DNA from: Patescibacteria group bacterium
Lineage (GTDB): Bacteria > Patescibacteriota > Patescibacteriia > UBA1558 > GWA2-36-10
Reading direction: 5' to 3'
DNA: 64,000 bases
NCBI GenBank assembly: GCA_018819405.1
Contig: JAHJQF010000001.1
Coordinates: 753,469-817,468, forward strand
In this document: piece after piece, positions 1 to 64,000 of the stretch
How positions within the stretch are numbered: position 1 is the stretch's first letter
How the letters are laid out: each line of letters starts with the position of its first letter
Program-made: the position numbers and the translations under genes
The notes under the pieces: model-generated
Told to the model about the DNA's origin: nothing
What the model saw: only the letters and a program-made list of their open reading frames with translations
Database searches by the model: none

Positions 1-620
1 TAGATATTTTAAAAGAAAAAAATATCAAAGCTACTTTCTTTCTTGTTGGTTCACAAATACCAGCCAGAGAAAATATTGTCAAAAGAATTGTTGATGAAGG
101 CCATGAAATAGGAGTACATGAATGGTCGCAAGAAGGTCTACCAACGCCTGAGGCCATGAAAAATCCGCGTGAATACGCCAAAAGATTTATCGGTCCCAGA
201 CAAGATTTGGGGGATGTCAAAAAAACCAAAGACCTAATAACCAAAGTTAGTGGTCAAGAACCAAAACTAAGTAGAATGGCCGGAGTGCATGCGACTGTCG
301 ATAGTCTGCGTGAATTCCAAGCTATGAATCTGGATATCATACATGCCGATCCATACGATGTTTTGTTTATACCGCCAAGTAAAAAAATAGACTCCAAAAA
401 ATTACTCTCCCGAGCTCTAAAAAATAATGGCCACGGCAAAATCAGGCTCTTTCACATCGGGGCTATGACTGATCAAGGCATACCTTTGAGCAAAGACGAA
501 GTAGATATTGAAAATGGAGAAGTATATCCTCCAGAACAAACTCTGAAGATGATCAAAAGGTACATTGAAGACAGTCAAAGACAAGGTTATCAATTTGTGG
601 GTATAAAAGAATATATATAA
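1..620 (+). CDS. polysaccharide deacetylase (NodB/CE4 domain), 5'-partial; ORF continues upstream of window
   Basis: Frame beginning at nt 3 reads ...KATFFLVGSQ...DEGHEIGVHEW..., which are NodB-type motifs. The M at 156 is internal. Confidence 0.7.
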   Translation, partial: DILKEKNIKATFFLVGSQIPARENIVKRIVDEGHEIGVHEWSQEGLPTPEAMKNPREYAKRFIGPRQDLGDVKKTKDLITKVSGQEPKLSRMAGVHATVDSLREFQAMNLDIIHADPYDVLFIPPSKKIDSKKLLSRALKNNGHGKIRLFHIGAMTDQGIPLSKDEVDIENGEVYPPEQTLKMIKRYIEDSQRQGYQFVGIKEYI

Positions 621-622
621 AT

Positions 623-1117
623 ATGAAAAAATATACTTACCAGCAAAATAAAAAATACTATAACTCTTTGGATAAGAAGAGAATATCTGTTGGTACTTTA
701 TTTTTTGATAGCCAAGACAAACTCTTACTTGTAAAACCAACTTATAAAGATCATTGGGTTCTGGTAGGTGGCACTGTAGACAAAAATGAATCACCCCTGA
801 CCGCTGCCATTAGAGAAACAAAAGAAGAGTTAGACTTAACTGTCAAAAATTTGAGATTAATATCCGTAGAATACAAAAAATTTGATATCTACAAAAATGA
901 AGCTTTATTTTTTCTGTTTTATGGCGGCAGGTTATCAACCAAACAAATAAACAAAATAAAACTTCCCTATAGTGAATTATTAGATTTTAAATTTGTCAAT
1001 ATAAATAGTGCCAAAAAATTACTCAGCCTAACAATGGGCAGTAAATTGAACGCCTGTAGTAAAGCTATAAAAAACAAAACAATTGCCTATCATGAAAATG
1101 GTAAACAGCTAATATGA
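623..1117 (+). CDS. NUDIX hydrolase
   Basis: Nudix box GGTVDKNESPLTAAIRETKEELDL (GX5EX7REUXEEXGU). Confidence 0.75.
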   Translation: MKKYTYQQNKKYYNSLDKKRISVGTLFFDSQDKLLLVKPTYKDHWVLVGGTVDKNESPLTAAIRETKEELDLTVKNLRLISVEYKKFDIYKNEALFFLFYGGRLSTKQINKIKLPYSELLDFKFVNINSAKKLLSLTMGSKLNACSKAIKNKTIAYHENGKQLI

Positions 1118-2205
1118 TTTACAAAAAAATAATCAGACCAATACTATTTTTGACCCCAGCTGAGTTTGCTCATGATTTGGCGCTTTTTTATCTGTCAATT
1201 TATAATAAAGTAAATTTTTTAAATAATATTTTATTCCATGTCTTAGGTACGACCACACCGCGTTTGAGACAAAAATTATTTGGTTTGTATTTCCGTACTC
1301 CTATAGGGCTACCAGCTGGAATGGACAAAAATATCAAGGCCCCGCGTACCTGGTCTAGTTTTGGTTTTGCTTGGTGCCAACTCGGTTCCATTACTTATAT
1401 GCCCCAAAAAGGCAATCCTAAACCCAGACTATGGCGTCTAAAACAGGATAAAGGTCTAGTTATAAATTATGGCTTATCAAATTTGGGAGCCAAAAAATCA
1501 GCCGAGATTTTGGCTAATGTCAAAAAGAGTAGAGGACTATGGTCAATTAGTATTGCCAAAAGCAATGACACGCCTATGGAACAAGCAGCCCAAGATTATG
1601 AAAAATCATTTAATATCCTGGGGAAATATGCTGATATAATTACTATCAATCTGAGCTGTCCAAATGTCAAAAATTTTGGTGGCTTACAAAAGCCCGAACT
1701 CTTGGAACCAATTTTGACAAAAATCACCAAAATAAATACCCATAAAAAACCAATCTGGATAAAAATTGGCATTGACCTAAACAAAGATGAACTTGACGGA
1801 ATTATAAGTCTGGTTAAAAAATATAAAATTGATGCTATAGTAGCTACTAATCTTTCCAAAGATAAAAGCCAACTTACTTTGAAATCACCAAATCAGTCCA
1901 AGCCGGGCAGCGTCTCTGGTCTTCCTATTCAGCAAAAGGCCGATAAGATAATTGCCTATCTTTACCAAAACTGCGAAAATAAATTTAAAATAATCGGCAC
2001 TGGCGGGATTTTTGATGCTCAAGATGCTTATACCAAAATAAAAGCCGGCGCTTCGCTCCTGCAAGTAGCTACCGGATTTATCTACGGAGGGCCAACTACA
2101 ATCCGAAATATAAATTTGGGCCTGGATAAGCTCTTGGCTAAAAATAACTTTAAACATATTTCTCAAGCCGTGGGTATAGAAGCCAAAAATTACAAATATG
2201 AATAA
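1114..2205 (+). CDS. pyrD: dihydroorotate dehydrogenase (quinone-type)
   Basis: Motifs NLSCPNV and IIGTGGIFDAQDAYTKIKAGASLLQVATGFIYGGP. Length 363 aa. Start overlaps the upstream stop by 4 nt. Confidence 0.8.
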   Translation: MIYKKIIRPILFLTPAEFAHDLALFYLSIYNKVNFLNNILFHVLGTTTPRLRQKLFGLYFRTPIGLPAGMDKNIKAPRTWSSFGFAWCQLGSITYMPQKGNPKPRLWRLKQDKGLVINYGLSNLGAKKSAEILANVKKSRGLWSISIAKSNDTPMEQAAQDYEKSFNILGKYADIITINLSCPNVKNFGGLQKPELLEPILTKITKINTHKKPIWIKIGIDLNKDELDGIISLVKKYKIDAIVATNLSKDKSQLTLKSPNQSKPGSVSGLPIQQKADKIIAYLYQNCENKFKIIGTGGIFDAQDAYTKIKAGASLLQVATGFIYGGPTTIRNINLGLDKLLAKNNFKHISQAVGIEAKNYKYE

Positions 2206-3718
2206 AAAATATCAGGATTATTATAAATACCGCGCCTTAGAAATATTACCAGGCTTTTTGGTTTGGACAACTTTTATAGTTGCTATATCCCTGTCTTTTC
2301 TAGCACCGCTCAAGGCTATTTATTTTATTATTGTTTTTGATGTCTACTTTGTCTTGAGAGTCCTTTATATGCTGATATTTTTGCTGATGAGCTGGTTCAA
2401 ATATCGCCAGGCAATCAGGACTGACTGGTGGAAATTTTTACAAACCACCCACAAACACTGGCCCGAGTATTATCATATTATATTTCTGCCGACAGCCGGT
2501 GAGCCTTTTGAAATAGTAGATACTACTTTTGACAACTTGGTCAACAAGACAAAATATGACCATAAAAAAATGATTATTGTCTTAGCCGGAGAAGAAAGAT
2601 ATGAAAACCAATTTAGAATAATTGCTGACCAAATAATCCAAAAATATTCTGAAAATTTTCACAAAATACTTGTCACTATCCACCCTGACAATGTAGAAGG
2701 GGAGATAAAAGGCAAGGGATCCAATTTATATTATGCTGGATATGAAACCAAAAAATATATTGATGATCAGGGATTTGATTATAAAAAGTTAATTGTTTCT
2801 ACTTTTGACATTGATACTATTTCTCATCCGGATTATTTTGCTTATTTGACCCATAAATTTCTAGCCCACAAAAACCCTTATAAAGTCAGTTTCCAGCCTA
2901 TGGCTTTTTATCACAACAACGTCTGGCAGTCTGATATTATCACTCGGGTGGTAGCCAACTCCACTACTTTTTGGTTGCTGACAGATCTAGCTCGTCCTGA
3001 CAGACTTTTTACTTTTTCTTCTCACTCTATGAGCTGGCAAGCACTAGTAGATATCGGATTTTGGCAAAACAATATTGTCACGGAAGACTCGCGTATATTT
3101 TTGCAGTGCTTGATAAAATATAATGGTGACTACAAAGTAGAGCCTATGCATATACCAGTTTCTATGAATACAGTCTATGTTGGCCAGATAAAACGCAGTT
3201 TGATAAATCAATATAAACAAATGCGTCGCTGGGCCTACGGAGTAGAGCATTTTCCTTATATGGTCTGGAGGTTTAGACAAAATAAAATGATACCCGCCAG
3301 TAAAAAATGGATATATGTGTGGAATCAAACTGAAGGAATATATTCTTGGGCAACAGTACCAATCCTTGTAATGTTTATGGGCTATTTACCGCTCTGGGTA
3401 GCTGAAAAGCAAAACCTGACTAATGTCCTGACCCAAAATGCCCCAATAGTACTGGAGCAAATTATGCGTTTTGGTATGATTGGTATTTTCCTAATCGCTA
3501 TTATGAGTGTTATTATATTGCCGCCCATGCCAAAAAACTTTGACAGAAAAATCAGTTCAAAAATTTTTAGATATTTACTGATGTTTGTCCAGTGGCTGAT
3601 ATTTCCGGTGACCATGATAATTTTTGGTTCTATCCCAGCTGTTGATGCCCAGACCAGACTGATGCTTGGCAAATATCTTGGTTTTTGGGTAACTGAAAAA
3701 AATCATCTTGATAATTAA
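2198..3718 (+). CDS. processive family-2 glycosyltransferase (membrane-embedded synthase)
   Basis: Multiple TM segments. Contains the TED motif (VTEDSRIF) and a Q(x)xRW motif (QYKQMRRWAYG), typical of processive GT2 beta-glycan synthases. Confidence 0.55.
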   Translation: MNKKYQDYYKYRALEILPGFLVWTTFIVAISLSFLAPLKAIYFIIVFDVYFVLRVLYMLIFLLMSWFKYRQAIRTDWWKFLQTTHKHWPEYYHIIFLPTAGEPFEIVDTTFDNLVNKTKYDHKKMIIVLAGEERYENQFRIIADQIIQKYSENFHKILVTIHPDNVEGEIKGKGSNLYYAGYETKKYIDDQGFDYKKLIVSTFDIDTISHPDYFAYLTHKFLAHKNPYKVSFQPMAFYHNNVWQSDIITRVVANSTTFWLLTDLARPDRLFTFSSHSMSWQALVDIGFWQNNIVTEDSRIFLQCLIKYNGDYKVEPMHIPVSMNTVYVGQIKRSLINQYKQMRRWAYGVEHFPYMVWRFRQNKMIPASKKWIYVWNQTEGIYSWATVPILVMFMGYLPLWVAEKQNLTNVLTQNAPIVLEQIMRFGMIGIFLIAIMSVIILPPMPKNFDRKISSKIFRYLLMFVQWLIFPVTMIIFGSIPAVDAQTRLMLGKYLGFWVTEKNHLDN

Positions 3719-3744
3719 AAATTTATAAATATTAATTTTAATAT

Positions 3745-5292
3745 ATGATTAAAATAAAACAAAAAGTCTTTATTTTTTCACTATCTTTTTTTGGCCTAAT
3801 AGTCTTTGCACAATTTGCCAAAGCCGTTACTGTTGCTATCGGTCCAAATGCCAGTGAGATAAAACAAACTTATGTCGGCAGTTTTTTGGTAGAGGACAAT
3901 AATTTCCAACACCGCTATTGGTATATTGAGCCCACTAGTCAAGAAAGGTATTTAATAAAAGATGGTGTCAGTGTCTCCAAACTACTCAAAAAAATCGGCG
4001 AAGCCACTCACAACATCGAGCTAGATAAAATATCATCTGACTACAACAAGGCCTATGACAATAGAGGTGAAATACTTATTCAAGTTGATGAAAAGGGTGA
4101 AGCTTGGTATATCAATCCTATAGATTTAAAAAAATACTATTTACAAAATGGTAAAGATGGCTTTGCTACTATCCAAAAATTAGCTTTAGATATTTCGACA
4201 GTCAAACTCAATGCTATACCAATTACCAAAGATCCTGAATTTGATTTAAACTCAGACTTTGATATTAATTTTGGCATGTATAACACTGTCAAAGAAACCC
4301 TAAAAAATAATTTTTTCAAACCTGATAAAGTAAAAGATTTGGATCTTTTTTATGGCTCACTAAAAGGCATGTCCGACTCTCTGGGCGATCAATATACCAC
4401 ATTTTATACACCCAATAAAAATACTCAATTTAAAGAAAGACTAGAAGGCCAGGTAGAGGGTATTGGCGCTATGGTTGACACCATAAATGGCCTATTTACT
4501 ATTATTAGCCCCTTAGAGGGCTCACCAGCTCAAAGAGTTGGGCTGTTGCCTGACGATCAAGTTCTATTTGTAGATGGTGTAGATATCAGTGGATACTTAT
4601 TAGAAGATGCCACCGAACTTATCAAAGGTCCCGCCGGCACTGAAGTAACTCTTAATGTTTATAGACCAAGTGAAAACAAATATTTTGATTTGACTATTAC
4701 CCGGGAAAAAATACAAGTTCAAAATGTGAGCGCAAAAATGTTAAACAATAATATTGCCTATATAAAGATAAATATGTTTTCGCTAAACACTAAGTCTGAA
4801 TTTGACAACATCAAAAATAATTTTATCAAAGATGATACTCGTGGAATTATTATTGACTTGCGAAATAACCCAGGTGGTTACACTGACCCCTCGGTAAATA
4901 TAGCCGATTACTTTTTGCCTGAAGGTGTACCAATATTTTTTGAAGAATTTCCAAATATAAGTTATCAATATACTTCACGTATAGACAAAGAAATAGATAT
5001 ACCAACTGTAATTTTGGTCAATGGCGGCACTGCCTCAGCGGCAGAAATATTTAGCTCCGCTTTACAGGAAAATGGCCGAGCTCAATTGGTGGGTCAGCTT
5101 ACTTTTGGTAAAGGTACTGGTCAGAGTTTACAAAATTTTGCTGATGGCAGCGCCCTCAAGTACACTATCTTTGAATGGTTAACCGCCAAAAGAAACTCTA
5201 TAGAAGATGTTGGCATTACTCCTGATTACATTGTAGAAAATAACCCTTATAGTGATTTACAATTGCAAAAAGCTCTGGATTTGCTAAAATAA
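3745..5292 (+). CDS. S41 family C-terminal processing peptidase with PDZ domain
   Basis: N-terminal signal peptide. PDZ-like GSPAQRVGLLPDDQVLFVDG. S41 motifs IIDLRNNPGGY and NGGTASAAEIFSSAL. Confidence 0.85.
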   Translation: MIKIKQKVFIFSLSFFGLIVFAQFAKAVTVAIGPNASEIKQTYVGSFLVEDNNFQHRYWYIEPTSQERYLIKDGVSVSKLLKKIGEATHNIELDKISSDYNKAYDNRGEILIQVDEKGEAWYINPIDLKKYYLQNGKDGFATIQKLALDISTVKLNAIPITKDPEFDLNSDFDINFGMYNTVKETLKNNFFKPDKVKDLDLFYGSLKGMSDSLGDQYTTFYTPNKNTQFKERLEGQVEGIGAMVDTINGLFTIISPLEGSPAQRVGLLPDDQVLFVDGVDISGYLLEDATELIKGPAGTEVTLNVYRPSENKYFDLTITREKIQVQNVSAKMLNNNIAYIKINMFSLNTKSEFDNIKNNFIKDDTRGIIIDLRNNPGGYTDPSVNIADYFLPEGVPIFFEEFPNISYQYTSRIDKEIDIPTVILVNGGTASAAEIFSSALQENGRAQLVGQLTFGKGTGQSLQNFADGSALKYTIFEWLTAKRNSIEDVGITPDYIVENNPYSDLQLQKALDLLK

Positions 5293-5324
5293 GATTAGCT
5301 ATCTAAAAAATTAATATTTTTTAT

Positions 5325-5918
5325 ATGAGCCTTGAACAAGTACCACTGGAAACAAAAAAATCTGAAATGGACACTTTACTCGATCAATTGCAGGCTTTAG
5401 ATAAAACTTCAGCTGATTATGAAAAGCAAAAATCCGCACTTTTAGAGCAAATGAAACCACTGTCTGAAAATATAGCCGAAGAAAAAAAGATGGCTGATTT
5501 GGGTGGGCGGGAAAAGGAATTTTATTTTGCAAATGTGCTTGATGATCTTCAAAGAATTGCCGATACCAAACTACCGAGAGCTGAAATTGAAAGCGAAGCT
5601 AGCGAAAATAAAGAAACATCTGCCGATCTATTACAATATCGTAAAAATATTTTAGAAAGTGTCCAAAGTTTGATAAATACTGGACACAAGCTCCAAAAAT
5701 TTTTAGAGGGAAGAGACTTTTTGATAAAAAAAAGATTTTCTGACGCTGATAAACAACTTATAGCAGGTAAAATACAAATTATTATTGACCAAGTATTAGC
5801 TGATATGTCTGACTACAACCCCAACGATATAGCTAGCGCTAAAAAAACTCATGAAAATATTCAACAGGCTTTTGCCCGATTTACTATCATAATGAAAACA
5901 TATAATTTAAAATACTAA
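5325..5918 (+). CDS. hypothetical protein (charged, coiled-coil-like)
   Basis: Long ORF, host-like AT-rich composition, no recognisable motif. Confidence 0.4.
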   Translation: MSLEQVPLETKKSEMDTLLDQLQALDKTSADYEKQKSALLEQMKPLSENIAEEKKMADLGGREKEFYFANVLDDLQRIADTKLPRAEIESEASENKETSADLLQYRKNILESVQSLINTGHKLQKFLEGRDFLIKKRFSDADKQLIAGKIQIIIDQVLADMSDYNPNDIASAKKTHENIQQAFARFTIIMKTYNLKY

Positions 5919-5948
5919 AAAAGAATCTGGAATGCCCTATGAACAAAT

Positions 5949-6893
5949 CTAACTAAATTTTTGAGACAAATATTTAAAGTAGCCGCGGACAAACTCTGCG
6001 GCTTTTAGTATCTTTTTATTAGCTGGCTGTAGTTCCAAAATTTTCAATGATTTTTCACTTGTACCAACTACCAAATCATTATTTATTTCACCAGGTGTCA
6101 AAGCAATATCTACTACTTCTGTTTTTAGTATTTTGATATCCAAATCTCCCAGCTTGGTATAAGCTGACGGCCAAGGATAAAATGCTCTGACTTGATTATG
6201 AATTTCTTGAGCAGATTTTTGCCAGTCAATACGCCCGTCTTCTTTGCTAATCATTTTACAATATGTTGCTTTATCGTCATCCTGAGGTAGGGGACTAATT
6301 TTACCAGCCAAATAATCTGGTAATTTTTCTGACAATATTTGAGCTCCTATGATAGCCAATCGCTGCGATAGTTCAATATAGCTCTCATTAGGGTCTATTT
6401 TGACCTGAATTTGGCCTAAAATTGGCCCGTGATCCATTTTTTTGTCCAGTTGCATAAGTGATAGCCCAGTGGACTCAAAACCTCTTAAAATAGCCGTTTG
6501 AATAGGACTAGGACCGCGTAGCTCAGGGAGCATAGAAGGATGAATATTAATAGCTGGCAACTGAGATAAATCGAGTATTTCTTGAGGAATAATTTTACCA
6601 TAAGCTACTACCAAAAAAGTAGCCGGCAAATATTTCTTGAGAGCATTAGTAAAAGATTGATCCAGTTTTTCTGGTTCCAAAATAGCTATATTGTTTTCCA
6701 AAGCATATTCTTTGACAGGGGAGCTAGCCATTTTTTTACCACGTCCGGTCTGACGATCAGGTTGAGTAATGACCAAAGACAAAAATCCCAAATCATGAAC
6801 AGATTTTAAAGAAGGCAGCGCAAACTCTGGCGTGCCCCAAAAAATTATTTTTGTACTAAGTGAAGTTAAAGTGTTATTTTGATTGAGCATCAA
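5949..6893 (-). CDS. fmt: methionyl-tRNA formyltransferase
   Basis: IIFWGTPEFA, TQPDRQTGRGKK and INIHPSMLPELRGPSPIQ motifs. Located downstream of def. Confidence 0.9.
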   Translation of the reverse strand: MMLNQNNTLTSLSTKIIFWGTPEFALPSLKSVHDLGFLSLVITQPDRQTGRGKKMASSPVKEYALENNIAILEPEKLDQSFTNALKKYLPATFLVVAYGKIIPQEILDLSQLPAINIHPSMLPELRGPSPIQTAILRGFESTGLSLMQLDKKMDHGPILGQIQVKIDPNESYIELSQRLAIIGAQILSEKLPDYLAGKISPLPQDDDKATYCKMISKEDGRIDWQKSAQEIHNQVRAFYPWPSAYTKLGDLDIKILKTEVVDIALTPGEINNDLVVGTSEKSLKILELQPANKKILKAAEFVRGYFKYLSQKFS

Positions 6894-7449
6894 TTTTCTT
6901 TTTTAGATCATCTAATATTTCCTGACCTTTGGTAATTTTACTAGCCCGATCAATAAATAATATTCCGTCCAAGTGATCTACCTCGTGCTGTATGACTACC
7001 GCATCCATACCTTTTACTTTTTCTTTGACAACATTACCATCTAGGTCTTGATATTTTACATGAATTTTTTTAGGACGAGATACAAAGCCAAATATTTGAG
7101 GCAGCGACAAACAGCCCTCTTCACTACTAGCCTTATCTCTAGAGCGATAGGTGATTTCAGGATTTATATAAGACTTATATTTTCCTTGACCAAGACCCAA
7201 TACAATTATTCTTAGGCTTTTAGACACCTGCGGACCAGCTAGGCCAATACCATCGTCTTGATACATAGCTTCAGACATTTGCTCAGCCAATTTTTTCAGA
7301 TCATCATTAAATTCACTAATTTCCTTAGCTCTTTTACGTAAAATTGAATCTGGATATTTAGCAATATTTAGCATATCTAATACTATAATATAAAATTGCT
7401 TTTTTGTCAATCCTAAACAACTATTTATATGACTTACAGGACAGACCAC
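6874..7449 (-). CDS. def: peptide deformylase
   Basis: GIGLAGPQV, EGCLSLP and HEVDHLDG motifs. Overlaps the fmt start by 20 nt, the classic def-fmt pair. Confidence 0.9.
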   Translation of the reverse strand: MVCPVSHINSCLGLTKKQFYIIVLDMLNIAKYPDSILRKRAKEISEFNDDLKKLAEQMSEAMYQDDGIGLAGPQVSKSLRIIVLGLGQGKYKSYINPEITYRSRDKASSEEGCLSLPQIFGFVSRPKKIHVKYQDLDGNVVKEKVKGMDAVVIQHEVDHLDGILFIDRASKITKGQEILDDLKKKIDAQSK

Positions 7450-7486
7450 TAATGACTAAAAAACATTTATTTGCTAATATATTAAT

Positions 7487-7738
7487 ATGCAACAAATAGC
7501 TGATATATTCAAAGATAAAAAAGACATAAAAAAAGCCCCGGCCTACCAGTGGCAAGATTTTGCTCTCAAAATTATAGAGGAATTGGGCGTGCCAAATTTC
7601 AAACGCAATTCGGTCTTTAAAATTTGCAAAGACTATGACCGAGTATTTGTAGAAAAATGTCTAGATGACACCAAAGAGTTGGCACAAGGAGGCGACAAAT
7701 GGAAATATTTTTTTAAATTAATTGCTAATAAAAAATAA
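7487..7738 (+). CDS. hypothetical protein
   Basis: 83-aa ORF, host composition, directly followed by the next ORF. Confidence 0.4.
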   Translation: MQQIADIFKDKKDIKKAPAYQWQDFALKIIEELGVPNFKRNSVFKICKDYDRVFVEKCLDDTKELAQGGDKWKYFFKLIANKK

Positions 7739-8047
7739 ATGACTCAAGAACAAGAACGAAAAATTTTAAAAATAATCTGGTATTTATTAATTAGTTTAGT
7801 CCTTGGTATTTTTCCATACCTGTTAATAAGGCATTTTGAAATTTTTGATTGGTCTGAAATGGGGCCTTTTACAAAAGTTCAACTGGTGATTCTAATTTTG
7901 CAAATTTTTCTCATTATTCCTCTTATAAAAACATATGACCGAAAAATGCATGATCAATTAAGTATTGATAAGCTACGAGCTAACGTCGTTATTAGTTTTC
8001 TGGTCGCAGTATGGGTTTTTCTTTATATTTTACTTTTTGATTTTTGA
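7739..8047 (+). CDS. hypothetical small membrane protein (3 predicted TM)
   Basis: Hydrophobic stretches LLISLVLGIFPYLL, VILILQIFLIIPL and VISFLVAVWVFLYILLF. Confidence 0.45.
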   Translation: MTQEQERKILKIIWYLLISLVLGIFPYLLIRHFEIFDWSEMGPFTKVQLVILILQIFLIIPLIKTYDRKMHDQLSIDKLRANVVISFLVAVWVFLYILLFDF

Positions 8048-8059
8048 AATTATATTACC

Positions 8060-8093
8060 AAAAAACCCGCCGAGCTTCTCTCGGCGGGTTTTA
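8060..8093. terminator. bidirectional rho-independent terminator
   Basis: aaaaaa-CCCGCCGAG-cttctc-TCGGCGGG-ttttaaatt. A GC hairpin with an A-run on one side and a T-run on the other, lying between convergent genes. Confidence 0.7.
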
Positions 8094-8095
8094 AA

Positions 8096-8884
8096 TTAGA
8101 ATTTAAAATGCTCAACTAAATATCCTATACCAAACGGCGCTTCATAGCTCAGTTTTTCCGGTTGATAGTTGAGCTCTTTTATTATTCCCAAAAGTATAAT
8201 CAAAGATCTAAGTCCACATTCACCAGCCTCTTGGATAAGCTCAGGGTCTATATGTATCACACCACTTATATCTTTTTCTTCCAAAAGTTTGATAAGTGTT
8301 TGATCAAATTCTTGCGCCCTTGGTGAATAACCAGCCGGAGAATCCTGATGAAGCCTGTGAGACAAATCACCAGAAGCAATTACAGCGATTCGTTTATCAG
8401 ATAGATTAATCTGACGACGAATTATTTCTCCAAACTTTATATGGTCTTCATATGACAAGCTAGAATATCCCACACTAACTATTTTTACTCCGGGTAAATG
8501 TTGAGCCAGATAAAACAGTGGCACAGAACTTCCATAATCAAGATCCCTATCGGCAGTCAAAATCAAAGGAAAAAATTCTTCACATGATTCTTTAATTTTA
8601 TAGCCAAAGCCAATCTCATTGCCAAAATCTATTTTGGTCACCAAATCACCAAAGTCCTTAAAATTGACTGTTAAATTTGGATACTGATTGATAGTAAAAA
8701 AATCTCCACCTTTTTTGTTGGCATGTGGGGATATTACCAATAAAACATCCGGTTTTACAGAATACAAATCATTCTCTAGATGCTTCAAAGACTCTATAGT
8801 ATCTTTTAATTTATCAATGTTTTCTTTGCCCACCTCTGGGATCAAAACCGGAGAATGAGGGACAAAGGCTGCAAAACTAATCAT
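8096..8884 (-). CDS. LigB-family class III extradiol dioxygenase-like protein (YgiD/DODA-like)
   Basis: N-terminal FAAFVPHSPVLIP (HxSP) motif and ~260 aa length are typical of 4,5-DOPA-dioxygenase-like proteins. Confidence 0.5.
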   Translation of the reverse strand: MISFAAFVPHSPVLIPEVGKENIDKLKDTIESLKHLENDLYSVKPDVLLVISPHANKKGGDFFTINQYPNLTVNFKDFGDLVTKIDFGNEIGFGYKIKESCEEFFPLILTADRDLDYGSSVPLFYLAQHLPGVKIVSVGYSSLSYEDHIKFGEIIRRQINLSDKRIAVIASGDLSHRLHQDSPAGYSPRAQEFDQTLIKLLEEKDISGVIHIDPELIQEAGECGLRSLIILLGIIKELNYQPEKLSYEAPFGIGYLVEHFKF

Positions 8885-8889
8885 TAAAT

Positions 8890-10377
8890 TTATTTAACAG
8901 AGGTTAATTCTTGACTTGGTAATGGCTCACCAATTTTGTGTAAATTCATCAGTTTGGTGGATACAGTTTTAACATTAACCCAAGAATAGCCTAGTTTTTC
9001 AAAAGTATAAGCATCAGGTATCCAACGTTTATAGCCATCTGATATTACATATACACTGCTGTCAGTATCTTTTTTAATCAAGGTGCCATCAGCCAGTTTT
9101 ATTGGGGTAGATAATGGAGTTTCTTCCAAAGTCTTAGCAGTCACTACTTTTATTTCCAGTTCTGGATAGTTCAAACCTATTATTTCCGCATCTATTATCT
9201 GGTGTTTTTTACCGTCCTTTACTAAATAATAAGTTTCACTGTCCATGGCCTGCCATATTTCTTCAAACGGACTGGCGTTAGTTGCTAGATCTTCACCGTT
9301 TTGATAATAAGCTAATTCAATATCAGTGACTGGTTCTACCTCAGCTGGATTAAAACCTAGTTGACGGAAAGCTTCGTCAGACACTATCAAGCGTTTAGTC
9401 AAACCATCTATCAAATATTTTTGACTAGCTGGTGATTCAAGTACAGAATAATTAGCATGGGCAATAGGGGCTCCGTTTTCATAATTGTTTAGATCCTGCC
9501 CGTCAATCAATAAGACTTTGGCTGGGTCATATCTGGAGATAAGCGAGCTCATATCAGCAAAGGCTCTTTTCTGGCCATCTTCAATTAAATATATTGTGCC
9601 GTCCTGGCTATCTTTGGCTTTTACCAAAGCCCCGTCAGGGAAAATACCAAGTAATGTTATGATTGGAGGAATTATTTCACCTGGCTCACCACCAAAACCA
9701 AACTGAGACCATAAAGTGGCAAACAAACTATTGCCATGCACATGCGGAGTGTAAAGATACATAGCGGCTGTGATGGCATTTGCCGGAGTGACTACTGTAC
9801 CTTTTGAAGTACAGGGCAAAAATGGATTTGGGTCATCAGCACAAGCCGGCTGACCAGGTTTCCAGTTGTAACTATAGATATTGTCTACAAACCACCTAAA
9901 TTGTTGAGCAGCTGCTCTGACTTGTTTACCAAATCCGCTAGTACGAAAGTCACAACCTCCACTATCAGGACAAGCATAACCCATAGCATATTTAAGTTGG
10001 TTTTCCACAATATCATGGTCGGTTATCAAACTCATTTCTTTTTCTAGCATAGTCAAGAGAAATTGTGGATTTACTTTTGACTCTTGGGCAGAATTATATA
10101 TAATCTCGGCCGCTGTCCTAGTCTTAAAATACTTTTTATCAGGATCAAGTGCCAGTTGACTAGGTGAAGGATTATTACCCATATATGTATAATCAGCCAA
10201 ATAACTATTTTTTGACTCTAGCCAAGTTTGTATATCATCAGTATCCATTGTCTGATAATTGTTGAACTCGGCATCTGAGACAATATTATTATAATCTACT
10301 GCCGCTTGAGCAAAAATAGGAAATATAAAGAAAAACAAAGCTAAAATTGGTATTTTCTTCTTGAAAAAATAAGTCAT
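8890..10377 (-). CDS. secreted hypothetical protein
   Basis: Signal peptide KKKIPILALFFFIFPIFAQA. 495 aa with no recognised catalytic motif. Confidence 0.5.
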   Translation of the reverse strand: MTYFFKKKIPILALFFFIFPIFAQAAVDYNNIVSDAEFNNYQTMDTDDIQTWLESKNSYLADYTYMGNNPSPSQLALDPDKKYFKTRTAAEIIYNSAQESKVNPQFLLTMLEKEMSLITDHDIVENQLKYAMGYACPDSGGCDFRTSGFGKQVRAAAQQFRWFVDNIYSYNWKPGQPACADDPNPFLPCTSKGTVVTPANAITAAMYLYTPHVHGNSLFATLWSQFGFGGEPGEIIPPIITLLGIFPDGALVKAKDSQDGTIYLIEDGQKRAFADMSSLISRYDPAKVLLIDGQDLNNYENGAPIAHANYSVLESPASQKYLIDGLTKRLIVSDEAFRQLGFNPAEVEPVTDIELAYYQNGEDLATNASPFEEIWQAMDSETYYLVKDGKKHQIIDAEIIGLNYPELEIKVVTAKTLEETPLSTPIKLADGTLIKKDTDSSVYVISDGYKRWIPDAYTFEKLGYSWVNVKTVSTKLMNLHKIGEPLPSQELTSVK

Positions 10378-10540
10378 GTTTTTAGGTTATTTATTATTTT
10401 TAGTTTATTTATTATAGCAAAAAAATCAACATCTGACCATTGATTTTTAAAGGCCAATAAGCTAAAATCAAAGTATGTCCAGTAAAAAATTCTAATACTA
10501 GCTAATACTGGGATAAAATAAAATAACTATTGATTTCTAA

Positions 10541-11098
10541 ATGGGCATGGAAAACAAACGACTTTTTATATCTTTGCCCCTAGACCCGGTACTTGCCAAA
10601 GATATTAGCAAAAAAATACAAAACCTAAATCTGCCTGGGGATAAAATAAAATTTATACCTGAAGAACAGCTACATTTAACTCTCAAATTTTTGGGGGATA
10701 CACCACTACAAAATATACCGGCCTTGATAGACGTTTTGGAAAATATAGAGACAAATTTTGAATTTTTAGAATTAGAAATAGAAAAAACTATAATATTTAA
10801 CGAACGCCAGCCAAAAATACTGGCTATATCCCTAAAAGAAAATGAAAATCTCACTAGATTATACCAAGAGATAGAGGAGCGCCTTTTTGACGCTGGCTTA
10901 GCTCACAAAGAAATCCGAAACTTTAGACCCCATGTTACTGTCGCTCGTGTCAAAAAAAGTGCTGATTTTTCTGAATTTGAAGATTTTTTGAGCTGGCAAA
11001 TACAAAAATCTTTTAATTGCTCACATTTTGATTTACAAGAAAGCTCCCTGAGTCGTTTGGGACCAGAATATACTGTCTTACAAAGTTTTAATTTATAA
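10541..11098 (+). CDS. thpR: RNA 2',3'-cyclic phosphodiesterase (2H phosphoesterase, LigT/ThpR)
   Basis: Two H-x-T-x motifs (HLTLKFLG and HVTVARV) in a 185-aa protein. Confidence 0.75.
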   Translation: MGMENKRLFISLPLDPVLAKDISKKIQNLNLPGDKIKFIPEEQLHLTLKFLGDTPLQNIPALIDVLENIETNFEFLELEIEKTIIFNERQPKILAISLKENENLTRLYQEIEERLFDAGLAHKEIRNFRPHVTVARVKKSADFSEFEDFLSWQIQKSFNCSHFDLQESSLSRLGPEYTVLQSFNL

Positions 11099-11136
11099 AC
11101 ACACAATTTTAATTAATTTTTAACTGCTCTAATTAG

Positions 11137-11892
11137 GTGAAAGAATATAAAATCTTAGATATAAAAGTTCAGACTATACCAGAGCACATATTAAAAATAA
11201 AGCTCCAGGATTTTTTGACTTCTTACCAGCAACATCAGATAGTAACCGCCAATCCGGAATTTGTGGTGGCTAGTCGCAAAAATGACCAATTCAAAGATAT
11301 TATAAACAACGCCAGTCTCAGCACAATTGATGGTTCTGGTATTATTATGGCCCTGCAGTTTTTGGGATATGATATTTCTTTAGACGACAGACTGACTGGT
11401 GTCAGACTCAGTGAAATATTGATTGACATGGCCGTAAATAAAAATTATAAAATTTTGTTTTGTCTGTACAGTAAAGGCATGACCAAACCCGACAAATTTT
11501 TTATGAAAATAAATGAAAAATACCCAGCCTTAGATTTTCAAGTAGCTGATGAAAAAACTGCCCTGGACAAAGCCAGATTATTCGGCCCACAAATAATCCT
11601 AGTAGGCTTCGGGGCACCAAAACAGGATATTTGGATAAATAAAAACATCTCAAAAATTCCTAGTGTCAAAATAGCAGTAGGTGTAGGCGGGACATTTGAT
11701 TATATGTCTGGTAAAATAAAGCGGGCACCCAAAATTTTTCGTAGTCTAGGACTAGAATGGTTTTGGCGATTACTTCGCCAACCTTCGCGAATTTTTAGGA
11801 TAAATCGTGCAGTAATGGTCTTTCCTTATCTTATAATAAAAGACAGAATTTTAAAGAATAAACAAAAAAAACATGGAAAAAGTACGAACTAG
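11137..11892 (+). CDS. WecB/TagA/CpsF family glycosyltransferase (GT26)
   Basis: GSGIIMALQF, GAPKQDIWI and GVGGTFDY...GLEWFWRLLRQP motifs are characteristic of WecG/TagA. Confidence 0.75.
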   Translation: MKEYKILDIKVQTIPEHILKIKLQDFLTSYQQHQIVTANPEFVVASRKNDQFKDIINNASLSTIDGSGIIMALQFLGYDISLDDRLTGVRLSEILIDMAVNKNYKILFCLYSKGMTKPDKFFMKINEKYPALDFQVADEKTALDKARLFGPQIILVGFGAPKQDIWINKNISKIPSVKIAVGVGGTFDYMSGKIKRAPKIFRSLGLEWFWRLLRQPSRIFRINRAVMVFPYLIIKDRILKNKQKKHGKSTN

Positions 11893-13297
11893 ATTTGCCC
11901 CCAGCCCAACTGGATTTTTACACATCGGCGGCTTGCGCACTGCCCTATACAATTTTTTATTTGCCAAAAATCAACAGGGAAAATTTTTCTTGAGAATAGA
12001 GGATACTGACCGCGAGCGCTTAGTAGAAGGCGCCCAAGAAAAATTAATTGAAGTCCTAAAAAATATGGGCCTTGATTTTGATGATGAAATAGTAGTCCAA
12101 TCCACTAGATTAAAACTATACCGCAAAGCCACCGATAAGTTAATTGAAAGCGGCCAAGCCTACTTGTGCTTTTGCTCACCAGAAAGATTGGAAAAATTAC
12201 GTGAAGATCTCAGCGCCAAAAAACAAGTACCAAAATATGACCGGGCTTGCTGCAATCTGACTAGCGAACAAATTCAACAAAAAATTAATTCCGGAATAAA
12301 GCCAGTAGTAAGGTTCAAAATACCTGACAAGCAGATTGTGGAAGCAACAGATAAAGTATATGGCAAAATTTCTGTGAAAACTCAAGATTTAGATGATTTT
12401 GTAATACTAAAATCAAATAATTTCCCGACTTATCATCTGGCCAATGTAGTAGATGACCATGATATGAGAATTACTCATGTTATTCGCGGTGAAGAATGGC
12501 TACCTTCTTTGCCAAAACATGTTTTGCTATATAATGCTCTAGGCTATGAAAAACCAAATTTTGTCCATTTACCGCTTTTGCTCAACCCTGACAAAACAAA
12601 ACTTTCCAAAAGACAAGGTGATGTGGCAGTAGAGGACTATCTGAAAAAAGGCTATCTGCCGGAAGCGCTATTAAATTATGTTTCTTTGTTAGGTTGGAAC
12701 CCCGGTAACGACCAAGAGATTTTTGTGCTCAGTGAGCTAGTGAAAAATTTTTCTTTGGATAAAGTAAATAAATCTGGCGCTATATTTGATGTAAATAAAC
12801 TAAATTGGTTTAATGCCGAATATATTCGCCTGATTATCAAACAAGCTGGCAAAAGATACGAACAGCTACTAGAGCAAACTGCTAATTTTTTGGACCATCC
12901 TGATCGTAGCAAGGATATTTTAAAATTATTTGGCAGCCGTATAAACAATCTTGCCGAACTTGGCAATATGTCCAAATTTTTATTTAAATTGCCAGAATAT
13001 CAAACCGAGCTTTTGGTATTTAAAAAAAGTGACTGGGAAAAAACCAAAAATGGACTCAATTTATCGCTGGGCGTATTGGGTAAAATATCTCACAGTGACT
13101 GGTACTTAGATAATCTTAACAATGCCTTGGAAAATATAGCCAAAAAACATAATCTTTCACCCGGTGATATTTTCTGGCCAATTAGGGTGGCTACATCAGG
13201 CTTAGACAAAAGCCCGTCGCCAACCGAGATATTAGAATTTTTGGGCAAAGAGGAAAGCTTGTCTAGGATAAAATTAGCCATAAAAAAAATGTCCTAG
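11873..13297 (+). CDS. gltX: glutamate--tRNA ligase
   Basis: Class I HIGH-type motif in RFAPSPTGFLHIGGLRTAL. The KMSKS-equivalent is KLSKRQGD. Confidence 0.9.
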   Translation: MEKVRTRFAPSPTGFLHIGGLRTALYNFLFAKNQQGKFFLRIEDTDRERLVEGAQEKLIEVLKNMGLDFDDEIVVQSTRLKLYRKATDKLIESGQAYLCFCSPERLEKLREDLSAKKQVPKYDRACCNLTSEQIQQKINSGIKPVVRFKIPDKQIVEATDKVYGKISVKTQDLDDFVILKSNNFPTYHLANVVDDHDMRITHVIRGEEWLPSLPKHVLLYNALGYEKPNFVHLPLLLNPDKTKLSKRQGDVAVEDYLKKGYLPEALLNYVSLLGWNPGNDQEIFVLSELVKNFSLDKVNKSGAIFDVNKLNWFNAEYIRLIIKQAGKRYEQLLEQTANFLDHPDRSKDILKLFGSRINNLAELGNMSKFLFKLPEYQTELLVFKKSDWEKTKNGLNLSLGVLGKISHSDWYLDNLNNALENIAKKHNLSPGDIFWPIRVATSGLDKSPSPTEILEFLGKEESLSRIKLAIKKMS

Positions 13298-13343
13298 AAA
13301 ATATCAGTAGAATGTGTTATAATATAAACATGCTGATAAAACC

Positions 13344-14600
13344 ATGCTACAGACAAAAATAAAAACCATTAATATTATTTACTTTGGCCTAGCCATTTTT
13401 TTGGCTGGTGTTATTTTTTTCCCAAAAAACAACACTTTAGCGGTTGAATATACTCTAGATAACCTAGAATCTGTGGAAACTTGGCAAATTAACCAGGATA
13501 TCAATGAAAAAAGATCTGAAATACAAGAGCTAAAACGACAGGTAGAAATTTATGAAAAAAATATAGCTGCCAAACAGCGTGAAATTGGTAGCCTTTCCAA
13601 CCAAATAAGCACCCTAAATGACAGTATTGCTAAAATAAATTTAGAGATTGATGCTGCAGAATTAGAGATTGAAACTTACAATCTAAAAATAGAAAATACC
13701 GAGTTAAAAATCCAAGCCAAAGAAAATGAAATCAACGAACAAAAAGAAGTATTGTCTGAGATATTGAGACAGCTCCATCGCCAACAGCAAAAAAATTCTA
13801 CTATAGAAATTTTAGTCCTAAATAATAGCTTTAGCGATTTTTTGGCTGATTTGGATCGTTTGGAAAATATGCAGGATAACATTGTATCCGGAGTAGAGGA
13901 CTTAAAAAAAATAATGATAGCCTTAGATACTGATAAGCAGAATTTGGAAGGTGAAAAATCAGAACTTGACGCTCTAAGAGGTATACTAGAAAACAAAATA
14001 GGCTCTTTGGATGACCAAAAAGTTGCTAAAAATCAGCTGATGATTGCTACTCGCGGACAAGAATCAAAATATCAACAATTATTACAACAAGCCAAAGAAG
14101 ATCAGGATCAAGTAAATAACGACATTGTTTATTTAGAAAAAGTAGCCCGAGAAAAACTTAATCGTCAATTACAACTTGAAGGTATCAGTAGTGATGGCCT
14201 GATGTGGCCGGTTGCTTCACGACGTGTGACATCTTATTTTCATGATCCAGATTATCCATACCGTAATCTTTTTGAACATCCGGCTATTGATATTGCCTCT
14301 CCACAAGGAACACCTATCCGAGCAGTGGAGTCAGGCTATGTGGCCAAGACAAGGGACGGCGGAAAGACCGGCTATAGCTATATTATGCTAGTCCATGGTA
14401 ATGGTTTATCATCTGTATATGGACACATAAATATTATATCTTGTACTGAAGATCAATTTGTATCCAAAGGTGATATCATAGGTTATAGTGGCGGTATGCC
14501 AGGCACCAACGGTTCTGGACCTCTTACCACCGGGCCTCATCTTCATTTGGAAATTCGTTTAAATGGCGTACCAGTCAATCCACTTAATTATCTACCATAA
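13344..14600 (+). CDS. M23 family metallopeptidase with N-terminal coiled coil (EnvC/NlpD-like)
   Basis: HPAIDIASP...GYSYIMLVHGNGLSSVYGHI...GPHLHLEIR, i.e. HxxxD and HxH LytM motifs. Long coiled-coil N-terminus. Confidence 0.85.
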   Translation: MLQTKIKTINIIYFGLAIFLAGVIFFPKNNTLAVEYTLDNLESVETWQINQDINEKRSEIQELKRQVEIYEKNIAAKQREIGSLSNQISTLNDSIAKINLEIDAAELEIETYNLKIENTELKIQAKENEINEQKEVLSEILRQLHRQQQKNSTIEILVLNNSFSDFLADLDRLENMQDNIVSGVEDLKKIMIALDTDKQNLEGEKSELDALRGILENKIGSLDDQKVAKNQLMIATRGQESKYQQLLQQAKEDQDQVNNDIVYLEKVAREKLNRQLQLEGISSDGLMWPVASRRVTSYFHDPDYPYRNLFEHPAIDIASPQGTPIRAVESGYVAKTRDGGKTGYSYIMLVHGNGLSSVYGHINIISCTEDQFVSKGDIIGYSGGMPGTNGSGPLTTGPHLHLEIRLNGVPVNPLNYLP

Positions 14601-14622
14601 ATTTACTTAATATAAAGAAAAG

Positions 14623-14650
14623 AAAAGCCCTTGACAAAGGGCTTTTTTTA
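14623..14650. terminator. bidirectional rho-independent terminator after the M23 peptidase gene
   Basis: aaaag-CCCTT-gacaa-AGGGC-ttttttta. Confidence 0.65.
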
Positions 14651-14857
14651 TGGTACCTTACTTTTTGCTCTGACTCTTCAGGGCAATGTCAACGTTCGTT
14701 TCGGGTGCAAATCTTTGTGGCTCGTGCTATTCTCCTATAGACCTTCTGAATTTGTTCAGAAGACAAACTGTAGCTAGAATCGCGGCTTGACGAGGATTCA
14801 CCATAATCCCGCTTGCGGGACGCCAACATCTTTGTCTGACATCAGTCACACGGATGT

Positions 14858-14889
14858 GCTGGGAGAGTGCGTAAAGCTCTCCCTATTTT
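14858..14889 (+). terminator. rho-independent terminator (+ strand) inside a non-coding region
   Basis: GGGAGAG-tgcgtaaa-GCTCTCCC followed by tattttttt. Confidence 0.55.
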
Positions 14890-14904
14890 TTTGCTAAATT
14901 TTGA

Positions 14905-14945
14905 TATAAAAAAAGGGGGGTCGCGATCGAGATTGACTCGTTCGC
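14905..14945 (-). terminator. rho-independent terminator (- strand), 11-bp GC stem
   Basis: On the minus strand: GGGGGTCGCGA-acgagtcaatctcga-TCGCGACCCCCC followed by ttttttt. Confidence 0.65.
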
Positions 14946-15098
14946 GACCCCCAAGTCAGGTCGTCATAGGCACACCTTCCTAGTTTGCCCTTCAGACAGG
15001 ACTTGTGATTGCTCTGACCTCGAGACCTCTTAGAACCATTTGGTTCCAAAAAAGGACCATCAAAGGTCCACAGCTTATATATTTAAGCATATATTATA
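14946..15098 (-). ncRNA. candidate small non-coding transcript (unclassified). Promoter-like element at 15098-15070, ending at the 14905-14945 terminator.
   Basis: On the minus strand: TTGACA(15098-15093), 17 nt, TTAAAT. ~160 nt of moderately GC-enriched sequence with hairpins (GGACC-atcaaa-GGTCC, caagtc...gacttg), then a strong terminator. No ORF. No tRNA, tmRNA, SRP or RNase P signature recognised by eye. Confidence 0.25.
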
Positions 15099-15138
15099 AT
15101 ATTTGTCAAATTTATAATCCTATTTTAGCTAGAATTAG

Positions 15139-16095
15139 CTATTTTTTAAGAGGGTGAAACTTAGTGTGGACCTTCTCAGCATATCTATCTGAGGCATGAA
15201 CATAGCGAGTAGTAGTGTCGAGTGACTCATGACCTAGTAGTATCTGAATTGCTGCTGGATTGGCACCATTTTCTGCCAAATAGGTAGCAAAAGCATGTCT
15301 GAGCGAATGAGCTGAAATTGGTATATTGATAGAGAGGAGTTCGCGATAGCGTTTTATTTTGTACTGCAAATAGTTGGTAGATATTTTTTTGTGTTTATCA
15401 CTATTATTGCGGCCGCGGTAGGGTATAAATAGATATGGCGCGTCGTCATGACGAGTTTTAAGATAAGCATTAATAAAATTTATGGCTCGAGCTGTCAAAT
15501 AGACAAAACGCTGTTTCTTACCTTTACCCATAATATAAATTCGTCCAGTTTGATCAAGCTGCTGACGCTTGAGAGACAATAATTCTGAGATACGCATTCC
15601 AGTAGCAAATAGAGTTTCTAGCATGGCGCGGTTACGCAAAGCAATATTGGCATCTTTTTCAAATTTGGATGGAGCTTCTATCAATTTAATAAGCTCGGCC
15701 ATTTCTGGCACCTGACCGTGTTTTTTTTCAGTCTTAAGAAGCTTGATAGCATCAGCGGTCACTGGTACTTTATAATCCATGTCCACCAAAAATTTTAAAT
15801 ATGCGCGCAGAGATGACAAAATTCTATTTATACTATAACTTGATAATTGTCCGTGACCCTTATGGTCTAAAGCGGTATGACGAGAAGTAGAGGAGAGGTA
15901 GGCTTTGAATTTTAGTATTTCCCTTTTGCTAATTTTATTAAAAGCACAATTGACATCGTCTGACAAAAAATTTTCAAAAGTATTTAAGTCCCGTTCATAA
16001 TTGTAGACTGTCTCAGCAGAGTAGTTGTTGCTCTGAATATTTATCAGAAACTCGTCCAAGAGGGGAAGGGTGTGTTTGTTTTTCTTGTTTGCCAT
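15139..16095 (-). CDS. tyrosine-type site-specific recombinase (XerC/XerD/phage-integrase family)
   Basis: C-terminal catalytic region HSLRHAFATYLAENGANPAAIQILLGHESLDTTTRYVH (R..H..R/H..Y). Confidence 0.85.
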   Translation of the reverse strand: MANKKNKHTLPLLDEFLINIQSNNYSAETVYNYERDLNTFENFLSDDVNCAFNKISKREILKFKAYLSSTSRHTALDHKGHGQLSSYSINRILSSLRAYLKFLVDMDYKVPVTADAIKLLKTEKKHGQVPEMAELIKLIEAPSKFEKDANIALRNRAMLETLFATGMRISELLSLKRQQLDQTGRIYIMGKGKKQRFVYLTARAINFINAYLKTRHDDAPYLFIPYRGRNNSDKHKKISTNYLQYKIKRYRELLSINIPISAHSLRHAFATYLAENGANPAAIQILLGHESLDTTTRYVHASDRYAEKVHTKFHPLKK

Positions 16096-16181
16096 GTTTA
16101 TATTATATATTAGCAGTTTTACTATGTCAAATTGAGTGTAAGAGTTATTATACTCAGTTCATAATATCAATAATAAAACAG

Positions 16182-17006
16182 CTATTTAAAATAAACCTTA
16201 TCCCCGAAGCGTATGTCTATATAATCTATATCTACACCTGCTATATTTTCTGTCAGTACTTTATTCAAATTATCCAGCTGTCCAGCTATGTCTTCGTCCT
16301 TATCTACTTTGACATAAAAACCAAGCTTGGTATACAACTCTATAGACCAATCATTATATATAACAATTTTGTTGAGTTTGATATTGGCATCTATTATATC
16401 ATTCCAGCCCAAATATAGCTGATTAACAATATCTACCTCCTGGTCTGTAAATATTTTATCATCAAGCGGCCTATAATCACGTTTATCCTCTAAAATAAGG
16501 TATTTTTCATCCAAAGCGTTTATTTGGCGATTTAAGATGCCTTTGGCATCCAATAGGTATAATGAGTCATCTTTGGACCAAATAAAGTATGAAATTTTCT
16601 CTTTAACCGTTACCAGTAGCTTGTCCGGAAACTTTTTTTGAACTGTTGCTTGATCTAAATTAAATTTTTCTATTAGCTGTCCAGCTAGCGGCTCGGTATT
16701 TAATAAAAAATAATTATTATTTTTAAAAAATAAAAACTTATTACCAGATAATGCCGGTTCTAATGCTTCTGAGACCTCGTCATAGCTCAAATCATTATTA
16801 CCGCTTAGTTCTATATTATCTATTTTTAAATATGGGGCTTGAAAAATACTTTGGATAAGTAATATTACCAGAATTATCCAAATAATTTTGACAACTTTTT
16901 TACGACTGACATTTTTTTGCTCACTATAATAGCCCCGTTGGACCCTACTAGGACGCCCTGGTAAATGCCTTTGCCATGTTTTTTTTGTCTTAATTTGACC
17001 TACCAT
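16182..17006 (-). CDS. FtsQ/DivIB-like cell-division protein (single TM + POTRA-like region)
   Basis: Basic N-terminus, one TM (IIWIILVILLIQSIF), then IDNIELSGNNDLSYDEVSEAL resembling the POTRA domain of FtsQ. Weak. Confidence 0.4.
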   Translation of the reverse strand: MVGQIKTKKTWQRHLPGRPSRVQRGYYSEQKNVSRKKVVKIIWIILVILLIQSIFQAPYLKIDNIELSGNNDLSYDEVSEALEPALSGNKFLFFKNNNYFLLNTEPLAGQLIEKFNLDQATVQKKFPDKLLVTVKEKISYFIWSKDDSLYLLDAKGILNRQINALDEKYLILEDKRDYRPLDDKIFTDQEVDIVNQLYLGWNDIIDANIKLNKIVIYNDWSIELYTKLGFYVKVDKDEDIAGQLDNLNKVLTENIAGVDIDYIDIRFGDKVYFK

Positions 17007-17057
17007 CTTACTCTCCTCTGAAATTAGTCATTATATATGTGTCGTAAAACATTAAAT

Positions 17058-18152
17058 TTAAACTATTATGCGCGGTAATTTATTATTTATTTTAGTGACC
17101 ACTTCATAATTAATAGTCTGAGAATGTTTGGCAATATCTTCAGCACTAATACTTTGTTGACCGTCTACACCCAAAACCGTCACTATATCCCCTATTTTAG
17201 CCTCTAAGCCACTAATATCAACCATACTTAGATTCATACATATATTACCTCTTATGAGGCATTTATGACCATTTACTAACATTTGCCCCTGATTAGATAA
17301 TGAGCGACTATAACCTTCGTTGTAGCCAAAGGGCACGACAGCAATCTGGCAATCTTTGTCGCATCTGTATGTACGATTGTAGCCGATTGTATCCCCAGCT
17401 TGTAAATCTTTTATTTGAATTATTTTTGTCTTTACTGACATAACTGGCTTGAGCTCTAATCCTAGTTTTTTGCCACGCTGATAAGTAGCCTTGCTTGGCC
17501 ATAGACCGTAAGTAGACAGTCCAAGTCTGATAATATCAGCTTGACTATGAGGCATACTAATACTAGCAGCCGAACAAGCAGCGTGAATTTTCAGACCTGG
17601 TGCAGATTGAGATATTGATGACAATGTGTTCCACTGCTCATTTGAAAAGGCCAAATCTTCTGATTCTGATTCTGCAAAGTGGGTATATATACTATTTAGC
17701 TTAAGATTTTTTTTATTTTTAATATAATCAATTGCTTTATTTGCATCGTTCTCTAAAAATCCTAAACGCGATGTCCCAGTGTCAATTTTTAAATTAACTA
17801 AAAATTCTTTAGCGAAGCTATCGAGATAATCAATAGTTTCAAAATCATAAATTGGTAATGATATTTTATATTTACTAGCCTTTACTAAATCTGCCTCTAC
17901 TCTATCAAAATAACTAAGCACCATAACCGGTTTATCAGAAATGTTTTTTACTTCCAATGCCTCGGACAAATTTACCACCATGAATCCGGTGGTAAATTTG
18001 TCTTTATCTAAAAGGCTGACTATTTCTTTGAGGCCGTGACCGTAGGCATTACTTTTTACTACTGGCCATATTTGAGAATCAGGAGTTATTTTTTTAAACT
18101 GAGCTATATTATGATAAAGATTTTCTTTGTTTATTTCTACCCAATTTATCAT
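17058..18152 (-). CDS. alr: alanine racemase
   Basis: PLP-lysine motif VVKSNAYGHG. 364 aa. Confidence 0.85.
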   Translation of the reverse strand: MINWVEINKENLYHNIAQFKKITPDSQIWPVVKSNAYGHGLKEIVSLLDKDKFTTGFMVVNLSEALEVKNISDKPVMVLSYFDRVEADLVKASKYKISLPIYDFETIDYLDSFAKEFLVNLKIDTGTSRLGFLENDANKAIDYIKNKKNLKLNSIYTHFAESESEDLAFSNEQWNTLSSISQSAPGLKIHAACSAASISMPHSQADIIRLGLSTYGLWPSKATYQRGKKLGLELKPVMSVKTKIIQIKDLQAGDTIGYNRTYRCDKDCQIAVVPFGYNEGYSRSLSNQGQMLVNGHKCLIRGNICMNLSMVDISGLEAKIGDIVTVLGVDGQQSISAEDIAKHSQTINYEVVTKINNKLPRIIV

Positions 18153-19399
18153 TATTTTTTAAAAACTTTTTTATTCAGATATTTCTGCAAAACTTTTGGC
18201 ACTTCAACACTACCATCTTTTTTCTGATACTGCTCCAAAATTGCCGGAAAGATTCGACTGGTAGCCAAGCCAGAGGCATTCAAAGTATGGACAAATTTAT
18301 TTTTGCCATCTGCATCTTTGAATCTAACATTACCTCGTCTAGCTTGATATTCTAGGGCATTGGATACACTGGAAACTTCTTTATATATGCCCATGCTTGG
18401 TATCCACACCTCTATATCAACGGTTTTAGCCATGGCTGAGCTACAGTCACCAGCTGCCAACTGGACTGTATTGTAATGAAGACCTAAACCTTCTACCAAC
18501 TGTTCGGCATAACTTACTAGCTCGTCAAAAGATTTCCAAGAATCTTCTGGTCTGGTAAAGTGAAACATTTCAATTTTGTTGAACTGATGACCACGGATCA
18601 TACCCCTCTCCTCTGTCCGATAAGCTCCGGCCTCACGTCTAAAACAAGTTGAAAATGCAAAATATTTTTTTGGTAAATCTTTGACCTCTAATATTTCTCC
18701 GACATGATAATTGCCAAGCATCATTTCACTAGTTGCATTGAGGCACAACTTATCGTCCTCTGTCCAAAACAAATCTTCTTTGAATTTTGGCAAATGACCT
18801 GAAATAAAAGCGGAATCTTTATTTAATAGATATGGCGGAATCATAAAACTGTATTCTGGATGACTACGATGAAAATCAATAAAATAATTTAGAAGCGCCC
18901 ACTCAAGAAGTGCTCCATCTCCAGTATAAGCCCAAAAACCAGCCCCAGACATTCTGGCGGCTCTTTTATAATCTATCAGGCCTAAACTAGTGGCTAATTC
19001 TACATGGTCTTTTATTTCAAAATCAAATTTTGGTTGTTTTTGAAAAGTCTTTATAATTTTATTATTTTCTTTACCACCAGATACTACATCATCGGCTGGT
19101 AGATTTGGTAAAGCGGACAAACGTTCGGTTAGTTCATTTTCTAGTTTAGCCAAATCATCATCAAATTTTTTTATTTTAATACCCAATGATTTCATCTTCT
19201 CAATAGTATTTTTATCAGGCTTTGTCTTTGAGGCCTGATTACGCTTGGCTTGTAAATCTTCTTTGTCCGCCAAAAGCTGTCGGCGATTTTCATCAAGTTT
19301 GATAATAGTATCCAAATCCAGATTTTTTTTGTCCATACGCTTAAGTAGGGCTATTTCTACAGCTTTTTTATTTTCAGCAATATACCTTATATCCAACAT
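18152..19399 (-). CDS. serS: serine--tRNA ligase
   Basis: N-terminal coiled coil. Class II motifs FRREAG and GLATSR. Confidence 0.9.
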   Translation of the reverse strand: MLDIRYIAENKKAVEIALLKRMDKKNLDLDTIIKLDENRRQLLADKEDLQAKRNQASKTKPDKNTIEKMKSLGIKIKKFDDDLAKLENELTERLSALPNLPADDVVSGGKENNKIIKTFQKQPKFDFEIKDHVELATSLGLIDYKRAARMSGAGFWAYTGDGALLEWALLNYFIDFHRSHPEYSFMIPPYLLNKDSAFISGHLPKFKEDLFWTEDDKLCLNATSEMMLGNYHVGEILEVKDLPKKYFAFSTCFRREAGAYRTEERGMIRGHQFNKIEMFHFTRPEDSWKSFDELVSYAEQLVEGLGLHYNTVQLAAGDCSSAMAKTVDIEVWIPSMGIYKEVSSVSNALEYQARRGNVRFKDADGKNKFVHTLNASGLATSRIFPAILEQYQKKDGSVEVPKVLQKYLNKKVFKK

Positions 19400-19404
19400 A
19401 AATT

Positions 19405-19974
19405 TTATCTTATTATTATTTTTTTTATATAATCTCCTTGAGTGATTTTATCTACCACATCCTGACCTTCAATCACTCGTCCAAATATAGTGTGTTTGCC
19501 ATCAAGCCACGGCGTAGCTTTGTGGGTGATAAAAAATTGTGAACCATTGGTATTTGGTCCAGTATTAGCCATAGATAGTACACCTGGCCCATTGTGCTTG
19601 AGATTTGGATGAAATTCATCAGCTATAGTATAACCTGGTCCGCCAGTGCCAGCGATTGGCAAACCACTATCATCTGGAGTATAAACAAAATCTTTACCCG
19701 CTTTACCTTTTGTTTGGGGGTCGCCAGTCTGAATCATAAAATCTTTTATCACCCGATGAAATTTGACATCATCATAAAAACCTTTGTCAGCTAACTTTAC
19801 AAAATTTTCTACCGTAACAGGTACTTTATCATAAAACAAAGCTACCTTAATGTCACCTTTGTTAGTTTTTATAATTGCTTCTTCCATAGTGATTTTTCGC
19901 CCAGGGTAGGCCATCATCAAAAGTATGGCTACTAAAACTGCCCCAAATATTATATATGTATTTCGTTTATCCAT
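19405..19974 (-). CDS. ppiB: cyclophilin-type peptidyl-prolyl cis-trans isomerase
   Basis: [15 protein letters not shown] and [20 protein letters not shown]. Confidence 0.9.
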
Positions 19975-20572
19975 ATTTTAATTTTTTAATTACCTTCTCT
20001 AGTGCTTTTCCGCGGTGACTCAGTCTTGATTTTTCCTCTGGCGTCAATTGAGTAAAAACTTTGTCACTACCTTCTGGATAAAATATTGAACTCCAGGGTA
20101 CACCCGGCTTAATTGGACAGACCAATTCTGTAGCAATTATACCTTGGCACTCCCCTCTTTCTGTAATTATTTCCTGACCATCATAAACTGCTACTACATC
20201 TACAAACTTTGCTATTCTTCTTTCAGTCGGAATATCTTTCATAGCAACAAACATTTTGTCTATGAGCTCCTGGTCACTCAGTCTCTGACCGCCCCAGCGT
20301 CTAGATTCTACTCCAGGCTGACCACCCAAAGCATCTACCTCCAATCCTCCGTCATCACTTAATACTGGCATTTTTGCCAACTGATAATAATATTTTACTT
20401 TAAGCAAAGCATTATCTTCAAAAGTTTGGCCGGTTTCTTCAGGGTCTTCATTAATATCTAAATCATTTAATGATAATAGTTCAATATTTAAAGAACTAAG
20501 TTGTTTTTTTATTTCTTCAAATTTTCCGGAATTGTGGGTGGCAATGAGTAGTTTATTTATTTTCATTATCAA
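19967..20572 (-). CDS. rdgB: non-canonical purine NTP pyrophosphatase (RdgB/Ham1)
   Basis: [19 protein letters not shown] and [16 protein letters not shown]. Confidence 0.85.
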
Positions 20573-20990
20573 AAGGATTAATGCCTAGTTTCATAAAATT
20601 ATCTACAGGTATCATACGAGGATACGGTAATTTATCCCATTCATACCAATCCCAACCACGGGCTTTATGAGGCTCCATATCCTTGACTTCTCCGCCAGCA
20701 TAATCACATACCAAGAAAATTGTAATAAAATGATCTGAATTATTAGGATAAATATCGTTAGTCAAGGTTAAAATTTTTACATTTTTAACATCAACATTAG
20801 TTTCTTCCTTTACCTCTCTGGCGGCACAATTTTCTATAGTTTCGCCAATTTCTATATTACCTCCCGGAAAATGCCAAAGATTTTTTCCAGGATCCTTTAA
20901 CCTTTCTGAAAATAAAACTTTACCATCTTTTCTCACAATTACTGCCGTGCCAACACCCGGTCTTAAATTTCCTTTTTGGTCTTTATTCAT
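20553..20990 (-). CDS. NUDIX hydrolase
   Basis: Nudix box GGNIEIGETIENCAAREVKEETNV. Confidence 0.8.
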   Translation of the reverse strand: MNKDQKGNLRPGVGTAVIVRKDGKVLFSERLKDPGKNLWHFPGGNIEIGETIENCAAREVKEETNVDVKNVKILTLTNDIYPNNSDHFITIFLVCDYAGGEVKDMEPHKARGWDWYEWDKLPYPRMIPVDNFMKLGINPFDNENK

Positions 20991-22476
20991 TTTTTGGTCT
21001 CATTGTTGGAAATAAAATAACTTCTTTTATATTTTCAATATCGCCCAACATCATGACTAATCTGTCTATTCCAATACCTAGTCCGGCGGTCGGTGGCATA
21101 CCGTGCTTCAAAGCTTCTACAAAATCATCGTCAGCACCCTGTGCTTCTTCGTCACCTGCTTCTCTAAGCTGTTTTTGTTCGGCAAATCTTTTTTCTTGAT
21201 CTAGCGGATCATTGAGCTCAGAAAAAGCATTGCAAAGCTCTGCTGTCTTAACAACCAATTGAAATCTTTCTACATAATTTGGTCTATCAGGAATTTTTTT
21301 GGCTAGTGGGGAAATCTCTAACGGATGATTAATCAAAAATACAGGCTGAATCAATTTGGTGCGTACAAACTTTTTATACAATTCATCAAGCAGTTTTCCT
21401 CTGCCCCAAGTTTTGTCAGGCTTTAGGCCAGCTTTTTTGGCTATATCAAAGAGCTCTTTATCATCAGTTTTTTCCAAATCAATCTTTAGAGCTTTTTCCA
21501 GTGACTCTTTAAAATCAATTCTCGGATATGGAGCTTTAAAATCCAGAGTGTCTTGGCCATTTTTTATTTTGGTACTATTATTATTTATTTTCTTGACCAG
21601 CCAAGCCATAAAATTTTCTACCATGACCATATAATAATTGTAGTCTTTGTAAGCTTCATAAGCTTCAATCTGGGTAAACTCAGGATTGTGCTGATGGTCA
21701 ATACCTTCATTTCTAAAGCAACGGGCAATTTCATAGACTTTGTCATAACCGCCAATTATTAGTCTCTTGAGATACAATTCTGGTGCCACACGAAGGTACA
21801 AAGGAATATCCAAAGCATTGTGGTGCGTGATAAATGGCTTGGCAGTTGCTCCGGAGGCGATGTGCTGCAAAACAGGAGTATCTACCTCGGTATAAGCCAT
21901 ATTGTCAAAATATTCTCTGGTATATTTTATGATTTTACTCCTCAAATCAAAAACTTTTTTGACCTCTGGATTGACTAATAAATCAAGATATCTTTTGCGA
22001 AATCTGGTATCAGGGTCTTTGAGACCATAATACTCATTTGGCATTGGTTTTAAGGCTTTGGAAAGTAAAGTAATTTTTGATACCAAAATAGTCGGCTCTT
22101 TTGTTTTAGTTTCAAAAGCACAGCCAGTCAGCTCTACAAAATCTGCTTCATCAATATCTGTTTTGAAAAAAGCATATTCTTTTTCACCAACATTGTCTTT
22201 TCTTAAAAACGCCTGAACAGTTGCACTGCCATCACGAAAATGAAAAAATGAAGAACCACCCTGAATTCTGAGACTGATTATTCTACCACTTAGAATAATC
22301 TTTTTTTGCGATTTTAAAAGCTTGGTAAAATCATCCAAAAATTCTTGGGTGGACATATTGACTGAAGTCCTGGCTGGGTATGGCTCCAAACCAGCTTTTT
22401 TTATAGCTGATAGTTTGGACAAACGCAGTTTATATTGATCATTGATATTTGGGCTTTTTTCTTGATTTTTCAGCAT
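20983..22476 (-). CDS. lysS: lysine--tRNA ligase (class II)
   Basis: IARCFRNEGIDHQHNPEFTQIEAY and GLGIGIDRLVMML motifs. Confidence 0.9.
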   Translation of the reverse strand: MLKNQEKSPNINDQYKLRLSKLSAIKKAGLEPYPARTSVNMSTQEFLDDFTKLLKSQKKIILSGRIISLRIQGGSSFFHFRDGSATVQAFLRKDNVGEKEYAFFKTDIDEADFVELTGCAFETKTKEPTILVSKITLLSKALKPMPNEYYGLKDPDTRFRKRYLDLLVNPEVKKVFDLRSKIIKYTREYFDNMAYTEVDTPVLQHIASGATAKPFITHHNALDIPLYLRVAPELYLKRLIIGGYDKVYEIARCFRNEGIDHQHNPEFTQIEAYEAYKDYNYYMVMVENFMAWLVKKINNNSTKIKNGQDTLDFKAPYPRIDFKESLEKALKIDLEKTDDKELFDIAKKAGLKPDKTWGRGKLLDELYKKFVRTKLIQPVFLINHPLEISPLAKKIPDRPNYVERFQLVVKTAELCNAFSELNDPLDQEKRFAEQKQLREAGDEEAQGADDDFVEALKHGMPPTAGLGIGIDRLVMMLGDIENIKEVILFPTMRPKNE

Positions 22477-22537
22477 AATATTAAAAAATAATTACATGAT
22501 AATAATACCCAAAATCGGGTTAAAAATCAAGGCAAAA

Positions 22538-23347
22538 TTAAGCCACTTTTGGCAATTTTTTACCTTTAAATTTACGAAGGTATTTTATAAAACTTATAAC
22601 ATGATTTCTGGCTGATTTGGAAAATAAGGTCTTTGGCAGACTTTCCGAAGCTGATTGACGACGATGAAGATGGATTACTTCGGCCTGACCAATATAGGCA
22701 ACTTTATAATTGTTTTCCCAAAAACGTCTAGACCAATCAAGATCTTCCATATACATAAAATATCTTTCATCCAACAAACCGACAGTTTGTAAAGCCTCTT
22801 TCCTAACAATCAAACAAGCGCCAAAAAGAGCCGGCACATAGCTATTTTTACTGTGATCCAAATCTTTCATCAGATATTTGTGAAGCCATTTTTGACCAGA
22901 CTTGGTATCTCCAAGAGAAGTACGTCTGTACAAAGGCAATTTCCAGTCAGGAAACTCTGTGCAAGAGTATTGAACAGACTTATCCGCATTAATTAGCCTA
23001 GGTCCAGCCAGTCCTACCTCAGGATGTCTTTCCATATACTGATACATCTTATCAATTGCATCTGATAATATTGCCAAATCAGGATTCATAACTAAAATAT
23101 ATTTTCCACTAGCTCTTTTGATACCCAGATTGTTGCCGGCTGCAAAACCTCCATTAATATCAGACTGCACAAAATGGACTTCAGGAAACTTCTCCTCTAT
23201 AATTTCTTTTATACCATCATAAGAAGCATTATCCACTACGATTATTTCATATTCATAGGGAATATTGATCTCATGAATAATATTTTTCAAGAGCTCTTTG
23301 GTTAAATTTTTATTATGATAATTTAAAATTATTATTGATAAATCCAT
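22538..23347 (-). CDS. family 2 glycosyltransferase
   Basis: N-terminal LSIIILNYHN...VVDNASYDG (GT-A DxD-type) pattern. Confidence 0.75.
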   Translation of the reverse strand: MDLSIIILNYHNKNLTKELLKNIIHEINIPYEYEIIVVDNASYDGIKEIIEEKFPEVHFVQSDINGGFAAGNNLGIKRASGKYILVMNPDLAILSDAIDKMYQYMERHPEVGLAGPRLINADKSVQYSCTEFPDWKLPLYRRTSLGDTKSGQKWLHKYLMKDLDHSKNSYVPALFGACLIVRKEALQTVGLLDERYFMYMEDLDWSRRFWENNYKVAYIGQAEVIHLHRRQSASESLPKTLFSKSARNHVISFIKYLRKFKGKKLPKVA

Positions 23348-23349
23348 AA

Positions 23350-24348
23350 TTATTTTTCAAACCATTTATAAATATCGTCTGCCTCAATTTTTCTATGTTT
23401 GGCAATATATTTTTTTTTGTCTTTAATTTTTGGTATCATTTTTATATACTCTGATAATCCTGACAATGTAGATCTTTCAAAAAACAAAAGATACATAAAT
23501 TTTTTAAACTCATACCATTTTATATATGGCCAGTCACGCCACAAATTTTTTAAATATGAATTTTTATATATTGTCAAAAAATGATTACGATAAGAAAGTT
23601 TATTGGCCATGCCCCTACTCTTTCTGCTCTGGCGCAAATCTTTACCTTTGGATACAGAACGATGATGATATGCTTTGGTAGTAGCAATCAACCAATTTTG
23701 CCAGCCAAAAAGCCTGAGGCGCCAAGCCAAGTCCACATCTTCCTTATAAGCGAAAAAAAAATCATCAAAACATTCTAAATGATTATCCTTGGCCTGCCAA
23801 GCAACCTGATCAATAGACCGACGACGATACAAAGTAGCTGCCGCTGACAAACCAAACACCTCCTGACTAGGTAAACTAAAATCCTCTTTACCCTGATAAG
23901 CATCAACTACTTGCCTCTTTCTGTCTATTTTGAGGCCGTATGAATCAATTATTTTGGTCTTTAAACCATTATCAAAATCCCAATACATTAATTTTCCCGC
24001 ACAACTGGCTGCTTTGGTATTAGTATCTAAAAATTCAACTAATTTACTCAGATAATCGGGCTCCAAAATAATATCTTGATTTATGACAAAAACATAATCA
24101 GAGTCTGACCAATTGATAAGCAAGTTATGCCCTCTGGCAAAACCAAGATTCTTTTTTTGTTCTATTATTCTGGCGTGCGGATGATGCTCCCTGACTATAG
24201 CCACAGAATTGTCACTTGAGGCATTATCTAATACCAAAAGATCCCAGTCCTTAAAATTTTGCTCATGCAAACTTTTTAGAAGCCATGGTAAATAACGCTC
24301 GCCGTTATAGGTCAGTAAACTAATAATAACTTTTTTTTTCTTTTGCAT
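23350..24348 (-). CDS. family 2 glycosyltransferase
   Basis: ISLLTYNGERYL...LVLDNASSDNS pattern. Confidence 0.75.
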   Translation of the reverse strand: MQKKKKVIISLLTYNGERYLPWLLKSLHEQNFKDWDLLVLDNASSDNSVAIVREHHPHARIIEQKKNLGFARGHNLLINWSDSDYVFVINQDIILEPDYLSKLVEFLDTNTKAASCAGKLMYWDFDNGLKTKIIDSYGLKIDRKRQVVDAYQGKEDFSLPSQEVFGLSAAATLYRRRSIDQVAWQAKDNHLECFDDFFFAYKEDVDLAWRLRLFGWQNWLIATTKAYHHRSVSKGKDLRQSRKSRGMANKLSYRNHFLTIYKNSYLKNLWRDWPYIKWYEFKKFMYLLFFERSTLSGLSEYIKMIPKIKDKKKYIAKHRKIEADDIYKWFEK

Positions 24349-25765
24349 ATGTAGTAAATATAACTATAGAGATCATTAATAATCCCAGACCCAAAGGATG
24401 ATTTATATAAGGAGTAAAAATATGAATTATTATTAGGCTAGTAATAGCACTCAATATAGAAAGCACGCTTATTGGATCCTTATTGAGTATTTTATACCCT
24501 CTCTGATATATTTGCCAGAGCCATATAAAAAATACAAGGATAATACCCAAACCTGCTTTGAGCCACATATCGAGCCAGCCCCATTCAAAAGCATAGGTGG
24601 TATATGTGCCGTCAGGATTATTGTCATTTTTGATCCTAGGGTCAGATGACTGATAGGTCAATTCACGGCCAAAACCAGAGCCAATAATAATATTTTCCCC
24701 TATCGCCTTTTTCATAGGACCCAAAAGCTGACTACGACTACTAGCTGCTGCCTCGCTACTATCTACAGTCCTCTGATAAAATATATTAAAGCCGTGATAT
24801 TTTGGTGTATTATAAAAAAATAAAACTATCAAGCTACTTGAAATAAGTAAAACAAAAAGCCAAACAAAAATATAAACCGATAAATGTTTTTTTTGGTAAA
24901 AGAAAATATTGATCAATAAAAACACCAGTCCAACAAATGCACCCAGCCAAAAACTACGCGATAGACTTATTAATAATGCCGCCGAAATCAAACTAAGTAA
25001 CAAAAAATTTGTTTTGTTTTTAAAATCTTTTATCTGATACAAAAACATATAAAACCAGGCCAACAAAAGATAAAATTGTGATTGGAAAAATATCCTAAAA
25101 AATCCCTGCCCAAAAGGTGTAATCTCACCTGTCCTAGTATCACGGATCCACTTGTATATCAAATTGGTATTCAAAAAAGAATAATCTGCCACAAAAATAT
25201 TAAAAATAATAACAGTCTTTAGGGCTATGATAATGGCCGCCGCTTTTATAATCTCAAAAAACTCTGCCACAAAATTACTTTCAAAAATCTGATACCAAAC
25301 TGGTAAATAAAAAAGATATAAATAAGCATTGGCATCAAAAAATATATTGGCTATTGGATAAGACTTCAAGTAGCCATTTAAAACTCCGGCGGCAACAAAC
25401 ACCAATAAAAATAAAAAAATAAATAATAAGGTTCCGTCTTTTAGTATTTTCCAATTTCTAAAATTTATATTTTTGACAAACCAGACAAAAATAACCGCCA
25501 AAAATATAGACAATCGTAAATTAAAATAACCATATTCAAAGCCGTGCCCTAATGAGCCCCAGGCTAACTCGGCAATCGGTATATAAAAATAATATCTAGA
25601 ATCTTTGAAACACAAAATCACAGTGACTAGTGCCGTCAAAATTAAAATATAAAGATTAAGCTGGCTAAAATTATAGGCCAGCCAAGACAAAAATTCCAAA
25701 ATTATAAATCCGGAAAGATAGTATAGATATTTATTATTTGTATTTATTTTTGAGAAAAATGACAT
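24320..25765 (-). CDS. polytopic membrane protein, O-antigen polymerase/ligase (Wzy)-like
   Basis: About 10-12 hydrophobic segments. Sits between glycosyltransferases and a flippase. No diagnostic motif, so the call is by context. Confidence 0.4.
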   Translation of the reverse strand: MSFFSKINTNNKYLYYLSGFIILEFLSWLAYNFSQLNLYILILTALVTVILCFKDSRYYFYIPIAELAWGSLGHGFEYGYFNLRLSIFLAVIFVWFVKNINFRNWKILKDGTLLFIFLFLLVFVAAGVLNGYLKSYPIANIFFDANAYLYLFYLPVWYQIFESNFVAEFFEIIKAAAIIIALKTVIIFNIFVADYSFLNTNLIYKWIRDTRTGEITPFGQGFFRIFFQSQFYLLLAWFYMFLYQIKDFKNKTNFLLLSLISAALLISLSRSFWLGAFVGLVFLLINIFFYQKKHLSVYIFVWLFVLLISSSLIVLFFYNTPKYHGFNIFYQRTVDSSEAAASSRSQLLGPMKKAIGENIIIGSGFGRELTYQSSDPRIKNDNNPDGTYTTYAFEWGWLDMWLKAGLGIILVFFIWLWQIYQRGYKILNKDPISVLSILSAITSLIIIHIFTPYINHPLGLGLLMISIVIFTTYAKEKKSYY

Positions 25766-26603
25766 AAAAAACTGTCAACAAAATATTTATAGGTATAATC
25801 AACAAAATAATTAACCACTCTATGAAAGGTTTGTGTTTGAAAAAATATCTGAGTATACTTTTATTAAATATTATCTGTTTGCGCAAACTGTTTCTCTGGC
25901 TAAAACTTTCTCCACCCTTGTGAATGATAGTGGCATAAGGTATATATTTTATCTTGAGTCCAGCTTGTACAGCCCGCAAACAAAAATCAACCTCTTCAAA
26001 CCATATAAAAAATTTCTCATCAAATTTTCCAATCTTTTCAAAGACATTTCGCCTGATAAGCATTGCCGCCCCCATTATCTGCTCCACCTCCTGCTCCTTG
26101 CTATAATTAAAATCATTGGCTAAATAATTGGACAATAACTTATTGTCTACCAAAATATTTTTGAGCTTTAACATAATTAATATCTGAGACAATAAATCAG
26201 GAAAACGCCTAACTGAGGACTGATTAGATCCATCAGGGTTGATAATTTTTGGCCCTACTATATCTACACTAGGATTATTTTTAAAATATTTTAATGCTTC
26301 CTCAAAAAAACCATCAGTAACTTCTGTATCTGGATTGAGCAAAAAAATTATATCCGCATGCGCCTGCTCTAAAGCTAAATTATTGGCCGCGGCAAAACCA
26401 ATATTTTGTGGTAGAGCTATCATTCTGATCATTGGATATTCCATCATTACCATCTCTGAAGTACCGTCTGCAGAATCATTGTCTACCACTATTATTTCTA
26501 ATTGCTTGTTGCCAGTCTCAGCCAAAATAGAATTGAGACATTTTTCTAATAATGCCCTGACTTTCCAATTAACTATGATTATTGATACATCCGGTCTTGT
26601 CAT
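25734..26603 (-). CDS. family 2 glycosyltransferase
   Basis: VSIIIVNWK...IVVDNDSADGT pattern. Confidence 0.75.
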   Translation of the reverse strand: MTRPDVSIIIVNWKVRALLEKCLNSILAETGNKQLEIIVVDNDSADGTSEMVMMEYPMIRMIALPQNIGFAAANNLALEQAHADIIFLLNPDTEVTDGFFEEALKYFKNNPSVDIVGPKIINPDGSNQSSVRRFPDLLSQILIMLKLKNILVDNKLLSNYLANDFNYSKEQEVEQIMGAAMLIRRNVFEKIGKFDEKFFIWFEEVDFCLRAVQAGLKIKYIPYATIIHKGGESFSQRNSLRKQIIFNKSILRYFFKHKPFIEWLIILLIIPINILLTVFYVIFLKNKYK

Positions 26604-26605
26604 AT

Positions 26606-27775
26606 CTAATTTAGCTTATTGTCTATAAGATCCAACATTTTTGATACTGTATTAAACCAAGAAAATTTCTTTACGAATTCCTGACGAACAGCTTGTTTTT
26701 CTGCATTGTCTGATGACAACTCATCATTCATTTTTTGATTAAAATCAGCATAATCTTTGGCGGTTGAAATTATTTCTTGGACATTTTCTGTACCAATATT
26801 TTCGGTAGCCACCACTGGCTTGCCACAAGCTAAATATTCATACATTTTCATAGGATTGGTACTAGCTGAAAATCCGGCTGTCTTGTGCGGTATAATACCC
26901 ACATCAAATTGCTGTATATATATAGGGGCATCACTATATTTTTTGTAGCCCAAAAAAAATATATTTTCTTCTTTTTCAAGCTCTGCTTTTTTGCTTTCCT
27001 GTTCAGCCCAGACCGGACCGACCAATACAACAGATTTGTCCCGATTATGCTCAGCTAAATATTTTACCAAATCAAGATCTACCTTATCCTGAATCACGCC
27101 TAGATAACCAATTATTGGCTTTTTTATATCAGCAATATCACGATTAATCAGAGCAAATTTTTTATTGTAATGTTTGATATCAACTCCGTTTGGCATCCAA
27201 TATACATTTGGCTGATCATCAAAAAAATTGGTCAGATTTTTTGACACTACAAATATCAAATCAGCTGAATCCTTGATTGTCTCATAAGATTTTTTGAGTT
27301 TATCTGTATATTTGTTATAAGAAGAATGAAGTAACCAATTGTCAACTGCATCAAAGACTGTCAGCTTCTGACCAAAATTGTCCCAATGTGGAGCAATGAA
27401 AGGATAATATGACCACAACACTAAATTACCAAAGTTGAGGTCAATTGCCATTTTTTTGACACGCTTGATAGTATTTTTTGGTCTAAGCCAAAAATCAATA
27501 TCAGTATAAATATATAATTTTTCAGAAACCTTAGAAACTTTGTAAGTTAAACCCCTTTTTATTGTTTTTGAATCTTTAATATTGAGTACCAAATCTTCTT
27601 TGTAAGCCCGGATTGATCGCTTTAGATTCAAGGGCAAATAATCAACCGCCAATATCTTGCCAATTTCTTCACGGTTACTAAGCTCACATAAAATATGATA
27701 ATTACGGTTGGAAACGCCCTCATCCCATTCGGAATAATTGGACATATTAAATATGACTAAATCAAATTTTTTCAT
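26606..27775 (-). CDS. GT-B fold glycosyltransferase (GT4-like)
   Basis: C-terminal EX7E-type region FLGYKK...PHK...MKMYEYLACGKPVVAT. Confidence 0.65.
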   Translation of the reverse strand: MKKFDLVIFNMSNYSEWDEGVSNRNYHILCELSNREEIGKILAVDYLPLNLKRSIRAYKEDLVLNIKDSKTIKRGLTYKVSKVSEKLYIYTDIDFWLRPKNTIKRVKKMAIDLNFGNLVLWSYYPFIAPHWDNFGQKLTVFDAVDNWLLHSSYNKYTDKLKKSYETIKDSADLIFVVSKNLTNFFDDQPNVYWMPNGVDIKHYNKKFALINRDIADIKKPIIGYLGVIQDKVDLDLVKYLAEHNRDKSVVLVGPVWAEQESKKAELEKEENIFFLGYKKYSDAPIYIQQFDVGIIPHKTAGFSASTNPMKMYEYLACGKPVVATENIGTENVQEIISTAKDYADFNQKMNDELSSDNAEKQAVRQEFVKKFSWFNTVSKMLDLIDNKLN

Positions 27776-27778
27776 ATA

Positions 27779-28879
27779 TTATTGTAAAATCTGCTTTAAA
27801 ATGTCGCTTTTTCTGCTAACATTATTAAAATTTTGTATTATTTGATAAGCTCTATCTGACAGTTTATCAGCTTCTTTTTTATTTTTCAACAAATATCTCA
27901 AATGTCTGTTTAGCTGACGAACATCAGCATTTTCAACCATCAATACATCATCTGGACTAAATATTTCTGTCACTCCGCCTCTGGCTCCGCAAATGATGGG
28001 AATATGCATATTGGCCGCTTCCAAATAAACAATCCCCAAACCCTCTATATCACCTTCTTCTGACCTATGAGGCATCACAAATACATCAGACATTTTATAA
28101 AAATATATTTTTTCCTGATCTTTAATATTTTCAAAGAGAAAAACTTTTTTATTCAAATTTTTTTCTTTTATCAATTTTTTAATATTATCTTTTTCCGGAC
28201 CAGAACCAACAATAAAATATTTTATGTTATATTCGTCTTTTAACTGACTGATAGCATCTATGACTAAATCATGCCCCTTTCTCTTGACTAAGCGGCCAAC
28301 TGTCAACAATATTTTTTCACCATCTTTGATATCCAATTTTTTCCTAAAAGCCTCCAATACCCTAGTATCATACTTATCAACCAAATCAACACTGGGATAA
28401 ATAAGGCTTATCTTTTTTTCATCCAGATCAAGACCTTTTAGCGACAAAGCTGTACTCTGACTATTTACAATAATGTGTTTTGCATTGTGCAATATCTTTT
28501 TGGTTAATTCTGGCTTATTTTTTAAAGCCAAATTTATATCCAGACCATGCAAAGATATGATGTAAGGTATTTTCAGAAAATATGCTACGCTGCCGAGTGG
28601 CAAAATATTTGGCGTAAAAATTTGTTCTATACTATTTTCTTTTATAATTTTTTTTAATTTCAAAATAGATAATCCCCAACTTGGTTTGACTAGCGGCCAA
28701 CGCAATCTCGTGTTTATAATATTATCATGTGACTTTACTTCTTTATGATCTGTTAATACCAAATAATCATCTTTATTATAATCCTTAAATAAATTATAAA
28801 CATAGCGGGCCACTCCCCCTTTGAAAGGATAATATTCGTGAGTTAAAACCAAAGTTTTTTTCATTCCCTTAAAAATCAT
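27779..28879 (-). CDS. GT4 family glycosyltransferase
   Basis: LLTVGRLVKRKGHDL...VFVMPHRSEEGDIEGLGIVYLEAANMHIPIICGARGG. Confidence 0.75.
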   Translation of the reverse strand: MIFKGMKKTLVLTHEYYPFKGGVARYVYNLFKDYNKDDYLVLTDHKEVKSHDNIINTRLRWPLVKPSWGLSILKLKKIIKENSIEQIFTPNILPLGSVAYFLKIPYIISLHGLDINLALKNKPELTKKILHNAKHIIVNSQSTALSLKGLDLDEKKISLIYPSVDLVDKYDTRVLEAFRKKLDIKDGEKILLTVGRLVKRKGHDLVIDAISQLKDEYNIKYFIVGSGPEKDNIKKLIKEKNLNKKVFLFENIKDQEKIYFYKMSDVFVMPHRSEEGDIEGLGIVYLEAANMHIPIICGARGGVTEIFSPDDVLMVENADVRQLNRHLRYLLKNKKEADKLSDRAYQIIQNFNNVSRKSDILKQILQ

Positions 28880-30321
28880 GAAGTCTTAAAAAATGATTTT
28901 TTCAAACTCATTATATCAGCTTGTGACATGGTCTTAGTTGTAAACATAATAACTATATAAACCAACGCCCCTAGGACAATTGTAAAATACCAACTCATAA
29001 AATCTTTTAAATATATAACTACAAAATACATTATCAAAGAAGACAAAAATGAGCCTAAAATAGGCAAAAAATAACGCCATTTTAACTGAGCAATATGCGC
29101 CACAATAAATAAATTTAGAGAAAATAATAATACTGTACTCATGGTAGAAGCCAGACTAGCCCCCCAGATACCAAAGCGTGGGATGAAAAATAAATTTAAA
29201 ATTACATTAAAGGCCATGACTAAACCCAAATTCCTAGTATTTGTTTTTTCACGTCCTGAGGCATTCAAAAAACTGGACAGAGAAAAATTGATAAACAAAA
29301 ACGGAATGGAGGCAATAAGCACCTGTAGTGGAAAAACAGAAAAGCTAAACTCGGAAGTATAAAGATATGGCACTATCTGATGAGCTAAAGCAATAATGCC
29401 AAAGCTAATGGGCAAGGAAATGAAGGCTAAATAATTAAAAGCTTTACTAAAAACTTGCCTTAGTTTGGCCTGATCATTTTTGAAAAAATCTGTAAAAGCC
29501 GGGTAAAGAGCGGCCACAAATGCCAGTGGTATAAATTGCAAAGCAAAAGTTATCTTGTAGGCAATACTATAGAAACCTACTTCTTCATCACCAAGATATA
29601 TTTTCAACAAAAATGTGTCCATATAAGCATAAATCTTGGCAAAAATTGCCGCTAAGGCAAAAGGCAAGGCTACCTTGATAATTTTTTTGGCCAATCCTTT
29701 GTCAAAATATATTGCTGGTTTGACATGGAATTTATTCAAAAGTATCAGGAAGGAATAAATCATATTAAACAAACTAGCTGTCAACAAAACTGTGAGTAAT
29801 ATAAAAACATCAGTAGTAAATTGCAATAAGCTAAGACCCATCACAATCACAATAACTTGAAAGATTATAGTACCCCATGATTCCCATTTTAGACTTTGCT
29901 TGCCTCGAATATACGCATAAAAAAATAAAGTAAAACTATCTATCACAATAATTGCCGTAGTCAGATAAATAAGGTTTCTGACAGCGTCATTATAAAAAAT
30001 AATAGTATCTAAAAAATAAATCACAATGACCGTCACTAAAGCAAGCAATAACTTAAAAGTAAAAATCTGATCAAACCACCTTTTGGTATCATTATTTTCT
30101 TTGGCAGTCTCTCTGATAAGTAGTGGCGACATACCTAGATCAGAGATAACTGCAAACATAGTAGCAAAAGAAATAGCAAAAAAATACTGCCCAGTAGCCC
30201 CAACTCCCAGAGCTCTAGCTAAAAGAGTAAAATACACAAAAGACAGCACCTTTTGCAGTATAAGAGCTGTCATAAAAAAACTAGTGTTGGCAGTGATTTT
30301 TTGGGCGCTTACCATACCCAT
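28876..30321 (-). CDS. oligosaccharide flippase (Wzx/MOP superfamily)
   Basis: 481 aa with about 12-14 TM segments. First gene of the glycan operon. Confidence 0.65.
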   Translation of the reverse strand: MGMVSAQKITANTSFFMTALILQKVLSFVYFTLLARALGVGATGQYFFAISFATMFAVISDLGMSPLLIRETAKENNDTKRWFDQIFTFKLLLALVTVIVIYFLDTIIFYNDAVRNLIYLTTAIIVIDSFTLFFYAYIRGKQSLKWESWGTIIFQVIVIVMGLSLLQFTTDVFILLTVLLTASLFNMIYSFLILLNKFHVKPAIYFDKGLAKKIIKVALPFALAAIFAKIYAYMDTFLLKIYLGDEEVGFYSIAYKITFALQFIPLAFVAALYPAFTDFFKNDQAKLRQVFSKAFNYLAFISLPISFGIIALAHQIVPYLYTSEFSFSVFPLQVLIASIPFLFINFSLSSFLNASGREKTNTRNLGLVMAFNVILNLFFIPRFGIWGASLASTMSTVLLFSLNLFIVAHIAQLKWRYFLPILGSFLSSLIMYFVVIYLKDFMSWYFTIVLGALVYIVIMFTTKTMSQADIMSLKKSFFKTS

Positions 30322-30440
30322 TAGGCAATTAATTATTGAGTATATTTAAGACATTTGTCCCATTAATTTTCTAACGGGATATAGCCACATTATATCAGAA
30401 AACCCAACAAAAATAAATCTTTTTGGTGTTTTTATCTCTA

Positions 30441-30469
30441 TTGACAAAAATGATATATTATGATATAGT
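30441..30469 (+). promoter_or_regulatory. near-consensus sigma70 promoter (island 1)
   Basis: TTGACA(30441-46), 17 nt (aaaatgatatattaTGa), TATAGT(30464-69). A TG sits at -15/-14 (extended -10). Confidence 0.6.
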
Positions 30470-30570
30470 ATAGATGATATCTATCGGCGGAGACACCCTC
30501 CTCCTAAAATTGTTCACCGCAACGGAAGGTACGTGTCATAAAAATCGGAACCGTACTTCTCATTACCAAC

Positions 30571-30780
30571 GTGATCTCTGGAGCCACCAACTTCATCTGT
30601 GCCTGCACCCTGTGCAAGATGATTATGTCCACGGACAAGATCGATAAACCGCTGGAGAATTTCCTGAGCATCCTGATCATGGTAATGCTTATGGGTGGTA
30701 TCACGAGCATCATCCACTCGATTATCTGGGTCCTCCAGGACACCATCGGCAAGGAAAATCGTACTCACAACGGTGGCTAA
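30571..30780 (+). CDS. small hydrophobic ORF (one TM). GTG start at 30571, or ATG at 30619. GC-rich foreign composition.
   Basis: Third codon positions are overwhelmingly G/C in this frame and poor in the overlapping frame. ILIMVMLMGGITSIIHSIIWVL is a TM helix. No SD was found before either start, so the start and even the translation are uncertain. Confidence 0.35.
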   Translation: MISGATNFICACTLCKMIMSTDKIDKPLENFLSILIMVMLMGGITSIIHSIIWVLQDTIGKENRTHNGG

Positions 30781-30802
30781 TCCACCAGAAGGGAAGTATA
30801 CA

Positions 30803-31288
30803 ATGGAACTGAAATTCGGACCCCGATCCCAGGCCTCGTTGTTCCTGACCTCCTTCGGCATCGGCAACATATTCTGGCAGCTGCCCTGGTGGGTCAACGC
30901 CATCCTGATCGTCTTCGGCCTCCTGCTCGGCGCCGCCTACCACATGAGCAACGAGAAACGCTACATCCTGTGGCCCCAGGCCATCAACAACCCGCACACG
31001 GGTAATGTAGCCCCCAGCGCCAAGTTCGACTTCTCTGGCCTAATGAAGGTCGAGCGCGAGCACCTAGCAGCTCGGATCGTCAGATACTGCCGCCACAATG
31101 GAAACAGCTGGGCGCATTTCACCTATGACGATCTGATCAAGTTCGTCAAATCTACGGAAGGTGCTTCTGCCTTTCCTCGGGTCAGTGTGACTGACCTGGA
31201 CTGGATGCAGAGCTATGGTCTGCTCAACCGCGTCTGCGGAATGTACGTTGTTAGCGACGAGTTCGTCCGCCGCTACTACCGAGGATAG
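30803..31288 (+). CDS. hypothetical membrane-anchored protein, 161 aa (GC-rich island 1)
   Basis: SD AAGGGAAG sits 6 nt before ATG 30803. Strong GC3 codon bias. N-terminal TM (WWVNAILIVFGLLLGAAY) plus a ~110-aa soluble domain. Stop TAG 31286-88 is followed immediately by terminators. The track ORF start at 30695 was rejected because its N-terminus has poor GC3 and overlaps the small ORF. Confidence 0.55.
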   Translation: MELKFGPRSQASLFLTSFGIGNIFWQLPWWVNAILIVFGLLLGAAYHMSNEKRYILWPQAINNPHTGNVAPSAKFDFSGLMKVEREHLAARIVRYCRHNGNSWAHFTYDDLIKFVKSTEGASAFPRVSVTDLDWMQSYGLLNRVCGMYVVSDEFVRRYYRG

Positions 31289-31312
31289 CCTCCACCATCG
31301 AGGCCTCCGACT

Positions 31313-31346
31313 GCCGCCCCGGCATCACAACTGGGGCGGCTTTTTT
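31313..31346 (+). terminator. rho-independent terminator (island 1, first)
   Basis: GCCGCCCC-ggcatcacaact-GGGGCGGC followed by tttttt. Confidence 0.7.
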
Positions 31347-31357
31347 AACCCCCTAAA

Positions 31358-31382
31358 TCCCCCTTTACAGGGGGACTTTTTG
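31358..31382 (+). terminator. rho-independent terminator (island 1, second, tandem)
   Basis: CCCCCT-ttac-AGGGGG followed by actttttg. Confidence 0.55.
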
Positions 31383-31386
31383 AAAC

Positions 31387-31440
31387 TAAAAACCTCCCCT
31401 GTTAAGGGGAGGCGCCGAGCTTAGCTCGACGGAGGGGTTA
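31387..31440 (-). terminator. rpsI terminator (- strand), two hairpins
   Basis: On the minus strand, after the rpsI stop: CGAGC-taa-GCTCG, then CCTCCCC-ttaaca-GGGGAGG-ttttt. Confidence 0.65.
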
Positions 31441-31442
31441 AT

Positions 31443-31856
31443 TTAACGTTTTGACCATTGTGGAGCACGACGGGCTTTACGCAAGCCTGGTTTTTTTCTT
31501 TCTTTGATTCTGGAATCACGAGTCAAAAATCCTTCTTTTCGTAAACTGGTACGTAATTCTTCGTCAGTGGCTAAAAGTGCCTTGGCAATACCATGTCTAA
31601 TGGCGTCTACTTGCCCTCGCACTCCTCCACCATGGGTTTTGATTGAAATATTAATATTTTCACGTCCAGCTAGTTTTAGAGGTTTGAGAATCTCTTCTTG
31701 CCACTCAATATAATTTAGGTATTCTTTATAGTCTTTATCATTGATGGTAATTTTGATACCTTTTGAATTATCTTTCATAATCCTAACTCTGGCAATAGCG
31801 CTTTTTCTTTTACCAGTAGCTGGGGTGAAATCTTTATTTTCTTTCTTAACTGCCAT
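31443..31856 (-). CDS. rpsI: 30S ribosomal protein S9
   Basis: C-terminal ...RRAPQWSKR. 137 aa. Follows rplM. Confidence 0.9.
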   Translation of the reverse strand: MAVKKENKDFTPATGKRKSAIARVRIMKDNSKGIKITINDKDYKEYLNYIEWQEEILKPLKLAGRENINISIKTHGGGVRGQVDAIRHGIAKALLATDEELRTSLRKEGFLTRDSRIKERKKPGLRKARRAPQWSKR

Positions 31857-31858
31857 AG

Positions 31859-32206
31859 TTAGTTTATTTTTAATCTTTTAATCATATGTGGCCTGAGTTT
31901 GTTCTTTGGGAGCATATCATAAACCATGCTCTTTAAAACTGCGGCTGGTTCATTAGCCATCATGTCCTTGAGATTTTTGGTACGAATTCCTCCTGGATAT
32001 CCAGTGGTTCTATAATAAACTTTGGTTTCCAATTTTTTGCCAGAAAACTTCATATCTTTGACATTGTCAATTTCTACAATATCACCGCCATCAATATGTG
32101 GCTGATAAGAGGCTTTATTTTTACCTTGTAGCAAAACAGCAATCTGGCTGGCTAATCTACCGGCAATCTGGCCACTGGCATCAATTTTGTGTGTCATTCT
32201 TTCCAT
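31859..32206 (-). CDS. rplM: 50S ribosomal protein L13 (compact, 115 aa)
   Basis: GRLASQIAVLLQGKNKASYQPHIDGGD...KVYYRTTGYPGG. Shorter at both ends than the ~142-aa E. coli protein. Confidence 0.85.
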   Translation of the reverse strand: MERMTHKIDASGQIAGRLASQIAVLLQGKNKASYQPHIDGGDIVEIDNVKDMKFSGKKLETKVYYRTTGYPGGIRTKNLKDMMANEPAAVLKSMVYDMLPKNKLRPHMIKRLKIN

Positions 32207-32221
32207 ATTTTTACACTGAGT

Positions 32222-32572
32222 TTATACAAATTCAATTTGAGACATAGGAGCTCCGTCACCTTGGCGAGGTCCAATTTTTATTATTCTAGTATATCCGCCT
32301 TTTCTTTCTTTATATCTTGGTCCCAAGACATCCAAAATCTTTTGAGTAGCCTTGGTATCATGCAAAGTTTTGTTGATTTGTTGCTTATTGTGGACGGATT
32401 TTACTTTACCACGGGTAATAAGCTTTTCTACAATTGGTCTGATTTCTTTGGCCTTGGCGTCGGTAGTAACTACCTTTTCATAAAGAACCAAAGAAGTAGC
32501 CAAATTATCCAACATAGCTTTTCGTGGTGCTTTTTCTCTACCAAATTTTCTACCTACTTTATTATGTCTCAT
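32222..32572 (-). CDS. rplQ: 50S ribosomal protein L17
   Basis: MRHNKVGRKFGR...RGYTRIIKIGPRQGD. Confidence 0.9.
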   Translation of the reverse strand: MRHNKVGRKFGREKAPRKAMLDNLATSLVLYEKVVTTDAKAKEIRPIVEKLITRGKVKSVHNKQQINKTLHDTKATQKILDVLGPRYKERKGGYTRIIKIGPRQGDGAPMSQIEFV

Positions 32573-32595
32573 ATTATACTGAATTTAACAAACTA

Positions 32596-33369
32596 TTATT
32601 TTTCTTCTTCTTTATCTTCTTTAGCTTTAGCTGTTTTTTTGGCAGCTTTTTTTGGTTTTTCCTCTACCACTTCCACCTCTTCAGTTTGAACAAAAAAATT
32701 GAACTGTTCACGAAGTATATCAGCGGCTCTAGAGATTGCAGTAGCGGCATCAATGGTACCATCAGTCAGCATATCCAAAGTGACTTTTTCATAATTGGTC
32801 ATTTCTCCAACCCGAACGTGAGCCATCTCAAAACCAACGTTCAAAACTGGTGAAAAACTGGCATCAATAGCTATAGTACCAATTTCCAATTTCTCTTGCT
32901 CATCACGCTGCTCTACAGTGACATAGCCTCTACCTTGCTCTACAGTAATTTCCATTTCAAATTTGGCAGATTTTTCAGTAATAGTAGCAATGACCAAATC
33001 AGTATTTACAATCTCTACATCTGAATTCTTTTTTATGTCTTGGGCAGTGACTACTTTTTCTCCTTTGACATCAATAGATAATTTTATTGGTTCTTCAGAA
33101 AAACATTTTAGCCTAAGTTGCTTCAAATTTAGCATTATTTCGACCAGGTCTTCCTTGACGCCATCAACAGAATCAAATTCGTGCTGTGCGCCTTCAATCT
33201 TGAAGGCAGTGACAGCTGCACCTTCTAATGATGACAAAAGCACTCTACGAAGAGCGTTGCCTACAGTCACACCAAAGCCTGGAAAAAAAGGTTCAATCAC
33301 TACTTGGTAGCGATTATCTTTGAGGTCTTTGATATTGACTTCCTCTGGTAAACTAATTTGTTTGATCAT
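32596..33369 (-). CDS. rpoA: DNA-directed RNA polymerase subunit alpha, N-terminal domain only (no alpha-CTD)
   Basis: NTD motifs GFGVTVGNALRRVLLSSLEGAAVTAFKIEGAQHEF. The protein ends at 257 aa in a Lys/Glu-rich tail (EEKPKKAAKKTAKAKEDKEEEK) instead of the ~80-aa helix-hairpin-helix CTD. Confidence 0.85.
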   Translation of the reverse strand: MIKQISLPEEVNIKDLKDNRYQVVIEPFFPGFGVTVGNALRRVLLSSLEGAAVTAFKIEGAQHEFDSVDGVKEDLVEIMLNLKQLRLKCFSEEPIKLSIDVKGEKVVTAQDIKKNSDVEIVNTDLVIATITEKSAKFEMEITVEQGRGYVTVEQRDEQEKLEIGTIAIDASFSPVLNVGFEMAHVRVGEMTNYEKVTLDMLTDGTIDAATAISRAADILREQFNFFVQTEEVEVVEEKPKKAAKKTAKAKEDKEEEK

Positions 33370-33389
33370 AGCCCTATTTTTAGTTTTTA

Positions 33390-33998
33390 TTAACGTGAAT
33401 AAAAGTCTACTATTAATGGGGTATCAATATTTTGTGGCAAATCATCTTTGTTTGGCAAGCTATTTACAGTAATAGACACGGCTTTTCTGTCCAGTGCCAA
33501 CCAAGCAGCTGGCTCAACATTATCTATCTTTTCAGCCAATGTTTTCCAATACCCTTTATTTAATTTATTATCTTTTACTTTGATTACTTGACCAACTTTG
33601 ACACGAAATGACGGAATATCAGTCTTGTTGCCATCTACAGTAAAATGTCCATGATTGACAAGCTGTCTAGCCAATCTTCTGGTCTGAGCCAAACCAGCAC
33701 GGTATACTACGTTGTCCAAGCGACTTTCCAAAAGCACTAGAAAGTTTTGTCCCAAATCACCCGACATTTTATGAGCATCATCAAAAGTCAGTTTAAATTG
33801 TTTTTCCAAAATACCATAAATGGCTTTGGCTTTTTGCTTTTCAATTAATTGACGTCCATATTCAGAAGTCTTGGCAAAGGTCTTTTTTTGACCATGCATG
33901 CCTGACGGATAATTTTTCCTTGGATCTTTCAAAGTATCGGCTACGTTTTCGCCAAATCTTCTACTTGCTTTGTGTCGGGGTTTTAGATTTCTTGCCAT
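33390..33998 (-). CDS. rpsD: 30S ribosomal protein S4
   Basis: MARNLKPRHKASRRFG...LESRLDNVVYRAGLAQTRRLARQLVNHGHFTVDG. Confidence 0.9.
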   Translation of the reverse strand: MARNLKPRHKASRRFGENVADTLKDPRKNYPSGMHGQKKTFAKTSEYGRQLIEKQKAKAIYGILEKQFKLTFDDAHKMSGDLGQNFLVLLESRLDNVVYRAGLAQTRRLARQLVNHGHFTVDGNKTDIPSFRVKVGQVIKVKDNKLNKGYWKTLAEKIDNVEPAAWLALDRKAVSITVNSLPNKDDLPQNIDTPLIVDFYSR

Positions 33999-34082
33999 CT
34001 TAATTAATAGGTTAATAGCTTAATTGATTAATAGGATAATAGAGCAATTAATCAATTAGCCAATTATGCAATTATACAATTA

Positions 34083-34469
34083 TTAAACTCTTCTTGTTTT
34101 CTTAGGTCTGCAACCATTATGTGGAATAGGAGTGACGTCTTTGATTGAACCAATAGTCAAACCATTGGCATGCAAAGCACGAATAGCAGCCTCACGACCA
34201 GCACCTACACCTTTGACAAAAACATCTACTTCTTGAAGTCCAAAATCTTTGGTTTTTTCAATAGCGTTTTTGACAATAATACCAGCGGCATAAGGAGTAG
34301 CTTTTTTAGGACCCTTAAAACCGTTCATACCGGCAGATGACCAGGCCAAAGTATTGCCCTGAGCATCAGCTAAAGTAATAATAGTATTATTATAAGTAGC
34401 CTGGATATGAGCCTGGCCTTTCTTAACACTCTTTTTAACTTTTTTCTTGGATTTTACTTTTGTTACCAT
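34083..34469 (-). CDS. rpsK: 30S ribosomal protein S11
   Basis: ...[21 protein letters not shown]...[10 protein letters not shown]. Confidence 0.9.
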
Positions 34470-34496
34470 ATTATAAAAATAATCTATAATCTAAAA

Positions 34497-34886
34497 TTAG
34501 GTCTTTTGAGCAGATGGCGCACGTCCACTACCCATGGTCAGACGTTTGTTGCCGCGTACTGTACGAGAATTAGTCTTGGTCCTCTGACCTTTGACTGGCA
34601 AACCTTTGGCGTGTCTGACGCCTCGATAAGCTTTTATTTCTTTTAATCTTTTTATATTTGCGGATTTTTCACGACGTAATTCACCTTCTACTCTCATAGA
34701 TTCAATAAGCTTACGAAGTTTGTTGACTTCTTCGTCTTTCAAATCTTTAACGCGGGAATTTTTGTCTATACCAGCTTGTCTGATAATTTTTTGAGAAGAA
34801 GTAAGACCAACACCATAAATATAGGTAAGGGCTATTTCTACTCTTTTATCATTTGGTATGTTTACACCTGAAATTCTTACTGCCAT
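34497..34886 (-). CDS. rpsM: 30S ribosomal protein S13
   Basis: MAVRISGVNIPNDKRVEIALTYIYGVG... Confidence 0.9.
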   Translation of the reverse strand: MAVRISGVNIPNDKRVEIALTYIYGVGLTSSQKIIRQAGIDKNSRVKDLKDEEVNKLRKLIESMRVEGELRREKSANIKRLKEIKAYRGVRHAKGLPVKGQRTKTNSRTVRGNKRLTMGSGRAPSAQKT

Positions 34887-34896
34887 AAAAATATAT

Positions 34897-35010
34897 TAAC
34901 CTTGTCTTTGTTTATGTTTAGGGTTCTTACAAATACAAACTACACGATTTTTCCTACGGGTAATCTTGCAGTCTTTACACATTTTTTTTACTGATGCTCT
35001 AACTTTCATA
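34897..35010 (-). CDS. rpmJ: 50S ribosomal protein L36
   Basis: A 37-aa ORF below the track's size cut-off: [37 protein letters not shown]. Has the C-x2-C...C-x-C zinc ribbon. Sits between infA and rpsM as in the standard operon. Confidence 0.8.
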
Positions 35011-35012
35011 TT

Positions 35013-35249
35013 TTATTTCCTATATGTTACTCTTCCCTTGGTCATATCATAAGGGCTCATCTCAATAGTTACTTTATCACCTGGCAAAATACGAATTTTG
35101 TACATCCGAAGCTTACCGGCTAGGTGAGCCAAAATCTCATGGCCATTATCTAAGACCACCTTGAAATTGGCATTGGGCAAAAGTTCAATAACCTCCCCAT
35201 CCATTTCTAGAAACCCTTTTTTGTTTACTTTTGGCTCTTGTTCTGCCAT
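35013..35249 (-). CDS. infA: translation initiation factor IF-1
   Basis: ...[43 protein letters not shown]. Confidence 0.9.
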
Positions 35250-35541
35250 TTATTTTATAAAAAAAGAAATTCATCTATGACTCTTAATAAGTCATTAGAA
35301 TTTTCTTTAAAATCAGCAAAAATGCTTATTTATTGATATATAATTAACGCCCCTATATTATACAGATTTTTTTCAAAAAGTCAATGATTTATAGGTCAAA
35401 ATCTATTTTTTGATATTTTTAGCTAATGTTAGCCTCTTTTAGAAATTTAATAACAACTAATCTAAACTAATATCTATAAACTGATGAACAACTATTTTGC
35501 TTCTAGATATAAAAAATTACTAAAATTAATTTCTAATAGGC

Positions 35542-36462
35542 TTAGATAATAAGTTGGACTTCTTCCATTAATTGAATGCCATACTTATCACGAACCTGTT
35601 GTTTGATAAAAGAAATAAGCATAATAACTTGCTCGGCTGTAGCTGAACCCAAATTAACAATATAATTACCGTGTATTTCTGAAATTTGAGCATCCCCTAT
35701 CTTGTGCCCTTTTAAACCAGCTCTTTCTATCATGTAAGCGGCTGGTATTTTTTTGTACTGGCTAAATTTTTCAATATCTATATTTCTAGCTTTCAAGGCT
35801 TCTAAGTCTACATCTTCAAAACGGATATTTTTAAAAATACAACCAGCTGATGGCAAATTTGGTTGGGTATCTTGTCTATATTTTAATCTCTCAGCTACTA
35901 GTGCCCGTGCGGCCGCCACATCACCTTTTTTAAGATTAAGCTCAGCTTCTACTATAATATAAGGATTTTCTTTAAAAATACTATGCCTATAGGAAAAATT
36001 GGCTTGGTCTTTTTCCATTTCTTTGAGTTCAAAGTTTTGGTCTATATATTGTATTTTATTGACCACACTGTCCATAGCCAGGCCATAAGTGCCAGCATTA
36101 CCACGGATTGCGCCGCCCACTGTGCCCGGTATACCGGCGGCAAACTCCAAACCTATCAAATTATTATCCAAGGCTTGATTGAGTAAATAGGCCAAGACTA
36201 CCCCAGAACCAACTATAATTTTTTCTCCATCAAACTCCAACTTGTCCAAAGTCAGCTTAAGCACCAGACCTTTTAAGCCTTGATCAGAAATCAACATATT
36301 ACTACCTCCACCCAAAACTTTGACCGGCTGATTATTTTCCTTTGCCCATTTGAGAGCTTCAGTCAAATCTTTTATAGTTTTTGCATTAACAAAAAATTCT
36401 GCCGGACCGCCAATTTTAAAAGTTGTATATTTTTTTAAGACTACGTTTTTTTCTAATTTCAT
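35542..36462 (-). CDS. murB: UDP-N-acetylenolpyruvoylglucosamine reductase
   Basis: FAD-binding LGGGSNMLISD and GAIRGNAGTYG. Lies in the cell-wall cluster. Confidence 0.85.
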   Translation of the reverse strand: MKLEKNVVLKKYTTFKIGGPAEFFVNAKTIKDLTEALKWAKENNQPVKVLGGGSNMLISDQGLKGLVLKLTLDKLEFDGEKIIVGSGVVLAYLLNQALDNNLIGLEFAAGIPGTVGGAIRGNAGTYGLAMDSVVNKIQYIDQNFELKEMEKDQANFSYRHSIFKENPYIIVEAELNLKKGDVAAARALVAERLKYRQDTQPNLPSAGCIFKNIRFEDVDLEALKARNIDIEKFSQYKKIPAAYMIERAGLKGHKIGDAQISEIHGNYIVNLGSATAEQVIMLISFIKQQVRDKYGIQLMEEVQLII

Positions 36463-36480
36463 AAAATAATATTTTTATAT

Positions 36481-36600
36481 TTGTCATTCTGAACTTGTTT
36501 CAGAATCTCTAATTTATTAGCCTTCATCATCTGGAGATGCCGAAGTACCCGCCTGCCATGAATACCGTCAGGCATGTCGGGCAGAAATTCGGCATGACAA
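36481..36600. repeat. hairpin repeat element copy 1 (TTGTCATTCTGAAcTTGtTTCAGAATC ... ATGACAA), 19 nt upstream of murB
   Basis: ~120-nt unit bounded by TTGTCAT / ATGACAA. Internal palindrome TTCTGAA-cttgt-TTCAGAA. Related copies at 41909 and 58844. Confidence 0.6.
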
Positions 36601-36614
36601 AAGCTTAATACTGA

Positions 36615-37211
36615 TTATTTTTCTATCACTATAAATTCTCCTTCTTGCAAAGCATGGATGGGTAAATTTTTGTCACCATAGCTCTCAAGCTCCTGATACG
36701 CCTTGTCCCAGTCCACAGGCCCGCGAGGGTCATCTATACCATAATCTGATTTATAATGCGGTATAAACCTAATTGGCAAAATCCCCAAACCGTCCATACA
36801 TTGTCGCCAATCGCAAGTCCAAAAATGTTTGACCAAGACATCAGCGCCAGCCGAAGAACCAGCTACTACTTTGCCGACAAATAAATTTTTTAGATCAAAC
36901 TTTGACAACCAATATTTGACCAAAGTATCATCACCTCCGTGTATGATAATTGCCTGATTATTTGCAACTTGTTTTTCAAACTGATCTGGGGTCGCCATTT
37001 CAAAAGTTGCTTTTATGCCTTTTGGCATAAGCTGAGCCAATGATTCTGATTTTTCAGCAAAAGAAATTTCCCAGTCTTCTCTTTTTTGCGCCCAAAAGCA
37101 TAATAAAATTTTTGGCTTGTTACCCAAATCTTTGACTATTTCTGCTAAATATTTTTTGTGCTTGTCCGGATTGTTTCTCAGGCCACCGGAATTGATAATA
37201 TATTTGGTCAT
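36615..37211 (-). CDS. peptidase S51 (PepE)-like / class I glutamine-amidotransferase-like protein
   Basis: IIIHGGDDTL...KVVAGSSAGADVL pattern resembles dipeptidase E. Weak. Confidence 0.4.
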   Translation of the reverse strand: MTKYIINSGGLRNNPDKHKKYLAEIVKDLGNKPKILLCFWAQKREDWEISFAEKSESLAQLMPKGIKATFEMATPDQFEKQVANNQAIIIHGGDDTLVKYWLSKFDLKNLFVGKVVAGSSAGADVLVKHFWTCDWRQCMDGLGILPIRFIPHYKSDYGIDDPRGPVDWDKAYQELESYGDKNLPIHALQEGEFIVIEK

Positions 37212-37996
37212 AATTTATTTTTTATCCACTTGTCAAAAATATGATAAATTTCTTCTAGATGCTTTGACTCTCTGAAAGTATGACTACTACCTTGGATAAT
37301 ATGCAATTCTTTGTCACTATTTATCTTATCATAGATAATTTTCTGATATTTGGGAATCATCAATGGATCTTCGCTGCCGACTATCATTAGTATTGGTATA
37401 GTCACTTTTGGTAATATTGGTAAAATGTCATATAAAACTATGTCATTTTTAAAATTATGCCAATTTAACTTCAAGCTGACTTCCGGCTGGTTGGGATCTT
37501 TAGAAATATAATTACCAATATGCCAACCTGTTTTTTCTACTTCGGCTACTTTGTCTGGCGGCAAAAATCTTTCCAAAACTTTTTGACCGTTGTAAGCTAC
37601 AGCTAAGGGCGCTATGGCTTTTACTTTTTTTGTATAATTATCAAGATAGATCATAACACTGGCCGCTCCTGCGCTATGTCCCACCAGGACAAAAGGCTCC
37701 TCGTACCACAATTGTTTACTAGTCCAGTTAACTACATCTTCCAAATCCTGATAATAAGAAGTCTGCGTCGCCGTAGAAAAATCACCTTCGCTCTCCCCAA
37801 TGCTGTCGGCGGCATCAAAGATAATAGTAGTATAATTATTTTCTATAAACGCTTTATTGATAATTTGGACATGAGATTGTTCTTTAAAACCTCCCAATCC
37901 ATGACAAATGAAAACTAAGCCTTTTTGATTTTTGGCTATCTCTACAATGACTGATAATTTTTCTCCTTGACGATTTTTGATAAATAATTTTTTCAT
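37208..37996 (-). CDS. alpha/beta-fold hydrolase
   Basis: Nucleophile elbow GHSAGA. About 260 aa. Confidence 0.6.
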   Translation of the reverse strand: MKKLFIKNRQGEKLSVIVEIAKNQKGLVFICHGLGGFKEQSHVQIINKAFIENNYTTIIFDAADSIGESEGDFSTATQTSYYQDLEDVVNWTSKQLWYEEPFVLVGHSAGAASVMIYLDNYTKKVKAIAPLAVAYNGQKVLERFLPPDKVAEVEKTGWHIGNYISKDPNQPEVSLKLNWHNFKNDIVLYDILPILPKVTIPILMIVGSEDPLMIPKYQKIIYDKINSDKELHIIQGSSHTFRESKHLEEIYHIFDKWIKNKL

Positions 37997-38598
37997 AAAC
38001 CAAGTTTTTCTTTTATAATCTCAAACATTAATTTATGTCCATCTGCGTTGGGATGTAATCCGTCGTGTAATAATTTTTTATAATCTTTTTGTTTTAAAAA
38101 TTCAGAATATATATCTATATAACTTAGATTATTTTGCTTACAAATATCTTTTATAATTTTATTATTATTCTCAATACGATTATTATTATAATTTCTATTA
38201 ATGTGCCACGGTATTGGATTTGTTTTTGTTTCATCAACAGGCGTACAACTTAAAAATATTATTTTATTAGTAAAATATTTAGCCTGGGAAATCAATTCTT
38301 TAATATTATTTTTAAAATCCAGATTAGATACTCTAACTTTCTTTTCTTTATTTAAATATTGACTATCATTTATACCAATAGCAAAAACTATAATATCTGG
38401 ATTCCTAACCTCTGCTTCTGCTTTAAATCTATCTAGGACTTCTCCTGATATGTCACCGGAAATACTCATATTATAAACACGATGATCTCTATCTTGTTTT
38501 CGCAAATATGTAGTCAATCTACTAACCCAGCCACCAAGTTCCATATCACCGGCTCCATAAGCTATACTATCTCCCCAGATGCAAATTTTTTTGCCCAT
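37993..38598 (-). CDS. SGNH/GDSL hydrolase
   Basis: N-terminal ICIWGDSIAYGAGD (GDS block I) and a C-terminal DGLHPN (DxxH) block. Confidence 0.7.
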   Translation of the reverse strand: MGKKICIWGDSIAYGAGDMELGGWVSRLTTYLRKQDRDHRVYNMSISGDISGEVLDRFKAEAEVRNPDIIVFAIGINDSQYLNKEKKVRVSNLDFKNNIKELISQAKYFTNKIIFLSCTPVDETKTNPIPWHINRNYNNNRIENNNKIIKDICKQNNLSYIDIYSEFLKQKDYKKLLHDGLHPNADGHKLMFEIIKEKLGL

Positions 38599-38603
38599 AA
38601 TAA

Positions 38604-39959
38604 TTAATCAATTATTTCTCTAGCTAGATTATCAATATCCCCTGCTCCAATAAACAAAATCACACTGTCAGTAGGATTGATGGTTTTCAAAATATTTTTT
38701 ATTTCTTTGAAATCACGGGCAAAATATTTTTTTGAGTTGAGCATTTTGTCAATTATATCCTGACCAGATACTTTATCTATTTTTTTATCCTCCCGGCCAG
38801 CCACATGATAGACCTCAGAAATTATCACCTGATCAGCTAGATAAAATGCCTTGGCAAACTGATCCAGAAGTGTCTTGGTTCGATTGTGATGATGAGGTTG
38901 AAAAACAGCAATTATTTTTTTGTCCGGATAAAAATCTTTGGCTCCGCGTAGCAAACCAACGATTGCATCAGGATGATGAGCATAATCTGATACCACAATA
39001 TTTGATTTTATATTTCCAATTATTTCAAAACGCCGCCAAGTACCTTTGAAATCACTCAAACAATTCCAAATCTGATGTTTGTTTACATTCAGATAATCAG
39101 CCACTGCTGTAGCTGACAGGGCGTTGTAGACGTTGTAGAGTCCTGGCACTGACAATTCTAATTTTTCTAACTTATTAGTATCAAATATTTGTTTGCCATC
39201 CTCTATCTCCAAATTTTTGAAAAAGTAATCAGCTTTTTCTGATTTACCATAGGTCAAAGTCTGACCGCTATATTTTATATTTTGACTATTTTTGTCATCA
39301 ATATTTTTGACTAGCAAGCCGTCAGGCGGCAACTTGGCCACAAATTTTTGAAAATGTTTTTTGATATCCGACAAATCTTTATAATAATCCAAATGATCTT
39401 CGGCAATATTGGTAATAACAATTATATTGGGATCAAGCTCTAGCATATGAGCTTGCCATTCGCAGGCTTCAACTACCAATATATCAGACTCTCCCAGCCT
39501 AAAATTACTACCCCACTGTGGCACTAAAGAGCCAACAATCACCGTTGGATCCAGACCGGCTTTTTCCAAACAAAGTCCCAACATAGCAGTAGTTGTGGTC
39601 TTTCCGTTGGTACCGGACACGGCAATAGTCTTATAATTTTTTGATAGCCAGCCCAAAAACTGAAAATAAGTCATAACAGGAATTTTGAGATTTTTAGCTT
39701 TGGCCAGTTCAGGATGATCGTCAGGCAAAGCTGAGGAATAGACAAATAAGTCAATGTCTTTTGGTACATTAATGGCCTTTTGCTTGAAAAAAATATTTAC
39801 TCCCGCATTTTCCAAACGTTTGGTCACTTCTGATTTGACCAAATCTGAACCAAGAACTTGTTTTTTTTGTCCCAAAAAATAATAAGCCACTGCAGACAAT
39901 CCAATGCCGCCAATGCCAGAAAGATATACCTTATTTATTTTTTGTAAATCTATGGTCAT
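38604..39959 (-). CDS. murC: UDP-N-acetylmuramate--L-alanine ligase
   Basis: GIGGIGLSAVA and AVSGTNGKTTTTAM Mur ligase motifs. Confidence 0.85.
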   Translation of the reverse strand: MTIDLQKINKVYLSGIGGIGLSAVAYYFLGQKKQVLGSDLVKSEVTKRLENAGVNIFFKQKAINVPKDIDLFVYSSALPDDHPELAKAKNLKIPVMTYFQFLGWLSKNYKTIAVSGTNGKTTTTAMLGLCLEKAGLDPTVIVGSLVPQWGSNFRLGESDILVVEACEWQAHMLELDPNIIVITNIAEDHLDYYKDLSDIKKHFQKFVAKLPPDGLLVKNIDDKNSQNIKYSGQTLTYGKSEKADYFFKNLEIEDGKQIFDTNKLEKLELSVPGLYNVYNALSATAVADYLNVNKHQIWNCLSDFKGTWRRFEIIGNIKSNIVVSDYAHHPDAIVGLLRGAKDFYPDKKIIAVFQPHHHNRTKTLLDQFAKAFYLADQVIISEVYHVAGREDKKIDKVSGQDIIDKMLNSKKYFARDFKEIKNILKTINPTDSVILFIGAGDIDNLAREIID

Positions 39960-39967
39960 TTTTTTAC

Positions 39968-40891
39968 TTAAGAATAAATTAAGTTTATTGGCTTATTATT
40001 CAAATATGCCTCAATATTATCAATCATGATTTTATTACCAAGCTTGTCAGTATAATCTGTATTATAGGCAATGTGGGGTGTAGCTAATATCTTTGGATGA
40101 TTTAATAATTTTTGATAATATTCATCATCAGTAGCTCCGGCTGGCATAGTGCCTTCGTCTATAGCCGCTCTATATATTTTTCCATTGTCTAAGGCTTTAA
40201 ACATTGACTTAGCATTATATACTGTATTATTACTTACAGATACAAAGAATATCCCTTTTTCCAAGGCATTAAAAAAATTTTCATCCAACAAATTGACAGA
40301 ACTATCATTAGCGCTCAAACAATTCACAATTATTTCTTGTCCCTTAACTTTATCTATCAAATTATCCCCTCTTTTGAAAAAACTTACTTTCATTTTTAAA
40401 GCTTCACATATCTCTCCCACTCTTGTGCCAATATTACCTTTCCCTAAAATTAATATCTTTCTGTCAACCAAACTGCGTGTTGCTTGTGGAGCCTTATCTT
40501 TTGGTAAACTATTATTATCTACAAAAAATAAAAGATCTCTTAATAAATTAATAACCATACCAACAATCCATTCAGCTACAGCATCTTTATTACACCCTGG
40601 ACTATTAGCAACTTTAATATTATTTTTTTCTAAAATTTCTTTATCCAAATAAGAATAGCCTACCATAGGAAGTGATATAAATACATTTTTTAAATCTTTA
40701 TAACCGTCTTTTAATCCTGATATGCCACTACAAATAATATTAGCTCCTTTAACCCTTTCTAACCACTCATCAACTGAACTTGGCCTACTGTCATAAACAA
40801 CGACATCGCCAAGAGATTTTAATCTTCCCATATCTTCAGAAGACAGACCTAAATCATGTGTAATAACTATTTTTTTCATATCATTTATCAA
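39968..40891 (-). CDS. D-isomer-specific 2-hydroxyacid dehydrogenase family protein
   Basis: Rossmann GKGNIGTRVG and the overall pattern of NAD-binding 2-hydroxyacid dehydrogenases. Confidence 0.6.
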   Translation of the reverse strand: MINDMKKIVITHDLGLSSEDMGRLKSLGDVVVYDSRPSSVDEWLERVKGANIICSGISGLKDGYKDLKNVFISLPMVGYSYLDKEILEKNNIKVANSPGCNKDAVAEWIVGMVINLLRDLLFFVDNNSLPKDKAPQATRSLVDRKILILGKGNIGTRVGEICEALKMKVSFFKRGDNLIDKVKGQEIIVNCLSANDSSVNLLDENFFNALEKGIFFVSVSNNTVYNAKSMFKALDNGKIYRAAIDEGTMPAGATDDEYYQKLLNHPKILATPHIAYNTDYTDKLGNKIMIDNIEAYLNNKPINLIYS

Positions 40892-41915
40892 CTATCTTAT
40901 CAATTAGTATTATATAATCATTAACTGCGTTTTTTGGGAAGAGGCCTGACAAATTGCGACCCAAGCCAAGGCGCAACTCCTCTTTGGTCAAAATCTTGTC
41001 CAAATACCTATCCATAATCTGCGGATTGCCTTCGCGAACCATCAAAGAAGCATTACGCTTGGCCAAAAAGCTGGCATTTCTCTCCTGATGTGAATGCGGC
41101 ATGGGGATGAGTATCAAAGCTTTTTTTAAGGACGCGGCTTCTGAAATAAGCGACATCCCAGCACGCGATATTATAATATCAGCTTGAGACAAAAGATTGA
41201 CCATGCCCTGTTCTATGAATTTATAAGGAAGATAATTATCAAATTTTAATCTCTGATCCCAATTACTAGCGCCCAAGACATGATGCACTTCATAATACTC
41301 AAGCAGCTTGGGTACAAAAGGGGCTACAAACTTGTTTAGACCACGAGCACCAATTCCTCCGCCAGTAATCACTACTACAGGTTTTTGTCTGGTCTCTGTT
41401 TGATTTTCAATCGTCGGATTGCCAGTCACTACTACTTTGCTGTGCTTAAAATCTTTTTCCTGCTCTTTAAAAATCACACTAATTTTTTTGGCTACTGGCG
41501 CCATGAGTTTGTTGGCCAGACCAACAGTGATATCTTGCTGATGGACAATAACTGGCACTCTCAGCAACCAAGCAGCCCAAGCAACTGGCACGGCCACAAA
41601 ACTACCAGCAGTAAGTATAATATCTGGACGAAACTTTATAATTATTTTTATACTCTGAAAAAATCCTAATTTTATTTTGAAAATATCTACAAAATTCTGC
41701 CAAGAAAAATAGCGTCTAAGCTTACCACTTTTAATGGCTACAAAATCAATATTATGTTTAGCAATTATTTTTCTTTCTGGCCCATTTTCAGTACAGACAA
41801 AAAGATAATCAGCCAAATATTTGTCGGCTACTGCCAAAAGCGGACTGACTGAACCCAGTGTACCACCACCTGCTAATATTATTTTTTTTCTTTTATTTTC
41901 CATTTCTATTGTCAT
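40881..41915 (-). CDS. murG: UDP-GlcNAc:lipid I N-acetylglucosaminyltransferase
   Basis: GGGTLGSVSPLLAVA N-terminal motif and a C-terminal GT-B region. The first ATG coincides with the terminal ATGACAA of a repeat element, so an alternative start at MENKRKK (41903) is possible. Confidence 0.8.
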   Translation of the reverse strand: MTIEMENKRKKIILAGGGTLGSVSPLLAVADKYLADYLFVCTENGPERKIIAKHNIDFVAIKSGKLRRYFSWQNFVDIFKIKLGFFQSIKIIIKFRPDIILTAGSFVAVPVAWAAWLLRVPVIVHQQDITVGLANKLMAPVAKKISVIFKEQEKDFKHSKVVVTGNPTIENQTETRQKPVVVITGGGIGARGLNKFVAPFVPKLLEYYEVHHVLGASNWDQRLKFDNYLPYKFIEQGMVNLLSQADIIISRAGMSLISEAASLKKALILIPMPHSHQERNASFLAKRNASLMVREGNPQIMDRYLDKILTKEELRLGLGRNLSGLFPKNAVNDYIILIDKIVDK

Positions 41916-41990
41916 TCTGAATTTGATTCAGAATCTATATATTTTACTAAGATCCTAAAATAAATTCAGGACGACGAATTGATTTATCAA
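41909..41990. repeat. hairpin repeat element copy 2, overlapping the murG start codon
   Basis: TTGTCATTCTGAAtTTGaTTCAGAATC...AAATAAATTCAGG, with a divergent 3' end. Confidence 0.55.
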
Positions 41991-41991
41991 A

Positions 41992-43146
41992 TCATCTATT
42001 AGTATATTTAGAAATATTTGCCAAAATACCCATAGCCAATAAAGTAACCACTAAGTTGGTGCCACCTAGTGATATAAATGGCAGCGGCACTCCGGTAAGT
42101 GGCATCAGCTTGAGCATGCCAGAAATATTTATAAAAATCTGCAAAGATACCCATATAGTAATACCAATGGCAATTAACTTGGCAAAACTATCATCAGAAT
42201 TTTTGGCAATCTGAAACCCGCGATACATCAATACAGCAAACAATATAATAAGAGCCAGAGTAAATATAAAACCAATTTCTTCGGAAATGACCGCAAAAAT
42301 AGAATCATTGGCCGGCTGAGGTAAGTATGATTTTTGTCTAGATGCACCAAGTCCCAAGCCAAACCATCCACCAGAACCAATGGCGATCAAAGACTGCTTG
42401 ATTTGCCAACCAATACCCTGAGGATCAAGGTCAGGATTTATCCAAGCACTAATTCTACTCATCCTATAAGGAGCAGCCTTGACCATGGCCACAAAAGCCA
42501 AACTAGCAACTGAAATAATTGTCAAAAAATGTTTCCAACTAGCACCAGCTACAAAATACATAGCCAGTGAAGTCAAAGCAATGATACTAAGCGTACCAAT
42601 ATCTGGCTGTTTGATAATCATCAGACTAATAATCAATAAAATAACCACAAAAGGTATAGTAGTAGAAAGATTTTTTATGTCTTTACCCTTTTTACTAAAC
42701 CAGCCAGCCAAAAACATAATCATAAAAAGCTTGACCAACTCAGAAGGCTGAAAAACAAAACCACCCAATCGAATCCATGATTGAGCACTATACTCACCAT
42801 CTAGGCTAGTAAAAAAAACCAAAATTAACAAAAGAAAAGAGCCAAATAACCCCAACCAGGCAATACCCAGATAGCGTTCATATTTTATCCTAATAGCTAT
42901 ATAAAAAAGAAATAACCCTGGCAGCAAACCATGTATAATCTGCTGTTTTACAAATTTATAAGTATCACCATATTTGTAAAAACCCAAAGTAGAAGAAGCT
43001 GATGATAAAAATATCATACCAAAAAATAAAAGTAATCCCACACAAACCAAAAGCACAAAATCAGGCTGGTGATCATGTCCACGATTGGAGAGAAATGGCT
43101 TTATCAGCCAATGTAAAAAATTATTTCTTCTTTTTTTTATCAGCAT
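41992..43146 (-). CDS. ftsW: SEDS-family peptidoglycan glycosyltransferase (FtsW/RodA)
   Basis: About 10 TM segments. C-terminal ...GVPLPFISLGGTNLVVTLLAMGIL. Confidence 0.8.
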   Translation of the reverse strand: MLIKKRRNNFLHWLIKPFLSNRGHDHQPDFVLLVCVGLLLFFGMIFLSSASSTLGFYKYGDTYKFVKQQIIHGLLPGLFLFYIAIRIKYERYLGIAWLGLFGSFLLLILVFFTSLDGEYSAQSWIRLGGFVFQPSELVKLFMIMFLAGWFSKKGKDIKNLSTTIPFVVILLIISLMIIKQPDIGTLSIIALTSLAMYFVAGASWKHFLTIISVASLAFVAMVKAAPYRMSRISAWINPDLDPQGIGWQIKQSLIAIGSGGWFGLGLGASRQKSYLPQPANDSIFAVISEEIGFIFTLALIILFAVLMYRGFQIAKNSDDSFAKLIAIGITIWVSLQIFINISGMLKLMPLTGVPLPFISLGGTNLVVTLLAMGILANISKYTNR

Positions 43147-44533
43147 TTATCAGGCTATCAAATTGTCGAGCCCTATCAAATTCATTGACAAACATATTAA
43201 AACTGGCCGCAGCCGGAGAAAACAATAAAACATTATTGCAAACACTCTTGGTCATAGCCAGTTGATAAGCTTGTTTAAGACTTTTAATATTAAAGACGGC
43301 TCTTTTTTTATTAAAATTTATTTTTTTGAGTTCTTTGATAAGTTTTTGACTGCCGCTACCCTCTAGCAATAACAGAAAATTTACTTGTTTTTTTATTTTC
43401 TTGGCCAAATTTTTATAATCGAGATTTTTGTCTTCACCACCAGCTATTAGTATTACATTTTTATCCTTAAAAGAATCAATAGCCACTATAGTAGCGTCTG
43501 GTGTAGTAGAGGTAGAATCATTATAAACATCTAAATCATTTATGCTAGCCTTATATTCCAAACGATAATCAATCCCCCAAAAATTTCTAACTGCTTTGAT
43601 AATATTTTCATTTTTGATACCCACAATCTTGGCCACTGTGATAGCGGCTAACACATTGGATAGATTATGCTGCCCTGGCAACTTGATATCAGAGACAGGC
43701 ATTACAACTTGCCTTCCCTTTCCTTTGGAAAAACAAATATTGTCCTTATCAATATAAGCGCCCTTAACTTTCTTTTTGAGGGAATAAAAATATACTTTAC
43801 CTGGACAATGTTTTCTAAAAGAATAACTGTGCGGATTGTCAGCATTTAATACTGCCTTATCGTCTTCTAGTTGAAAATTTACTATATTTTGTTTGGCTTT
43901 TTTATAGGCATAAAAATTACCATATCTATCAAGATGATCTACAAGTACATTTGTCACCACAGCAATATGTGGTGAGACTTTGTAATCACCCATCCTCTCC
44001 AAATGCCAACTGGAGAGCTCTACTACAGGCAAGGATTTTACTTTTAGCTTGCCCAAGACCTCAAACATTGGATTGGTGGCAATATTGCCGGTCACTACAT
44101 TAGATTTTATTTCTGTCTTCAAAATCTTGTGTATCAGGCTGGCAGTAGTGGATTTACCACGAGTACCTGTCACACCAATTGATGAGCCTGGATAAAGACC
44201 AAAAAACATCACCGCTTCATTGACAATTGGAATATTATTTTTTCTGGCGGCCAAAAGATAAGGTGAATTAGTGGCCACGCCAGGATTTTGGACTATCAGA
44301 TCTTGATCTTTAAAATCAACAAGATTGTGTCCACCTAATCTATATTTTATATTTAGAGAATTGGGAAATTTTTTAATTTTTTCTAAAGTAGGGCGTAGTT
44401 GACGGGCAGTTTTGATGTCAGTGATAGTTAGTATTGCCTTGTGTTTTAAAAGCCACTTAACCACAGCCAAAGCACCACCGTGAAGACCCAAACCCATTAT
44501 TAATATTTTTTTATCTTTAAATCTTTTTACCAT
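43121..44533 (-). CDS. murD: UDP-N-acetylmuramoylalanine--D-glutamate ligase
   Basis: GLGLHGGALAV Rossmann-like N-terminus and GVTGTRGKSTT P-loop. Confidence 0.8.
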   Translation of the reverse strand: MVKRFKDKKILIMGLGLHGGALAVVKWLLKHKAILTITDIKTARQLRPTLEKIKKFPNSLNIKYRLGGHNLVDFKDQDLIVQNPGVATNSPYLLAARKNNIPIVNEAVMFFGLYPGSSIGVTGTRGKSTTASLIHKILKTEIKSNVVTGNIATNPMFEVLGKLKVKSLPVVELSSWHLERMGDYKVSPHIAVVTNVLVDHLDRYGNFYAYKKAKQNIVNFQLEDDKAVLNADNPHSYSFRKHCPGKVYFYSLKKKVKGAYIDKDNICFSKGKGRQVVMPVSDIKLPGQHNLSNVLAAITVAKIVGIKNENIIKAVRNFWGIDYRLEYKASINDLDVYNDSTSTTPDATIVAIDSFKDKNVILIAGGEDKNLDYKNLAKKIKKQVNFLLLLEGSGSQKLIKELKKINFNKKRAVFNIKSLKQAYQLAMTKSVCNNVLLFSPAAASFNMFVNEFDRARQFDSLINADKKKKK

Positions 44534-45579
44534 AAACTCAAATCAATAACCGCTAAGATAAGACCTAATACGGCAAAAACTCCAGCGATTACCCAAAAAC
44601 GCATAACTACTTTTGTTTCTGGCCAACCTTTGGCTTCAAAATGATGATGAAGAGGGGCTGATAAAAATACTTTTTTCTTGCGGATTTTTTTTGATAATAT
44701 TTGAATAATAACTGACAAGGATTCCAAAAGCAGCAAAAAACCGATAATTGGCAAGAGCAAAGGATATCCGGTCAACATAGCGACTATACCAAGTGCTATC
44801 CCCAAAGACATTGCACCAGTATCGCCCATAAAAAATCTAGCTGGATTTATATTGAACCACAGAAAAGAAAGTAAAGCTCCTGATATCACTCCGCAAAAAG
44901 CTGCCAAATTGTAATCACCTTGGATAAAAGCAATAGTGCCATAAGCAGCAAAAGCTGCCAAAACTATACCACCGGCCAAGCCATCTAAACCATCAGCTTC
45001 ATTGACTGAAAAAGCTGTGGCAACAAGAATAAAAATAAAAAATGGAATAAACCACCAGCCCATTTCAAAAACTCCTAAAAAAGGTACTCTGACAACATCC
45101 CATTCCAATTTGTAATAAAACCACCAGGCACCAAACATAGCAATCAAAGTATAGATAAGCAGACGATGTTTGACGGTCAATCCTCCACCTTTACCTCCAC
45201 CCTGACGAGTGACATTGAACCAATCGTCAACCAAACCCACTAGAGCAGAAGCCACCAAAGCACCCAAAGGCAGATATGTTTCTCGACGGGTCAAAAAATT
45301 GAATGAAGCCAAAATAGAATCTGGCCAAACTTGGGAAATAATAAAAAATACTCCTGCCAAAATCAGCACTGTCATCCAAATCAGCACTCCGCCCATAGTT
45401 GGCGTACCGGCCTTGGTCTGATGCATTTGTGAAAAAATTGGTGTAGCTCCATCTTGACGGATATTTTTGACAAGTTTAAATTTATACAAAAAATGAGTCC
45501 AAGCAGGAGTGAGCATCATCGCTAGAGCAAATGATATAGTAGTTAGTGTCAAAACTTTGATAATGTCTAAAGCGGGCAT
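44527..45579 (-). CDS. mraY: phospho-N-acetylmuramoyl-pentapeptide transferase
   Basis: Polytopic. GLVDDWFNV and ADGLDGLAGG motifs. Confidence 0.85.
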   Translation of the reverse strand: MPALDIIKVLTLTTISFALAMMLTPAWTHFLYKFKLVKNIRQDGATPIFSQMHQTKAGTPTMGGVLIWMTVLILAGVFFIISQVWPDSILASFNFLTRRETYLPLGALVASALVGLVDDWFNVTRQGGGKGGGLTVKHRLLIYTLIAMFGAWWFYYKLEWDVVRVPFLGVFEMGWWFIPFFIFILVATAFSVNEADGLDGLAGGIVLAAFAAYGTIAFIQGDYNLAAFCGVISGALLSFLWFNINPARFFMGDTGAMSLGIALGIVAMLTGYPLLLPIIGFLLLLESLSVIIQILSKKIRKKKVFLSAPLHHHFEAKGWPETKVVMRFWVIAGVFAVLGLILAVIDLSLW

Positions 45580-45599
45580 GATTTATTTTTATTTAAAAA

Positions 45600-45947
45600 T
45601 TATAAAATATTATACAAATAAAAAAATAAAAAACTGTGGCAAATAAAAATGGTAAAAATCAAAAAATAACTCAGAATACGAAAACGGGTCCACAGAAAAA
45701 CTGCTAAAAATATGTTGATAAGAGCCAAGACTAAAAAAATACCCGGGATAATATAAAGCCAATACCAGTAGCCCAAAATATCAATACCAGAATATACATT
45801 GTAGTGCAAAACAGATAGTTGATCTCTGGCCACTTTTCTAAATAAAAACAAACTCCAGTTGGCTAAAATAGACAAAATAGAGACATTTATCAGCCAAAAA
45901 GCTAGTTTGTCTTTATATAAGACCTTAGCCGTACGTAGTATTGCCAT
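45600..45947 (-). CDS. hypothetical membrane protein
   Basis: 115 aa, 3-4 hydrophobic helices. Confidence 0.4.
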   Translation of the reverse strand: MAILRTAKVLYKDKLAFWLINVSILSILANWSLFLFRKVARDQLSVLHYNVYSGIDILGYWYWLYIIPGIFLVLALINIFLAVFLWTRFRILSYFLIFTIFICHSFLFFYLYNIL

Positions 45948-46046
45948 ATAATATATTTATTTTACCACAAAATACTATAAAAAACCACCCCGCTATTTCA
46001 GCAATTATCAACAAAAAAGTCAATATTTTAGATTGTTTATTTATCA

Positions 46047-46075
46047 TTGACAAAATTACTAAAATATGATATAAT
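46047..46075 (+). promoter_or_regulatory. consensus sigma70 promoter (island 2)
   Basis: TTGACA(46047-52), 17 nt (aaattactaaaataTGa), TATAAT(46070-75). Confidence 0.65.
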
Positions 46076-46163
46076 ATTACATTCTGAGCTTAAGTTTTGC
46101 TCGGAACCACCGCTCTCCACTTTGGAGGGCACGCACACTACAACACATTCGAGGAGGAGCCTC

Positions 46164-46835
46164 ATGGCCCAGCGCACGATTATCAAGCCGACCATCGAGA
46201 CCATCACCGATCTCAACCAGATCAAGCACAGCAAGCCCTGGCACATCCATACTCTCGAGAACATCGTCATCCTGCAGCGCCACTGGCCCCACACGGCCAA
46301 CGTCAGCCGGCGCCGGTACATCCGCCTGGCCCGCAAGATCGGTGCCATGATGGACTATCTGCCGCTCGCCTGCGCGATGTCGAGCCCCGAACCCCGCGCC
46401 ATCGAGGCGGCGCTCGCCTTCCAGAACAAGCACACCAAGCGCGTGCCGATCCGGACCGATGACCGCCTGGGTGCCTTGTCCGGCGCCGATCCCGAACTGC
46501 TGGCCCAGATCAAGGCCGGCGCCAAGAGCCTCGGCGTCACCCCCGAGACCTTCATCCTGGAGAGCGTCGAGCTCACCGACCTGCGCAAGCAGCGTGGCAA
46601 CGAAGGCGCCGAAGCGGTTCTGGAGATGGTCGACGGCCACATGGGCAAGACCTTCCTGGTCACCAGCCACGGTGGCTCGCGCCTGGAGCTCACGATCGCA
46701 GCGCTCGTCGGCCGCGATCAGTGTGGCTACCCCTGCCAGATGCCCGAGGGCGCCATCTGCTTCCTCAGCTTCGACGACAAGCAGAACATCAACTTCGAGC
46801 ACTACCTGGTCTTCGACAACCGCCTCCTCCGTTAG
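46164..46835 (+). CDS. histidine phosphatase superfamily (branch 1, PGM/SixA-like) protein, 223 aa, GC-rich foreign composition
   Basis: SD GAGGAGGAG sits 4 nt before ATG 46164. High GC3. Three ordered motifs: ILQRHWPHTAN (RH...N), AMSSPEPRAIEAALA (SSPxxRAxxTA-like) and FLVTSHGGSRLELTIAAL (VSHGG). The track ORF start at 46047 is the promoter TTG and was rejected. Confidence 0.5.
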   Translation: MAQRTIIKPTIETITDLNQIKHSKPWHIHTLENIVILQRHWPHTANVSRRRYIRLARKIGAMMDYLPLACAMSSPEPRAIEAALAFQNKHTKRVPIRTDDRLGALSGADPELLAQIKAGAKSLGVTPETFILESVELTDLRKQRGNEGAEAVLEMVDGHMGKTFLVTSHGGSRLELTIAALVGRDQCGYPCQMPEGAICFLSFDDKQNINFEHYLVFDNRLLR

Positions 46836-46863
46836 CCGCCCCTCATCGGCGGTTGACAAACAA

Positions 46864-46903
46864 GCGGCGGTTCGCAAGTGTGCGAACCGCCGCTCTTTCT
46901 TTT
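46864..46903 (+). terminator. rho-independent terminator (island 2)
   Basis: GCGGCGGTTCGCA-agtg-TGCGAACCGCCGC followed by tctttcttttg. Confidence 0.7.
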
Positions 46904-46986
46904 GCCAATTTTGCCCAAGAGTGTAACGATTGGTGCAAAATTGAGCATCCCGCGAAGCAAAGCAAAGCGGGATTTTTTATTTTTTA
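46899..46986. repeat. repeated terminator-like element, copy A (TTTTGCCCAAGAG..CGATTGG..GCAAAAT.GAGCATCCCGCGAAGC..GCGGGAT + T-run)
   Basis: ~65 nt is ~85% identical to 54421-54486. Ends in an ATCCCGC...GCGGGAT hairpin followed by ttttttatttttt. Confidence 0.6.
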
Positions 46987-47204
46987 GATTTCTTAAATAT
47001 CATAGCTGACAAAATAAAAGCAATGGTAAAAAATATTGCTCCATAAAAACATGGCTTCAAAAATGGATTGGTGATCCCCGGTGTACAGCCAAACTCATTA
47101 TTTTGATCAGCTAACCAAATTTTTAATTCGTAGCCAAAATTTCCCCAAGCAAATAATGTGCCTGCCAGTAGGATGTAAAATTGTGTGATAATTAATTTTT
47201 TCAT
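46977..47204 (-). CDS. small hydrophobic membrane protein (last gene of the PEP-utilizer operon)
   Basis: 75 aa, two hydrophobic helices, directly downstream of 47209..48666. Confidence 0.45.
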   Translation of the reverse strand: MKKLIITQFYILLAGTLFAWGNFGYELKIWLADQNNEFGCTPGITNPFLKPCFYGAIFFTIAFILSAMIFKKSKK

Positions 47205-47208
47205 TTGT

Positions 47209-48666
47209 TTATTTTAATCTTTTTATTATTCCCTGATTTGCGTCTACTTCTACTATATCACCATCCTTAAATACTTTTGTTGCAATTCTGGTGCCTATCA
47301 AACACGGCTTTTTCATTTCCCTGGCAACTATTGCCGCATGGGAAGTAATACCTCCTTGCTCTGTCACAAATGCTGCTGCTCGCTTCATAGCTGGTAATAG
47401 ATTAGGGTCAGTATAAATAGCCACCAAAATATCGCCCTCCTCTACTTTGTCTAAATCCTTGGGACCGTTGACTATTTTAACCACACCAGTCACTTTACCA
47501 AGAAAAGCCGCCTGCCCTTTGAGCTGATCACTGTCCTCTATCTTATCCTTAATAAAATCTTTCCTCAATATATCTAATTCATTTTTTGATAAAATAGATA
47601 ATTTGTCTGCCTCATAATACTGACAAAAAAAATCTTTTCTTTTTAAAATATTTTTATAATCAGACAAATTGCCAAATACTAAATCTTTGATTTCATCTTG
47701 GCCGGAATAATAAAAAGCGAGTTTTGGTATATCTAACTTTTGACTAAACTCCTCAAATAGTAGGTTTATCACATAACAAAAATAATATCTAATTCCTACA
47801 CGATAATTTTTAACATATGAAAAATCCCTAGCTACCGCAAAAGCAAACTTTTGATTTTTTTCCAATACTAATTGTTTTTCCAATTTTTCACGATCTTTTT
47901 TTATATTTAATAAATAGTCTTCATGTTCTTCTAGACTTTTGTCTGGATCTCCTTTGGATAATATTTCCTGAGCCCTTAAGACAAAATCATCTTCAGTCCA
48001 AGATGGCCCAATATATCCAAAGTTTATCCAATTATATTTTTTGGTATGTTTTTTAAATTCTATAGAATTTTTGAGATCTTCTATTTTTGAATATTTAACT
48101 AATAAAGCTATAAACTCTCTTTCTTCTTGCCAAAATATATTGGATTTTTCACTGGTAATCAGTTGATTTAATGTTTTAGAAATTTGATCCTGGCTGATTT
48201 TGTCTTTGAGAATATCTTCCAATCTGCTAGTCAAAAATCCGTGTTCTACATCACTTATTACTGCTACAAAACCTAATTCATTTAATTTTAAATAATTATA
48301 TACAACCTCATCAAACCAAATATTAAAATCGCTGGCTTTTAATTTACTAAAATCTTGTTTTATGATTTTGTCCAAACTACTTATTATTTTCTTACCATAA
48401 AACAAATGCTCATTTACCAAAGCATCTAAATCAAAAGTATTATTGAAGATATTATCAACTAATTTTGAACCCAGATTATTCCAGGCTGGCAAATCAGTAG
48501 CCCAATTGCCATCGCCATTTTCATAATAAACCAATTGATTTTTATAAGCTTTGCCCAGATATTTTTTTAAAATTTCAGAGACTGTAAAATCACGGCAAAT
48601 TGTCCACCAGACAAAATAATTAACTTCCTTTTCTTCAATTATTAATTTGAACTTGTTGTTTTTCAT
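47209..48666 (-). CDS. PEP-utilizing-enzyme mobile (phosphohistidine swivel) domain protein, paralog 1
   Basis: C-terminal ~90 aa: GKVTGVVKIV...GDILVAIYTDPNLLPAMKRAAAFVTEQGGITSHAAIVAREMKKPCLIGT...GDIVEVDANQGIIKRL (PF00391-like, His in TSHAAI). The N-terminal ~390 aa carries no recognised motif. Confidence 0.7.
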   Translation of the reverse strand: MKNNKFKLIIEEKEVNYFVWWTICRDFTVSEILKKYLGKAYKNQLVYYENGDGNWATDLPAWNNLGSKLVDNIFNNTFDLDALVNEHLFYGKKIISSLDKIIKQDFSKLKASDFNIWFDEVVYNYLKLNELGFVAVISDVEHGFLTSRLEDILKDKISQDQISKTLNQLITSEKSNIFWQEEREFIALLVKYSKIEDLKNSIEFKKHTKKYNWINFGYIGPSWTEDDFVLRAQEILSKGDPDKSLEEHEDYLLNIKKDREKLEKQLVLEKNQKFAFAVARDFSYVKNYRVGIRYYFCYVINLLFEEFSQKLDIPKLAFYYSGQDEIKDLVFGNLSDYKNILKRKDFFCQYYEADKLSILSKNELDILRKDFIKDKIEDSDQLKGQAAFLGKVTGVVKIVNGPKDLDKVEEGDILVAIYTDPNLLPAMKRAAAFVTEQGGITSHAAIVAREMKKPCLIGTRIATKVFKDGDIVEVDANQGIIKRLK

Positions 48667-50153
48667 AGTTTTTTAATTATTCCTCGGTCAGCATCCACCT
48701 CTATCATATCTCCGTCTTGTAAAATTTTAGTAGCAATTTTTGTCCCTACTACACAGGGAATATCCAATTCTCGAGAAACTATAGCTGCATGGCATGTAAT
48801 CCCCCCTTCATTAGTGACAATAGCAGTCGCTTTTTTAATTGCTGGCATTAAATCAGGGGTTGTAGCCTGTGATACCAGCACATCACCTTTATTCATTTTT
48901 TTCATATCTTCCATTTTATCTACAATTTTTACCCGCCCTTTTACCCGCCCTGCTTTAGCTGGCATACCTTTTATTTCTGATATATTTTTGTTTATTTTTT
49001 TATCTTCAGGAAACTCAAACAACTTCATTTTTTTGATTGCTGCCTGATCATAGTATTCCTCACGCTCGCCACTTCTATGAACAATCAAAAAATAATTAGC
49101 TATTCTTTTTTGAGCCAATGTTTTCAAATCTTTTTTATTTTCTATTTCATCTGAATAAAGATTCATAACTTCCAGAGTGGACAAGTTTAATCTTTCTCCT
49201 AGCTCTTTATAAATAAAACTAATATTATAACAAGCTTCCTGAAATTCATATTCTCTAATCCACTTATAATAACCAATATCAGCCACTAACTTAAAAATTC
49301 TTTCCTCCTGTTTATTAAGACCCAGTTCCGATACAGCCTTGACAAAATTATTCTGACTATATTCATCATAATTTTTTAGGTAGTCCAATCTTTTGAATAT
49401 ATTTGTGTTTAATTTCTCCAAAATCATATTGATATAATGATCCAAGTCCCAGCCCAACTCTCCAGCAAAATTGTAAGATAAATATCCGTGTTCTTGATGT
49501 ATTTGATTCAATTGATTTTCAAAATTATCCAAAATATCCTTAGCTTCTGCAAAATTTTTATCCTTGGCGATTTTGGCTAGCTCCAAAATTTTTATTTCCA
49601 AGTCTTGTGTCTTCATTTTATCCAATGGGCTAGTCAAATACATAAGATAATCAGCGAACCCGGACGGATTATCCTTGGTTTTATCTTTTAATATATTTTC
49701 CATTTGTTGATAAATAGGTGCCTGGTCAGTATAACCCATTAAAGTCGGCACCGTGCCGTATTTATAAAAATCAACAAACTTATTATCAAATTGGCGGCAA
49801 TAATCTACCAAATCACTTATATTTTTATCAGCCAAATTATTTTGCAAAATATTTTTTGTTAGAATATTCAATTCTTTGGCTTTTTTGTAAGCTGTTTTAA
49901 AAATATTATACAAGAAATCCGAATCTTTTTGCGAGCGCCTAAATAAATCGTCCATAGTACTTATTATCTCTTTCATGGAATAAATATAAGCTGAACGACC
50001 ATTTTGAAAAAAACTTATAGATTTCGTCATTTGATTGTCAGGAAAAACCTCGGTAAAATCTCTGACTGTCCCCAAACCAACTACATACATAAGATTTGGA
50101 GTGTATGGCCTGTCTTTAAAAATATAAATATATTGTTCTCTGTTTTTAGTCAT
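48663..50153 (-). CDS. PEP-utilizing-enzyme mobile domain protein, paralog 2
   Basis: GRVKGRVKIV...[41 protein letters not shown]...GDMIEVDADRGIIKKL. ATGA start/stop overlap with paralog 1. Confidence 0.7.
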   Translation of the reverse strand: MTKNREQYIYIFKDRPYTPNLMYVVGLGTVRDFTEVFPDNQMTKSISFFQNGRSAYIYSMKEIISTMDDLFRRSQKDSDFLYNIFKTAYKKAKELNILTKNILQNNLADKNISDLVDYCRQFDNKFVDFYKYGTVPTLMGYTDQAPIYQQMENILKDKTKDNPSGFADYLMYLTSPLDKMKTQDLEIKILELAKIAKDKNFAEAKDILDNFENQLNQIHQEHGYLSYNFAGELGWDLDHYINMILEKLNTNIFKRLDYLKNYDEYSQNNFVKAVSELGLNKQEERIFKLVADIGYYKWIREYEFQEACYNISFIYKELGERLNLSTLEVMNLYSDEIENKKDLKTLAQKRIANYFLIVHRSGEREEYYDQAAIKKMKLFEFPEDKKINKNISEIKGMPAKAGRVKGRVKIVDKMEDMKKMNKGDVLVSQATTPDLMPAIKKATAIVTNEGGITCHAAIVSRELDIPCVVGTKIATKILQDGDMIEVDADRGIIKKL

Positions 50154-50751
50154 TGAGCAAACTGGTCAAATATTTTCTAAAATCCTTAAAATTTTTATAC
50201 AGATAAGTATGAATACCCAGCTTCTTGGCATTTGGCAGATTAAAATACTGATCATCTACAAAAAATACCTCGTCTGCTTTGACTTTGTATTTTTTCAAGA
50301 CATACTTAAAAGTCTTAGCAGATCCTTTTGATAATTTTAGATCATAAGTGTTTATCAAATCAAAATGTTTTTTGAGCTGATATTTATTTACGACATATTT
50401 GAACTGACCGGTTGTATTTTTAGAAAGAAGTAGTATTTTATATTCCTTATTTTGAAGTGATTTAGCAAAATTAAAAACTGACTTATTGATATGTTGAAAA
50501 GAAAGATGTTTAGATCTAAATATTTTCCAATCTTCTTTCATACCAATTTCTTTGGCGGCTAGCTCAAAGGATTGTCTTTCAGTTATCTTGCCGAGGGATG
50601 CCGGAGTAAAATATTTGTGATAGACAATATCATAGCAAATATCAAAATCTATTTTGTATTTGCGACTAATCCACCGACAAGTTTCCTTGTAGCTGCCGAC
50701 ACTCATCACACCATATAGATCTATAATAATTAGCTTTATTTTTGGTTTCAT
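50146..50751 (-). CDS. HAD-superfamily hydrolase
   Basis: Motif I IIDLYGV (DxYG, haloacid-dehalogenase-like), motif II SKNTT, motif IV FFVDDQ. Confidence 0.55.
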   Translation of the reverse strand: MKPKIKLIIIDLYGVMSVGSYKETCRWISRKYKIDFDICYDIVYHKYFTPASLGKITERQSFELAAKEIGMKEDWKIFRSKHLSFQHINKSVFNFAKSLQNKEYKILLLSKNTTGQFKYVVNKYQLKKHFDLINTYDLKLSKGSAKTFKYVLKKYKVKADEVFFVDDQYFNLPNAKKLGIHTYLYKNFKDFRKYLTSLLND

Positions 50752-52178
50752 ATTTTTTTACAAAGTCCTGTTTTTATATCAATTTTTATTTTATCACCTG
50801 TCTTAAAAATTTTAGTTGCATTTTTTGTAGCCACTACACAAGGTATACCTAATTCACGAGAAACAATAGCAGCGTGAGAAGTAAGTCCTCCTTCATCTGT
50901 GACAATAGCTTTAGCTTTTCTCATAGCCACAATAAACTCCGGAGTAGTTATCGTAGTAATCAAAATTTCTCCTTGCTTCATTTTATTTATTTCTTTAATA
51001 CCAAACAATATACGAGCACGACTACTTACATTACCTCGGCCTCTGCTAATTACCAAACCTTTGACTGAATCAACTCCCTTAATAGTCTGTTCTGCTAAAA
51101 AAGGCTTGATAATTTTTAATGCCTGTTTCCCGTCTATGTGCTTATAACCGTTATTTTCTTTATAAATTGATAACAAGGCCATTTTCCTTTTTTTTGTATC
51201 AACAACCTTCCCTTTCTTAAGAAGAGTAATTAAATCAGGATAACTATAATAATATAAATCTTGGAGAGAAATTTTTAATCTCTTAGATATTTCTTTTATA
51301 AATTCATTTATAAAATAATCTGAAATAAGTATATACTGCTTGCGATAATCTTGCCACCACAAACAATATGCCACACCATTTGCTATTGATACAATTTCTG
51401 AATTTATTTTGAATTTTTTTATAACATTTTTTTTGTCGGATTTTATTTTTTTACTATAATTTTCAATTTCTTTTAATTTTTTACGAGCGCCGGCTTGTGA
51501 AATCTTACTTAATCTATTCTTAAAATATTTTTTATCTAATACTCTTACTTCAAAATAACTATTGGCCAGCCAGTAATATTTTTTGGCATGTCTTACCAGA
51601 GCAATTTCAATATCCTTTTTATTTTTAAGTAGTTTTATTTTCAATAGACTAAACTCTTCTTTTTGATAAAAAGACGATTTTTCTGGAGCTGGCAAGCTTT
51701 CTAAAATTTCCAAATAATTTTTTGGATATCTTTCCAAAACTTTATTTTTTAATAATCTTTCCCCTCCCCAGTTGCCAAGTTCCGGTAGCCATGATTTTAG
51801 CCAAAACTCTTCATAAAAATCATACCAGCTAATAAAAAATTTTATGAATTCCTTGTTAGAATAATTATCAAATCCTCTGTTTATTATTTTTTCATAATAA
51901 TTAAATTTTTTTAAAATTAAAATCCAATCTTTATATAATTTTTTTAACCTTTTTTTATTTAAGACATATTTTATAAATAATTTTTCTCCATTATCTCTCA
52001 ATTTTTTATCTTCGGCCAAAAATAAAAGTCGTTTATCTTTGAAATACAACAAAAAATCAGGCCAGCCTACACCAGCTATTTTTGGATATTTCTGAACAGC
52101 ATACATTGTGAGATCTGCATAAATAATTCTAGCATCTGCCGGTCCCCACCTAAATAATTCTTTTTTATAATCTACCAT
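50748..52178 (-). CDS. PEP-utilizing-enzyme mobile domain protein, paralog 3
   Basis: GLVISRGRGNV...[41 protein letters not shown]...GDKIKIDIKTGLCKKI. Confidence 0.7.
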   Translation of the reverse strand: MVDYKKELFRWGPADARIIYADLTMYAVQKYPKIAGVGWPDFLLYFKDKRLLFLAEDKKLRDNGEKLFIKYVLNKKRLKKLYKDWILILKKFNYYEKIINRGFDNYSNKEFIKFFISWYDFYEEFWLKSWLPELGNWGGERLLKNKVLERYPKNYLEILESLPAPEKSSFYQKEEFSLLKIKLLKNKKDIEIALVRHAKKYYWLANSYFEVRVLDKKYFKNRLSKISQAGARKKLKEIENYSKKIKSDKKNVIKKFKINSEIVSIANGVAYCLWWQDYRKQYILISDYFINEFIKEISKRLKISLQDLYYYSYPDLITLLKKGKVVDTKKRKMALLSIYKENNGYKHIDGKQALKIIKPFLAEQTIKGVDSVKGLVISRGRGNVSSRARILFGIKEINKMKQGEILITTITTPEFIVAMRKAKAIVTDEGGLTSHAAIVSRELGIPCVVATKNATKIFKTGDKIKIDIKTGLCKKI

Positions 52179-53010
52179 TTTTCTTTTGATTTATCATAGC
52201 TACCAACCACTTTATATGAAATTCAAAATCTTTTTCCGTGCGGCTATTATCTTCATAGTAATGAGATAAACCTAACTTAGTACCAATTAGCAACTTACCA
52301 CCAGAAGCTAAAATCATCCTAAACATCTGATTACCGACCATACCATTTGGTGGAATCAATAAATTATAACCTTCTTCTATAGCTATATTTGAATCAATAG
52401 ACCAATTTTTGACAATTAATCTTTCTTTGTTTAGTTTTTTTACTATCCACTGGGCGTCAGAATAAGTTTTGTTTAACTTGGCAACAATACCACTTTTTAT
52501 ATTTCTTTTACGCTTATAAGTATCATGCCTTACTCCGCTGAGCACACAAATTCTAGGTTTAATATTAAACCCTATCATCATATTGGCCGTAATAAGTGCT
52601 TTAGAAAAACGATCTTCTTTTGTCCAAGCCTCTGGATTACTGACAAAAGCAATAAAAATTTTATTTTTATTGGGCAGCTGCATTAACACAGGATTAGCTA
52701 ATGTATTTTCTCCTGTTAATTTTCTGTAAACTTCGTAAGTTTTAAAATCATCAATTGTTCCTCTTACCATTCCTTCTACCTCTCCATTTACCAACATTTC
52801 CACCAATTTCTTTTCGGGATTATTACTAATATTTAATTTGAATCCTTTTATACTGCTTATTTTCTTTGGACCAACAATATTAATATCCGCATATTTATGA
52901 GATTTTCTTAAACTGGTTAAAATGAGCTCATCAGGTTTATCAAGGCCAAAAGCTATTTTAGGATGTCGTAATTTTAATAATTTTTCTATTTTTTGGTCAA
53001 ATTTATCCAT
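52165..53010 (-). CDS. phosphate acyltransferase family protein (Pta/Ptb-like)
   Basis: LVEMLVNGEVEGMVRGT (compare Pta GEADGMVSG) and a C-terminal LLIPPNGMVGNQMFRMILASGGKLLIGTKLGL resembling the PTA_PTB C-terminus. Confidence 0.5.
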   Translation of the reverse strand: MDKFDQKIEKLLKLRHPKIAFGLDKPDELILTSLRKSHKYADINIVGPKKISSIKGFKLNISNNPEKKLVEMLVNGEVEGMVRGTIDDFKTYEVYRKLTGENTLANPVLMQLPNKNKIFIAFVSNPEAWTKEDRFSKALITANMMIGFNIKPRICVLSGVRHDTYKRKRNIKSGIVAKLNKTYSDAQWIVKKLNKERLIVKNWSIDSNIAIEEGYNLLIPPNGMVGNQMFRMILASGGKLLIGTKLGLSHYYEDNSRTEKDFEFHIKWLVAMINQKKNGRL

Positions 53011-53013
53011 ATA

Positions 53014-53526
53014 TTATCTTTTAAACAAATTTTTAAAAAATTCAGTCCTGTCCACATTGGCTACATGAGTAAACCATTCATCTTGAAATTTGTAAGCCAA
53101 GATAAACAACCAAATCCAGACAATATTTTTCTTGTACCACTGGGCTGTCTTTTCCCGCCCTTTGAACAACTCGGCTGTAGCGTAAATTAAAAATAATGGT
53201 TCTACCAGATTAGGAAAATAAAACAGCATCATTTCATCGCGAGTAAAAAAGAAAGAAAATTGTCCGATTGTCCTAATCAAAAATGTGACAATGACTTCTT
53301 TTTTTATCACTCTCTTCCAGCCCCAAATAACTATAAAAATATAAGTAGTATAATCAGCTATTTTATCTATTAATTGATATTTTTTATCTTCCAGTCCCAG
53401 AGGAATAAGTATATCTCCATCTACTGAGTCCAAAATAAAATTGGCCCAGCCGGCAAAAAATGGAAATTTCAAAATCAAAACCGGGAAGGCAAATTTTAAT
53501 AATATTATTAAGACTATAAAAAACAT
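53014..53526 (-). CDS. CDP-alcohol phosphatidyltransferase-like membrane protein
   Basis: LDSVDGDILIPLGLEDKKYQLIDKIAD approximates the D-G-x2-A-R...G-x3-D-x3-D motif. Several TM helices. Weak. Confidence 0.35.
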   Translation of the reverse strand: MFFIVLIILLKFAFPVLILKFPFFAGWANFILDSVDGDILIPLGLEDKKYQLIDKIADYTTYIFIVIWGWKRVIKKEVIVTFLIRTIGQFSFFFTRDEMMLFYFPNLVEPLFLIYATAELFKGREKTAQWYKKNIVWIWLFILAYKFQDEWFTHVANVDRTEFFKNLFKR

Positions 53527-53548
53527 ATACTATATATTTATTAAAAAT

Positions 53549-53833
53549 TTAAACCGCCCGAACTTCTTTTACCTCGGGCATAGCCCCTCTGATTTCTGCT
53601 TCTATCAAATGCTTTAGAGTCACATCAGCTAAAATACAGTGAGCACAAGCGCCTTGTAGTACAATCTCTACAATCCCCTTTTTCTTGTCATAACTCACTA
53701 GTTCCAAATTGCCATTGTCACGCATCAAAGCCGGACGAATACGATCTAGTATTTTATTTAATTTGTCCTCATCACTGAGTTTTTTTGACGCGGCCTTAGG
53801 CTTTGCCTTGGCTTTTGTTTTTGCTTTTGGCAT
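53549..53833 (-). CDS. NifU-like (Nfu) Fe-S cluster scaffold domain protein
   Basis: ILDRIRPALMRDNGNLELVSY...GACAHCILADVTLKHLIE (CxxC). Lys-rich N-terminal tail. Confidence 0.7.
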   Translation of the reverse strand: MPKAKTKAKAKPKAASKKLSDEDKLNKILDRIRPALMRDNGNLELVSYDKKKGIVEIVLQGACAHCILADVTLKHLIEAEIRGAMPEVKEVRAV

Positions 53834-53837
53834 ATAT

Positions 53838-53912
53838 GTAAATTTACCCTGTTAAATATTTTGCCCCGCAAAATACTGCTTTGCAGTATTTAACAGGGTG
53901 AATTAATTTTTA
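53838..53912. repeat. palindromic intergenic element (ACCCTGTTAAATAtt..gc ... gcAGTATTTAACAGGGT); a partial copy at 63521-63553
   Basis: ~17-bp inverted repeat around a ccccgcaaaatactgc core. A 25/26-nt match (TTTAACrGGGTGAATTAtTTTTATA) occurs at the 3' end of the partial rmlB. Confidence 0.5.
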
Positions 53913-54389
53913 TAAAAATTTTTAAACTGACTTATTATTTCTTCTTCACCGTTATTATTATATAAAGTATAGCAGTCTATCTTTGGTTCTTCAAATATTT
54001 TTTCTAGCTCATCAGCATATTTTTTGGATACAAAATGCTGTCTACCAACAAGACGTTTGGCCATTATATCTTTATCAGCCTTGAGTAAAATAAATTTTGC
54101 TTCTGGAAAATTGTCCAACATCATTTGACGAAACTTTTCTTTTATAAAAGCTTGACTAACAATTATATTTTTATATTTTGGTTTTAATTCATTTATTTTA
54201 GCTATAACAATGTTATAAAAATCTTCTCTGTTCTTATCAGTGGCTATATCATTTTTTTTTAATTTTGTCTATCAAATACTGAGGAATATCGCTATCAGCA
54301 TCATAATGATAAAAATCAAAATTTTTGGCTATCACATCGCCCACAAAATTTTTGCCTGCGCCAGGTTGTCCAAATAGAAATATGATCAT
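53903..54389 (-). pseudogene. gluconokinase/GntK-family P-loop kinase, interrupted by a +1 frameshift in an A9 homopolymer (coding strand) at 54252-54260
   Basis: N-terminus MIIFLFGQPGAGKNFVGDVIAKNF (Walker A) runs from 54389 to the A-run and stops after KKK. Removing one A restores a 162-aa ORF joined to the track ORF 53903..54124 (...ILLKADKDIMAKRLVGRQHFVSKKYADELEKIFEEP, GntK-like). Confidence 0.6.
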
Positions 54390-54424
54390 AATTTCTTTAT
54401 TATACCATTATTGGCATCAACTTC
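54386..54424 (-). pseudogene. 13-codon remnant of a PEP-utilizer paralog C-terminus (...[13 protein letters not shown]), stop overlapping the kinase ATG (ATGA)
   Basis: 45 nt nearly identical to the 3' end of 55854..57194 (…[13 protein letters not shown]). Upstream of this the sequence becomes repeat element B. Confidence 0.55.
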
Positions 54425-54486
54425 TGCCGATTTTGCCCAAGAGCGCAGCGATTGGCTGCAAAATCGAGCATCCCGCGAAGCGGGAT
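54421..54486. repeat. repeated terminator-like element, copy B
   Basis: CTTCTGCCGATTTTGCCCAAGAGCGCAGCGATTGGCTGCAAAATCGAGCATCCCGCGAAGCGGGAT. Homologous to 46899-46973. Contains the ATCCCGC-gaa-GCGGGAT hairpin. Confidence 0.6.
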
Positions 54487-54495
54487 ATAGCTATT

Positions 54496-55857
54496 CTAAT
54501 GCTTACTTAATTTTTTAACTATGCCGCGGCTAGCGTCTACCTCAACCATATCGCCATCTTTTAAAACTTTAGTAGCATAATTAGTACCAATTATACAAGG
54601 CTTTCCCAATTCCCTTGAAACAATAGCCGCGTGACAAGTAATGCCGCCTTCATCGGTAATTATAGCAGCAGCTTTTTTCATTAGAGGTACATATTCCGGC
54701 CTAGTCATACCTGTCACTAGTATCTCGCCTTTTTTAAAACTCTCTGTCTCTAAAAATACATTGGTAATAATTTTTACCTTGCCCTTGGCGTATCCAAGAG
54801 AACCCGACTGTCCTATTATTTTATTATCAAACTGATAATCTGTTCCAATATTATCATAAAATCTATATTCAAATTTTTTTGCTCCATCAGGGTATAACAA
54901 AACTGAAAAACCATTTTTCCTTTTTGCTATTTCTGTAATATTACTTCTTAAATATTTTGTCCCTTTTTCTATTTCCTCAAACAAACAAAAATTTATCAAA
55001 TCTTTGGACAGATTAGCCGTCTCAAAAATATGTTCGGCATATCGACCCATGATTGACAGAAGCATGCCAAAATAATCTTTTCTCTGATCACGCTTGTCTA
55101 TAGCCCATTGAAAAAAATCAGTCATTCTTCTCTCCTTTTCAGATAAATCATTTTTCCAACTAGTACTTTTGCCGTTTACTTTTTTATGTATTAATAAATT
55201 TTTATACTTTTCTTGTAGTTGTTTTTTAGTAAACTCAAAACTTAATATCCGGTCATAGGCTGCCTCCAAATACTGACATTTTTCAGTTATTTGATCCCAA
55301 TTATAATCTGCCTCCACTAATCTCTTTAATTTTTTTGATCCGCGATCATAAAAAGATTCCGTATTTAAAATTGAAGCCTTGTTCCAGAAAGAATCGTCTA
55401 GCTTACCAAAACGATCAAATACATCTTTATCTAAACCAATAGTAAAAAACGTCAAAGCACTCAAACTCCAAGCATTATCAACTATGCTATTTAAGTCTTC
55501 TCCTAAATCATTATTATTTTTTATATATTTATAAGTTAATTTACTATAAATATTTTCTATCTTTTGAGAAAACTTTTTAAAATTATCCTCCATTTTAGAC
55601 AAATGTTTTTTGTCTTCCCAAACCGAATACATTGTTTCCAAACAAGCTGCTTTTGAGTGACCTAAAGAAATATACATTAGACCAATATCTCCTTTGACCG
55701 AAATTAATAAAGGAAAAGAATAATTATTTTTATAAAGAGATCTAAAATATTTACTCTGATTCCACCCCCGTGTTTGATATATCAAAGCTGAATTCAAAAT
55801 AGGAGGAGATATCTCTAAACCATCTTGAGCTTTTAAGTATAAATCAACAATACTCAT
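54496..55857 (-). CDS. PEP-utilizing-enzyme mobile domain protein, paralog 4
   Basis: [10 protein letters not shown]...[49 protein letters not shown]...[16 protein letters not shown]. Confidence 0.7.
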
Positions 55858-57194
55858 AATTTCTTTATTATACCATTATTGGCGTCCACCTCTACCATAT
55901 CACCATCTTTTAAAACTTTGGTAGCATAATTAGTACCAACCACACAGGGCACTTTTAGCTCACGACTGGTTATGGCGGCGTGAGAAAGCATACCACCTTC
56001 ATCAGTCACAATAGCCGCTGCCAGACGCATGGCTGGAGTATAACGCGGATCAGTCATTTGAGCGACCAATATATCCCCCTTTTCAATTTTTGAAATTTCT
56101 TTATAAGAATTAACAATCTTAACTTTACCCTTAACTACGCCCCTCGTAGCTGATATGCCTTGAAGCTGATCAATATAATTAATTTGTTTTTTGACAATTT
56201 GTTTTATCTTTTCTATCTGAACTTTATCTGTGACAATATTTAATGACCCATCATAGTAATAAAGAAAGTTTTTCTCTCTTTTGGCCAAGTCAATTGCCTC
56301 AGGTAATTTAGCTTTGGTTAAAATGTCTTCAATTTCTTCATAGCTCAAATTCGCCACTGCTTTTAAACTAATATTTTCAAATTTATCCTTAAGATACTCA
56401 AAAAATCTACTAATAATAAACAAACTATGTTTCCAAGAATCCACACGATCATTTCTTAAAAATATATATTCATGAAATAATATGCATTTGGCTTTTATTT
56501 CTTCATCGTCTAGCTTGGAAATAAAATTATCAAACTCTTTTTTATGTCGAGAAAATTGAGCAAATATTTTTTCTACCTTATCTCTATCCAGCTCTTTGGA
56601 CATCTTCTCTAACTCCTCAATAGTATATATTCCCTCACCAATGTAATAGCTTTTTAACCAGCCGTACTTTTCCAAGGCCATTTGTGGCCCTTCCTCCAAA
56701 AGCATTTTTTCCATCAATTGATACTGAGTCGGTTTATCAGAGTTAATAATTTTTTCAAAATCTTCGGGGAACAACCTAATTAGCTCCGGCTCGGCATATT
56801 CTATCAAAGCAAAGGGTATAAGGATGTAATCAAAAAAATCATAAACTGAGGAAATGTAATTTTTAAATAATACAAAAAGTTCTTTATCCGATACCTTGCC
56901 TACTCCCTGAGATAATATTTTCGAACTCTCCAAAATTCTGTCCCTGGCCGGAATATAATCAGTCAAATGACTCTTGTAGTTTGATAATACTCTTTGGTAA
57001 GTTTTTTTTAAAACTTTTTTATATGAAGGCTCATCAAAATAATATGAACCCATCACACCATCCTCTTCTGGTATGACCACAAAAAATTTCATACCAGCAT
57101 CATAAATTGCTTTTAGATAATAAAATTCTCTGGCTATACCATAAGGACGGGTAGCCCATTTAAAAAATTTGTATTTGAAAAATTTATCTTCCAT
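55854..57194 (-). CDS. PEP-utilizing-enzyme mobile domain protein, paralog 5
   Basis: [11 protein letters not shown]...[49 protein letters not shown]...[20 protein letters not shown] overlap with paralog 4. Confidence 0.7.
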
Positions 57195-57912
57195 TTTTCC
57201 TTAATTTAGCAATAGTGTTGCCAGCTTCCAGTAAGGCATCAAAAGTACCCGTATCCAACCAATAATGATCATATTTTTTGACATCAAGTTGCCCCTCTTT
57301 GAGATATAGATTGTTGATATCGGTAATTTCCAATTCTCCTCTGGCTGATGGCTGGAGACTCTTGGCTTTGTCTACCACAGTATTATCATAAATATAAAGC
57401 CCAGTTACCGCAAAATTGCTCTTTGGCTTGGTTGGCTTTTCTTCTATAGAAATTGCTTTGCCACTAACATCAAACTCTACTACACCAAATCTATTGGGAT
57501 CAGGCACTTCTTTAGCAAAAACACGACCACCTGATTGAAAACTCCTGATAGCCTCATCAAGAAAATCACCGTCACCGACAAACAGGTTGTCACCAAGTAT
57601 CAAAGTAACGTTGTCGCTACCTACAAAATTTTCTCCTAGTAAAAAAGCCTGAGCAATGCCCTCTGGTTTATCTTGCACTTCATAAGTGATCTTGACGCCA
57701 AAATCTTTGCCACTAGCCAGCAACTTGGAAAATTTGTGAATATTGTCCGGATCAGAGATTATCAGTATATCTTTGATACCACCGTCAATGAGAGTCTCTA
57801 AAGGATAATAAATCATCGGCCTATCATAAATTGGCAAGAGTTGTTTTGATGTCACTTTAGTAAGTGGATGAAGTCTAGTGCCGGCTCCGCCAGCAAGTAT
57901 AATTCCTTTCAT
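57184..57912 (-). CDS. rmlA: glucose-1-phosphate thymidylyltransferase
   Basis: MKGIILAGGAGTRLHPLTKVTSKQLLPIYDRPMIYYPLETLIDGGIKDILIIS. Start placed at MKG (57912). The track's upstream extension to 57951 runs through the inverted-repeat element. Confidence 0.75.
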   Translation of the reverse strand: MKGIILAGGAGTRLHPLTKVTSKQLLPIYDRPMIYYPLETLIDGGIKDILIISDPDNIHKFSKLLASGKDFGVKITYEVQDKPEGIAQAFLLGENFVGSDNVTLILGDNLFVGDGDFLDEAIRSFQSGGRVFAKEVPDPNRFGVVEFDVSGKAISIEEKPTKPKSNFAVTGLYIYDNTVVDKAKSLQPSARGELEITDINNLYLKEGQLDVKKYDHYWLDTGTFDALLEAGNTIAKLRKNGR

Positions 57913-57927
57913 ATAGTTTATTGTTGC

Positions 57928-57995
57928 GTCATTGCGAGCGTAGCGAAGCAATCTACAAGCTTTTGGATTGCCACGCCCTTCGGGCTCGCAATGAC
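57928..57995. repeat. 12-bp inverted repeat GTCATTGCGAGC...(44 nt)...GCTCGCAATGAC between rmlD and rmlA
   Basis: Perfect 12-bp arms. Shares GTCAT...ATGAC termini with the TTGTCAT..ATGACAA family. Lies 16 nt upstream of the rmlA start. Confidence 0.55.
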
Positions 57996-58004
57996 ATTTT
58001 TAAT

Positions 58005-58838
58005 TTATTTTTTATTATCTGCGTATTTTTTTATAGTGTCCTCTACTGCTTCTTTGACTGGACGCATTTTGATACCCAGCTTTGGAAGATTAAGAGAAGT
58101 CATAATATTATTTGATCTTTTTTTGTCAGCCAAACCAAGCCTGACCAATTCTTCTTCCTTTATCCATTCATTTTTGTGATTAGGATCTATATATTTTTTA
58201 TACAGTGCCAGGATTTCTTTGTGTTTGATAGAGCCTGGATTGGTCACGTGGTATATGCCCTCTGCTTTTTTTTCTAAGAGCTGATAAAAGACATCTATCA
58301 TGTCTGGTACAACGGTCAAAGAATTTTCTACATCCACTATTTTTTCGTATTTTGATAATTTATCAATCAAATTGGCTGGATGAGGCCTGTCATCAAGTGG
58401 CATGCGGATACGGGCAATACCGACATTTGGCATTTTGGCCAAGACCAAATCAGCTGCATATTTACATCTAGTATAGACTGCCACTGGATTGGCATAATCA
58501 TCTTCTGTCCAGGCCTGACCATCAGGAGCCTGACCATAAAATATACAGCCAGTGCCCATATGAAGAAGATATACTCCTTTTTTCTGACAAGCCTCGGCAA
58601 TGATAAGTGGCAGTATGGTATTGCCCTGATAGGTTTCCAATTGGTGAGTTTCACACCAATCTACATTTGGTTTACCAACAATTCCGGCTGCATTTAAAAT
58701 TGCGTCGGGTTGGTGCTCGTCTATTAATTTTTCGACATCTTCCACAGTTTCAACAATCTTGTCAGTTATGACTGCGTCGTTCCAGCTCTGGGCACAACGA
58801 ATGCCTAAATATCCTTTGCCTATTATAAGTATTTTCAT
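58005..58838 (-). CDS. rmlD: dTDP-4-dehydrorhamnose reductase-like NAD(P)-dependent sugar reductase
   Basis: N-terminal Rossmann MKILIIGKGYLG. About 277 aa. Neighbouring rmlA. Confidence 0.55.
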   Translation of the reverse strand: MKILIIGKGYLGIRCAQSWNDAVITDKIVETVEDVEKLIDEHQPDAILNAAGIVGKPNVDWCETHQLETYQGNTILPLIIAEACQKKGVYLLHMGTGCIFYGQAPDGQAWTEDDYANPVAVYTRCKYAADLVLAKMPNVGIARIRMPLDDRPHPANLIDKLSKYEKIVDVENSLTVVPDMIDVFYQLLEKKAEGIYHVTNPGSIKHKEILALYKKYIDPNHKNEWIKEEELVRLGLADKKRSNNIMTSLNLPKLGIKMRPVKEAVEDTIKKYADNKK

Positions 58839-58843
58839 TTATT

Positions 58844-58915
58844 TTGTCATCCTGAACTTGTTTCAGGATCTAGCTAATAATTAATGGAGATGCTGAAATA
58901 AATTCAGCATGACAC
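58844..58915. repeat. hairpin repeat element copy 3, 6 nt upstream of the rmlD start
   Basis: TTGTCATCCTGAACTTGTTTCAGGATC...GCTGAAataaatTCAGCATGACAC. Confidence 0.6.
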
Positions 58916-58937
58916 TATTTTAACTTAATTTTTTATA

Positions 58938-58966
58938 TTGACATTTTTATCTAAATATGATATAAT
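58938..58966 (+). promoter_or_regulatory. consensus sigma70 promoter (island 3)
   Basis: TTGACA(58938-43), 17 nt (tttttatctaaataTGa), TATAAT(58961-66). Confidence 0.65.
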
Positions 58967-59020
58967 CATACAATATTCGTTCCGCCTTGACAACACCAAT
59001 CTTAGGGAGGTTTCCAAGAA

Positions 59021-59461
59021 ATGAAGATAATCAAGGTCTACTCTGTCGGCCAGTTCTGGCACGACATGTATCCCCTCTGCCCGACCGGTTACACCCTACA
59101 GGTTATCATCGACATCCGCGGTGCCATTGCTGATCTCCTCGAGGAGATTGGCCCGATCGACGGCACCGAGAAGGTCTGTCAGGATCACATCATGTCAGCT
59201 CCCGGCTACGCCGAATGGCTGGAGCGCACCAACGACTGGCTCTACACCAACTACCTGAAAACGTTCCTGAAAAATAAGCAGTTCGAATGCCTCAATATCA
59301 TCTTCGTGTGCACTGGGGGCTTCCAGCGCTCGGTCACGACGGCCATCAAAAGTGCTGAGTACTTGCGCATACACTGCGCCGGTAAGGCTGAGGTCGTGGT
59401 CAAGCACCTGACCATGGAGATGACCAGGGGGCTGGCCAAGGAGATAACCAACAAGGGCTGA
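59021..59461 (+). CDS. Cys-X5-Arg P-loop protein, putative cysteine-dependent (DSP/LMW-PTP-like) phosphatase, 146 aa, GC-rich foreign composition
   Basis: SD GGGAGG sits 10 nt before ATG. High GC3. IIFVCTGGFQRSVTTAIKSAEYL matches the (V/I)xFVCxGxxxRS(x)T...AYL signature of PTP-fold phosphatases. A candidate general-acid Asp lies about 26 residues upstream. Confidence 0.4.
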   Translation: MKIIKVYSVGQFWHDMYPLCPTGYTLQVIIDIRGAIADLLEEIGPIDGTEKVCQDHIMSAPGYAEWLERTNDWLYTNYLKTFLKNKQFECLNIIFVCTGGFQRSVTTAIKSAEYLRIHCAGKAEVVVKHLTMEMTRGLAKEITNKG

Positions 59462-59479
59462 CAAATCCTTCGACCCTTA

Positions 59480-59523
59480 CGAGGTCCGTTCGCGTTTATA
59501 CGCAACTGGCCTCGTATTTTTTT
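59480..59523 (+). terminator. rho-independent terminator (island 3)
   Basis: CGAGGTC-...-GGCCTCG stem with an inner GCG/CGC stem, followed by tattttttt. Confidence 0.55.
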
Positions 59524-59526
59524 AAA

Positions 59527-61056
59527 TTACAATTTTCTTACCATTCTCTTTTCAGCATCCACCTCAATTATGTCTCCATCTTTAAATACTTTGGTAGCAA
59601 ATTTTGTACCGACCACGCAAGGCGTAGATAATTCCCGAGCCACAATAGCCGCATGGCAAGTCAACCCGCCTTCGTCAGTGACAAAGGCGCTGGCTTTTTT
59701 CATAGCGGCTATAATATTTGGTGTAGTACTGACTGATACCAATATATCATTGTATTCCATCTTTGCCATATCAGCTGGATTATTGATTATCTTGACTGTG
59801 CCTTGGACTTTGCCAGGGCAAGCAGTTGTGCCTCTCAATTCTTTGATATTTTTTATTTCCTGTTCTTCTTCACGATGGATAGCTTTTTCAAATTCTTCTG
59901 CTTCTTGACCAATCAAGATAGACACTGTCTTATCCTGATTTGGTATTATAATGTGATATTTTTTAATACTATTTATAATTTTATTATCTGGTTCTTTACC
60001 ATCTACCAAACATTCTTTTATCATATCAAATGGCGTATTTCTAACCTGCTCGAGAGAAAGATGCAGACGCTTGCTTATTTCCGATTGCAATTTCTTAGCA
60101 TGATAATATGACTTGGCCTGATAATCTTTTCTCCGAGGCTTACCCCAGACAAATTTGCCGGCTAGATTCAACATATTTTTTTCACGTTCTGTCGGCTTAT
60201 ATTTCTTATAAAATTCTTGTTTCCTTTTTTCTAGATTTTTTCTTTTACTACCCAAATTTTTTAGTAGCTTCTCTGGGTGTTCCAACTTTATCAAATAATC
60301 ACGTATAAAACTCAAAAAATCCTCTTCGGTTGACTCTGGACCATTGTAAGCATAATAAACCCAGGCATGTTTATTAGTATGTTCTTCCAAATCTCTATAA
60401 AAATCTTTATGCAGTTCCTTTAGATCATCTAGACTTTTTGTCTCTATATCTTTACGCCAATTGTCATAATCCCAATACTTAACCATTATATTTAACAAAG
60501 CCTCTTCCTGATCCTGAGCAAATGAATTGGCTGGTGGTTCAGTAAATAAAGTATAGTAATCCTGATACTCTTTTTCGTTTACATTTTTTTTCAAATAATC
60601 ATTTAAAAAATTTTCTACATAAGTAAATTTTTGCCAATCAAGAACTGGTAAGGCTGTACCTACAGCATAAATTTTACCCTGATAATTATCAAATTTTTCT
60701 AAAAGCAATATCAATTCTTCCCCAGATAGTTTACTCAAATCAGGTTTATAAATATTATTTTCAGTCCAATTATTGAATTTCTCACCCATCTGATGAGATT
60801 GGTCAATTAAATTTTCAAAAAAATCTTTATCCTCCAGCGCCTTAGTTTTTAACTCCTCGTGAAGTTCCTGCCAAATCTTCATGTCAGCCAGGTATTCTAA
60901 ATCATTGTTTTTGGATATTATCCCCGCTACCAAAGTATTTTTTGTACCATTTACCTCTGGGTAATGAAAAAGGCCTTTGGTCCAAATATAATTTCTAAAA
61001 AAAGGAGAGTTGTAATCCCGGCCGACTATTTCCCAATTGTAATTTTTGTAACTCAT
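59527..61056 (-). CDS. PEP-utilizing-enzyme mobile domain protein, paralog 6
   Basis: PGKVQGTVKII...NDILVSVSTTPNIIAAMKKASAFVTDEGGLTCHAAIVARELSTPCVVGT...GDIIEVDAEKRMVRKL. Confidence 0.7.
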   Translation of the reverse strand: MSYKNYNWEIVGRDYNSPFFRNYIWTKGLFHYPEVNGTKNTLVAGIISKNNDLEYLADMKIWQELHEELKTKALEDKDFFENLIDQSHQMGEKFNNWTENNIYKPDLSKLSGEELILLLEKFDNYQGKIYAVGTALPVLDWQKFTYVENFLNDYLKKNVNEKEYQDYYTLFTEPPANSFAQDQEEALLNIMVKYWDYDNWRKDIETKSLDDLKELHKDFYRDLEEHTNKHAWVYYAYNGPESTEEDFLSFIRDYLIKLEHPEKLLKNLGSKRKNLEKRKQEFYKKYKPTEREKNMLNLAGKFVWGKPRRKDYQAKSYYHAKKLQSEISKRLHLSLEQVRNTPFDMIKECLVDGKEPDNKIINSIKKYHIIIPNQDKTVSILIGQEAEEFEKAIHREEEQEIKNIKELRGTTACPGKVQGTVKIINNPADMAKMEYNDILVSVSTTPNIIAAMKKASAFVTDEGGLTCHAAIVARELSTPCVVGTKFATKVFKDGDIIEVDAEKRMVRKL

Positions 61057-62057
61057 ATTTTCCTTATTATTCCCTTTTCAGCATCCACCTCTACCATATC
61101 ACCGTCTTTGAAAACTTTGGTAGCAAATTTTGTGCCAATCACACAAGGAATTTTAAGCTCTCTAGCTAATATTGCAGCGTGACAGACTATACCACCCTCA
61201 TCGGTGACAATGGCTGCAGCTTTCTTCATGGCCGATACAAAATCCGGCGTGGTCATAGGAGATAGCAAAATATCACCTTCATTAAAATCTACTATTTTAT
61301 TTTTCTTTTTCAAAATTTTTATTTTGCCTTTAGCATAACCTCTGAAAGCAACTTGACCTTTTACATATTGATTATCATCAAAATTTTCAAAAACAAATTG
61401 ATAATTTTTGTTTTGCAAGGCAAAGTCTTCCAAAGAGACAATTGAAGCAAATCTACCCATGTCTACCACAAAATTATGACTTCTTTTTTCCATTTCCTCT
61501 CTTGTCGGCATATTATCTACATCTTCTATGGACAAAGTATTGGCCAGTCCCTTGGATTGAGGATAGATAAATTCTATTGATCGGCGAACAAAATTGTCTA
61601 CTTTGTCAAAAAATACATCCTTATTACGTATCCTGTTGGCTATTTTCAATATTTTTTTATCATTTCTATCATCCATGGCTGTATAATAGAATATAACAAA
61701 ATACTTCATACCAGTAGTGGCCAAATTGATAAAATTTTTCAATAGCTCTACAGAATCGCTTTTGTCCTGAGACCAGATATTTTCCAGTTTACCAAGTAGC
61801 CCCTCATATTCATCCATTCTGGAAGCAAACCAATTTTTGTCGCTATTATTTTTTCTAAAGATCTCTTCTTTGTACCAATTGATGGCTTGTCTATTTTCCC
61901 AGACCTCCATCATGCCGTCGTTGATATAATAAATATTTTTTACTTTGTGCGGATTTTCATTATCATATAGACCAAAACTCAATGCCTTATCCCACATCTG
62001 TTCAATAATCAAAGGATAATCTCTGGTATATTCTTTTTCCAAAACTATTTTTTTCAT
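61053..62057 (-). CDS. PEP-utilizing-enzyme mobile domain protein, paralog 7 (short, 334 aa)
   Basis: RGYAKGKIKIL...[49 protein letters not shown]...[20 protein letters not shown] overlap with paralog 6. Confidence 0.7.
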   Translation of the reverse strand: MKKIVLEKEYTRDYPLIIEQMWDKALSFGLYDNENPHKVKNIYYINDGMMEVWENRQAINWYKEEIFRKNNSDKNWFASRMDEYEGLLGKLENIWSQDKSDSVELLKNFINLATTGMKYFVIFYYTAMDDRNDKKILKIANRIRNKDVFFDKVDNFVRRSIEFIYPQSKGLANTLSIEDVDNMPTREEMEKRSHNFVVDMGRFASIVSLEDFALQNKNYQFVFENFDDNQYVKGQVAFRGYAKGKIKILKKKNKIVDFNEGDILLSPMTTPDFVSAMKKAAAIVTDEGGIVCHAAILARELKIPCVIGTKFATKVFKDGDMVEVDAEKGIIRKI

Positions 62058-63511
62058 ATTTTTCTCACTACTCCCTTATCAGCATCTACCTCTACCATAT
62101 CCCCGTCTTTAAAAAATTGCATAGCTTTTAAACATCCTACTATACAAGGAATCTTTAATTCTCTAGAAATAATAGCAGCATGAGATGTAATACCACCTTC
62201 ATCCGCTATAATAGCTGCAGCTTTTTTAGCTACAACCATCATATTTGGCTGAGTCATGCTAGTTAAAAGTATTTCATCTTTTTTAAAGTTTTTAATACTC
62301 TCTTGAAGCATGTCTAGATTACCGGCTATAACTTTTCTTATCCTCCCGCGAGCAAATCCATGCATAGCAACCTGTCCTTTTATCAGACTATTAGTATTTT
62401 TTATTTTCTTGATTCTTTGATTAAAAATTTTTCTTGATTCTTTCGATCCAATTATTTCTAATTTTTCGTTAGAATAAATATTAAGTGCAAAAGATTTTTT
62501 ACGATCATTAACAATATCTTTTATATTACTAATTTTTTGTTTATTTAATAATTTTTCAGTTTCTAGTGGAGTCATAAATCCCAACAAATCTTCCAGTGGT
62601 ATATTTATTTCATCAGCTATTTTTAGCCACATTTTTCTAGCTAAATAATAAGATCCTGACCAGTAAGCTTTAATATTCATTCTTTCAACTGCTTGATTTT
62701 GAAGAAATATTGCTAAATATTTTGCTTCATTACTATCTTTATTAAATTTAATAAAAATCTTTTTCTGTTGATTTTTTAAATCATTTTTTAGTTTTTTCAA
62801 CCTATTTAATTCTTTCTTAAAAATATTTTTTTCTTCTTTTGCTCTAGTTTTTAAGAACTTCAAAATTTTATTATCATCGAATTGACCAAAAACAAGCCAC
62901 GGGTATTTTGAAATATGTTTTAAATAATTTAAATCATTCTCTTTTTTAGAAAGTAATCTTAGCCAGTCTATATTTTCTTTTTGTATATCGTCTAAAGATA
63001 CAGCCGTTGTTAAAATTCCAAAAATATCTAACCATTTATCCTTATAATACTTCTTAGTTATCTCCTTTAATCTCTGTTCTGCTGCGTAAGTAAATTCCAT
63101 GCGTGTACTACCAAAATAAGCAATAGAGTCTATAGAGTATTCAATAAATTTTTTATGATCTATAATAATATTTGAATTTTTTCTTTTTGAATAATCTATT
63201 TTTTCTATTTTTCTAATCCACTTCCACCAGTTGATAGATTCTTTTTTATATTTAATTTTATATTTTTTATAATAATGGGGATTTAAATATTTTTCTCCTT
63301 CTTTTTTAAACTTATCTAACTGACTTTCCTGCATATAAGCAGTGATAATTTTGCCATCAAAATAACAAAAAATTTTACCAAAAGAGTATATATCTCCTCT
63401 ATACAAAAGAGCTTTAGAGGTAGCCCAATAGTTAGACATTATTGGAATACTACTCCACATAAAAACCCAATTATCTTTCTTACTTTTTAATATATATACA
63501 TAATGATTCAT
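62054..63511 (-). CDS. PEP-utilizing-enzyme mobile domain protein, paralog 8
   Basis: HGFARGRIRKV...DEILLTSMTQPNMMVVAKKAAAIIADEGGITSHAAIISRELKIPCIVGC...[20 protein letters not shown] overlap with paralog 7. Confidence 0.7.
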   Translation of the reverse strand: MNHYVYILKSKKDNWVFMWSSIPIMSNYWATSKALLYRGDIYSFGKIFCYFDGKIITAYMQESQLDKFKKEGEKYLNPHYYKKYKIKYKKESINWWKWIRKIEKIDYSKRKNSNIIIDHKKFIEYSIDSIAYFGSTRMEFTYAAEQRLKEITKKYYKDKWLDIFGILTTAVSLDDIQKENIDWLRLLSKKENDLNYLKHISKYPWLVFGQFDDNKILKFLKTRAKEEKNIFKKELNRLKKLKNDLKNQQKKIFIKFNKDSNEAKYLAIFLQNQAVERMNIKAYWSGSYYLARKMWLKIADEINIPLEDLLGFMTPLETEKLLNKQKISNIKDIVNDRKKSFALNIYSNEKLEIIGSKESRKIFNQRIKKIKNTNSLIKGQVAMHGFARGRIRKVIAGNLDMLQESIKNFKKDEILLTSMTQPNMMVVAKKAAAIIADEGGITSHAAIISRELKIPCIVGCLKAMQFFKDGDMVEVDADKGVVRKI

Positions 63512-63529
63512 ATTATGATTTAAATTTAT

Positions 63530-64000
63530 TTAACGGGGTGAATTATTTTTATACCACTCTATAGTCTTGTCCAGACCCTCGTCAAAACTGACAGTCGGCT
63601 GCCAGCCTAGTTCTTTTTTTATTTTAGAAAAATCTATGGCATACCTGTAGTCATGGCCTAATCTGTCTTCTACACGTTCTATCATCGACTCATCTTTGCC
63701 CAATTTACTGACCAAAAGCTTGGCAATATCTATATTTCTTTTTTCGCTGTCACCGCCTACCAGATATGTCTCACCAATCTTACCACGATGCATTATCAAA
63801 TCTATGGCTCGGCAATGATCTTCTACATAGAGCCAGTCACGAATATTTTTGCCTTCACCATAAAGAGGTACTTTTTTATTTTGCAGTAAATTGGTAATAA
63901 AAAGTGGAATAAATTTTTCTACGTGTTGGTATGGTCCATAATTATTACTACAATTAGAAATTGTAATTGGCAGTCCATAAGTAGCGTGATAGGCTCGGAC
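63530..64000 (-). CDS. rmlB: dTDP-glucose 4,6-dehydratase, 3'-terminal part (gene continues beyond the window end)
   Basis: ...ETYLVGGDSEKRNIDIAKLL...RLGHDYRYAIDFSKIKKELGWQPTVSFDEGLDKTIEWY is the conserved RmlB C-terminus. The reading frame stays open upstream to nt 64000 (…NCSNNYGPYQHVEKFIPL…). Confidence 0.75.
   Translation of the reverse strand, partial: VRAYHATYGLPITISNCSNNYGPYQHVEKFIPLFITNLLQNKKVPLYGEGKNIRDWLYVEDHCRAIDLIMHRGKIGETYLVGGDSEKRNIDIAKLLVSKLGKDESMIERVEDRLGHDYRYAIDFSKIKKELGWQPTVSFDEGLDKTIEWYKNNSPR

Follow-up and report, generated by a model that had tools for sequence, protein, structure and literature searches.

CGTC-tagged REPs carry an unpaired CGTC or TGTC tag, a stem of 8–9 bp that starts with AT, a loop of 4–5 nt and a short, unpaired, C-led tail (consensus CCA), and occur mostly as head-to-head (HH) dimers (Di Nocera, De Gregorio & Rocco, 2013, BMC Genomics 14:522). 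The same paper includes Neisseria dRS3 in the superfamily, counts Rickettsia RPE-4 and RPE-6 as CGTC repeats, places REPs mostly downstream of coding regions, lists mRNA stabilisation among their proposed roles, and links no transposase or dedicated enzyme to CGTC REPs. Ssn is a GIY-YIG single-strand DNA nuclease of about 95 amino acids that is tied to "Ssn-related motifs" (SRM) (Chenal et al., 2025, Nat Commun 16:2388). Its substrate is ssDNA only; cutting requires GTC before the palindrome and binding requires a C after it, and the motif is located near 71% of ssn genes and on both sides in 42% (Chenal et al., 2025). Altering the stem sequence abolishes the activity of N. meningitidis SsnA, even where the structure is preserved (Chenal et al., 2025). 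Measurements of how hairpins are bound, of the chemistry of cleavage and of the effect on transformation come from this enzyme and, in vitro, from three other homologues; limiting the integration of transforming DNA is the only demonstrated role, in N. meningitidis alone (Chenal et al., 2025). In this class of repeats, the partner protein that has been characterised binds ssDNA but not RNA (PMC11893778).

The window, i.e., the whole stretch of DNA analysed here, is 64 kb of a Patescibacteria (CPR) genome from a contig of 1,035,872 bp. It contains four elements, E1–E4 (Table 1), flanked by murB, murG, an RmlD-like gene and an RmlA-like nucleotidyltransferase gene. The four elements are likely to be gene-less, outward-tagged dimers of the CGTC-tagged REP-like superfamily (including Neisseria dRS3/NTS and SRMs) that act as DNA rather than RNA and are linked to Ssn. 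The repeat is real, and the four hairpin elements lie where the preliminary description had put them: the 25-nt motif GTCATYCTGAAYTTGWTTCAGRATC, with up to three mismatches, has five matches in the 64-kb window versus a mean of 0.00 in 100 dinucleotide-preserving shuffles, a stricter tagged-hairpin detector finds 206 modules in 1.64 Mb (the window plus fetched loci) versus 0 in the reversed sequences, and the folding of E1–E4 is far more stable than that of shuffles (z −3.6 to −5.9). GTCATTGCGAGC alone, with up to two mismatches, is not significant (two matches versus 2.2 expected). E3, described from the outset as a fourth element with 12-bp perfect inverted termini, is credible given these termini, the GTCAT...ATC frame that it shares, and related copies found elsewhere.

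All modules follow a common plan: GTC as the 5′ tag, then a stem whose opening pairs are A-T and T-A, then a loop and finally a C at the 3′ end. Whereas each element had been read as one end motif plus a terminus, it is in fact a pair of inverted modules joined head to head with the tags outward (4/4). GTC directly 5′ and C directly 3′ of the palindrome are present in 8/8 modules; the full tag is TGTC in six and CGTC in two (E3 left arm, E2 right arm), and the tails (CTC, CTA, CTA, CTC, CTC, CTT, CTA, CCA) have an invariant first C. The stem is 8 bp long in six modules, five of them with a 5-nt loop; in the E1 right arm the loop reaches 43 nt, and in the E3 arms 12 and 16 nt if folded locally. 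A perfect 8-bp stem, AT-N-C(T/C)GAA, occurs in five of the six CTGAA/CCGAA modules; the exception is the E2 right arm, where the stem survives only via two G.U pairs on the minus (transcribed) strand. The position first given for E2 holds, but its end moves from 41990 to 41975 and its far terminus reads ACGAC instead of ATGAC. Both E3 arms open with ATTGC/GCAAT. Differences between the arms of E1 and of E4 at paired positions keep the local stems and break arm-to-arm pairing, as at position 6 of E4, where the difference is compensated inside each module and mismatched between arms. The 43-nt segment in E1 probably arose by secondary insertion within the loop. A CTGAA dimer in relative L144 likewise has an expanded loop, resembling that of the E1 right module.

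Table 1. Coordinates of E1–E4 and their modules within the 64-kb window (HH, head-to-head)
Feature	Position	Sequence or structure	Context
E1, HH dimer	36483..36598		between peptidase-S51 gene stop (36615) and murB start (36462)
E1 left module	36483-36507	GTC-ATTCTGAA-cttgt-TTCAGAAT-C	
E1 spacer	36508-36535		
E1 right module	36536-36598	minus-strand reading GTC-ATGCCGAA-(43-nt loop)-TTCGGCAT-C	
E1 right-module expanded 43-nt loop	36545..36587	nested GC-rich hairpin in fold	
E2, HH dimer	41911..41975		between ftsW stop (41992) and murG start (41903)
E2 left module	41911-41935	GTC-ATTCTGAA-tttga-TTCAGAAT-C	
E2 right module, decayed	41951-41975	minus-strand reading GTCGTCCTGAATTTATTTTAGGATC	
E3, HH heterodimer, GCGAG class	57928..57995		between rmlD-like stop (58005) and rmlA-like start (57912)
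E3 left module	57928-57953	GTCATTGCGAGCGTAGCGAAGCAATC	
E3 spacer	57954-57965		
E3 right module	57966-57995	minus-strand reading GTCATTGCGAGCCCGAAGGGCGTGGCAATC	
E4, HH dimer	58846..58913		7 nt upstream of rmlD-like start (58838)
E4 left module	58846-58870	GTC-ATCCTGAA-cttgt-TTCAGGAT-C	
E4 right module	58889-58913	minus-strand reading GTC-ATGCTGAA-tttat-TTCAGCAT-C	

Compared with CGTC REPs as characterised by Di Nocera et al. (2013), E1–E4 share the CGTC/TGTC tag, the A-T/T-A stem opening, the C-led tail, the HH dimers with tags outside, the intergenic location near gene ends and the occurrence in several phyla. The 8-bp stem and 5-nt loop resemble family CGTC-2 by geometry alone. Differences are the Patescibacteria host, which is outside the five phyla listed by these authors, and the long loops of the E1 right arm and both E3 arms, which exceed 4–5 nt. 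Likeness to SRM/Ssn units (NTS in Neisseria) is seen in the GTC and C positions, in a hairpin–ssn–hairpin arrangement in this genome, and in E4 and E3 flanking rmlD on both sides; unlike those units, E1–E4 fail the SRM pattern and have stems that differ from those at the resident ssn. Neisseria dRS3 (ATTCCC-N8-GGGAAT) is the core of CGTC-1/NTS, and the hairpin downstream of ssn in the present genome, ATTCCCGC-gaaa-GCGGGAAT, is of the same type; in contrast to dRS3/NIME arrays, the window has isolated dimers and no large mosaic arrays, and the stems of E1–E4 differ. With REPIN/RAYT systems (GTAG REPs; Bertels and Rainey, 2011) the elements share a unit of two inverted hairpins with a short spacer, a single-copy gene flanked by the same kind of hairpins, and gene-less dispersed copies. 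Mobility has been demonstrated for REPINs, but not for elements of the E1–E4 type. Assignment to REPIN/RAYT (GTAG) itself is not supported, as the tag is GTC rather than GTAG and the associated gene that was found encodes a GIY-YIG nuclease rather than an HUH/Y1 transposase.

The junctions in which the elements lie are otherwise tight, with −14 to +8 nt in relatives versus 88–152 nt here. The pepS51–murB junction (E1) measures 152 nt versus 3–8 nt in four relatives, the ftsW–murG junction (E2) 88 nt versus −14 to +6 nt in 17 relatives, and at the E4 site the gene upstream of rmlD adjoins rmlD with a gap of 3–8 nt in relatives L156 and L158. Where orthologous junctions are occupied, they hold other hairpin types (L126, L157, L134). 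On this comparison, E1–E4 are insertions into tight junctions; they are not conserved at orthologous sites, the same junctions lacking any element in 4–17 relatives. The elements had been placed immediately 5′ of genes, and start codons are indeed 7–20 nt away (E1, 20 nt; E2, 7 nt; E3, 15 nt); however, E1–E3 are equally near the preceding stop codon (16, 16 and 9 nt, respectively) and so fill the junction. No target-site duplication was seen, and the flanks of E1–E4 and of related copies share no direct repeat, with only a T...A that extends the tag recurring. Long terminal inverted repeats separate from the hairpins were not seen in E1–E4, and no in-frame insertion into a coding sequence was found in the window. 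Rickettsia RPE-4/RPE-6 and MITEs such as Correia are likewise short palindromic insertions between, and sometimes inside, genes, but differ from E1–E4 in these three respects. Of the mobile-element option raised earlier, the insertion into tight junctions and the cross-phylum family support mobility; a classical MITE is rejected, given the lack of target-site duplication and of separate terminal inverted repeats, in favour of REP/REPIN-like hairpin dimers.

The modules are widespread beyond the window. The CTGAA module is found in more than 120 IMG/VR (viral metagenome) contigs beside unrelated genes, with exact 25-mers in replicons of the sphingomonads Sphingobium, Novosphingobium and Sphingomonas and of Tenacibaculum, and near-exact copies (90–96% identity) in Treponema and Sulfurovum. 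Identical modules lie upstream of rpmJ (L133), in numerous phage-like contigs and, in L144, between ORFs of 482 and 366 aa of unknown function. The GCGAG class (E3 type) occurs in 49 IMG/VR contigs, and an orthologous copy of E3 in L156 is identical at 52 of 53 positions over the first module and spacer. Different hairpin types co-occur in mixed dimers and arrays. Among the copies compared there is no evidence of a preference for envelope genes, contrary to the insertion preference proposed initially; because the window consists mostly of envelope genes, the apparent link reflects its sampling.

These comparative data largely refute the idea that E1–E4 are dedicated cis-regulatory RNAs, i.e., translational operators or RNA thermometers coordinating envelope and sugar-nucleotide genes, which is now highly improbable. 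A position 7–20 nt before the start codons of four genes with related functions is what such a role would suggest, as are the stable predicted structures: on the transcribed strand, all four elements fold into strong predicted RNA hairpins (−24.7 to −40.6 kcal/mol; z −3.8 to −5.9). However, the same junctions lack the element in 4–17 relatives and are filled elsewhere by other hairpin types, and the identical module adjoins rpmJ, unrelated genes and phage-like contigs. Rfam covariance models give no match at gathering score for E1–E4, and the start codons are not sequestered by the hairpins. In E2, the terminal ATGACAA had been taken to supply the murG start codon, but the public gene call starts murG (340 aa) at the next ATG, with which the N-termini of MurG in relatives (MENK...) align; a start outside E2 is thus better supported.

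A weaker RNA role, in which the hairpins are kept for a benefit to the host such as 3′ exonuclease protection, translation uncoupling or outward promoter-like hexamers, is also improbable, if less severely so. Strong predicted hairpins on the transcribed strand in 4/4 elements are consistent with such a benefit. The pepS51–murB and rmlD–rmlA junctions hold different palindromes in several lineages, and the mRNA stabilisation proposed for REPs and their position downstream of coding regions, as given by Di Nocera et al. (2013), point the same way. On the sense strand E2 folds more stably (−24.7 versus −17.9 kcal/mol), and its G.U-only stem on the transcribed strand hints at an RNA-level constraint in this single case; the G.U versus A.C asymmetry in a wider set (10 versus 5) is not significant. 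Element ends contain matches to ATGACA-N16–17-TATAAT, ATGACA resembling TTGACA, but the E4 match (58850–58822) overlaps the rmlD start codon and the E1 match (36493–36466) stops 4 nt before the murB ATG. Moreover, most relatives have no element at these junctions, and the hairpins are not terminator-like, no intrinsic terminator (GC-rich stem plus T run) being called at E1–E4 on either strand.

The link to Ssn comes from the same contig, which encodes a 96-aa GIY-YIG protein (P0156) with a PF01541 match and conserved catalytic Y, Y, R, H, E and N columns. Its close homologue in L158 shares 63% identity with that of N. gonorrhoeae. The P0156 gene lies about 1,056 nt beyond the end of the window, 6.2 kb from rmlD, between the hairpins CGTCATTCTCGGGCTTGACCCGGGAATCCA and GATTCCCGCTTTCGCGGGAATGACT, at 22 nt on its upstream side and 14 nt on its downstream side. 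In a survey of 53 ssn loci drawn from six groups at phylum level, a GTC-tagged perfect hairpin is present within 100 nt of ssn in 32 and on both sides in 23, and tagged hairpins number 6.28 per kb near ssn versus 0.29 per kb farther off (~22-fold enrichment). Both ssn-flanking hairpins match the published SRM pattern, HGTCWYN(0-2)YYVSBRHN(0-5)WNVSBRGN(0-2)RNCYNB, a search heuristic built from 29 genomes (Chenal et al., 2025), whereas the pattern has no match in the 64-kb window, including the eight modules of E1–E4. It thus misses whole AT-rich hairpin classes, and SRM-based motif counts are therefore underestimates.

The stems flanking the resident ssn (ATTCTCGGG, ATTCCCGC) are unlike those of E1–E4. 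A CTGAA hairpin flanks ssn in none of the 53 ssn loci, no ssn homologue lies beside CTGAA modules in 120 IMG/VR and five plasmid loci or beside GCGAG-type dimers in 49 IMG/VR loci, and no full-length ssn was found beside either type in these ~170 loci. These observations, the failure of E1–E4 to fit the SRM pattern, the reading of stem sequence as well as shape by N. meningitidis SsnA (Chenal et al., 2025), and the lack of a transposase tied to CGTC repeats in Di Nocera et al. (2013) would suit CTGAA/GCGAG dimers that use a different partner, either a divergent Ssn clade or an unrelated enzyme (another single-strand transposase or recombinase), with the resident ssn serving only the ATTCCCGC and ATTCTCGGG hairpins. 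We regard this as unlikely: the positions required by Ssn (GTC before and C after the palindrome) are conserved across all module types, which mix in dimers and arrays; GCGAG-like modules or related loops flank ssn in Planktothrix and Spirosoma, and in L156 the E3 orthologue adjoins a 5′-truncated ssn gene; and dispersed copies are expected far from a gene that is single-copy. For the CTGAA/GCGAG hairpins, the broader reading that they have an unrecognised partner (a divergent Ssn clade or other enzyme), or that the resident Ssn cuts them in trans by tag and shape, unlike the Neisseria enzyme, is doubtful, though a little less so.

On the preferred explanation, in which E1–E4 are Ssn-linked DNA elements, each module would fold into a hairpin whenever DNA uptake, replication or repair exposes a strand as ssDNA. 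A small GIY-YIG nuclease belonging to the Ssn family would recognise this hairpin by its 5′ GTC tag and its 3′ C, and would cut only the tagged strand, a few nt 5′ of the tag. We infer that the CTGAA and GCGAG hairpins of E1–E4 are Ssn substrates, and that an outward-tagged dimer would offer exactly one cleavable site whichever strand is exposed. By analogy with REPIN/RAYT, the dimers may derive from hairpin–ssn–hairpin units or spread with their help. Ssn itself is not known to transpose. Since E1–E3 sit between genes of the same orientation and E4 is in the leader of rmlD, the elements are probably transcribed together with those genes and may affect the stability of the mRNA or translational coupling; this would be a side effect rather than the reason why they exist.

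The text of Chenal et al. (2025) does not mention Di Nocera et al. (2013). Since no enzyme was linked to CGTC REPs in 2013 and Ssn was found flanked by the same kind of hairpins in 2025, the obvious candidate for that enzyme is Ssn. Patescibacteria, mentioned neither by Chenal et al. (2025) nor by Di Nocera et al. (2013), are a new host group, represented here by a CPR genome with both the nuclease gene and gene-less hairpin dimers in mur/rml operon junctions that measure 0–8 nt in relatives. For annotation, the label of envelope-gene riboswitch or RNA thermometer is removed as wrong. If the reading with an unrecognised partner or cutting in trans is true, the Ssn and hairpin system would extend to CPR bacteria, for which a dependence on DNA uptake is widely assumed. 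In that case, single-strand restriction at operon junctions could shape what CPR bacteria acquire.

The repeats of the preliminary description, hairpin elements at the murB (E1), murG (E2), rmlA-like (E3) and rmlD-like (E4) genes, are real, lie where it placed them and accompany genes whose identities are borne out by Pfam; its account of E2 needs correction, as this element stops at 41975 rather than 41990 and its far terminus reads ACGAC, not ATGAC. At three or fewer mismatches, GTCATYCTGAAYTTGWTTCAGRATC has five matches in the window, against a mean of 0.00 in 100 dinucleotide-preserving shuffles, which rules out a chance origin of the motif. Two of the five are on the opposite strand, each near a plus-strand match, and every element therefore consists of two inverted modules with a spacer of 12–28 nt between them (table). 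A module comprises, in order, GTC, a stem with A-T then T-A as its first pairs, a loop, the returning stem, and C. Modules of the CTGAA type (E1, E2, and E4; E3 is of the GCGAG type) have an 8-bp stem and a 5-nt loop, and the right arm of E1 has a 43-nt loop containing a nested GC-rich hairpin. The GTC tags face outward in every case.

Features of the window: hairpin elements, GC-rich islands with their open reading frames, and promoter-like matches
Feature	Positions	Strand	Description
E1	left module 36483–36507; right module 36536–36598		murB junction
E2	left module 41911–41935; right module 41951–41975		murG junction
E3	left module 57928–57953; right module 57966–57995		rmlA-like junction
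E4	left module 58846–58870; right module 58889–58913		rmlD-like junction
Island 1	30442–31440	plus	GC-richer
Island 1 ORF	30803–31288	plus	no Pfam family
Island 2	46049–46990	plus	GC-richer
Island 2 ORF	46164–46835	plus	histidine-phosphatase-like
Island 3	58939–59526	plus	GC-richer
Island 3 ORF	59021–59461	plus	RapZ C-terminal-like, CX5RS motif
Promoter-like match	58850–58822	minus	
Promoter-like match	57991–58018	plus	
Promoter-like match	36594–36621	plus	

The two arms of E1 (ATTCTGAA/TTCAGAAT vs ATGCCGAA/TTCGGCAT) and of E4 (ATCCTGAA/TTCAGGAT vs ATGCTGAA/TTCAGCAT) differ at paired positions, such that the local stems stay perfect while pairing between arms is mismatched, which indicates that the conserved unit is the single hairpin. 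Folding of E1–E4 is far better than that of shuffled controls (z −3.6 to −5.9). With strict criteria for tagged hairpins, 206 modules were detected in 1.64 Mb (the window plus the fetched comparison loci), compared with 0 in reversed sequences. Modules that appear single (in 1.6 Mb of loci) carry the tag on the side towards the nearest gene end, as expected for halves of outward-tagged dimers with a decayed partner.

The description of the elements as lying upstream of genes needs correction: E1, E2, and E3 end 20, 7, and 15 nt, respectively, before the next start and begin 16, 16, and 9 nt after the preceding stop, occupying gene junctions rather than upstream positions. The proposal that a terminal ATGAC of the element supplies the murG start codon is unlikely, because the public gene call uses ATG at 41903 (340 aa) and the MurG N-termini of relatives align with a start at that position.

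At species level, the nearest genomes are MAGs of Parcubacteria and Komeilibacteria (MurC identity 65–75%); a metagenome scan with the PEP-utilizer protein gave one distant match and no close relatives. The ftsW/murG junction measures −14 to +6 nt in 17 element-free relatives and 88 nt with E2 in the window, and no relative has anything else there. For pepS51/murB, the values are 3–8 nt (n = 4) and 152 nt with E1, and for rmlD/rmlA they are −4 to +4 nt (n = 4) and 92 nt with E3. In two relatives (loci L156 and L158), only 3–8 nt separate rmlD from the gene upstream, and E4 and the adjoining GC-rich island are both absent. E1–E4 are insertions. The mobile-repeat reading offered initially was thus broadly right, the junctions being tight in relatives and the family very widespread. 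Comparison of the junctions rules out a classical MITE with target-site duplication: none was seen at the elements, and 7–20 nt of AT-rich flank is left on either side. The other early reading, a shared cis-regulatory RNA, is not supported, since a search of Rfam excluded any family for E1–E4 and relatives have the same junctions without an element. The hairpins are not terminator-like, which rules out intrinsic terminators.

The pepS51/murB and rmlD/rmlA junctions have been colonised again and again by hairpin elements of differing kinds. A different tagged dimer is present at the former in L126 and at the latter in L124 and L157, and untagged palindromes occur at the former in L123 and at the latter in L134. 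The untagged, unrelated palindromes at these junctions in other Patescibacteria (L123 9954–10046; the L134 rmlD/rmlA spacer; L126 3291–3506) include GCCGTTCCGCCGAAGGCGGAACGGC and a TTTGTAATAT...ATATTACAAA hairpin. Between L156 (2825–2921) and the window (57912–58004), E3 agrees at 52 of 53 positions of its first arm and spacer, and identity in the flanking rmlA/rmlD coding sequence is only 77–78% (53% for third codon positions of rmlA). In a third genome (L157 6865–6951), a dimer with wholly different stems precedes an identical 13-nt rmlA leader, ataatagaaacat. These comparisons suggest that a hairpin already at the site was replaced, that a renewed insertion took place there, or that copies evolve in concert.

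The anatomy of E1–E4 agrees with that of the CGTC-tagged REP superfamily, which has a CGTC or TGTC tag, stems of 8–9 bp that almost always start with AT, loops of 4–5 nt, and a short, C-led tail (Di Nocera et al., 2013). Head-to-head dimers predominate in this superfamily, which takes in Neisseria dRS3 and Rickettsia RPE-4 and RPE-6, spans five phyla and was described as having "no dedicated transposase" (Di Nocera et al., 2013). The pattern GTCATNCTGAA-N4-7-TTCAGNATC occurs in more than 120 IMG/VR contigs among the matches listed, many as dimers, and sibling modules (ATTCCC.., ATTTCGAG.., ATCCCGGA.., ATTGCGAG..) stand beside the CTGAA modules, forming same-orientation arrays of up to 7 at some loci. 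E3-type dimers were found in 49 IMG/VR contigs. The exact 25-mers of E4 recur in Sphingobium, Novosphingobium, Sphingomonas, and Tenacibaculum replicons, and near-exact copies (90–96% identity) in Treponema and Sulfurovum. In relatives, the same CTGAA module lies upstream of rpmJ (L133) and between ORFs of 482 and 366 aa (L144). A literature search on the repeat strings themselves returned unrelated primer matches only.

The association of a GIY-YIG gene with tagged hairpins is already known: the proteins (cd10448) were named Ssn, and the hairpins SRM (NTS in Neisseria), with a motif near 71% of ssn homologues and on both sides of 42% (Chenal et al., 2025). Neisseria meningitidis SsnA binds the hairpin in single-stranded DNA alone and shows no binding to duplex DNA, to RNA or to the reverse strand (Chenal et al., 2025). 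Cleavage falls a few nucleotides 5′ of the motif and depends on the three nucleotides preceding the palindrome, and binding depends on the C that follows it; the enzyme is sensitive to stem sequence and reduces integration of motif-bearing transforming DNA (Chenal et al., 2025). Of 53 ssn loci sampled here, a GTC-tagged perfect hairpin lies no more than 100 nt from the gene in 32, and the gene is flanked by one on each side in 23 (60 and 43%, in agreement with Chenal et al., 2025); tagged hairpins number 6.28 per kb close to the gene vs 0.29 per kb farther off. All three GIY-YIG genes in Patescibacteria loci adjoin tagged hairpins, including a 96-aa gene between two of them in L158, and so do the majority of 13 homologues drawn from replicons of Proteobacteria, cyanobacteria, and Bacteroidota. 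On Azospirillum lipoferum plasmid AZO_p3 (L167 1392–1898), a hairpin dimer–ssn–hairpin dimer unit lies between sufB and sufC, within a conserved Fe-S assembly operon, and is a clear case of insertion-like behaviour.

The source genome has its own Ssn homologue (P0156; 96 aa), a PF01541 match in which the conserved catalytic columns are retained. The spacing of ssn (10001–10291) and rmlD (16509–17342) in locus L177 places the gene about 1,056 nt past the 3′ end of the window. CGTC-ATTCTCGGG-cttga-CCCGGGAAT-CCA lies 22 nt upstream of it and an inverted ATTCCCGC-gaaa-GCGGGAAT hairpin 14 nt downstream. A 542-aa gene and a HIT-family gene enclose this unit closely; in L157 they adjoin each other directly, without it. 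Tandem partial duplications of the tag and first stem half occur beside ssn (L158 1596–1613; L171 around 1836–1893; L216 and L218 flanks), for example TGTCATTCTCGGGCTTGA twice, TGTCATTCTGAGT three times, and GGTTGGGAATGACA repeated; they look like footprints of repeated hairpin cutting and repair. Ssn proteins of Patescibacteria, Chloroflexi, Nitrospirae, Zixibacteria, and Saccharimonadia share 67–77% mutual identity across about 95 aa, and many are on very short contigs, which fits horizontal spread and assemblies that break at repeats.

Both hairpins flanking the resident ssn match the published SRM pattern, and none of the eight modules of E1–E4 does. No ssn homologue adjoins a CTGAA module in 120 IMG/VR and 5 plasmid loci, or an E3-type dimer in 49 IMG/VR loci, and no CTGAA hairpin flanks any of the 53 sampled ssn genes. 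Genes inside outward-facing hairpin pairs 150–900 nt apart at CTGAA loci were limited to the known L158 ssn. A composite DNA pattern of CTGAA hairpin plus ssn N-terminal codons gave 0 matches in IMG/VR, a negative of little weight because the ATYCCCGC-hairpin positive control gave only 2. For the E3 class, an association with Ssn has partial support: in L156, 5 nt separate the E3 orthologue from a preceding 5′-truncated ssn paralogue and 13 nt from the rmlA that follows, and the ssn of Planktothrix and Spirosoma is flanked by related GAG...CGAAG-loop hairpins. The L156 fragment shares 45–60% identity with every comparator and shows no clade signal towards the Planktothrix and Spirosoma proteins.

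The three islands lie on the plus strand, with neighbouring genes on the minus strand, and the 2-kb composition windows covering them reach 41–45% GC vs about 28–40% elsewhere. A strong promoter-like site, ATTGACA-N17-TATGATATAAT/TATAGT, nearly identical in all three, opens each island (within the scanned 57700–59600, no match other than that at 58938–58966 reaches 12/12 consensus with TG), and hairpins close it. Island 3 adjoins E4 and, like it, is missing in relatives; its RapZ-like ORF had no homologue except itself in a word-indexed search of 5.8 billion proteins. Island 2 ends with an ATCCCGC-N13-GCGGGAT hairpin (46947–46979) and a T run; the hairpin has a stem typical for Ssn-related motifs, without the GTC tag, and may be a decayed motif now acting as a terminator. 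Island 1 ends (31350–31440) with CCCCCT..AGGGGG and CCTCCCC..GGGGAGG hairpins, and very similar C-run/G-run hairpins are interleaved with 6–7 same-orientation tagged modules of mixed stem types in two IMG/VR loci (L042, L050).

E1–E4 are most likely gene-less hairpin dimers of the CGTC/SRM superfamily, acting as single-stranded DNA signals. Because Ssn cuts 5′ of the tag and only on the tag-bearing strand, an outward-tagged dimer would offer one cleavable site just outside it whichever strand is exposed. One fitting role would be single-strand restriction of incoming DNA, as in Neisseria; the second, a hypothetical insertion-sequence-like life cycle, is suggested by the hairpin–ssn–hairpin architecture. 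The position of rmlD between E4 and E3, and of the murG-to-pepS51 block between E2 and E1, echoes the motif–gene–motif layout of Neisseria. Any effects on RNA, for instance a more stable mRNA or a loss of coupling between genes that once overlapped, would be secondary; a comparison meant to tell RNA from DNA constraint gave a non-significant 10 G.U to 5 A.C on the transcribed strand, in a small sample that includes chance matches. The tag ATGACA resembles the −35 sequence TTGACA, and with the AT-rich flanks gives promoter-like matches scoring 9–11/12 (table), the best of which overlaps the rmlD start codon and is thus probably functionless.

The finding is of modest interest on three counts. 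The host is a CPR bacterium; the published motif pattern misses AT-rich hairpin classes; and two separate papers (Di Nocera et al., 2013; Chenal et al., 2025), the later of which mentions neither the earlier nor Patescibacteria in a search of its text, can now be connected.

Follow-up and report, generated by a model that had tools for sequence, protein, structure and literature searches.

A gene of 64.7% GC lies in a genome of about 35% GC, which raises the question of whether it was inserted recently from a high-GC donor or belongs to the lineage that carries it. The locus was analysed within a stretch of 64,000 nucleotides from a contig of a Patescibacteria group bacterium, called the window below. 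The original prediction described a GC-rich cassette with its right insertion junction at 46898/46899, beside one copy of a repeat. The features of the locus are collected in Table 1, and related loci are numbered L001–L097.

Table 1. Features of the cassette and its surroundings in the window.
Feature	Position	Strand	Details
115-aa membrane ORF, left neighbour	45600–45947	−	last gene of the murD-mraY block
Consensus sigma-70 promoter	46047–46075	+	TTGACA (46047–46052), 17-nt spacer, TGaTATAAT (extended −10; TG 46067–68, TATAAT 46070–46075)
Leader hairpin 1	46082–46106	+	5′-proximal, UUCUGAGC...GCUCGGAA, at or adjoining the inferred TSS
Leader hairpin 2	46112–46130	+	CUCUCCA-CUU-UGGAGGG
Unstructured C/A-rich spacer, then Shine-Dalgarno	46131–46163	+	GAGGAGGAG at 46151–46159, 4-nt gap, ATG at 46164
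CDS, branch-1 histidine-phosphatase-fold protein, type b cassette	46164–46835	+	223 aa (46164–46832, stop codon 46833–35), MBU1203198.1
3′-UTR 13-mer	46853–46865	+	TTGACAAACAAGC, by direct reading; same letters in the leader of the L006 cassette
Intrinsic terminator	46863–46904	+	hairpin 46863–46894, 14-bp stem (10 G-C), 4-nt loop, T-tract, CTTTCTTTTG downstream
Two-hairpin repeat, 65–70 nt, copy A	46899–46968		outside the cassette; copy B at 54421–54486
75-aa small membrane protein, conserved	46977–47204	−	convergent with the cassette
PEP-utilizer (phosphohistidine swivel) C-terminal-domain protein	47209–48666	−	first of eight paralogues
PEP-utilizer paralogues 2–4	48663–50153, 50748–52178, 54496–55857
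PEP-utilizer paralogues 5–8	55854–57194, 59527–61056, 61053–62057, 62054–63511

The promoter scored 12/12 against the consensus and has the extended −10 TG, as predicted. It was the sole perfect site within 44–49 kb. With the extended −10 included, the window contained 8 sites with at most two mismatches against 1.59 expected, and none of 100 shuffles reached 8. The three sites with 0–1 mismatch (30441, 46047 and 58938) are all on the + strand, each with a GC-rich ORF downstream. The promoter was kept in the orthologous cassettes. The leader had been put at about 75 nt; it is present, and its length is approximately 82 nt if transcription starts near 46082. The fold of the whole leader had a z-score of −3.2. 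Hairpin 1 recurs in L001, L002a/b, L006 and L032, where the stem varies at two pairs, one compensatory (G-C versus A-U) and the other a U-G/C-G change. Hairpin 2 takes the position of a CCCTAG-N4-CTAGGG hairpin in the orthologues. The strong Shine-Dalgarno sequence four nucleotides before ATG was found where predicted. The expected GC hairpin terminator follows the ORF, its stem one pair longer than the 13 bp claimed. This terminator is common to L006 and L032, with covariation in the middle of the stem, and 18 nt at its 3′-end are identical to L006. The 13-mer shared with the L006 leader may be left over from recombination among cassettes. Rfam gave no match in the window at gathering thresholds and no credible match at E ≤ 1 for the leaders of seven related loci. 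These elements would make the locus a monocistronic unit consisting of a consensus promoter, a two-hairpin leader, a C/A-rich spacer, a strong Shine-Dalgarno sequence, the ORF and a strong terminator.

The predicted motif blocks RH(W)xxxxN, SSPxxRAxxxA and VTSHGG are present in the order described, as R39-H40-W-P-H-T-A-N46, S73-S-P-E-P-R78-A and V166-T-S-H169-G-G. The length of the ORF was also as predicted, and its GC content had been underestimated at about 62%. The protein matched PF00300 over profile positions 33–185 (E 5.3e-5, 23.4 bits, just over the cut-off of 21.7), and a family profile of 20 sequences matched dPGM in the PDB with an E of 7.8e-9. In the alignment, RH, SSPxxRA and SHGG correspond to R10/H11, R62 and H184 of dPGM. 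An AF2 model built from the 20-sequence alignment (pLDDT 93.6, pTM 0.91) replaced a weak model from a 2-sequence alignment (pLDDT 60.6), and the top 50 Foldseek matches were all branch-1 enzymes, agreeing with the predicted superfamily. The closest by structure were the phosphatases PhoE, PspA and CobC; these structural neighbours include phosphatases of proteins as well as of small molecules and do not point to either substrate class. R39, H40, R78 and H169 were invariant in the 20 family members. The gene is real, and its product is a divergent protein of the branch-1 histidine phosphatase superfamily that is catalytically plausible. It represents a new small subfamily within a well-known enzyme superfamily. 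Long antisense ORFs such as 46077–46877(−) were rejected as by-products of high GC, as the original prediction had also held; homologues and a Pfam match were obtained for the + frame alone.

The protein departs from the classical enzymes in several respects. The Gly of the RHG motif is replaced by Trp. The RLxE proton donor is Glu83 in PhoE and Glu89 in dPGM, and the equivalent position here is Ala104 (DDRLGAL versus DERLREI). The family consensus at this position is Asp, and type b proteins have Ala or Ser, so hydrolytic activity is not assured. Glu175, which is invariant in the family and lies in the family-specific motif SHGGSRLE, or D99/D100 might serve as a substitute proton donor. The AF2 model shows a helical insert at residues 105–156 and an N-terminal extension of approximately 30 residues with an extra strand. 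Identity as dPGM was rejected: no NCBIfam PGM model matched, and 11 residues that follow the RH motif in dPGM are missing here. The suggested likeness to SixA and PGM holds for the superfamily fold; the SixA analogy is weak, and membership of the SixA family was rejected, since the protein has 223 aa with inserted helices and matched no SixA NCBIfam model even at E ≤ 10. No NCBIfam equivalog matched the protein at all.

The family is tiny, with 97 representatives among 1.84 billion, and a homologue search with the single protein returned only itself and one Logan protein. Three paralogous cassette types, a, b and c, were distinguished. Type a proteins (155–164 aa) are degenerate, with LHG in place of RHG and scores below the PF00300 threshold. 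Type b (218–224 aa) includes the window cassette. Type c (185–194 aa) is SixA-sized, carries RH..K and FHDP motifs, and occurs in L006, L032 and L086. A local jackhmmer search of 80 loci found no additional type a or type c members. A search with the 20-sequence profile, limited to 8000 candidates, scored just 7. A GTDB scan with peptide patterns drawn from the four closest proteins (the 20-sequence alignment is too diverse for pattern derivation) found no relative and no family member in GC-rich genomes. The metagenome locus L003 was discarded as a false lead; its genome is GC-rich and its match overlaps a LysR-type regulator. No cassette protein matched PADLOC or PHROGs, tblastn against phage and plasmid sequences gave no match, and the homologue search with the cassette-3 protein returned nothing besides the query.

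Six cassettes in five related loci (L001, L002, L006, L032, L087) have the same promoter, two-hairpin leader and terminator, and those of L001, L002 (two), L006 and L032 are orthologous. The nhmmer models of promoter-leader and terminator found the module in the six training sequences only (window, L001, L002a/b, L006, L032). L086, with three cassettes, and L087 lay outside that search and were judged by direct sequence reading, which showed the same architecture. The related cassettes adjoin the same small membrane gene, or PPDK_N/PEP-utilizer genes where the contig extends that far; the 75-aa membrane protein served as synteny anchor across 80 Patescibacteria loci. The 115-aa membrane ORF has a 119-aa counterpart in L006, L086 and L087, and its distance to the cassette is shorter in the window than in these three loci. 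The same cassette was found at the same site or neighbourhood in at least six related genomes (L001, L002, L006, L032, L086, L087).

The two repeat copies showed 86–89% identity, and their homology starts at approximately 46899, which agrees with the predicted limit. No copy was found among loci L001–L097, cassette loci included, so the repeat is a later addition. The reading of this limit as an insertion junction is not supported, given that related cassette loci have no repeat. The claim that the cassette displaced whatever followed the repeat is contradicted by the same architecture at the site or neighbourhood in L001, L002, L006, L032 and L087. On the comparative evidence, it is the repeat, and not the cassette, that is the lineage-specific addition.

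L087 and L006 share 90% identity in PPDK_N, in the promoter and leader hairpins, and in the small membrane gene. Between these stretches, the type b cassette of L087 and the type c cassette of L006 had no similarity; the breakpoints fall within the leader and downstream of the terminator. For L001 and L002, identity was 77–82% in the flanks and 90% in the terminator, and the ORFs were 65% identical in DNA and 41% in protein. Replacement of the ORF by repeated foreign acquisition was dropped as an explanation; all three types coexist as paralogues in L086, and the swaps are therefore explained by differential retention or recombination. No integrase was seen among the ORFs inspected around the locus. 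These comparisons show modular swapping, and on the favoured reading cassettes are gained, lost or exchanged through recombination inside the shared leader and terminator modules.

The base composition follows the transcription unit. GC1/2/3 of the CDS were 0.62/0.41/0.91, compared with a GC3 of 0.25–0.34 in host genes. GC rose from 0.14–0.22 upstream (0.14 for 46047–46081) to 0.54–0.65 inside, and was 0.25 after the unit. The GC-rich zone coincides exactly with the transcription unit, UTRs included, whose promoter is AT-rich and of host type. Cassette GC3 was 0.56–0.91 versus 0.16–0.33 in the neighbours in 11 of 12 loci, and A made up only 2–9% of cassette third positions in genomes of 33–39% GC. 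Identity at four-fold sites between orthologues with a GC3 of 0.76–0.91 was 0.36–0.57, against 0.36–0.49 expected from base composition, on just 45–51 sites per pair. The gene is old in the lineage because synonymous sites are saturated between orthologues. From these comparisons, the cassette is old and swappable and not a fresh insertion.

A recent horizontal insertion from a high-GC donor beside the repeat, with its composition not yet ameliorated, would account for the sharp GC step at both edges, the high GC3 and Arg-rich amino-acid usage of the ORF, and the end of repeat homology at the terminator. It is difficult to reconcile with the cassette in at least six related genomes, with the lack of the repeat at all related cassette loci, with saturated four-fold sites at a GC3 that stays high, and with the confinement of the GC-rich zone to a unit under a host-type promoter. 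The locus also lacks tRNA or direct-repeat borders and, among the ORFs inspected, an integrase; searches of plasmids and phages gave no homologue, and with L003 set aside GC-rich genomes yielded no member of the family. This reading is largely refuted, and we give it very little credence. An assembly chimera, in which reads of a GC-rich organism were mis-joined into an AT-rich contig, would explain the extreme compositional contrast and nothing else. Independent assemblies (NCBI MAGs, JGI metagenomes, Logan runs) show this architecture again, bordered on either side by AT-rich sequence, and the probability of a chimera is practically negligible.

The cassette's GC-richness is retained across related lineages. 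Codon preference of highly expressed genes was rejected as the cause on the GC3 of rpsI (0.255), codon-level selection alone on the GC-rich UTRs, and transcription-associated deamination because it would lower GC. We tentatively suggest, with less than even confidence, that the high GC is kept up actively within the limits of the transcription unit and is a hallmark of the family across many Patescibacteria lineages, which would point to a gene-specific compositional force not known to have been described for these organisms. One candidate force is selection, in a strongly expressed head-on accessory regulon, for mRNAs that are A/U-poor, resist nucleases or are translated in a special way; another is GC-biased conversion tied to the type-swapping recombination of cassettes. 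An unseen pool of GC-rich genes, if it kept exchanging with the cassettes, would give the same picture as maintenance. If maintenance is true, one general class of compositionally insulated expression cassettes would take in the window's cassettes at 30.4 kb and 58.9 kb together with the unrelated GC-rich ORFs that occupy this site in other lineages (L035).

The cassette abuts PEP-utilizer genes, as predicted, and the adjoining array holds eight paralogues with PF00391 swivel domains. For the 485-aa neighbour, the PDB alignment of greatest length (residues 278–482) was with 5fbs/5hv1, structures of the Listeria rifampin phosphotransferase. Related loci encode a stand-alone PPDK_N protein (PF01326), and in L004, L006, L086, L087 and L092–L096 PPDK_N and PEP-utilizer genes flank or adjoin a member of the family; the sequence of L097 ends before the domain of the flanking gene can be assigned. 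The window cassette has PEP-utilizer genes beside it and no adjacent PPDK_N gene. The window showed no partner of the PTS, NPr or two-component kind. The association is correlative, and from it we infer the link to the PEP-utilizer proteins.

We consider it probable, taken as a whole, that the locus is an inherited, self-contained and exchangeable cassette whose product is the likely phosphatase partner of the neighbouring phosphotransferases. The cassettes would be an old inherited part of a conserved Patescibacteria neighbourhood with the putative order (dcw genes), PPDK_N ATP-grasp, cassette(s) on the opposite strand, small membrane protein, and PEP-utilizer swivel-histidine proteins. The enzyme would most likely take off the phosphoryl group placed by the ATP-grasp and swivel-histidine phosphotransferases, and may act either on the phosphorylated product of these enzymes or directly on the phosphohistidine of the swivel domain.

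Two other functions were weighed. The first is a phosphatase or mutase of general metabolism (phosphoserine, sugar-phosphate, alpha-ribazole-phosphate or PGM-like), which would lie near the PEP-utilizer genes only incidentally. It is suggested by the helical insert; metabolic branch-1 enzymes have cap subdomains at this position. Against it, the PPDK_N/PEP-utilizer placement recurs in several divergent lineages, no equivalog matched, and a family this small, patchy, fast-evolving and swappable is unlike a housekeeping enzyme. We regard a metabolic role as unlikely, though with appreciable weight. The protein could also be a non-hydrolytic phospho-acceptor, phospho-carrier or pseudo-enzyme, with His40 holding a stable phosphoryl group from the swivel His~P, or could only bind or regulate. 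Ala104 at the acid position in type b fits this role, as do the LHG motif and sub-threshold PF00300 score of type a, which indicate that the paralogues tolerate loss of catalytic residues. The four invariant core residues speak against it, and the invariant E175 and D99/D100 are putative proton donors; we consider a non-hydrolytic role improbable.

The favoured reading, a phosphatase partner, has wider meaning. Recurrence beside stand-alone PPDK_N and amplified swivel proteins suggests that phosphotransfer enzymes, which form a large and uncharacterised expansion in the reduced genomes of Patescibacteria, have a phosphatase partner, and this hypothesis is testable. The locus is also a compact case of modular gene exchange, with different paralogues set between identical breakpoints in near-identical genomes. 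High GC despite saturated synonymous sites is not predicted by standard amelioration reasoning, and a compositional outlier need not mean recent transfer.

Among known enzymes, PhoE/YhfR of Geobacillus stearothermophilus (1h2e/1ebb), PspA, CobC, RosC and GpgP have an equivalent RH nucleophile, second Arg and second His. The PhoE-type cap-bearing enzymes are of similar size and also have a helical insert. Identity to them is only 15–21%, and the present protein differs in RHW for RHG, a loop from RHG to the helix that is about 11 residues shorter, the N-terminal extension and extra strand, Ala104 for the catalytic Glu, and SHGGSRLE with its invariant Glu. The substrates of SixA include the HPt domain of ArcB. 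The cassette protein shares with SixA a context rich in phosphohistidine enzymes and differs in size (223 versus about 160 aa) and in the helical insert, which SixA lacks. SixA (PDB 1ujc) dephosphorylates NPr and Ndk (PMC7948535, PMC6282199, PMC12934123). Given the shared context of phosphohistidine enzymes, a SixA-like dephosphorylation of protein His~P would be plausible here.

The neighbouring system has ATP-grasp and swivel-His parts in common with rifampin-phosphotransferase and PEP-synthase enzymes. Here, the two parts are on separate proteins, the swivel protein has multiplied into eight paralogues, and no PEP/pyruvate-binding C-terminal domain was found; the known systems are not known to include a dedicated histidine-phosphatase partner. 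In composition, the cassettes resemble the lgr ("large G+C-rich") genes of Protochlamydia amoebophila, a paralogous family with G+C well above that of its lower-GC genome (PMC2216083). According to the abstract of that paper, these are unrelated LRR proteins in a different organism, and it describes no conserved promoter-leader-terminator module.

Integron cassettes and other arrays of single-gene cassettes offer a parallel to the single-ORF modules that closely related genomes exchange here at a fixed chromosomal site with conserved structured borders. An integron-type cassette was ruled out here by the consensus promoter and intrinsic terminator that each cassette has for itself and by the lack of an integrase among the inspected ORFs; the integron ORF is promoterless with a 3′ attC and lies beside an integrase and attI, and no attC-type site was identified. 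The cargo at this site is always a paralogue of one family, and the exchange resembles homologous recombination between leader and terminator modules.

The GC-rich zone at the target gene coincides with its transcription unit. GC content was 34.9% across the window, in which three sharply delimited GC-rich islets stood out, near 30.7–31.5, 46.1–47.0 and 59.0–59.5 kb. Along the target unit, GC was 0.22 in the upstream intergenic region, 0.14 in the promoter, 0.54 in the 5′ UTR, 0.65 in the ORF, 0.635 in the 3′ UTR and 0.25 downstream. The ORF itself had 64.7% GC (GC1/2/3 = 0.62/0.41/0.91). The target promoter was the sole perfect one within 44–49 kb. The scan of the window for extended −10 promoters showed 8 sites with at most two mismatches against 1.6 expected, a number reached by 0/100 shuffles. 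Sites with 0–1 mismatches occurred only at 30441, 46047 and 58938, all on the + strand and each 5′ of a GC-rich ORF.

Coordinates of features in the window and in related loci (L handles)
Feature	Position	Strand	Description
Target promoter	46047–46075	+	TTGACA, 17-nt spacer, TG-n-TATAAT; 12/12
Target ribosome-binding site	4 nt 5′ of ATG 46164	+	GAGGAGGAG
Target ORF	ATG 46164 to stop 46833–46835	+	223 aa, identical to NCBI MBU1203198.1
13-mer in target 3′ UTR	46853–46865		TTGACAAACAAGC
Target terminator	46863–46904	+	14-bp hairpin, then T-tract
Second GC-rich cassette	30441–31340	+	TTGACA-17-TATAGT, extended −10, 1 mismatch
Second-cassette ORFs	30571–30780; 30803–31288	+	69 aa, hydrophobic; 161 aa
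Odd GC-rich repeats	about 31340–31440		between second cassette and rpsI
Third GC-rich cassette	58938–59515	+	perfect extended −10 promoter, 146 aa, hairpin terminator
About 65-nt two-hairpin repeat	46899–46968 (A); 54421–54486 (B)		ATTTTGCCCAAGAG...TTGG.TGCAAAAT, then ATCCCGC...GCGGGAT
43-nt fragment	54386–54428		adjoins repeat copy B
About 31-nt inverted-repeat element	36481–36511; 41909–41939; 58844–58874		TTGTCATTCTGAACTTGTTTCAGAATCT; three copies, at gene ends
Eight swivel-domain paralogues	47209–63511	−	334–509 aa
HAD hydrolase	50146–50751		interleaved with paralogues
Nucleotidyltransferase-like	57184–57951		interleaved with paralogues
RmlD-like reductase	58005–58838		interleaved with paralogues
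Type a copies	L002 252–719; L086 5652–6146
Unrelated GC-rich ORF	L035 10392–11057	−	221 aa
Type IV secretion/conjugation-like genes	L004 1814–2969; L092 1957–5030		PrgI, TraC-like, TraG/DUF87 ATPase
AT-rich histidine-phosphatase-like paralogues	L006 2221–3108; L092 8661–9557; L004 6670–7566		about 295–298 aa
Region at the P0005-clade member	L092 about 7520–7818		also in L093–L096

The target protein is a divergent branch-1 histidine phosphatase. It scored 23.4 bits against PF00300 (curated cut-off 21.7), matching profile positions 33–185 only. The HMM search of 1.84 billion representatives recovered 97 relatives, three of them close. R39, H40, P75, R78, T98, G161, H169 and E175 were invariant in an alignment of 20 sequences, whose profile matched dPGM structures (E 8e-9). 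In this alignment R10/H11 of dPGM matched the family RH, R62 matched SSPepRA and H184 matched SHGg; relative to dPGM, the family has an 11-residue deletion following the RH motif. AlphaFold2 gave a pLDDT of 93.6 and a pTM of 0.91 with the 20-sequence alignment and a poor model with a 2-sequence alignment. The Foldseek top 50 for the target model were branch-1 enzymes (50/50). The original prediction had the fold right, and its promoter, SD, GC-rich ORF and hairpin terminator are all present. One defining family feature fails: the acid position of 'RLxE' is Ala104 in the target protein and Asp in the wider family consensus. With this residue changed, phosphatase activity is plausible, not assured; E175 or D99/D100 may take the place of the missing acid. 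The target gene is a new subfamily and a variant of a known superfamily.

Related DNA was collected by exact-protein look-ups, a metagenome scan and a GTDB scan anchored on the 75-aa membrane protein encoded next to the target; the last gave 80 Patescibacteria loci. Many related contigs were short. TTGACA-17-TATAAT with an extended −10 element preceded every cassette of L001, L002, L006, L032, L086 and L087. Every related leader forms two 5′-proximal hairpins, followed by a C/A-rich spacer and a GGAGG-type SD, and the unit is closed by a GC hairpin terminator. Hairpin 1 showed one compensatory pair among cassettes. Among the relatives, CCCTAG-N4-CTAGGG forms hairpin 2; in the window a hairpin of different sequence occupies the equivalent position. 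The cassette leader matched no known RNA family. The target gene comes as part of an expression module that is both conserved and exchangeable.

Cassettes, gene neighbourhood and GC3 of family genes in the window and related loci
Locus	Cassettes	Neighbourhood	Family gene GC3	Neighbour GC3
Window	type b		0.91	0.25–0.34
L001	one, type b	small membrane gene downstream, as in window	0.885
L002	two tandem, types a + b	small membrane gene as in window, then PEP-utilizer gene	0.79 (L002a), 0.91 (L002b)
L006	one, type c	membrane protein 79% identical; flanks 75% identical (DNA)	0.90
L032	one, type c	adjoins small membrane gene	0.76
L087	one, type b	PPDK_N upstream, small membrane gene downstream	0.79	0.19–0.28
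L086	three, types a, c, b	common neighbourhood: PPDK_N + PEP-utilizer genes	0.56–0.65	0.16–0.22
L092			0.82	0.27–0.32
L005			0.90
L089			0.73	0.43
L088			0.58	0.29
L004			0.34	0.20–0.31

The original prediction took the cassette as an insertion with its right junction at the boundary of the 65-nt repeat, and suggested that it had displaced what followed the repeat. The repeat had 0 copies in L001–L097 and two in the window alone, which argues that the repeat, not the cassette, is the local addition. A fresh insertion of the cassette was rejected, since cassettes stand in six related loci, none with the repeat. The proposed insertion junction is wrong, and displacement of prior sequence is unsupported. 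The 43-nt fragment next to repeat copy B matches the 3′ end (55854–55896) of a PEP-utilizer gene with 91% identity, as might be expected of a small mobile element or a truncated paralogue. One copy of the 31-nt element lies just 5′ of the third GC-rich cassette.

Cassettes were of three paralogous types: a (155–164 aa, LHG replacing RHG, below the PF00300 threshold), b (218–224 aa, the type in the window) and c (185–194 aa, with RH..K, SP..RT.ET and FHDP motifs; 24.3 bits against PF00300 in L006). All three coexist in L086, each with a separate promoter, leader and terminator. L087 (type b) and L006 (type c) shared 90% DNA identity from PPDK_N across the intergenic region and promoter through both leader hairpins, and again in the small membrane gene; between these flanks similarity was undetectable. 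The flanks of L001 and L002 were 77–82% identical and their terminators 90%, and their type b ORFs only 65% (DNA) and 41% (protein). The 13-mer in the window 3′ UTR exactly matches part of the L006 leader. The simplest reading is an ancestral cassette array in which recombination between common leader/terminator modules would delete, retain or replace cassettes. Type a proteins, in which CTGRPF also replaces the second-His motif, are probably catalytically dead histidine-phosphatase-fold proteins; they retain the strong promoter, leader and terminator common to cassettes.

Two other GC-rich cassettes were found in the window. The second had a GC3 of 0.75–0.77 and a leader without significant structure (z = 0.08), and its ORFs had no match in Pfam, NCBIfam, PADLOC or PHROG. 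The third (GC3 0.80, convergent with a PEP-utilizer gene) encodes a protein with the RapZ C-terminal domain PF22740 (34.3 bits, cut-off 27), named 'RNase adapter RapZ' at NCBI, and a search of 5.8 billion proteins returned only itself. Its leader motif TTGACAACACCAA also occurs in the L032 type c leader. In L035, a 37% GC locus from another Patescibacteria lineage, an unrelated ORF (GC3 0.81, no Pfam match) directly follows the small membrane gene at the site equivalent to that of the target cassette, a hint that this site hosts GC-rich cassettes with varied cargo.

L004 was the sole locus with family-gene GC3 near background. The canonical RHGES paralogue adjoining the family member in L092 had a GC3 of only 0.27, so the GC bias is specific to the target family. 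Third-base identity of orthologues, taken over the few four-fold sites whose residue is conserved (45–51 per pair), was 0.36–0.57 versus 0.36–0.49 predicted from base composition; synonymous sites are therefore essentially saturated, and GC3 is still high in every lineage. Family third positions were C 0.44–0.60, G 0.30–0.38, T 0.07–0.16 and A 0.02–0.09. Most of the 97 representatives were Arg-rich with GC-leaning amino-acid usage, R/(R+K) being mostly about 0.45–0.7 versus about 0.2 in host proteins. Codon preference linked to high expression was ruled out as the cause by the GC3 of the ribosomal-protein gene rpsI (0.255), and codon-level selection alone is insufficient because the cassette UTRs are GC-rich too. 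The persistent high GC3 may stem from ongoing exchange with a GC-rich gene pool outside the sampled genomes. The GC-richness of the family is conserved and looks maintained.

All eight paralogues beyond the target carry PF00391, a phosphohistidine swivel domain, at the C terminus; their N-terminal regions vary and had no Pfam match. For the first, the alignment with 5fbs/5hv1, structures of rifampin phosphotransferase, extends past the swivel domain. Inspection of part of the window revealed no PPDK_N gene. In L004, L006, L086, L087 and L092–L096, a PF01326 PPDK_N ATP-grasp gene of the stand-alone kind adjoins a family member encoded on the opposite strand, and in L004, L086 and L092–L095 a PEP-utilizer gene stands on the family member's other side. 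This layout recurs among members only 27–45% identical and thus supports a functional link. Defence-system, phage and plasmid links of the cassette proteins were searched for and none were found.

Type IV secretion/conjugation-like genes directly adjoin the PPDK_N/histidine-phosphatase/PEP-utilizer module in two lineages, those of L004 and L092. The AT-rich paralogues (RHGES or GRHE motifs; GC3 0.20–0.27 in the L092 and L004 copies) adjoin the GC-rich family member in L092 and L004 and lie one PPDK_N gene apart in L006, so two related enzymes of opposite codon composition share one neighbourhood. The P0005-clade member has TTGACA-17-TATAAT upstream and an unusually long leader (about 300 nt), GC-rich, apparently structured and without an Rfam match; its gene is flanked on both sides by the GC-rich palindrome GCAGGCGCGAATTC..GAATTCGCGCCTGC.

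Judged from gene context, the target protein is most likely a phosphatase opposing split ATP-grasp/swivel-His enzymes, reversing the phosphorylation they carry out. Its target would be the product of these enzymes or else the swivel His~P. Removal of phosphate from a protein His~P has a precedent in SixA (PMC7948535, PMC6282199, PMC12934123). The structural neighbours of the target protein did not separate small-molecule from protein substrates. The eight swivel paralogues appear to correspond to that half of a split phosphotransferase which binds substrate and carries the swivel domain, the whole enzyme resembling rifampin phosphotransferase or PEP synthase.

Follow-up and report, generated by a model that had tools for sequence, protein, structure and literature searches.

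An array of eight minus-strand genes occupies positions 47209-63511 of the window, the 64-kb stretch of DNA analysed here. The host is a Patescibacteria bacterium with a tiny (1 Mb) genome; the array carries the locus tags KKH39_04190-04215 and lies on a contig of 1.04 Mb. The open reading frames coincide exactly with those called in the first-pass annotation, and the four ATGA overlaps listed there (48663, 55854, 61053, and 62054) are all present in the sequence. A fifth ATGA overlap was found at 50748, where the p3 stop codon meets the start codon of a HAD-family phosphatase gene. Further short overlaps occur at 50146-50153, 52165-52178, and 57184-57194. The source contig (L072), which is 100% identical to the window across 12,948 bp, contains no additional paralog in the first 8 kb upstream of the array, where the neighbour of p8 is an epimerase gene; hence, the array consists of exactly eight genes (Table 1).

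Table 1. Features of the array and its surroundings, in order of position.
Feature	Coordinates	Strand	Length (aa)	PF00391 E-value	Remarks
Histidine-phosphatase-superfamily gene	46047..46835	+			PF00300, E 8.5e-05; high GC (61%); downstream of p1, opposite strand
p1	47209..48666	-	485	3.2e-26	Last module of the array
p2	48663..50153	-	496	1.5e-25	Module
HAD-family phosphatase	50146..50751	-	201		PF13419, E 4.5e-11; wedged between p3 and p2
p3	50748..52178	-	476	2.9e-26	Module; ATGA-coupled to HAD gene
Mmp4/MtxX-like gene	52165..53010	-	281		TIGR03270, E 1.1e-19, under its cut-off; overlaps p3 start by 14 nt
P-loop kinase (AAA_18/SKI-like)	53903..54389	-			Inside the array; frameshifted in an A9 run near 54250
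Relic of a paralog 3' end	54386..54427	-			13 codons; ATGA-coupled to P-loop kinase gene
Terminator-like hairpin	54469-54487				3' of p4
p4	54496..55857	-	453	8.3e-27	Module
p5	55854..57194	-	446	1e-26	Module; 11-nt overlap with RmlA-like gene, ATGA overlap with p4
RmlA-like nucleotidyltransferase	57184-57951	-			PF00483, E 1.4e-66
RmlD-like reductase/epimerase	58005-58838	-			PF04321, E 2e-21
Promoter-like sites	58822-58993
p6	59527..61056	-	509		Conserved core type; predicted RIF-binding-like helical domain 1-~404, swivel ~405-509
p7	61053..62057	-	334	3.7e-26	Short-type module, N-domain of ~228 aa plus swivel; ATGA-coupled to p8 and p6
p8	62054..63511	-	485	2.3e-23	First array gene; divergent module, putative RPH-type substrate domain plus swivel

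The array is set among RmlA, RmlD-like, glycosyltransferase, and epimerase genes. The RmlD-like and RmlA-like genes are apparently co-transcribed with p5-p4, and their order is identical in the close relatives L069 and L074. The array HAD protein is 54% identical to the HAD protein of locus L002, and HAD genes are the second commonest neighbour of such arrays (14 of 66 loci). His_Phos_1 phosphatases also recur beside arrays in other loci. The 281-aa Mmp4/MtxX-like protein matched MTH_231 (PDB 9nzy; E 1.3e-07). With its two frames joined, the P-loop kinase matched the Pfam families AAA_18 (8e-07) and SKI (1e-05); L074 holds an intact 161-aa ortholog.

The shared C-terminal domain had been read by eye as a phosphohistidine swivel, and the profile scan agreed: PF00391 matched all eight proteins with E-values of 2e-23 to 8e-27 and scores of 82-93 bits, where the gathering score is 23.1 bits. 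Both the catalytic His and the motif G-G-x-x-[SC]-H-A-A-I are invariant in all eight, and G463, G464, and H468 in p6 numbering show no variation among these proteins or across 114 family sequences. The Thr of the PEP-synthase-type motif is kept in six of the eight members. PF01326 (ATP-grasp) and PF02896 were absent from every one of the eight in the same scan. Thus, as the first-pass annotation had supposed, there is no ATP-grasp in cis, and the N-terminal domains are not ordinary PPDK_N domains.

Its statement that the proteins share only the C-terminal ~90 aa was not borne out, since alignments extend through the N-terminal domains. BLASTP aligned p1 with p6 over 461 aa (E 2e-54), p2 with p6 over 479 aa, and p3 with p5 over 426 aa. 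In profile-profile comparisons, the p5-type N-domain matched the p6-type with 99.8% probability (E 7e-29), and the p4 N-domain matched the p5-type with 97.4% (E 1.2e-11). The p8 N-domain matched the p6-type profile in hhalign with 95% (E 3e-8, 262 columns). The N-domain of p7 alone stayed weak (E 9e-5 against the p5-type, 108 columns), and the AF2 model of p7 was poor (pLDDT 61.8). Mean pairwise identity was 18.7% for the N-domains versus 51.7% for the swivels. Judged by these alignments, the N-domains of the array are one very divergent family, to which p7 is linked weakly.

The AF2 model of p6 (pLDDT 94.5, pTM 0.91) predicted a helical RIF-binding-type substrate domain followed by the C-terminal swivel. 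When this model was searched with Foldseek, RPH-Lm took the first six places (E from 1e-14 to 1e-11, highest TMq 0.59). The same succession of domains characterizes the RPH superfamily (Stogios et al., 2016). RPH-Lm (PDB 5hv1, 5fbs-5fbu) differs in carrying its ATP-grasp in the same chain, whereas the array proteins lack one, are 15-17% identical to RPH, and have no link to rifamycins. R666 and K670 are catalytic in RPH (PMC4844700). In an HMM alignment to RPH, whose register is uncertain at such divergence, a basic residue stands at R666 in seven of the eight proteins and Lys at K670 in five. The family alignment shows no conservation at the position of the Glu in the RPH Arg-Glu pair (E667). 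The N-terminal profile by itself gave no PDB match by sequence.

The closest swivel sequence is that of PEP synthase (motif G-G-x-T-[SC]-H-A-A-I; 8a8e, E 8e-46). In PEP synthase and PPDK, however, the swivel is central and a PEP/pyruvate TIM-barrel (PF02896) is present, whereas the array swivel is C-terminal. Identity with PEP synthase or PPDK was rejected, as only the swivel matched, with 97-135 bits against cut-offs of 598-843. PTS enzyme I was rejected likewise: 50-110 swivel residues matched TIGR01417 with 36-45 bits (cut-off 341.7), and the array proteins have neither the HPr-binding subdomain nor the PEP-binding domain. NCBIfam scores were far under the cut-offs of the PEP synthase, PPDK, PtsI, and RPH equivalogs. 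The array proteins also appear to fall outside the PpsA/HpeH clade, since PRK08296, which we take to be a PpsA-like model, covered only their last ~105-125 residues. Matches to the RPH-like PRK06241 reached 150-260 residues upstream of the swivel.

For the source of phosphate, two options had been offered, a cryptic nucleotide-binding domain or an external phosphodonor, of which the second is probably correct. Neither the 64-kb window nor the 8 kb upstream of the array contains an ATP-grasp gene, and in the source genome none occurs within at least 25 kb of the array; in L069 and L074 none lies within 10 kb of it. The same contig encodes a stand-alone 313-aa PPDK_N ATP-grasp protein (PF01326), KKH39_02590 (P0293), ~320 locus tags away. 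It lies next to a ninth member of the family (606 aa) and matches the PpsA/RPH N-terminal domains over its full length (PpsA residues 5-337). The genes located in the source genome thus amount to at least nine acceptor members per ATP-grasp.

Arrays in relatives comprise as many as 11 such genes next to exactly one ATP-grasp gene; the L001 and L002 arrays end in a 312-aa PF01326 gene (precomputed Pfam). A stand-alone ATP-grasp gene is the commonest neighbour, with one in 20 of 66 related loci and never two, and an ATP-grasp is adjacent or fused in 28 of the 66. The fusions include proteins of 800-838 aa composed of ATP-grasp, N-domain, and swivel. Multi-module fusions (3-8 swivels) each have one ATP-grasp: a 4201-aa ORF contains eight PF00391 domains, two ORFs of ~1615 aa contain three each, and P0121 contains four, every one with a single PF01326 domain. 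Across 22 loci, identity to the source genome was 61% for the ATP-grasp, 66% for the swivel, and 39% for the p6-type N-domain. The parallel conservation of ATP-grasp and swivel is consistent with a common docking pair.

The stand-alone ATP-grasp of the source genome, the arrays with one ATP-grasp in relatives, and the multi-module fusions make it likely that the array supplies acceptor subunits for an RPH-type small-molecule dikinase that is split into two components, with one ATP-grasp hub encoded elsewhere. The earlier proposal of RPH-type small-molecule dikinases acting on different substrates is the best-supported reading. As the ATP-binding half is encoded separately, a single ATP-binding subunit is probably shared by many substrate modules that can be exchanged for one another. 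The contrast between N-domains (~19% identical) and swivels (~52%) suggests that a single hub charges numerous modules that differ in their substrates. Since the sole located ATP-grasp adjoins its own 606-aa member, it might instead serve that protein alone. By analogy with RPH and HpeHI, the ATP-grasp subunit would bind ATP and use its beta-phosphate to phosphorylate the swivel His of a module, releasing AMP and Pi. The charged swivel would then swing back to its own helical domain and there phosphorylate a hydroxyl of the bound substrate.

Separate ATP-grasp and substrate-domain-plus-swivel genes in one genome have an experimental precedent in HpeHI, CreHI, and PpsAB (phenylphosphate synthase), in which an ATP-grasp subunit (HpeI/PpsB) and an RPH-like substrate-domain/swivel subunit (HpeH/PpsA) cooperate in trans and form no stable complex (PMC12167813). 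HpeH, CreH, and PpsA are ~45% identical to one another. These systems are adjacent 1:1 pairs from Actinobacteria and Proteobacteria with phenolic substrates, whereas the array has eight (+1) members per located ATP-grasp. No ATP-grasp gene adjoins any of the eight; one such pair, formed by the 606-aa member and the ATP-grasp, lies elsewhere on the contig. In the literature searched, no description of such a multiplied split-dikinase array was found.

HpeH alone transfers phosphate from 4-phosphoacetophenone to acetovanillone without ATP (PMC12167813), so the array modules could also work hub-free. The eight proteins would then be orphan phosphoryl-exchange enzymes, whose swivel His takes phosphate from a phosphorylated metabolite (X-P + Y -> X + Y-P). 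The distance of any ATP-grasp from the array here and in L069 and L074 and the HAD and histidine phosphatases that accompany arrays would agree with this, and it would suit a symbiont scavenging phosphorylated compounds. We consider it unlikely, however, in view of the ATP-grasp adjacent or fused in those 28 loci and always present in multi-module fusions, and of the intact ATP-grasp that the source genome retains and that is conserved in parallel with the swivel.

A role as regulators or sensors, in which the helical domain senses a ligand and partners read the His~P state, is suggested by the 606-626-aa members beside ATP-grasp genes. These have an N-terminal extension of ~90 aa with weak similarity to ArsR/MarR-type HTH domains (E ~1e-3, below gathering scores), and TrmB-type and other wHTH regulators recur near arrays. 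This is improbable, since the extension is missing from the eight window proteins, the HTH matches fall below threshold, the nearest relatives that have been solved and characterized are enzymes, and 8-11 sensors seem excessive for a 1-Mb genome. A cryptic nucleotide-binding site in each N-terminal domain, which would make the proteins self-contained kinases, would account for the missing ATP-grasp in cis and nearby, but is very improbable: the structure search of the p6 model gave no nucleotide-binding fold match for its all-helical, RIF-binding-domain-like N-domain, Pfam and NCBIfam profiles detected no P-loop or ATP-grasp family in the array proteins, and the genome and its relatives have an ATP-grasp in trans. 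Decaying PEP synthase/PPDK fragments or annotation artefacts, which the database names "PEP-utilizing enzyme" and "pyruvate, water dikinase" and the truncated NCBI start sites of p5 and p6 might suggest, are effectively refuted by intact ORFs, conserved full-length orthologs, thousands of clusters in the family, a dN/dS of 0.078 for p6, and a specific p6 N-domain fold unrelated to PEP synthase domains.

The substrates of the putative dikinase modules are a matter of speculation. The RmlA, RmlD-like, glycosyltransferase, and epimerase setting tentatively suggests sugars or envelope/nucleotide-sugar precursors, and other scavenged metabolites are an equally tentative choice. Host-derived toxins or antibiotics, as for RPH, seem less likely, and so does something else altogether.

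The paralogs had been described as a product of expansion plus decay, which requires refinement. For each array N-domain, the closest relatives come from other genomes and not from the array itself. The best relative of the p3 N-domain is in L047 (36.8% over 372 aa), the p1 N-domain is 34.7% identical to L066/L067 proteins, and p5 has an ortholog, P0081, with 64% identity. Orthologs of p7 (54-56% identity) adjoin p6 orthologs. From these comparisons, the array paralogs are best regarded as ancient subfamilies. Close relatives whose backbone genes are 79-92% identical have different paralogs in corresponding slots, indicating that cassettes turn over; the pattern resembles gain, loss, and replacement of cassettes while the scaffold is conserved, not a recent local burst. 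The 13-codon remnant, formerly attributed to a decayed ninth paralog, is real, but it copies the p5 3' end: its final 30 nt match the p5/p4 junction (55854-55883) without a difference, and a further 12 nt show coding-level similarity. It may be the footprint of a p4 cassette insertion rather than a decayed ninth gene.

The eight minus-strand open reading frames of the array (p1-p8) agreed exactly with the coordinates in the first-pass annotation and are listed in the table. All eight proteins contain the PEP-utilising enzyme mobile domain (PF00391) over the full 72-position model, with E-values of 2e-23 to 8e-27; the catalytic His, H468 in p6, is invariant among them, as is the G-G-x-x-[SC]-H-A-A-I loop in which it lies. 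A Pfam scan found neither PF01326 (PPDK_N ATP-grasp) nor PF02896 in any array protein. The four ATGA overlaps reported between array genes were confirmed in the sequence, and a fifth was found at 50748 between p3 and the HAD gene; other short overlaps couple HAD and p2, the 281-aa gene and p3, and RmlA and p5. The NCBI records of p5 and p6 begin at residues 35 and 90 and thus give 412 rather than 446 aa and 420 rather than 509 aa, respectively; full-length orthologs support the longer predicted ORFs. The array carries locus tags KKH39_04190-04215 on a 1.04-Mb contig of 'Patescibacteria group bacterium'. In ENA the contig, of 1,035,872 bp, is ERZ27247117 k141_591135; the ENA copy (L072) has 100% identity to window positions 51053-64000. 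In L072, an epimerase gene comes just before p8, with glycosyltransferases further upstream; hence, the array comprises eight members. Rfam and tRNA scans of the 64-kb window returned no matches.

Coordinates of the array genes, of other features in the window, and of features in related loci
Feature	Sequence	Coordinates	Strand	Length	Content
p1	window	47209-48666	-	485 aa	
p2	window	48663-50153	-	496 aa	
p3	window	50748-52178	-	476 aa	
p4	window	54496-55857	-	453 aa	
p5	window	55854-57194	-	446 aa	
p6	window	59527-61056	-	509 aa	
p7	window	61053-62057	-	334 aa	
p8	window	62054-63511	-	485 aa	
Relic	window	54427-54386		13 codons + stop	
Direct repeat, first copy	window	54395-54424		30 nt	
Direct repeat, second copy	window	55854-55883		30 nt	
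P-loop kinase gene	window	53903-54389	-		AAA_18/SKI-like
Promoter-like sites	window	58822-58993			
281-aa gene	window	52165-53010	-	281 aa	Mmp4/MtxX-like
170-aa gene	window	53014-53526		170 aa	
High-GC gene	window	46047-46835	+		
High-GC gene	window	59021-59461	+		
High-GC gene	window	30695-31288	+		
High-GC gene	L069	19391-20077			GC 66%
High-GC gene	L069	20336-20926			GC 61%
Giant ORF	L040	8489-21094		4201 aa	8 PF00391 + 1 PF01326
Giant ORF	L035	9020-13873		~1615 aa	3 PF00391 + 1 PF01326
Giant ORF	L034	9095-13942		~1615 aa	3 PF00391 + 1 PF01326
Giant ORF	P0121			2309 aa	4 PF00391 + 1 PF01326
Type-IV-secretion or conjugation-like genes	L001	20830-21545			
Type-IV-secretion or conjugation-like genes	L002	20229-21533			
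Type-IV-secretion or conjugation-like genes	L027	5763-7634			
Bacterial-type AspRS	L034	17294-19054			GAD domain

The genes had been described as sharing only about 90 C-terminal aa, which was contradicted by BLASTP and by N-domain profile comparison. BLASTP aligned p1 with p6 over 461 aa (E 2e-54), p2 with p6 across 479 aa, and p3 with p5 across 426 aa. Since the swivel domain drives BLASTP scores, the N-domains were compared on their own; mean pairwise identity was 18.7% for the N-region and 51.7% for the swivel. The p8 N-domain matched a profile of p6 orthologs with 95% probability. Subfamily N-domain profiles were made from related loci. The p5-type and p6-type profiles matched at 99.8% (E 7e-29, 309 columns) and the p4-type and p5-type profiles at 97.4% (E 1e-11); p7, the short type, was weakly linked (E 9e-5 to the p5-type profile, 0.047 to the p6-type), with E-values of all profiles made for this analysis relating to small pooled databases. 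Both p7 alignments fall on the same N-terminal ~110 residues. With hhalign, the N-domains of p4, p5, and p7 as individual sequences gave no significant match to the p6-type profile, and the p4 and p5 links reached significance only once subfamily profiles were used.

The AlphaFold2 model of p6 (114-sequence alignment) had a pLDDT of 94.5 and a pTM of 0.91. In a Foldseek search with this model, the best six matches were all RPH-Lm, structures of rifampin phosphotransferase (RPH), with E-values of 2.6e-14 to 1.4e-11 and TMq up to 0.59; hence, p6 is predicted to be RPH minus the ATP-grasp, i.e. a RIF-binding-type domain plus swivel. A PDB sequence search with the N-terminal profile alone gave no significant match; the connection with RPH came through the structure model. 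The p7 model was poor (pLDDT 61.8, 10-sequence alignment) and was kept out of the fold search. On profile and model evidence, the N-terminal domains are predicted to be one family with a known fold. Its most conserved motif, VW-x-KPRRKDYQ in p6 orthologs, aligns with R666-E667-x-x-K670 of RPH, with the Glu not conserved and the register uncertain. This RPH block is needed for the second phosphotransfer (PMC4844700). The family comprises 4,290 clusters at 50% identity (E <= 1e-3). Its homologs are ~510-aa Patescibacteria proteins whose annotation goes no further than 'PEP-utilizing enzyme' or 'phosphohistidine swiveling domain-containing protein'. No description of the N-domain family in Patescibacteria was found in the literature searched; papers beyond that literature are possible.

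The genomic context of family homologs was decisive for identifying the proposed phosphodonor. No PPDK_N gene was detected within the window by tblastn or hmmsearch. The >1 Mb contig of the source genome encodes a 313-aa PF01326 protein, 'hypothetical protein KKH39_02590' (P0293), which aligns with residues 5-337 of PEP synthase and residues 2-313 of RPH. On a 50-kb contig with an identical protein, its gene comes immediately after that of a 606-aa family member, which has an N-terminal extension with sub-threshold HTH similarity only. Two long contigs (L001 and L002) carry arrays of six and seven family genes; the last gene of each array encodes a ~625-aa member, and after it comes a 312-aa gene with PF01326 as its sole Pfam domain. 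We scanned 66 distinct loci, mostly one genome per species. At least two family genes were present in 49/66 loci and at least six in 15/66, with a maximum of 11; exactly one stand-alone ATP-grasp was found in 20/66 and two in 0/66. The ATP-grasp was the commonest non-family neighbour of family genes across these loci, lying directly upstream of a p6-type gene in at least six. HAD phosphatase came next (14 loci, including the window), and histidine-phosphatase-superfamily genes also recurred. In addition to the giant ORFs in the table, ATP-grasp/N-domain/swivel fusions of 800-838 aa, in full RPH order, were found.

Among characterised systems, the nearest are the two-component dikinases HpeHI, CreHI, and PpsAB, in which one subunit is an ATP-grasp and the other has homology to the RIF-binding plus swivel domains of RPH; the two work in trans, and activity is lost when the swivel His is mutated (PMC12167813). 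By analogy, we propose a phosphotransfer cycle for the array modules, each an N-domain plus swivel. The ATP-grasp protein would take the beta-phosphate from ATP and place it on a module's swivel His. The swivel would then go back to its own helical domain and phosphorylate the bound substrate, yielding AMP, Pi, and the phospho-substrate. Comparison across loci suggests that one ATP-grasp may serve many modules, because no locus holds more than one ATP-grasp, because the fusions have 3-8 modules each with one ATP-grasp, and because the two surfaces that would have to meet are similarly conserved, unlike the drifting substrate domains. Over 22 loci, identity to the source genome was 61% for the ATP-grasp, 66% for the swivel, and 39% for the p6-type N-domain. 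In the leading alternative, the array modules would be phosphoryl-exchange enzymes acting without this ATP-grasp hub; HpeH alone shows phosphoryl-exchange activity (PMC12167813). We put forward, tentatively and at somewhat short of an even chance, a hub-and-spoke system specific to ultra-small symbionts (Patescibacteria and perhaps DPANN), in which one highly conserved ATP-grasp would charge the swivel His of at least nine interchangeable modules, acquired, lost, and exchanged as cassettes between close relatives and in some lineages fused up to eight per polypeptide.

p1-p8 scored far under the cut-offs of the NCBIfam equivalogs for PEP synthase, PPDK, PtsI, and RPH. Readings as PEP synthase fragments, as PTS enzyme I, and as proteins with a cryptic nucleotide-binding N-domain were rejected. 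PEP synthase, PPDK, and enzyme I are excluded as classes for p1-p8, and membership of PF00391 holds. The array proteins have the domain order and the predicted fold of the RPH superfamily but lack its cis ATP-grasp. The split architecture of two-component dikinases is present at the genome level in the source organism, but p1-p8 have neither the 1:1 adjacent pair nor PpsA-clade sequence membership.

The array paralogs are old. Every N-domain has its best relative in another genome (p1, 34.7% to L066; p3, 36.8% to L047; p7, 32% to L029); N-domain matches inside the array are at most 26% identical or absent. A scaffold of epimerase, p6, RmlD-like, RmlA, NifU, HAD, a 73-aa gene, and MraY is common to three related genomes, with proteins 79-92% identical between the window and L069. 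What fills the slots between these genes differs among the window, L069, and L074. The window has p8-p7 before p6, p5-p4 after RmlA, p3 before HAD, and p2-p1 after HAD. L069 has four paralogs; where slots match, they share only 28-38% identity with their window counterparts. L074 has p7'-p6', a MatE transporter where p5-p4 would be, an intact P-loop kinase, and a paralog after HAD. The pattern looks like turnover of cassettes within a conserved backbone. Purifying selection acts on p6 (dN/dS of 0.078 against L069, at a dS of ~1.6, near saturation); the dN/dS analysis covered p6 and the backbone genes against L069, the array paralogs being saturated (N-domains ~19% identical).

An exact 30-nt direct repeat, GCCAATAATGGTATAATAAAGAAATTATGA, flanks p4 and a terminator-like hairpin, with one of its two copies in front of the frameshifted P-loop kinase gene. 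It looks like a cassette-insertion footprint or a deletion substrate, and is compatible with insertion of the p4 cassette as well as with loss of an earlier paralog. The relic, noted previously as the remnant of a ninth paralog, is present as described; its last 30 nt are an exact copy of the p5/p4 junction. The frameshift of the P-loop kinase gene lies in a nine-A run near 54250, and the ortholog in L074 has 161 aa. The split gene could reflect a pseudogene, a homopolymer sequencing error, or slippage.

Genomic context hints weakly at sugars or envelope precursors as substrates. A glycosyltransferase and epimerase cluster lies upstream of the array. RmlD-like, RmlA, p5, and p4 appear to be co-transcribed, as a run bounded by promoter-like sites and the terminator-like hairpin after p4. 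Array neighbours in other genomes include PfkB, SAM-cycle, cytidylyltransferase, HD, and type-IV-secretion genes, and no one common pathway emerges across array contexts in the genomes compared. RPH-like detoxification and metabolite salvage are other possible roles.

Patescibacteria have genomes of about 1 Mb, with most biosynthesis missing. The nine paralogs and the ATP-binding partner occupy roughly 13.8 kb, ~1.3% of this 1-Mb genome. If the hub-and-spoke proposal is true, this toolkit could stand in for many conventional kinases in capturing or modifying metabolites derived from the host, or envelope sugars. One ATP-grasp serving many modules would allow modular phosphorylation of many small molecules at minimal coding cost, and fast cassette turnover would then mark the system as an adaptive interface to host or surroundings. 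The labels 'PEP-utilizing enzyme' and 'pyruvate, water dikinase' can mislead metabolic reconstructions, in that gluconeogenic PEP synthase is inferred where it is absent. The system is directly testable, with the partner gene identified and a high-confidence p6 model.

Several further observations were made. In L001, L002, and L027, the arrays adjoin type-IV-secretion or conjugation-like genes, among them PrgI, TraC-like, and a TrwB/TraG-type coupling protein. Many related loci (L009-L059) are titled DPANN archaea, Gammaproteobacteria, or Methanosarcinales; some of these labels are doubtful because L034, 'Woesearchaeota' by title, has a bacterial-type AspRS. The 281-aa gene, which overlaps the p3 start, resembles Mmp4/MtxX (TIGR03270, E 1e-19, below cut-off), an archaeal-type family within a Patescibacteria genome, and also matches the solved 'uncharacterized methyltransferase MTH_231' (9nzy, E 1e-7). 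The adjacent 170-aa gene looks hydrophobic on visual inspection and matches no family. Three high-GC plus-strand genes stand in mostly minus-strand surroundings of 30-35% GC. Two have a GC content of 61% and 55%, and the third lies in a 2-kb window rising to 44%; two of the three have Pfam matches (His_Phos_1 and RapZ C-terminal domain). These genes may have been acquired horizontally from a high-GC organism, and the syntenic place in L069 also holds two high-GC genes.
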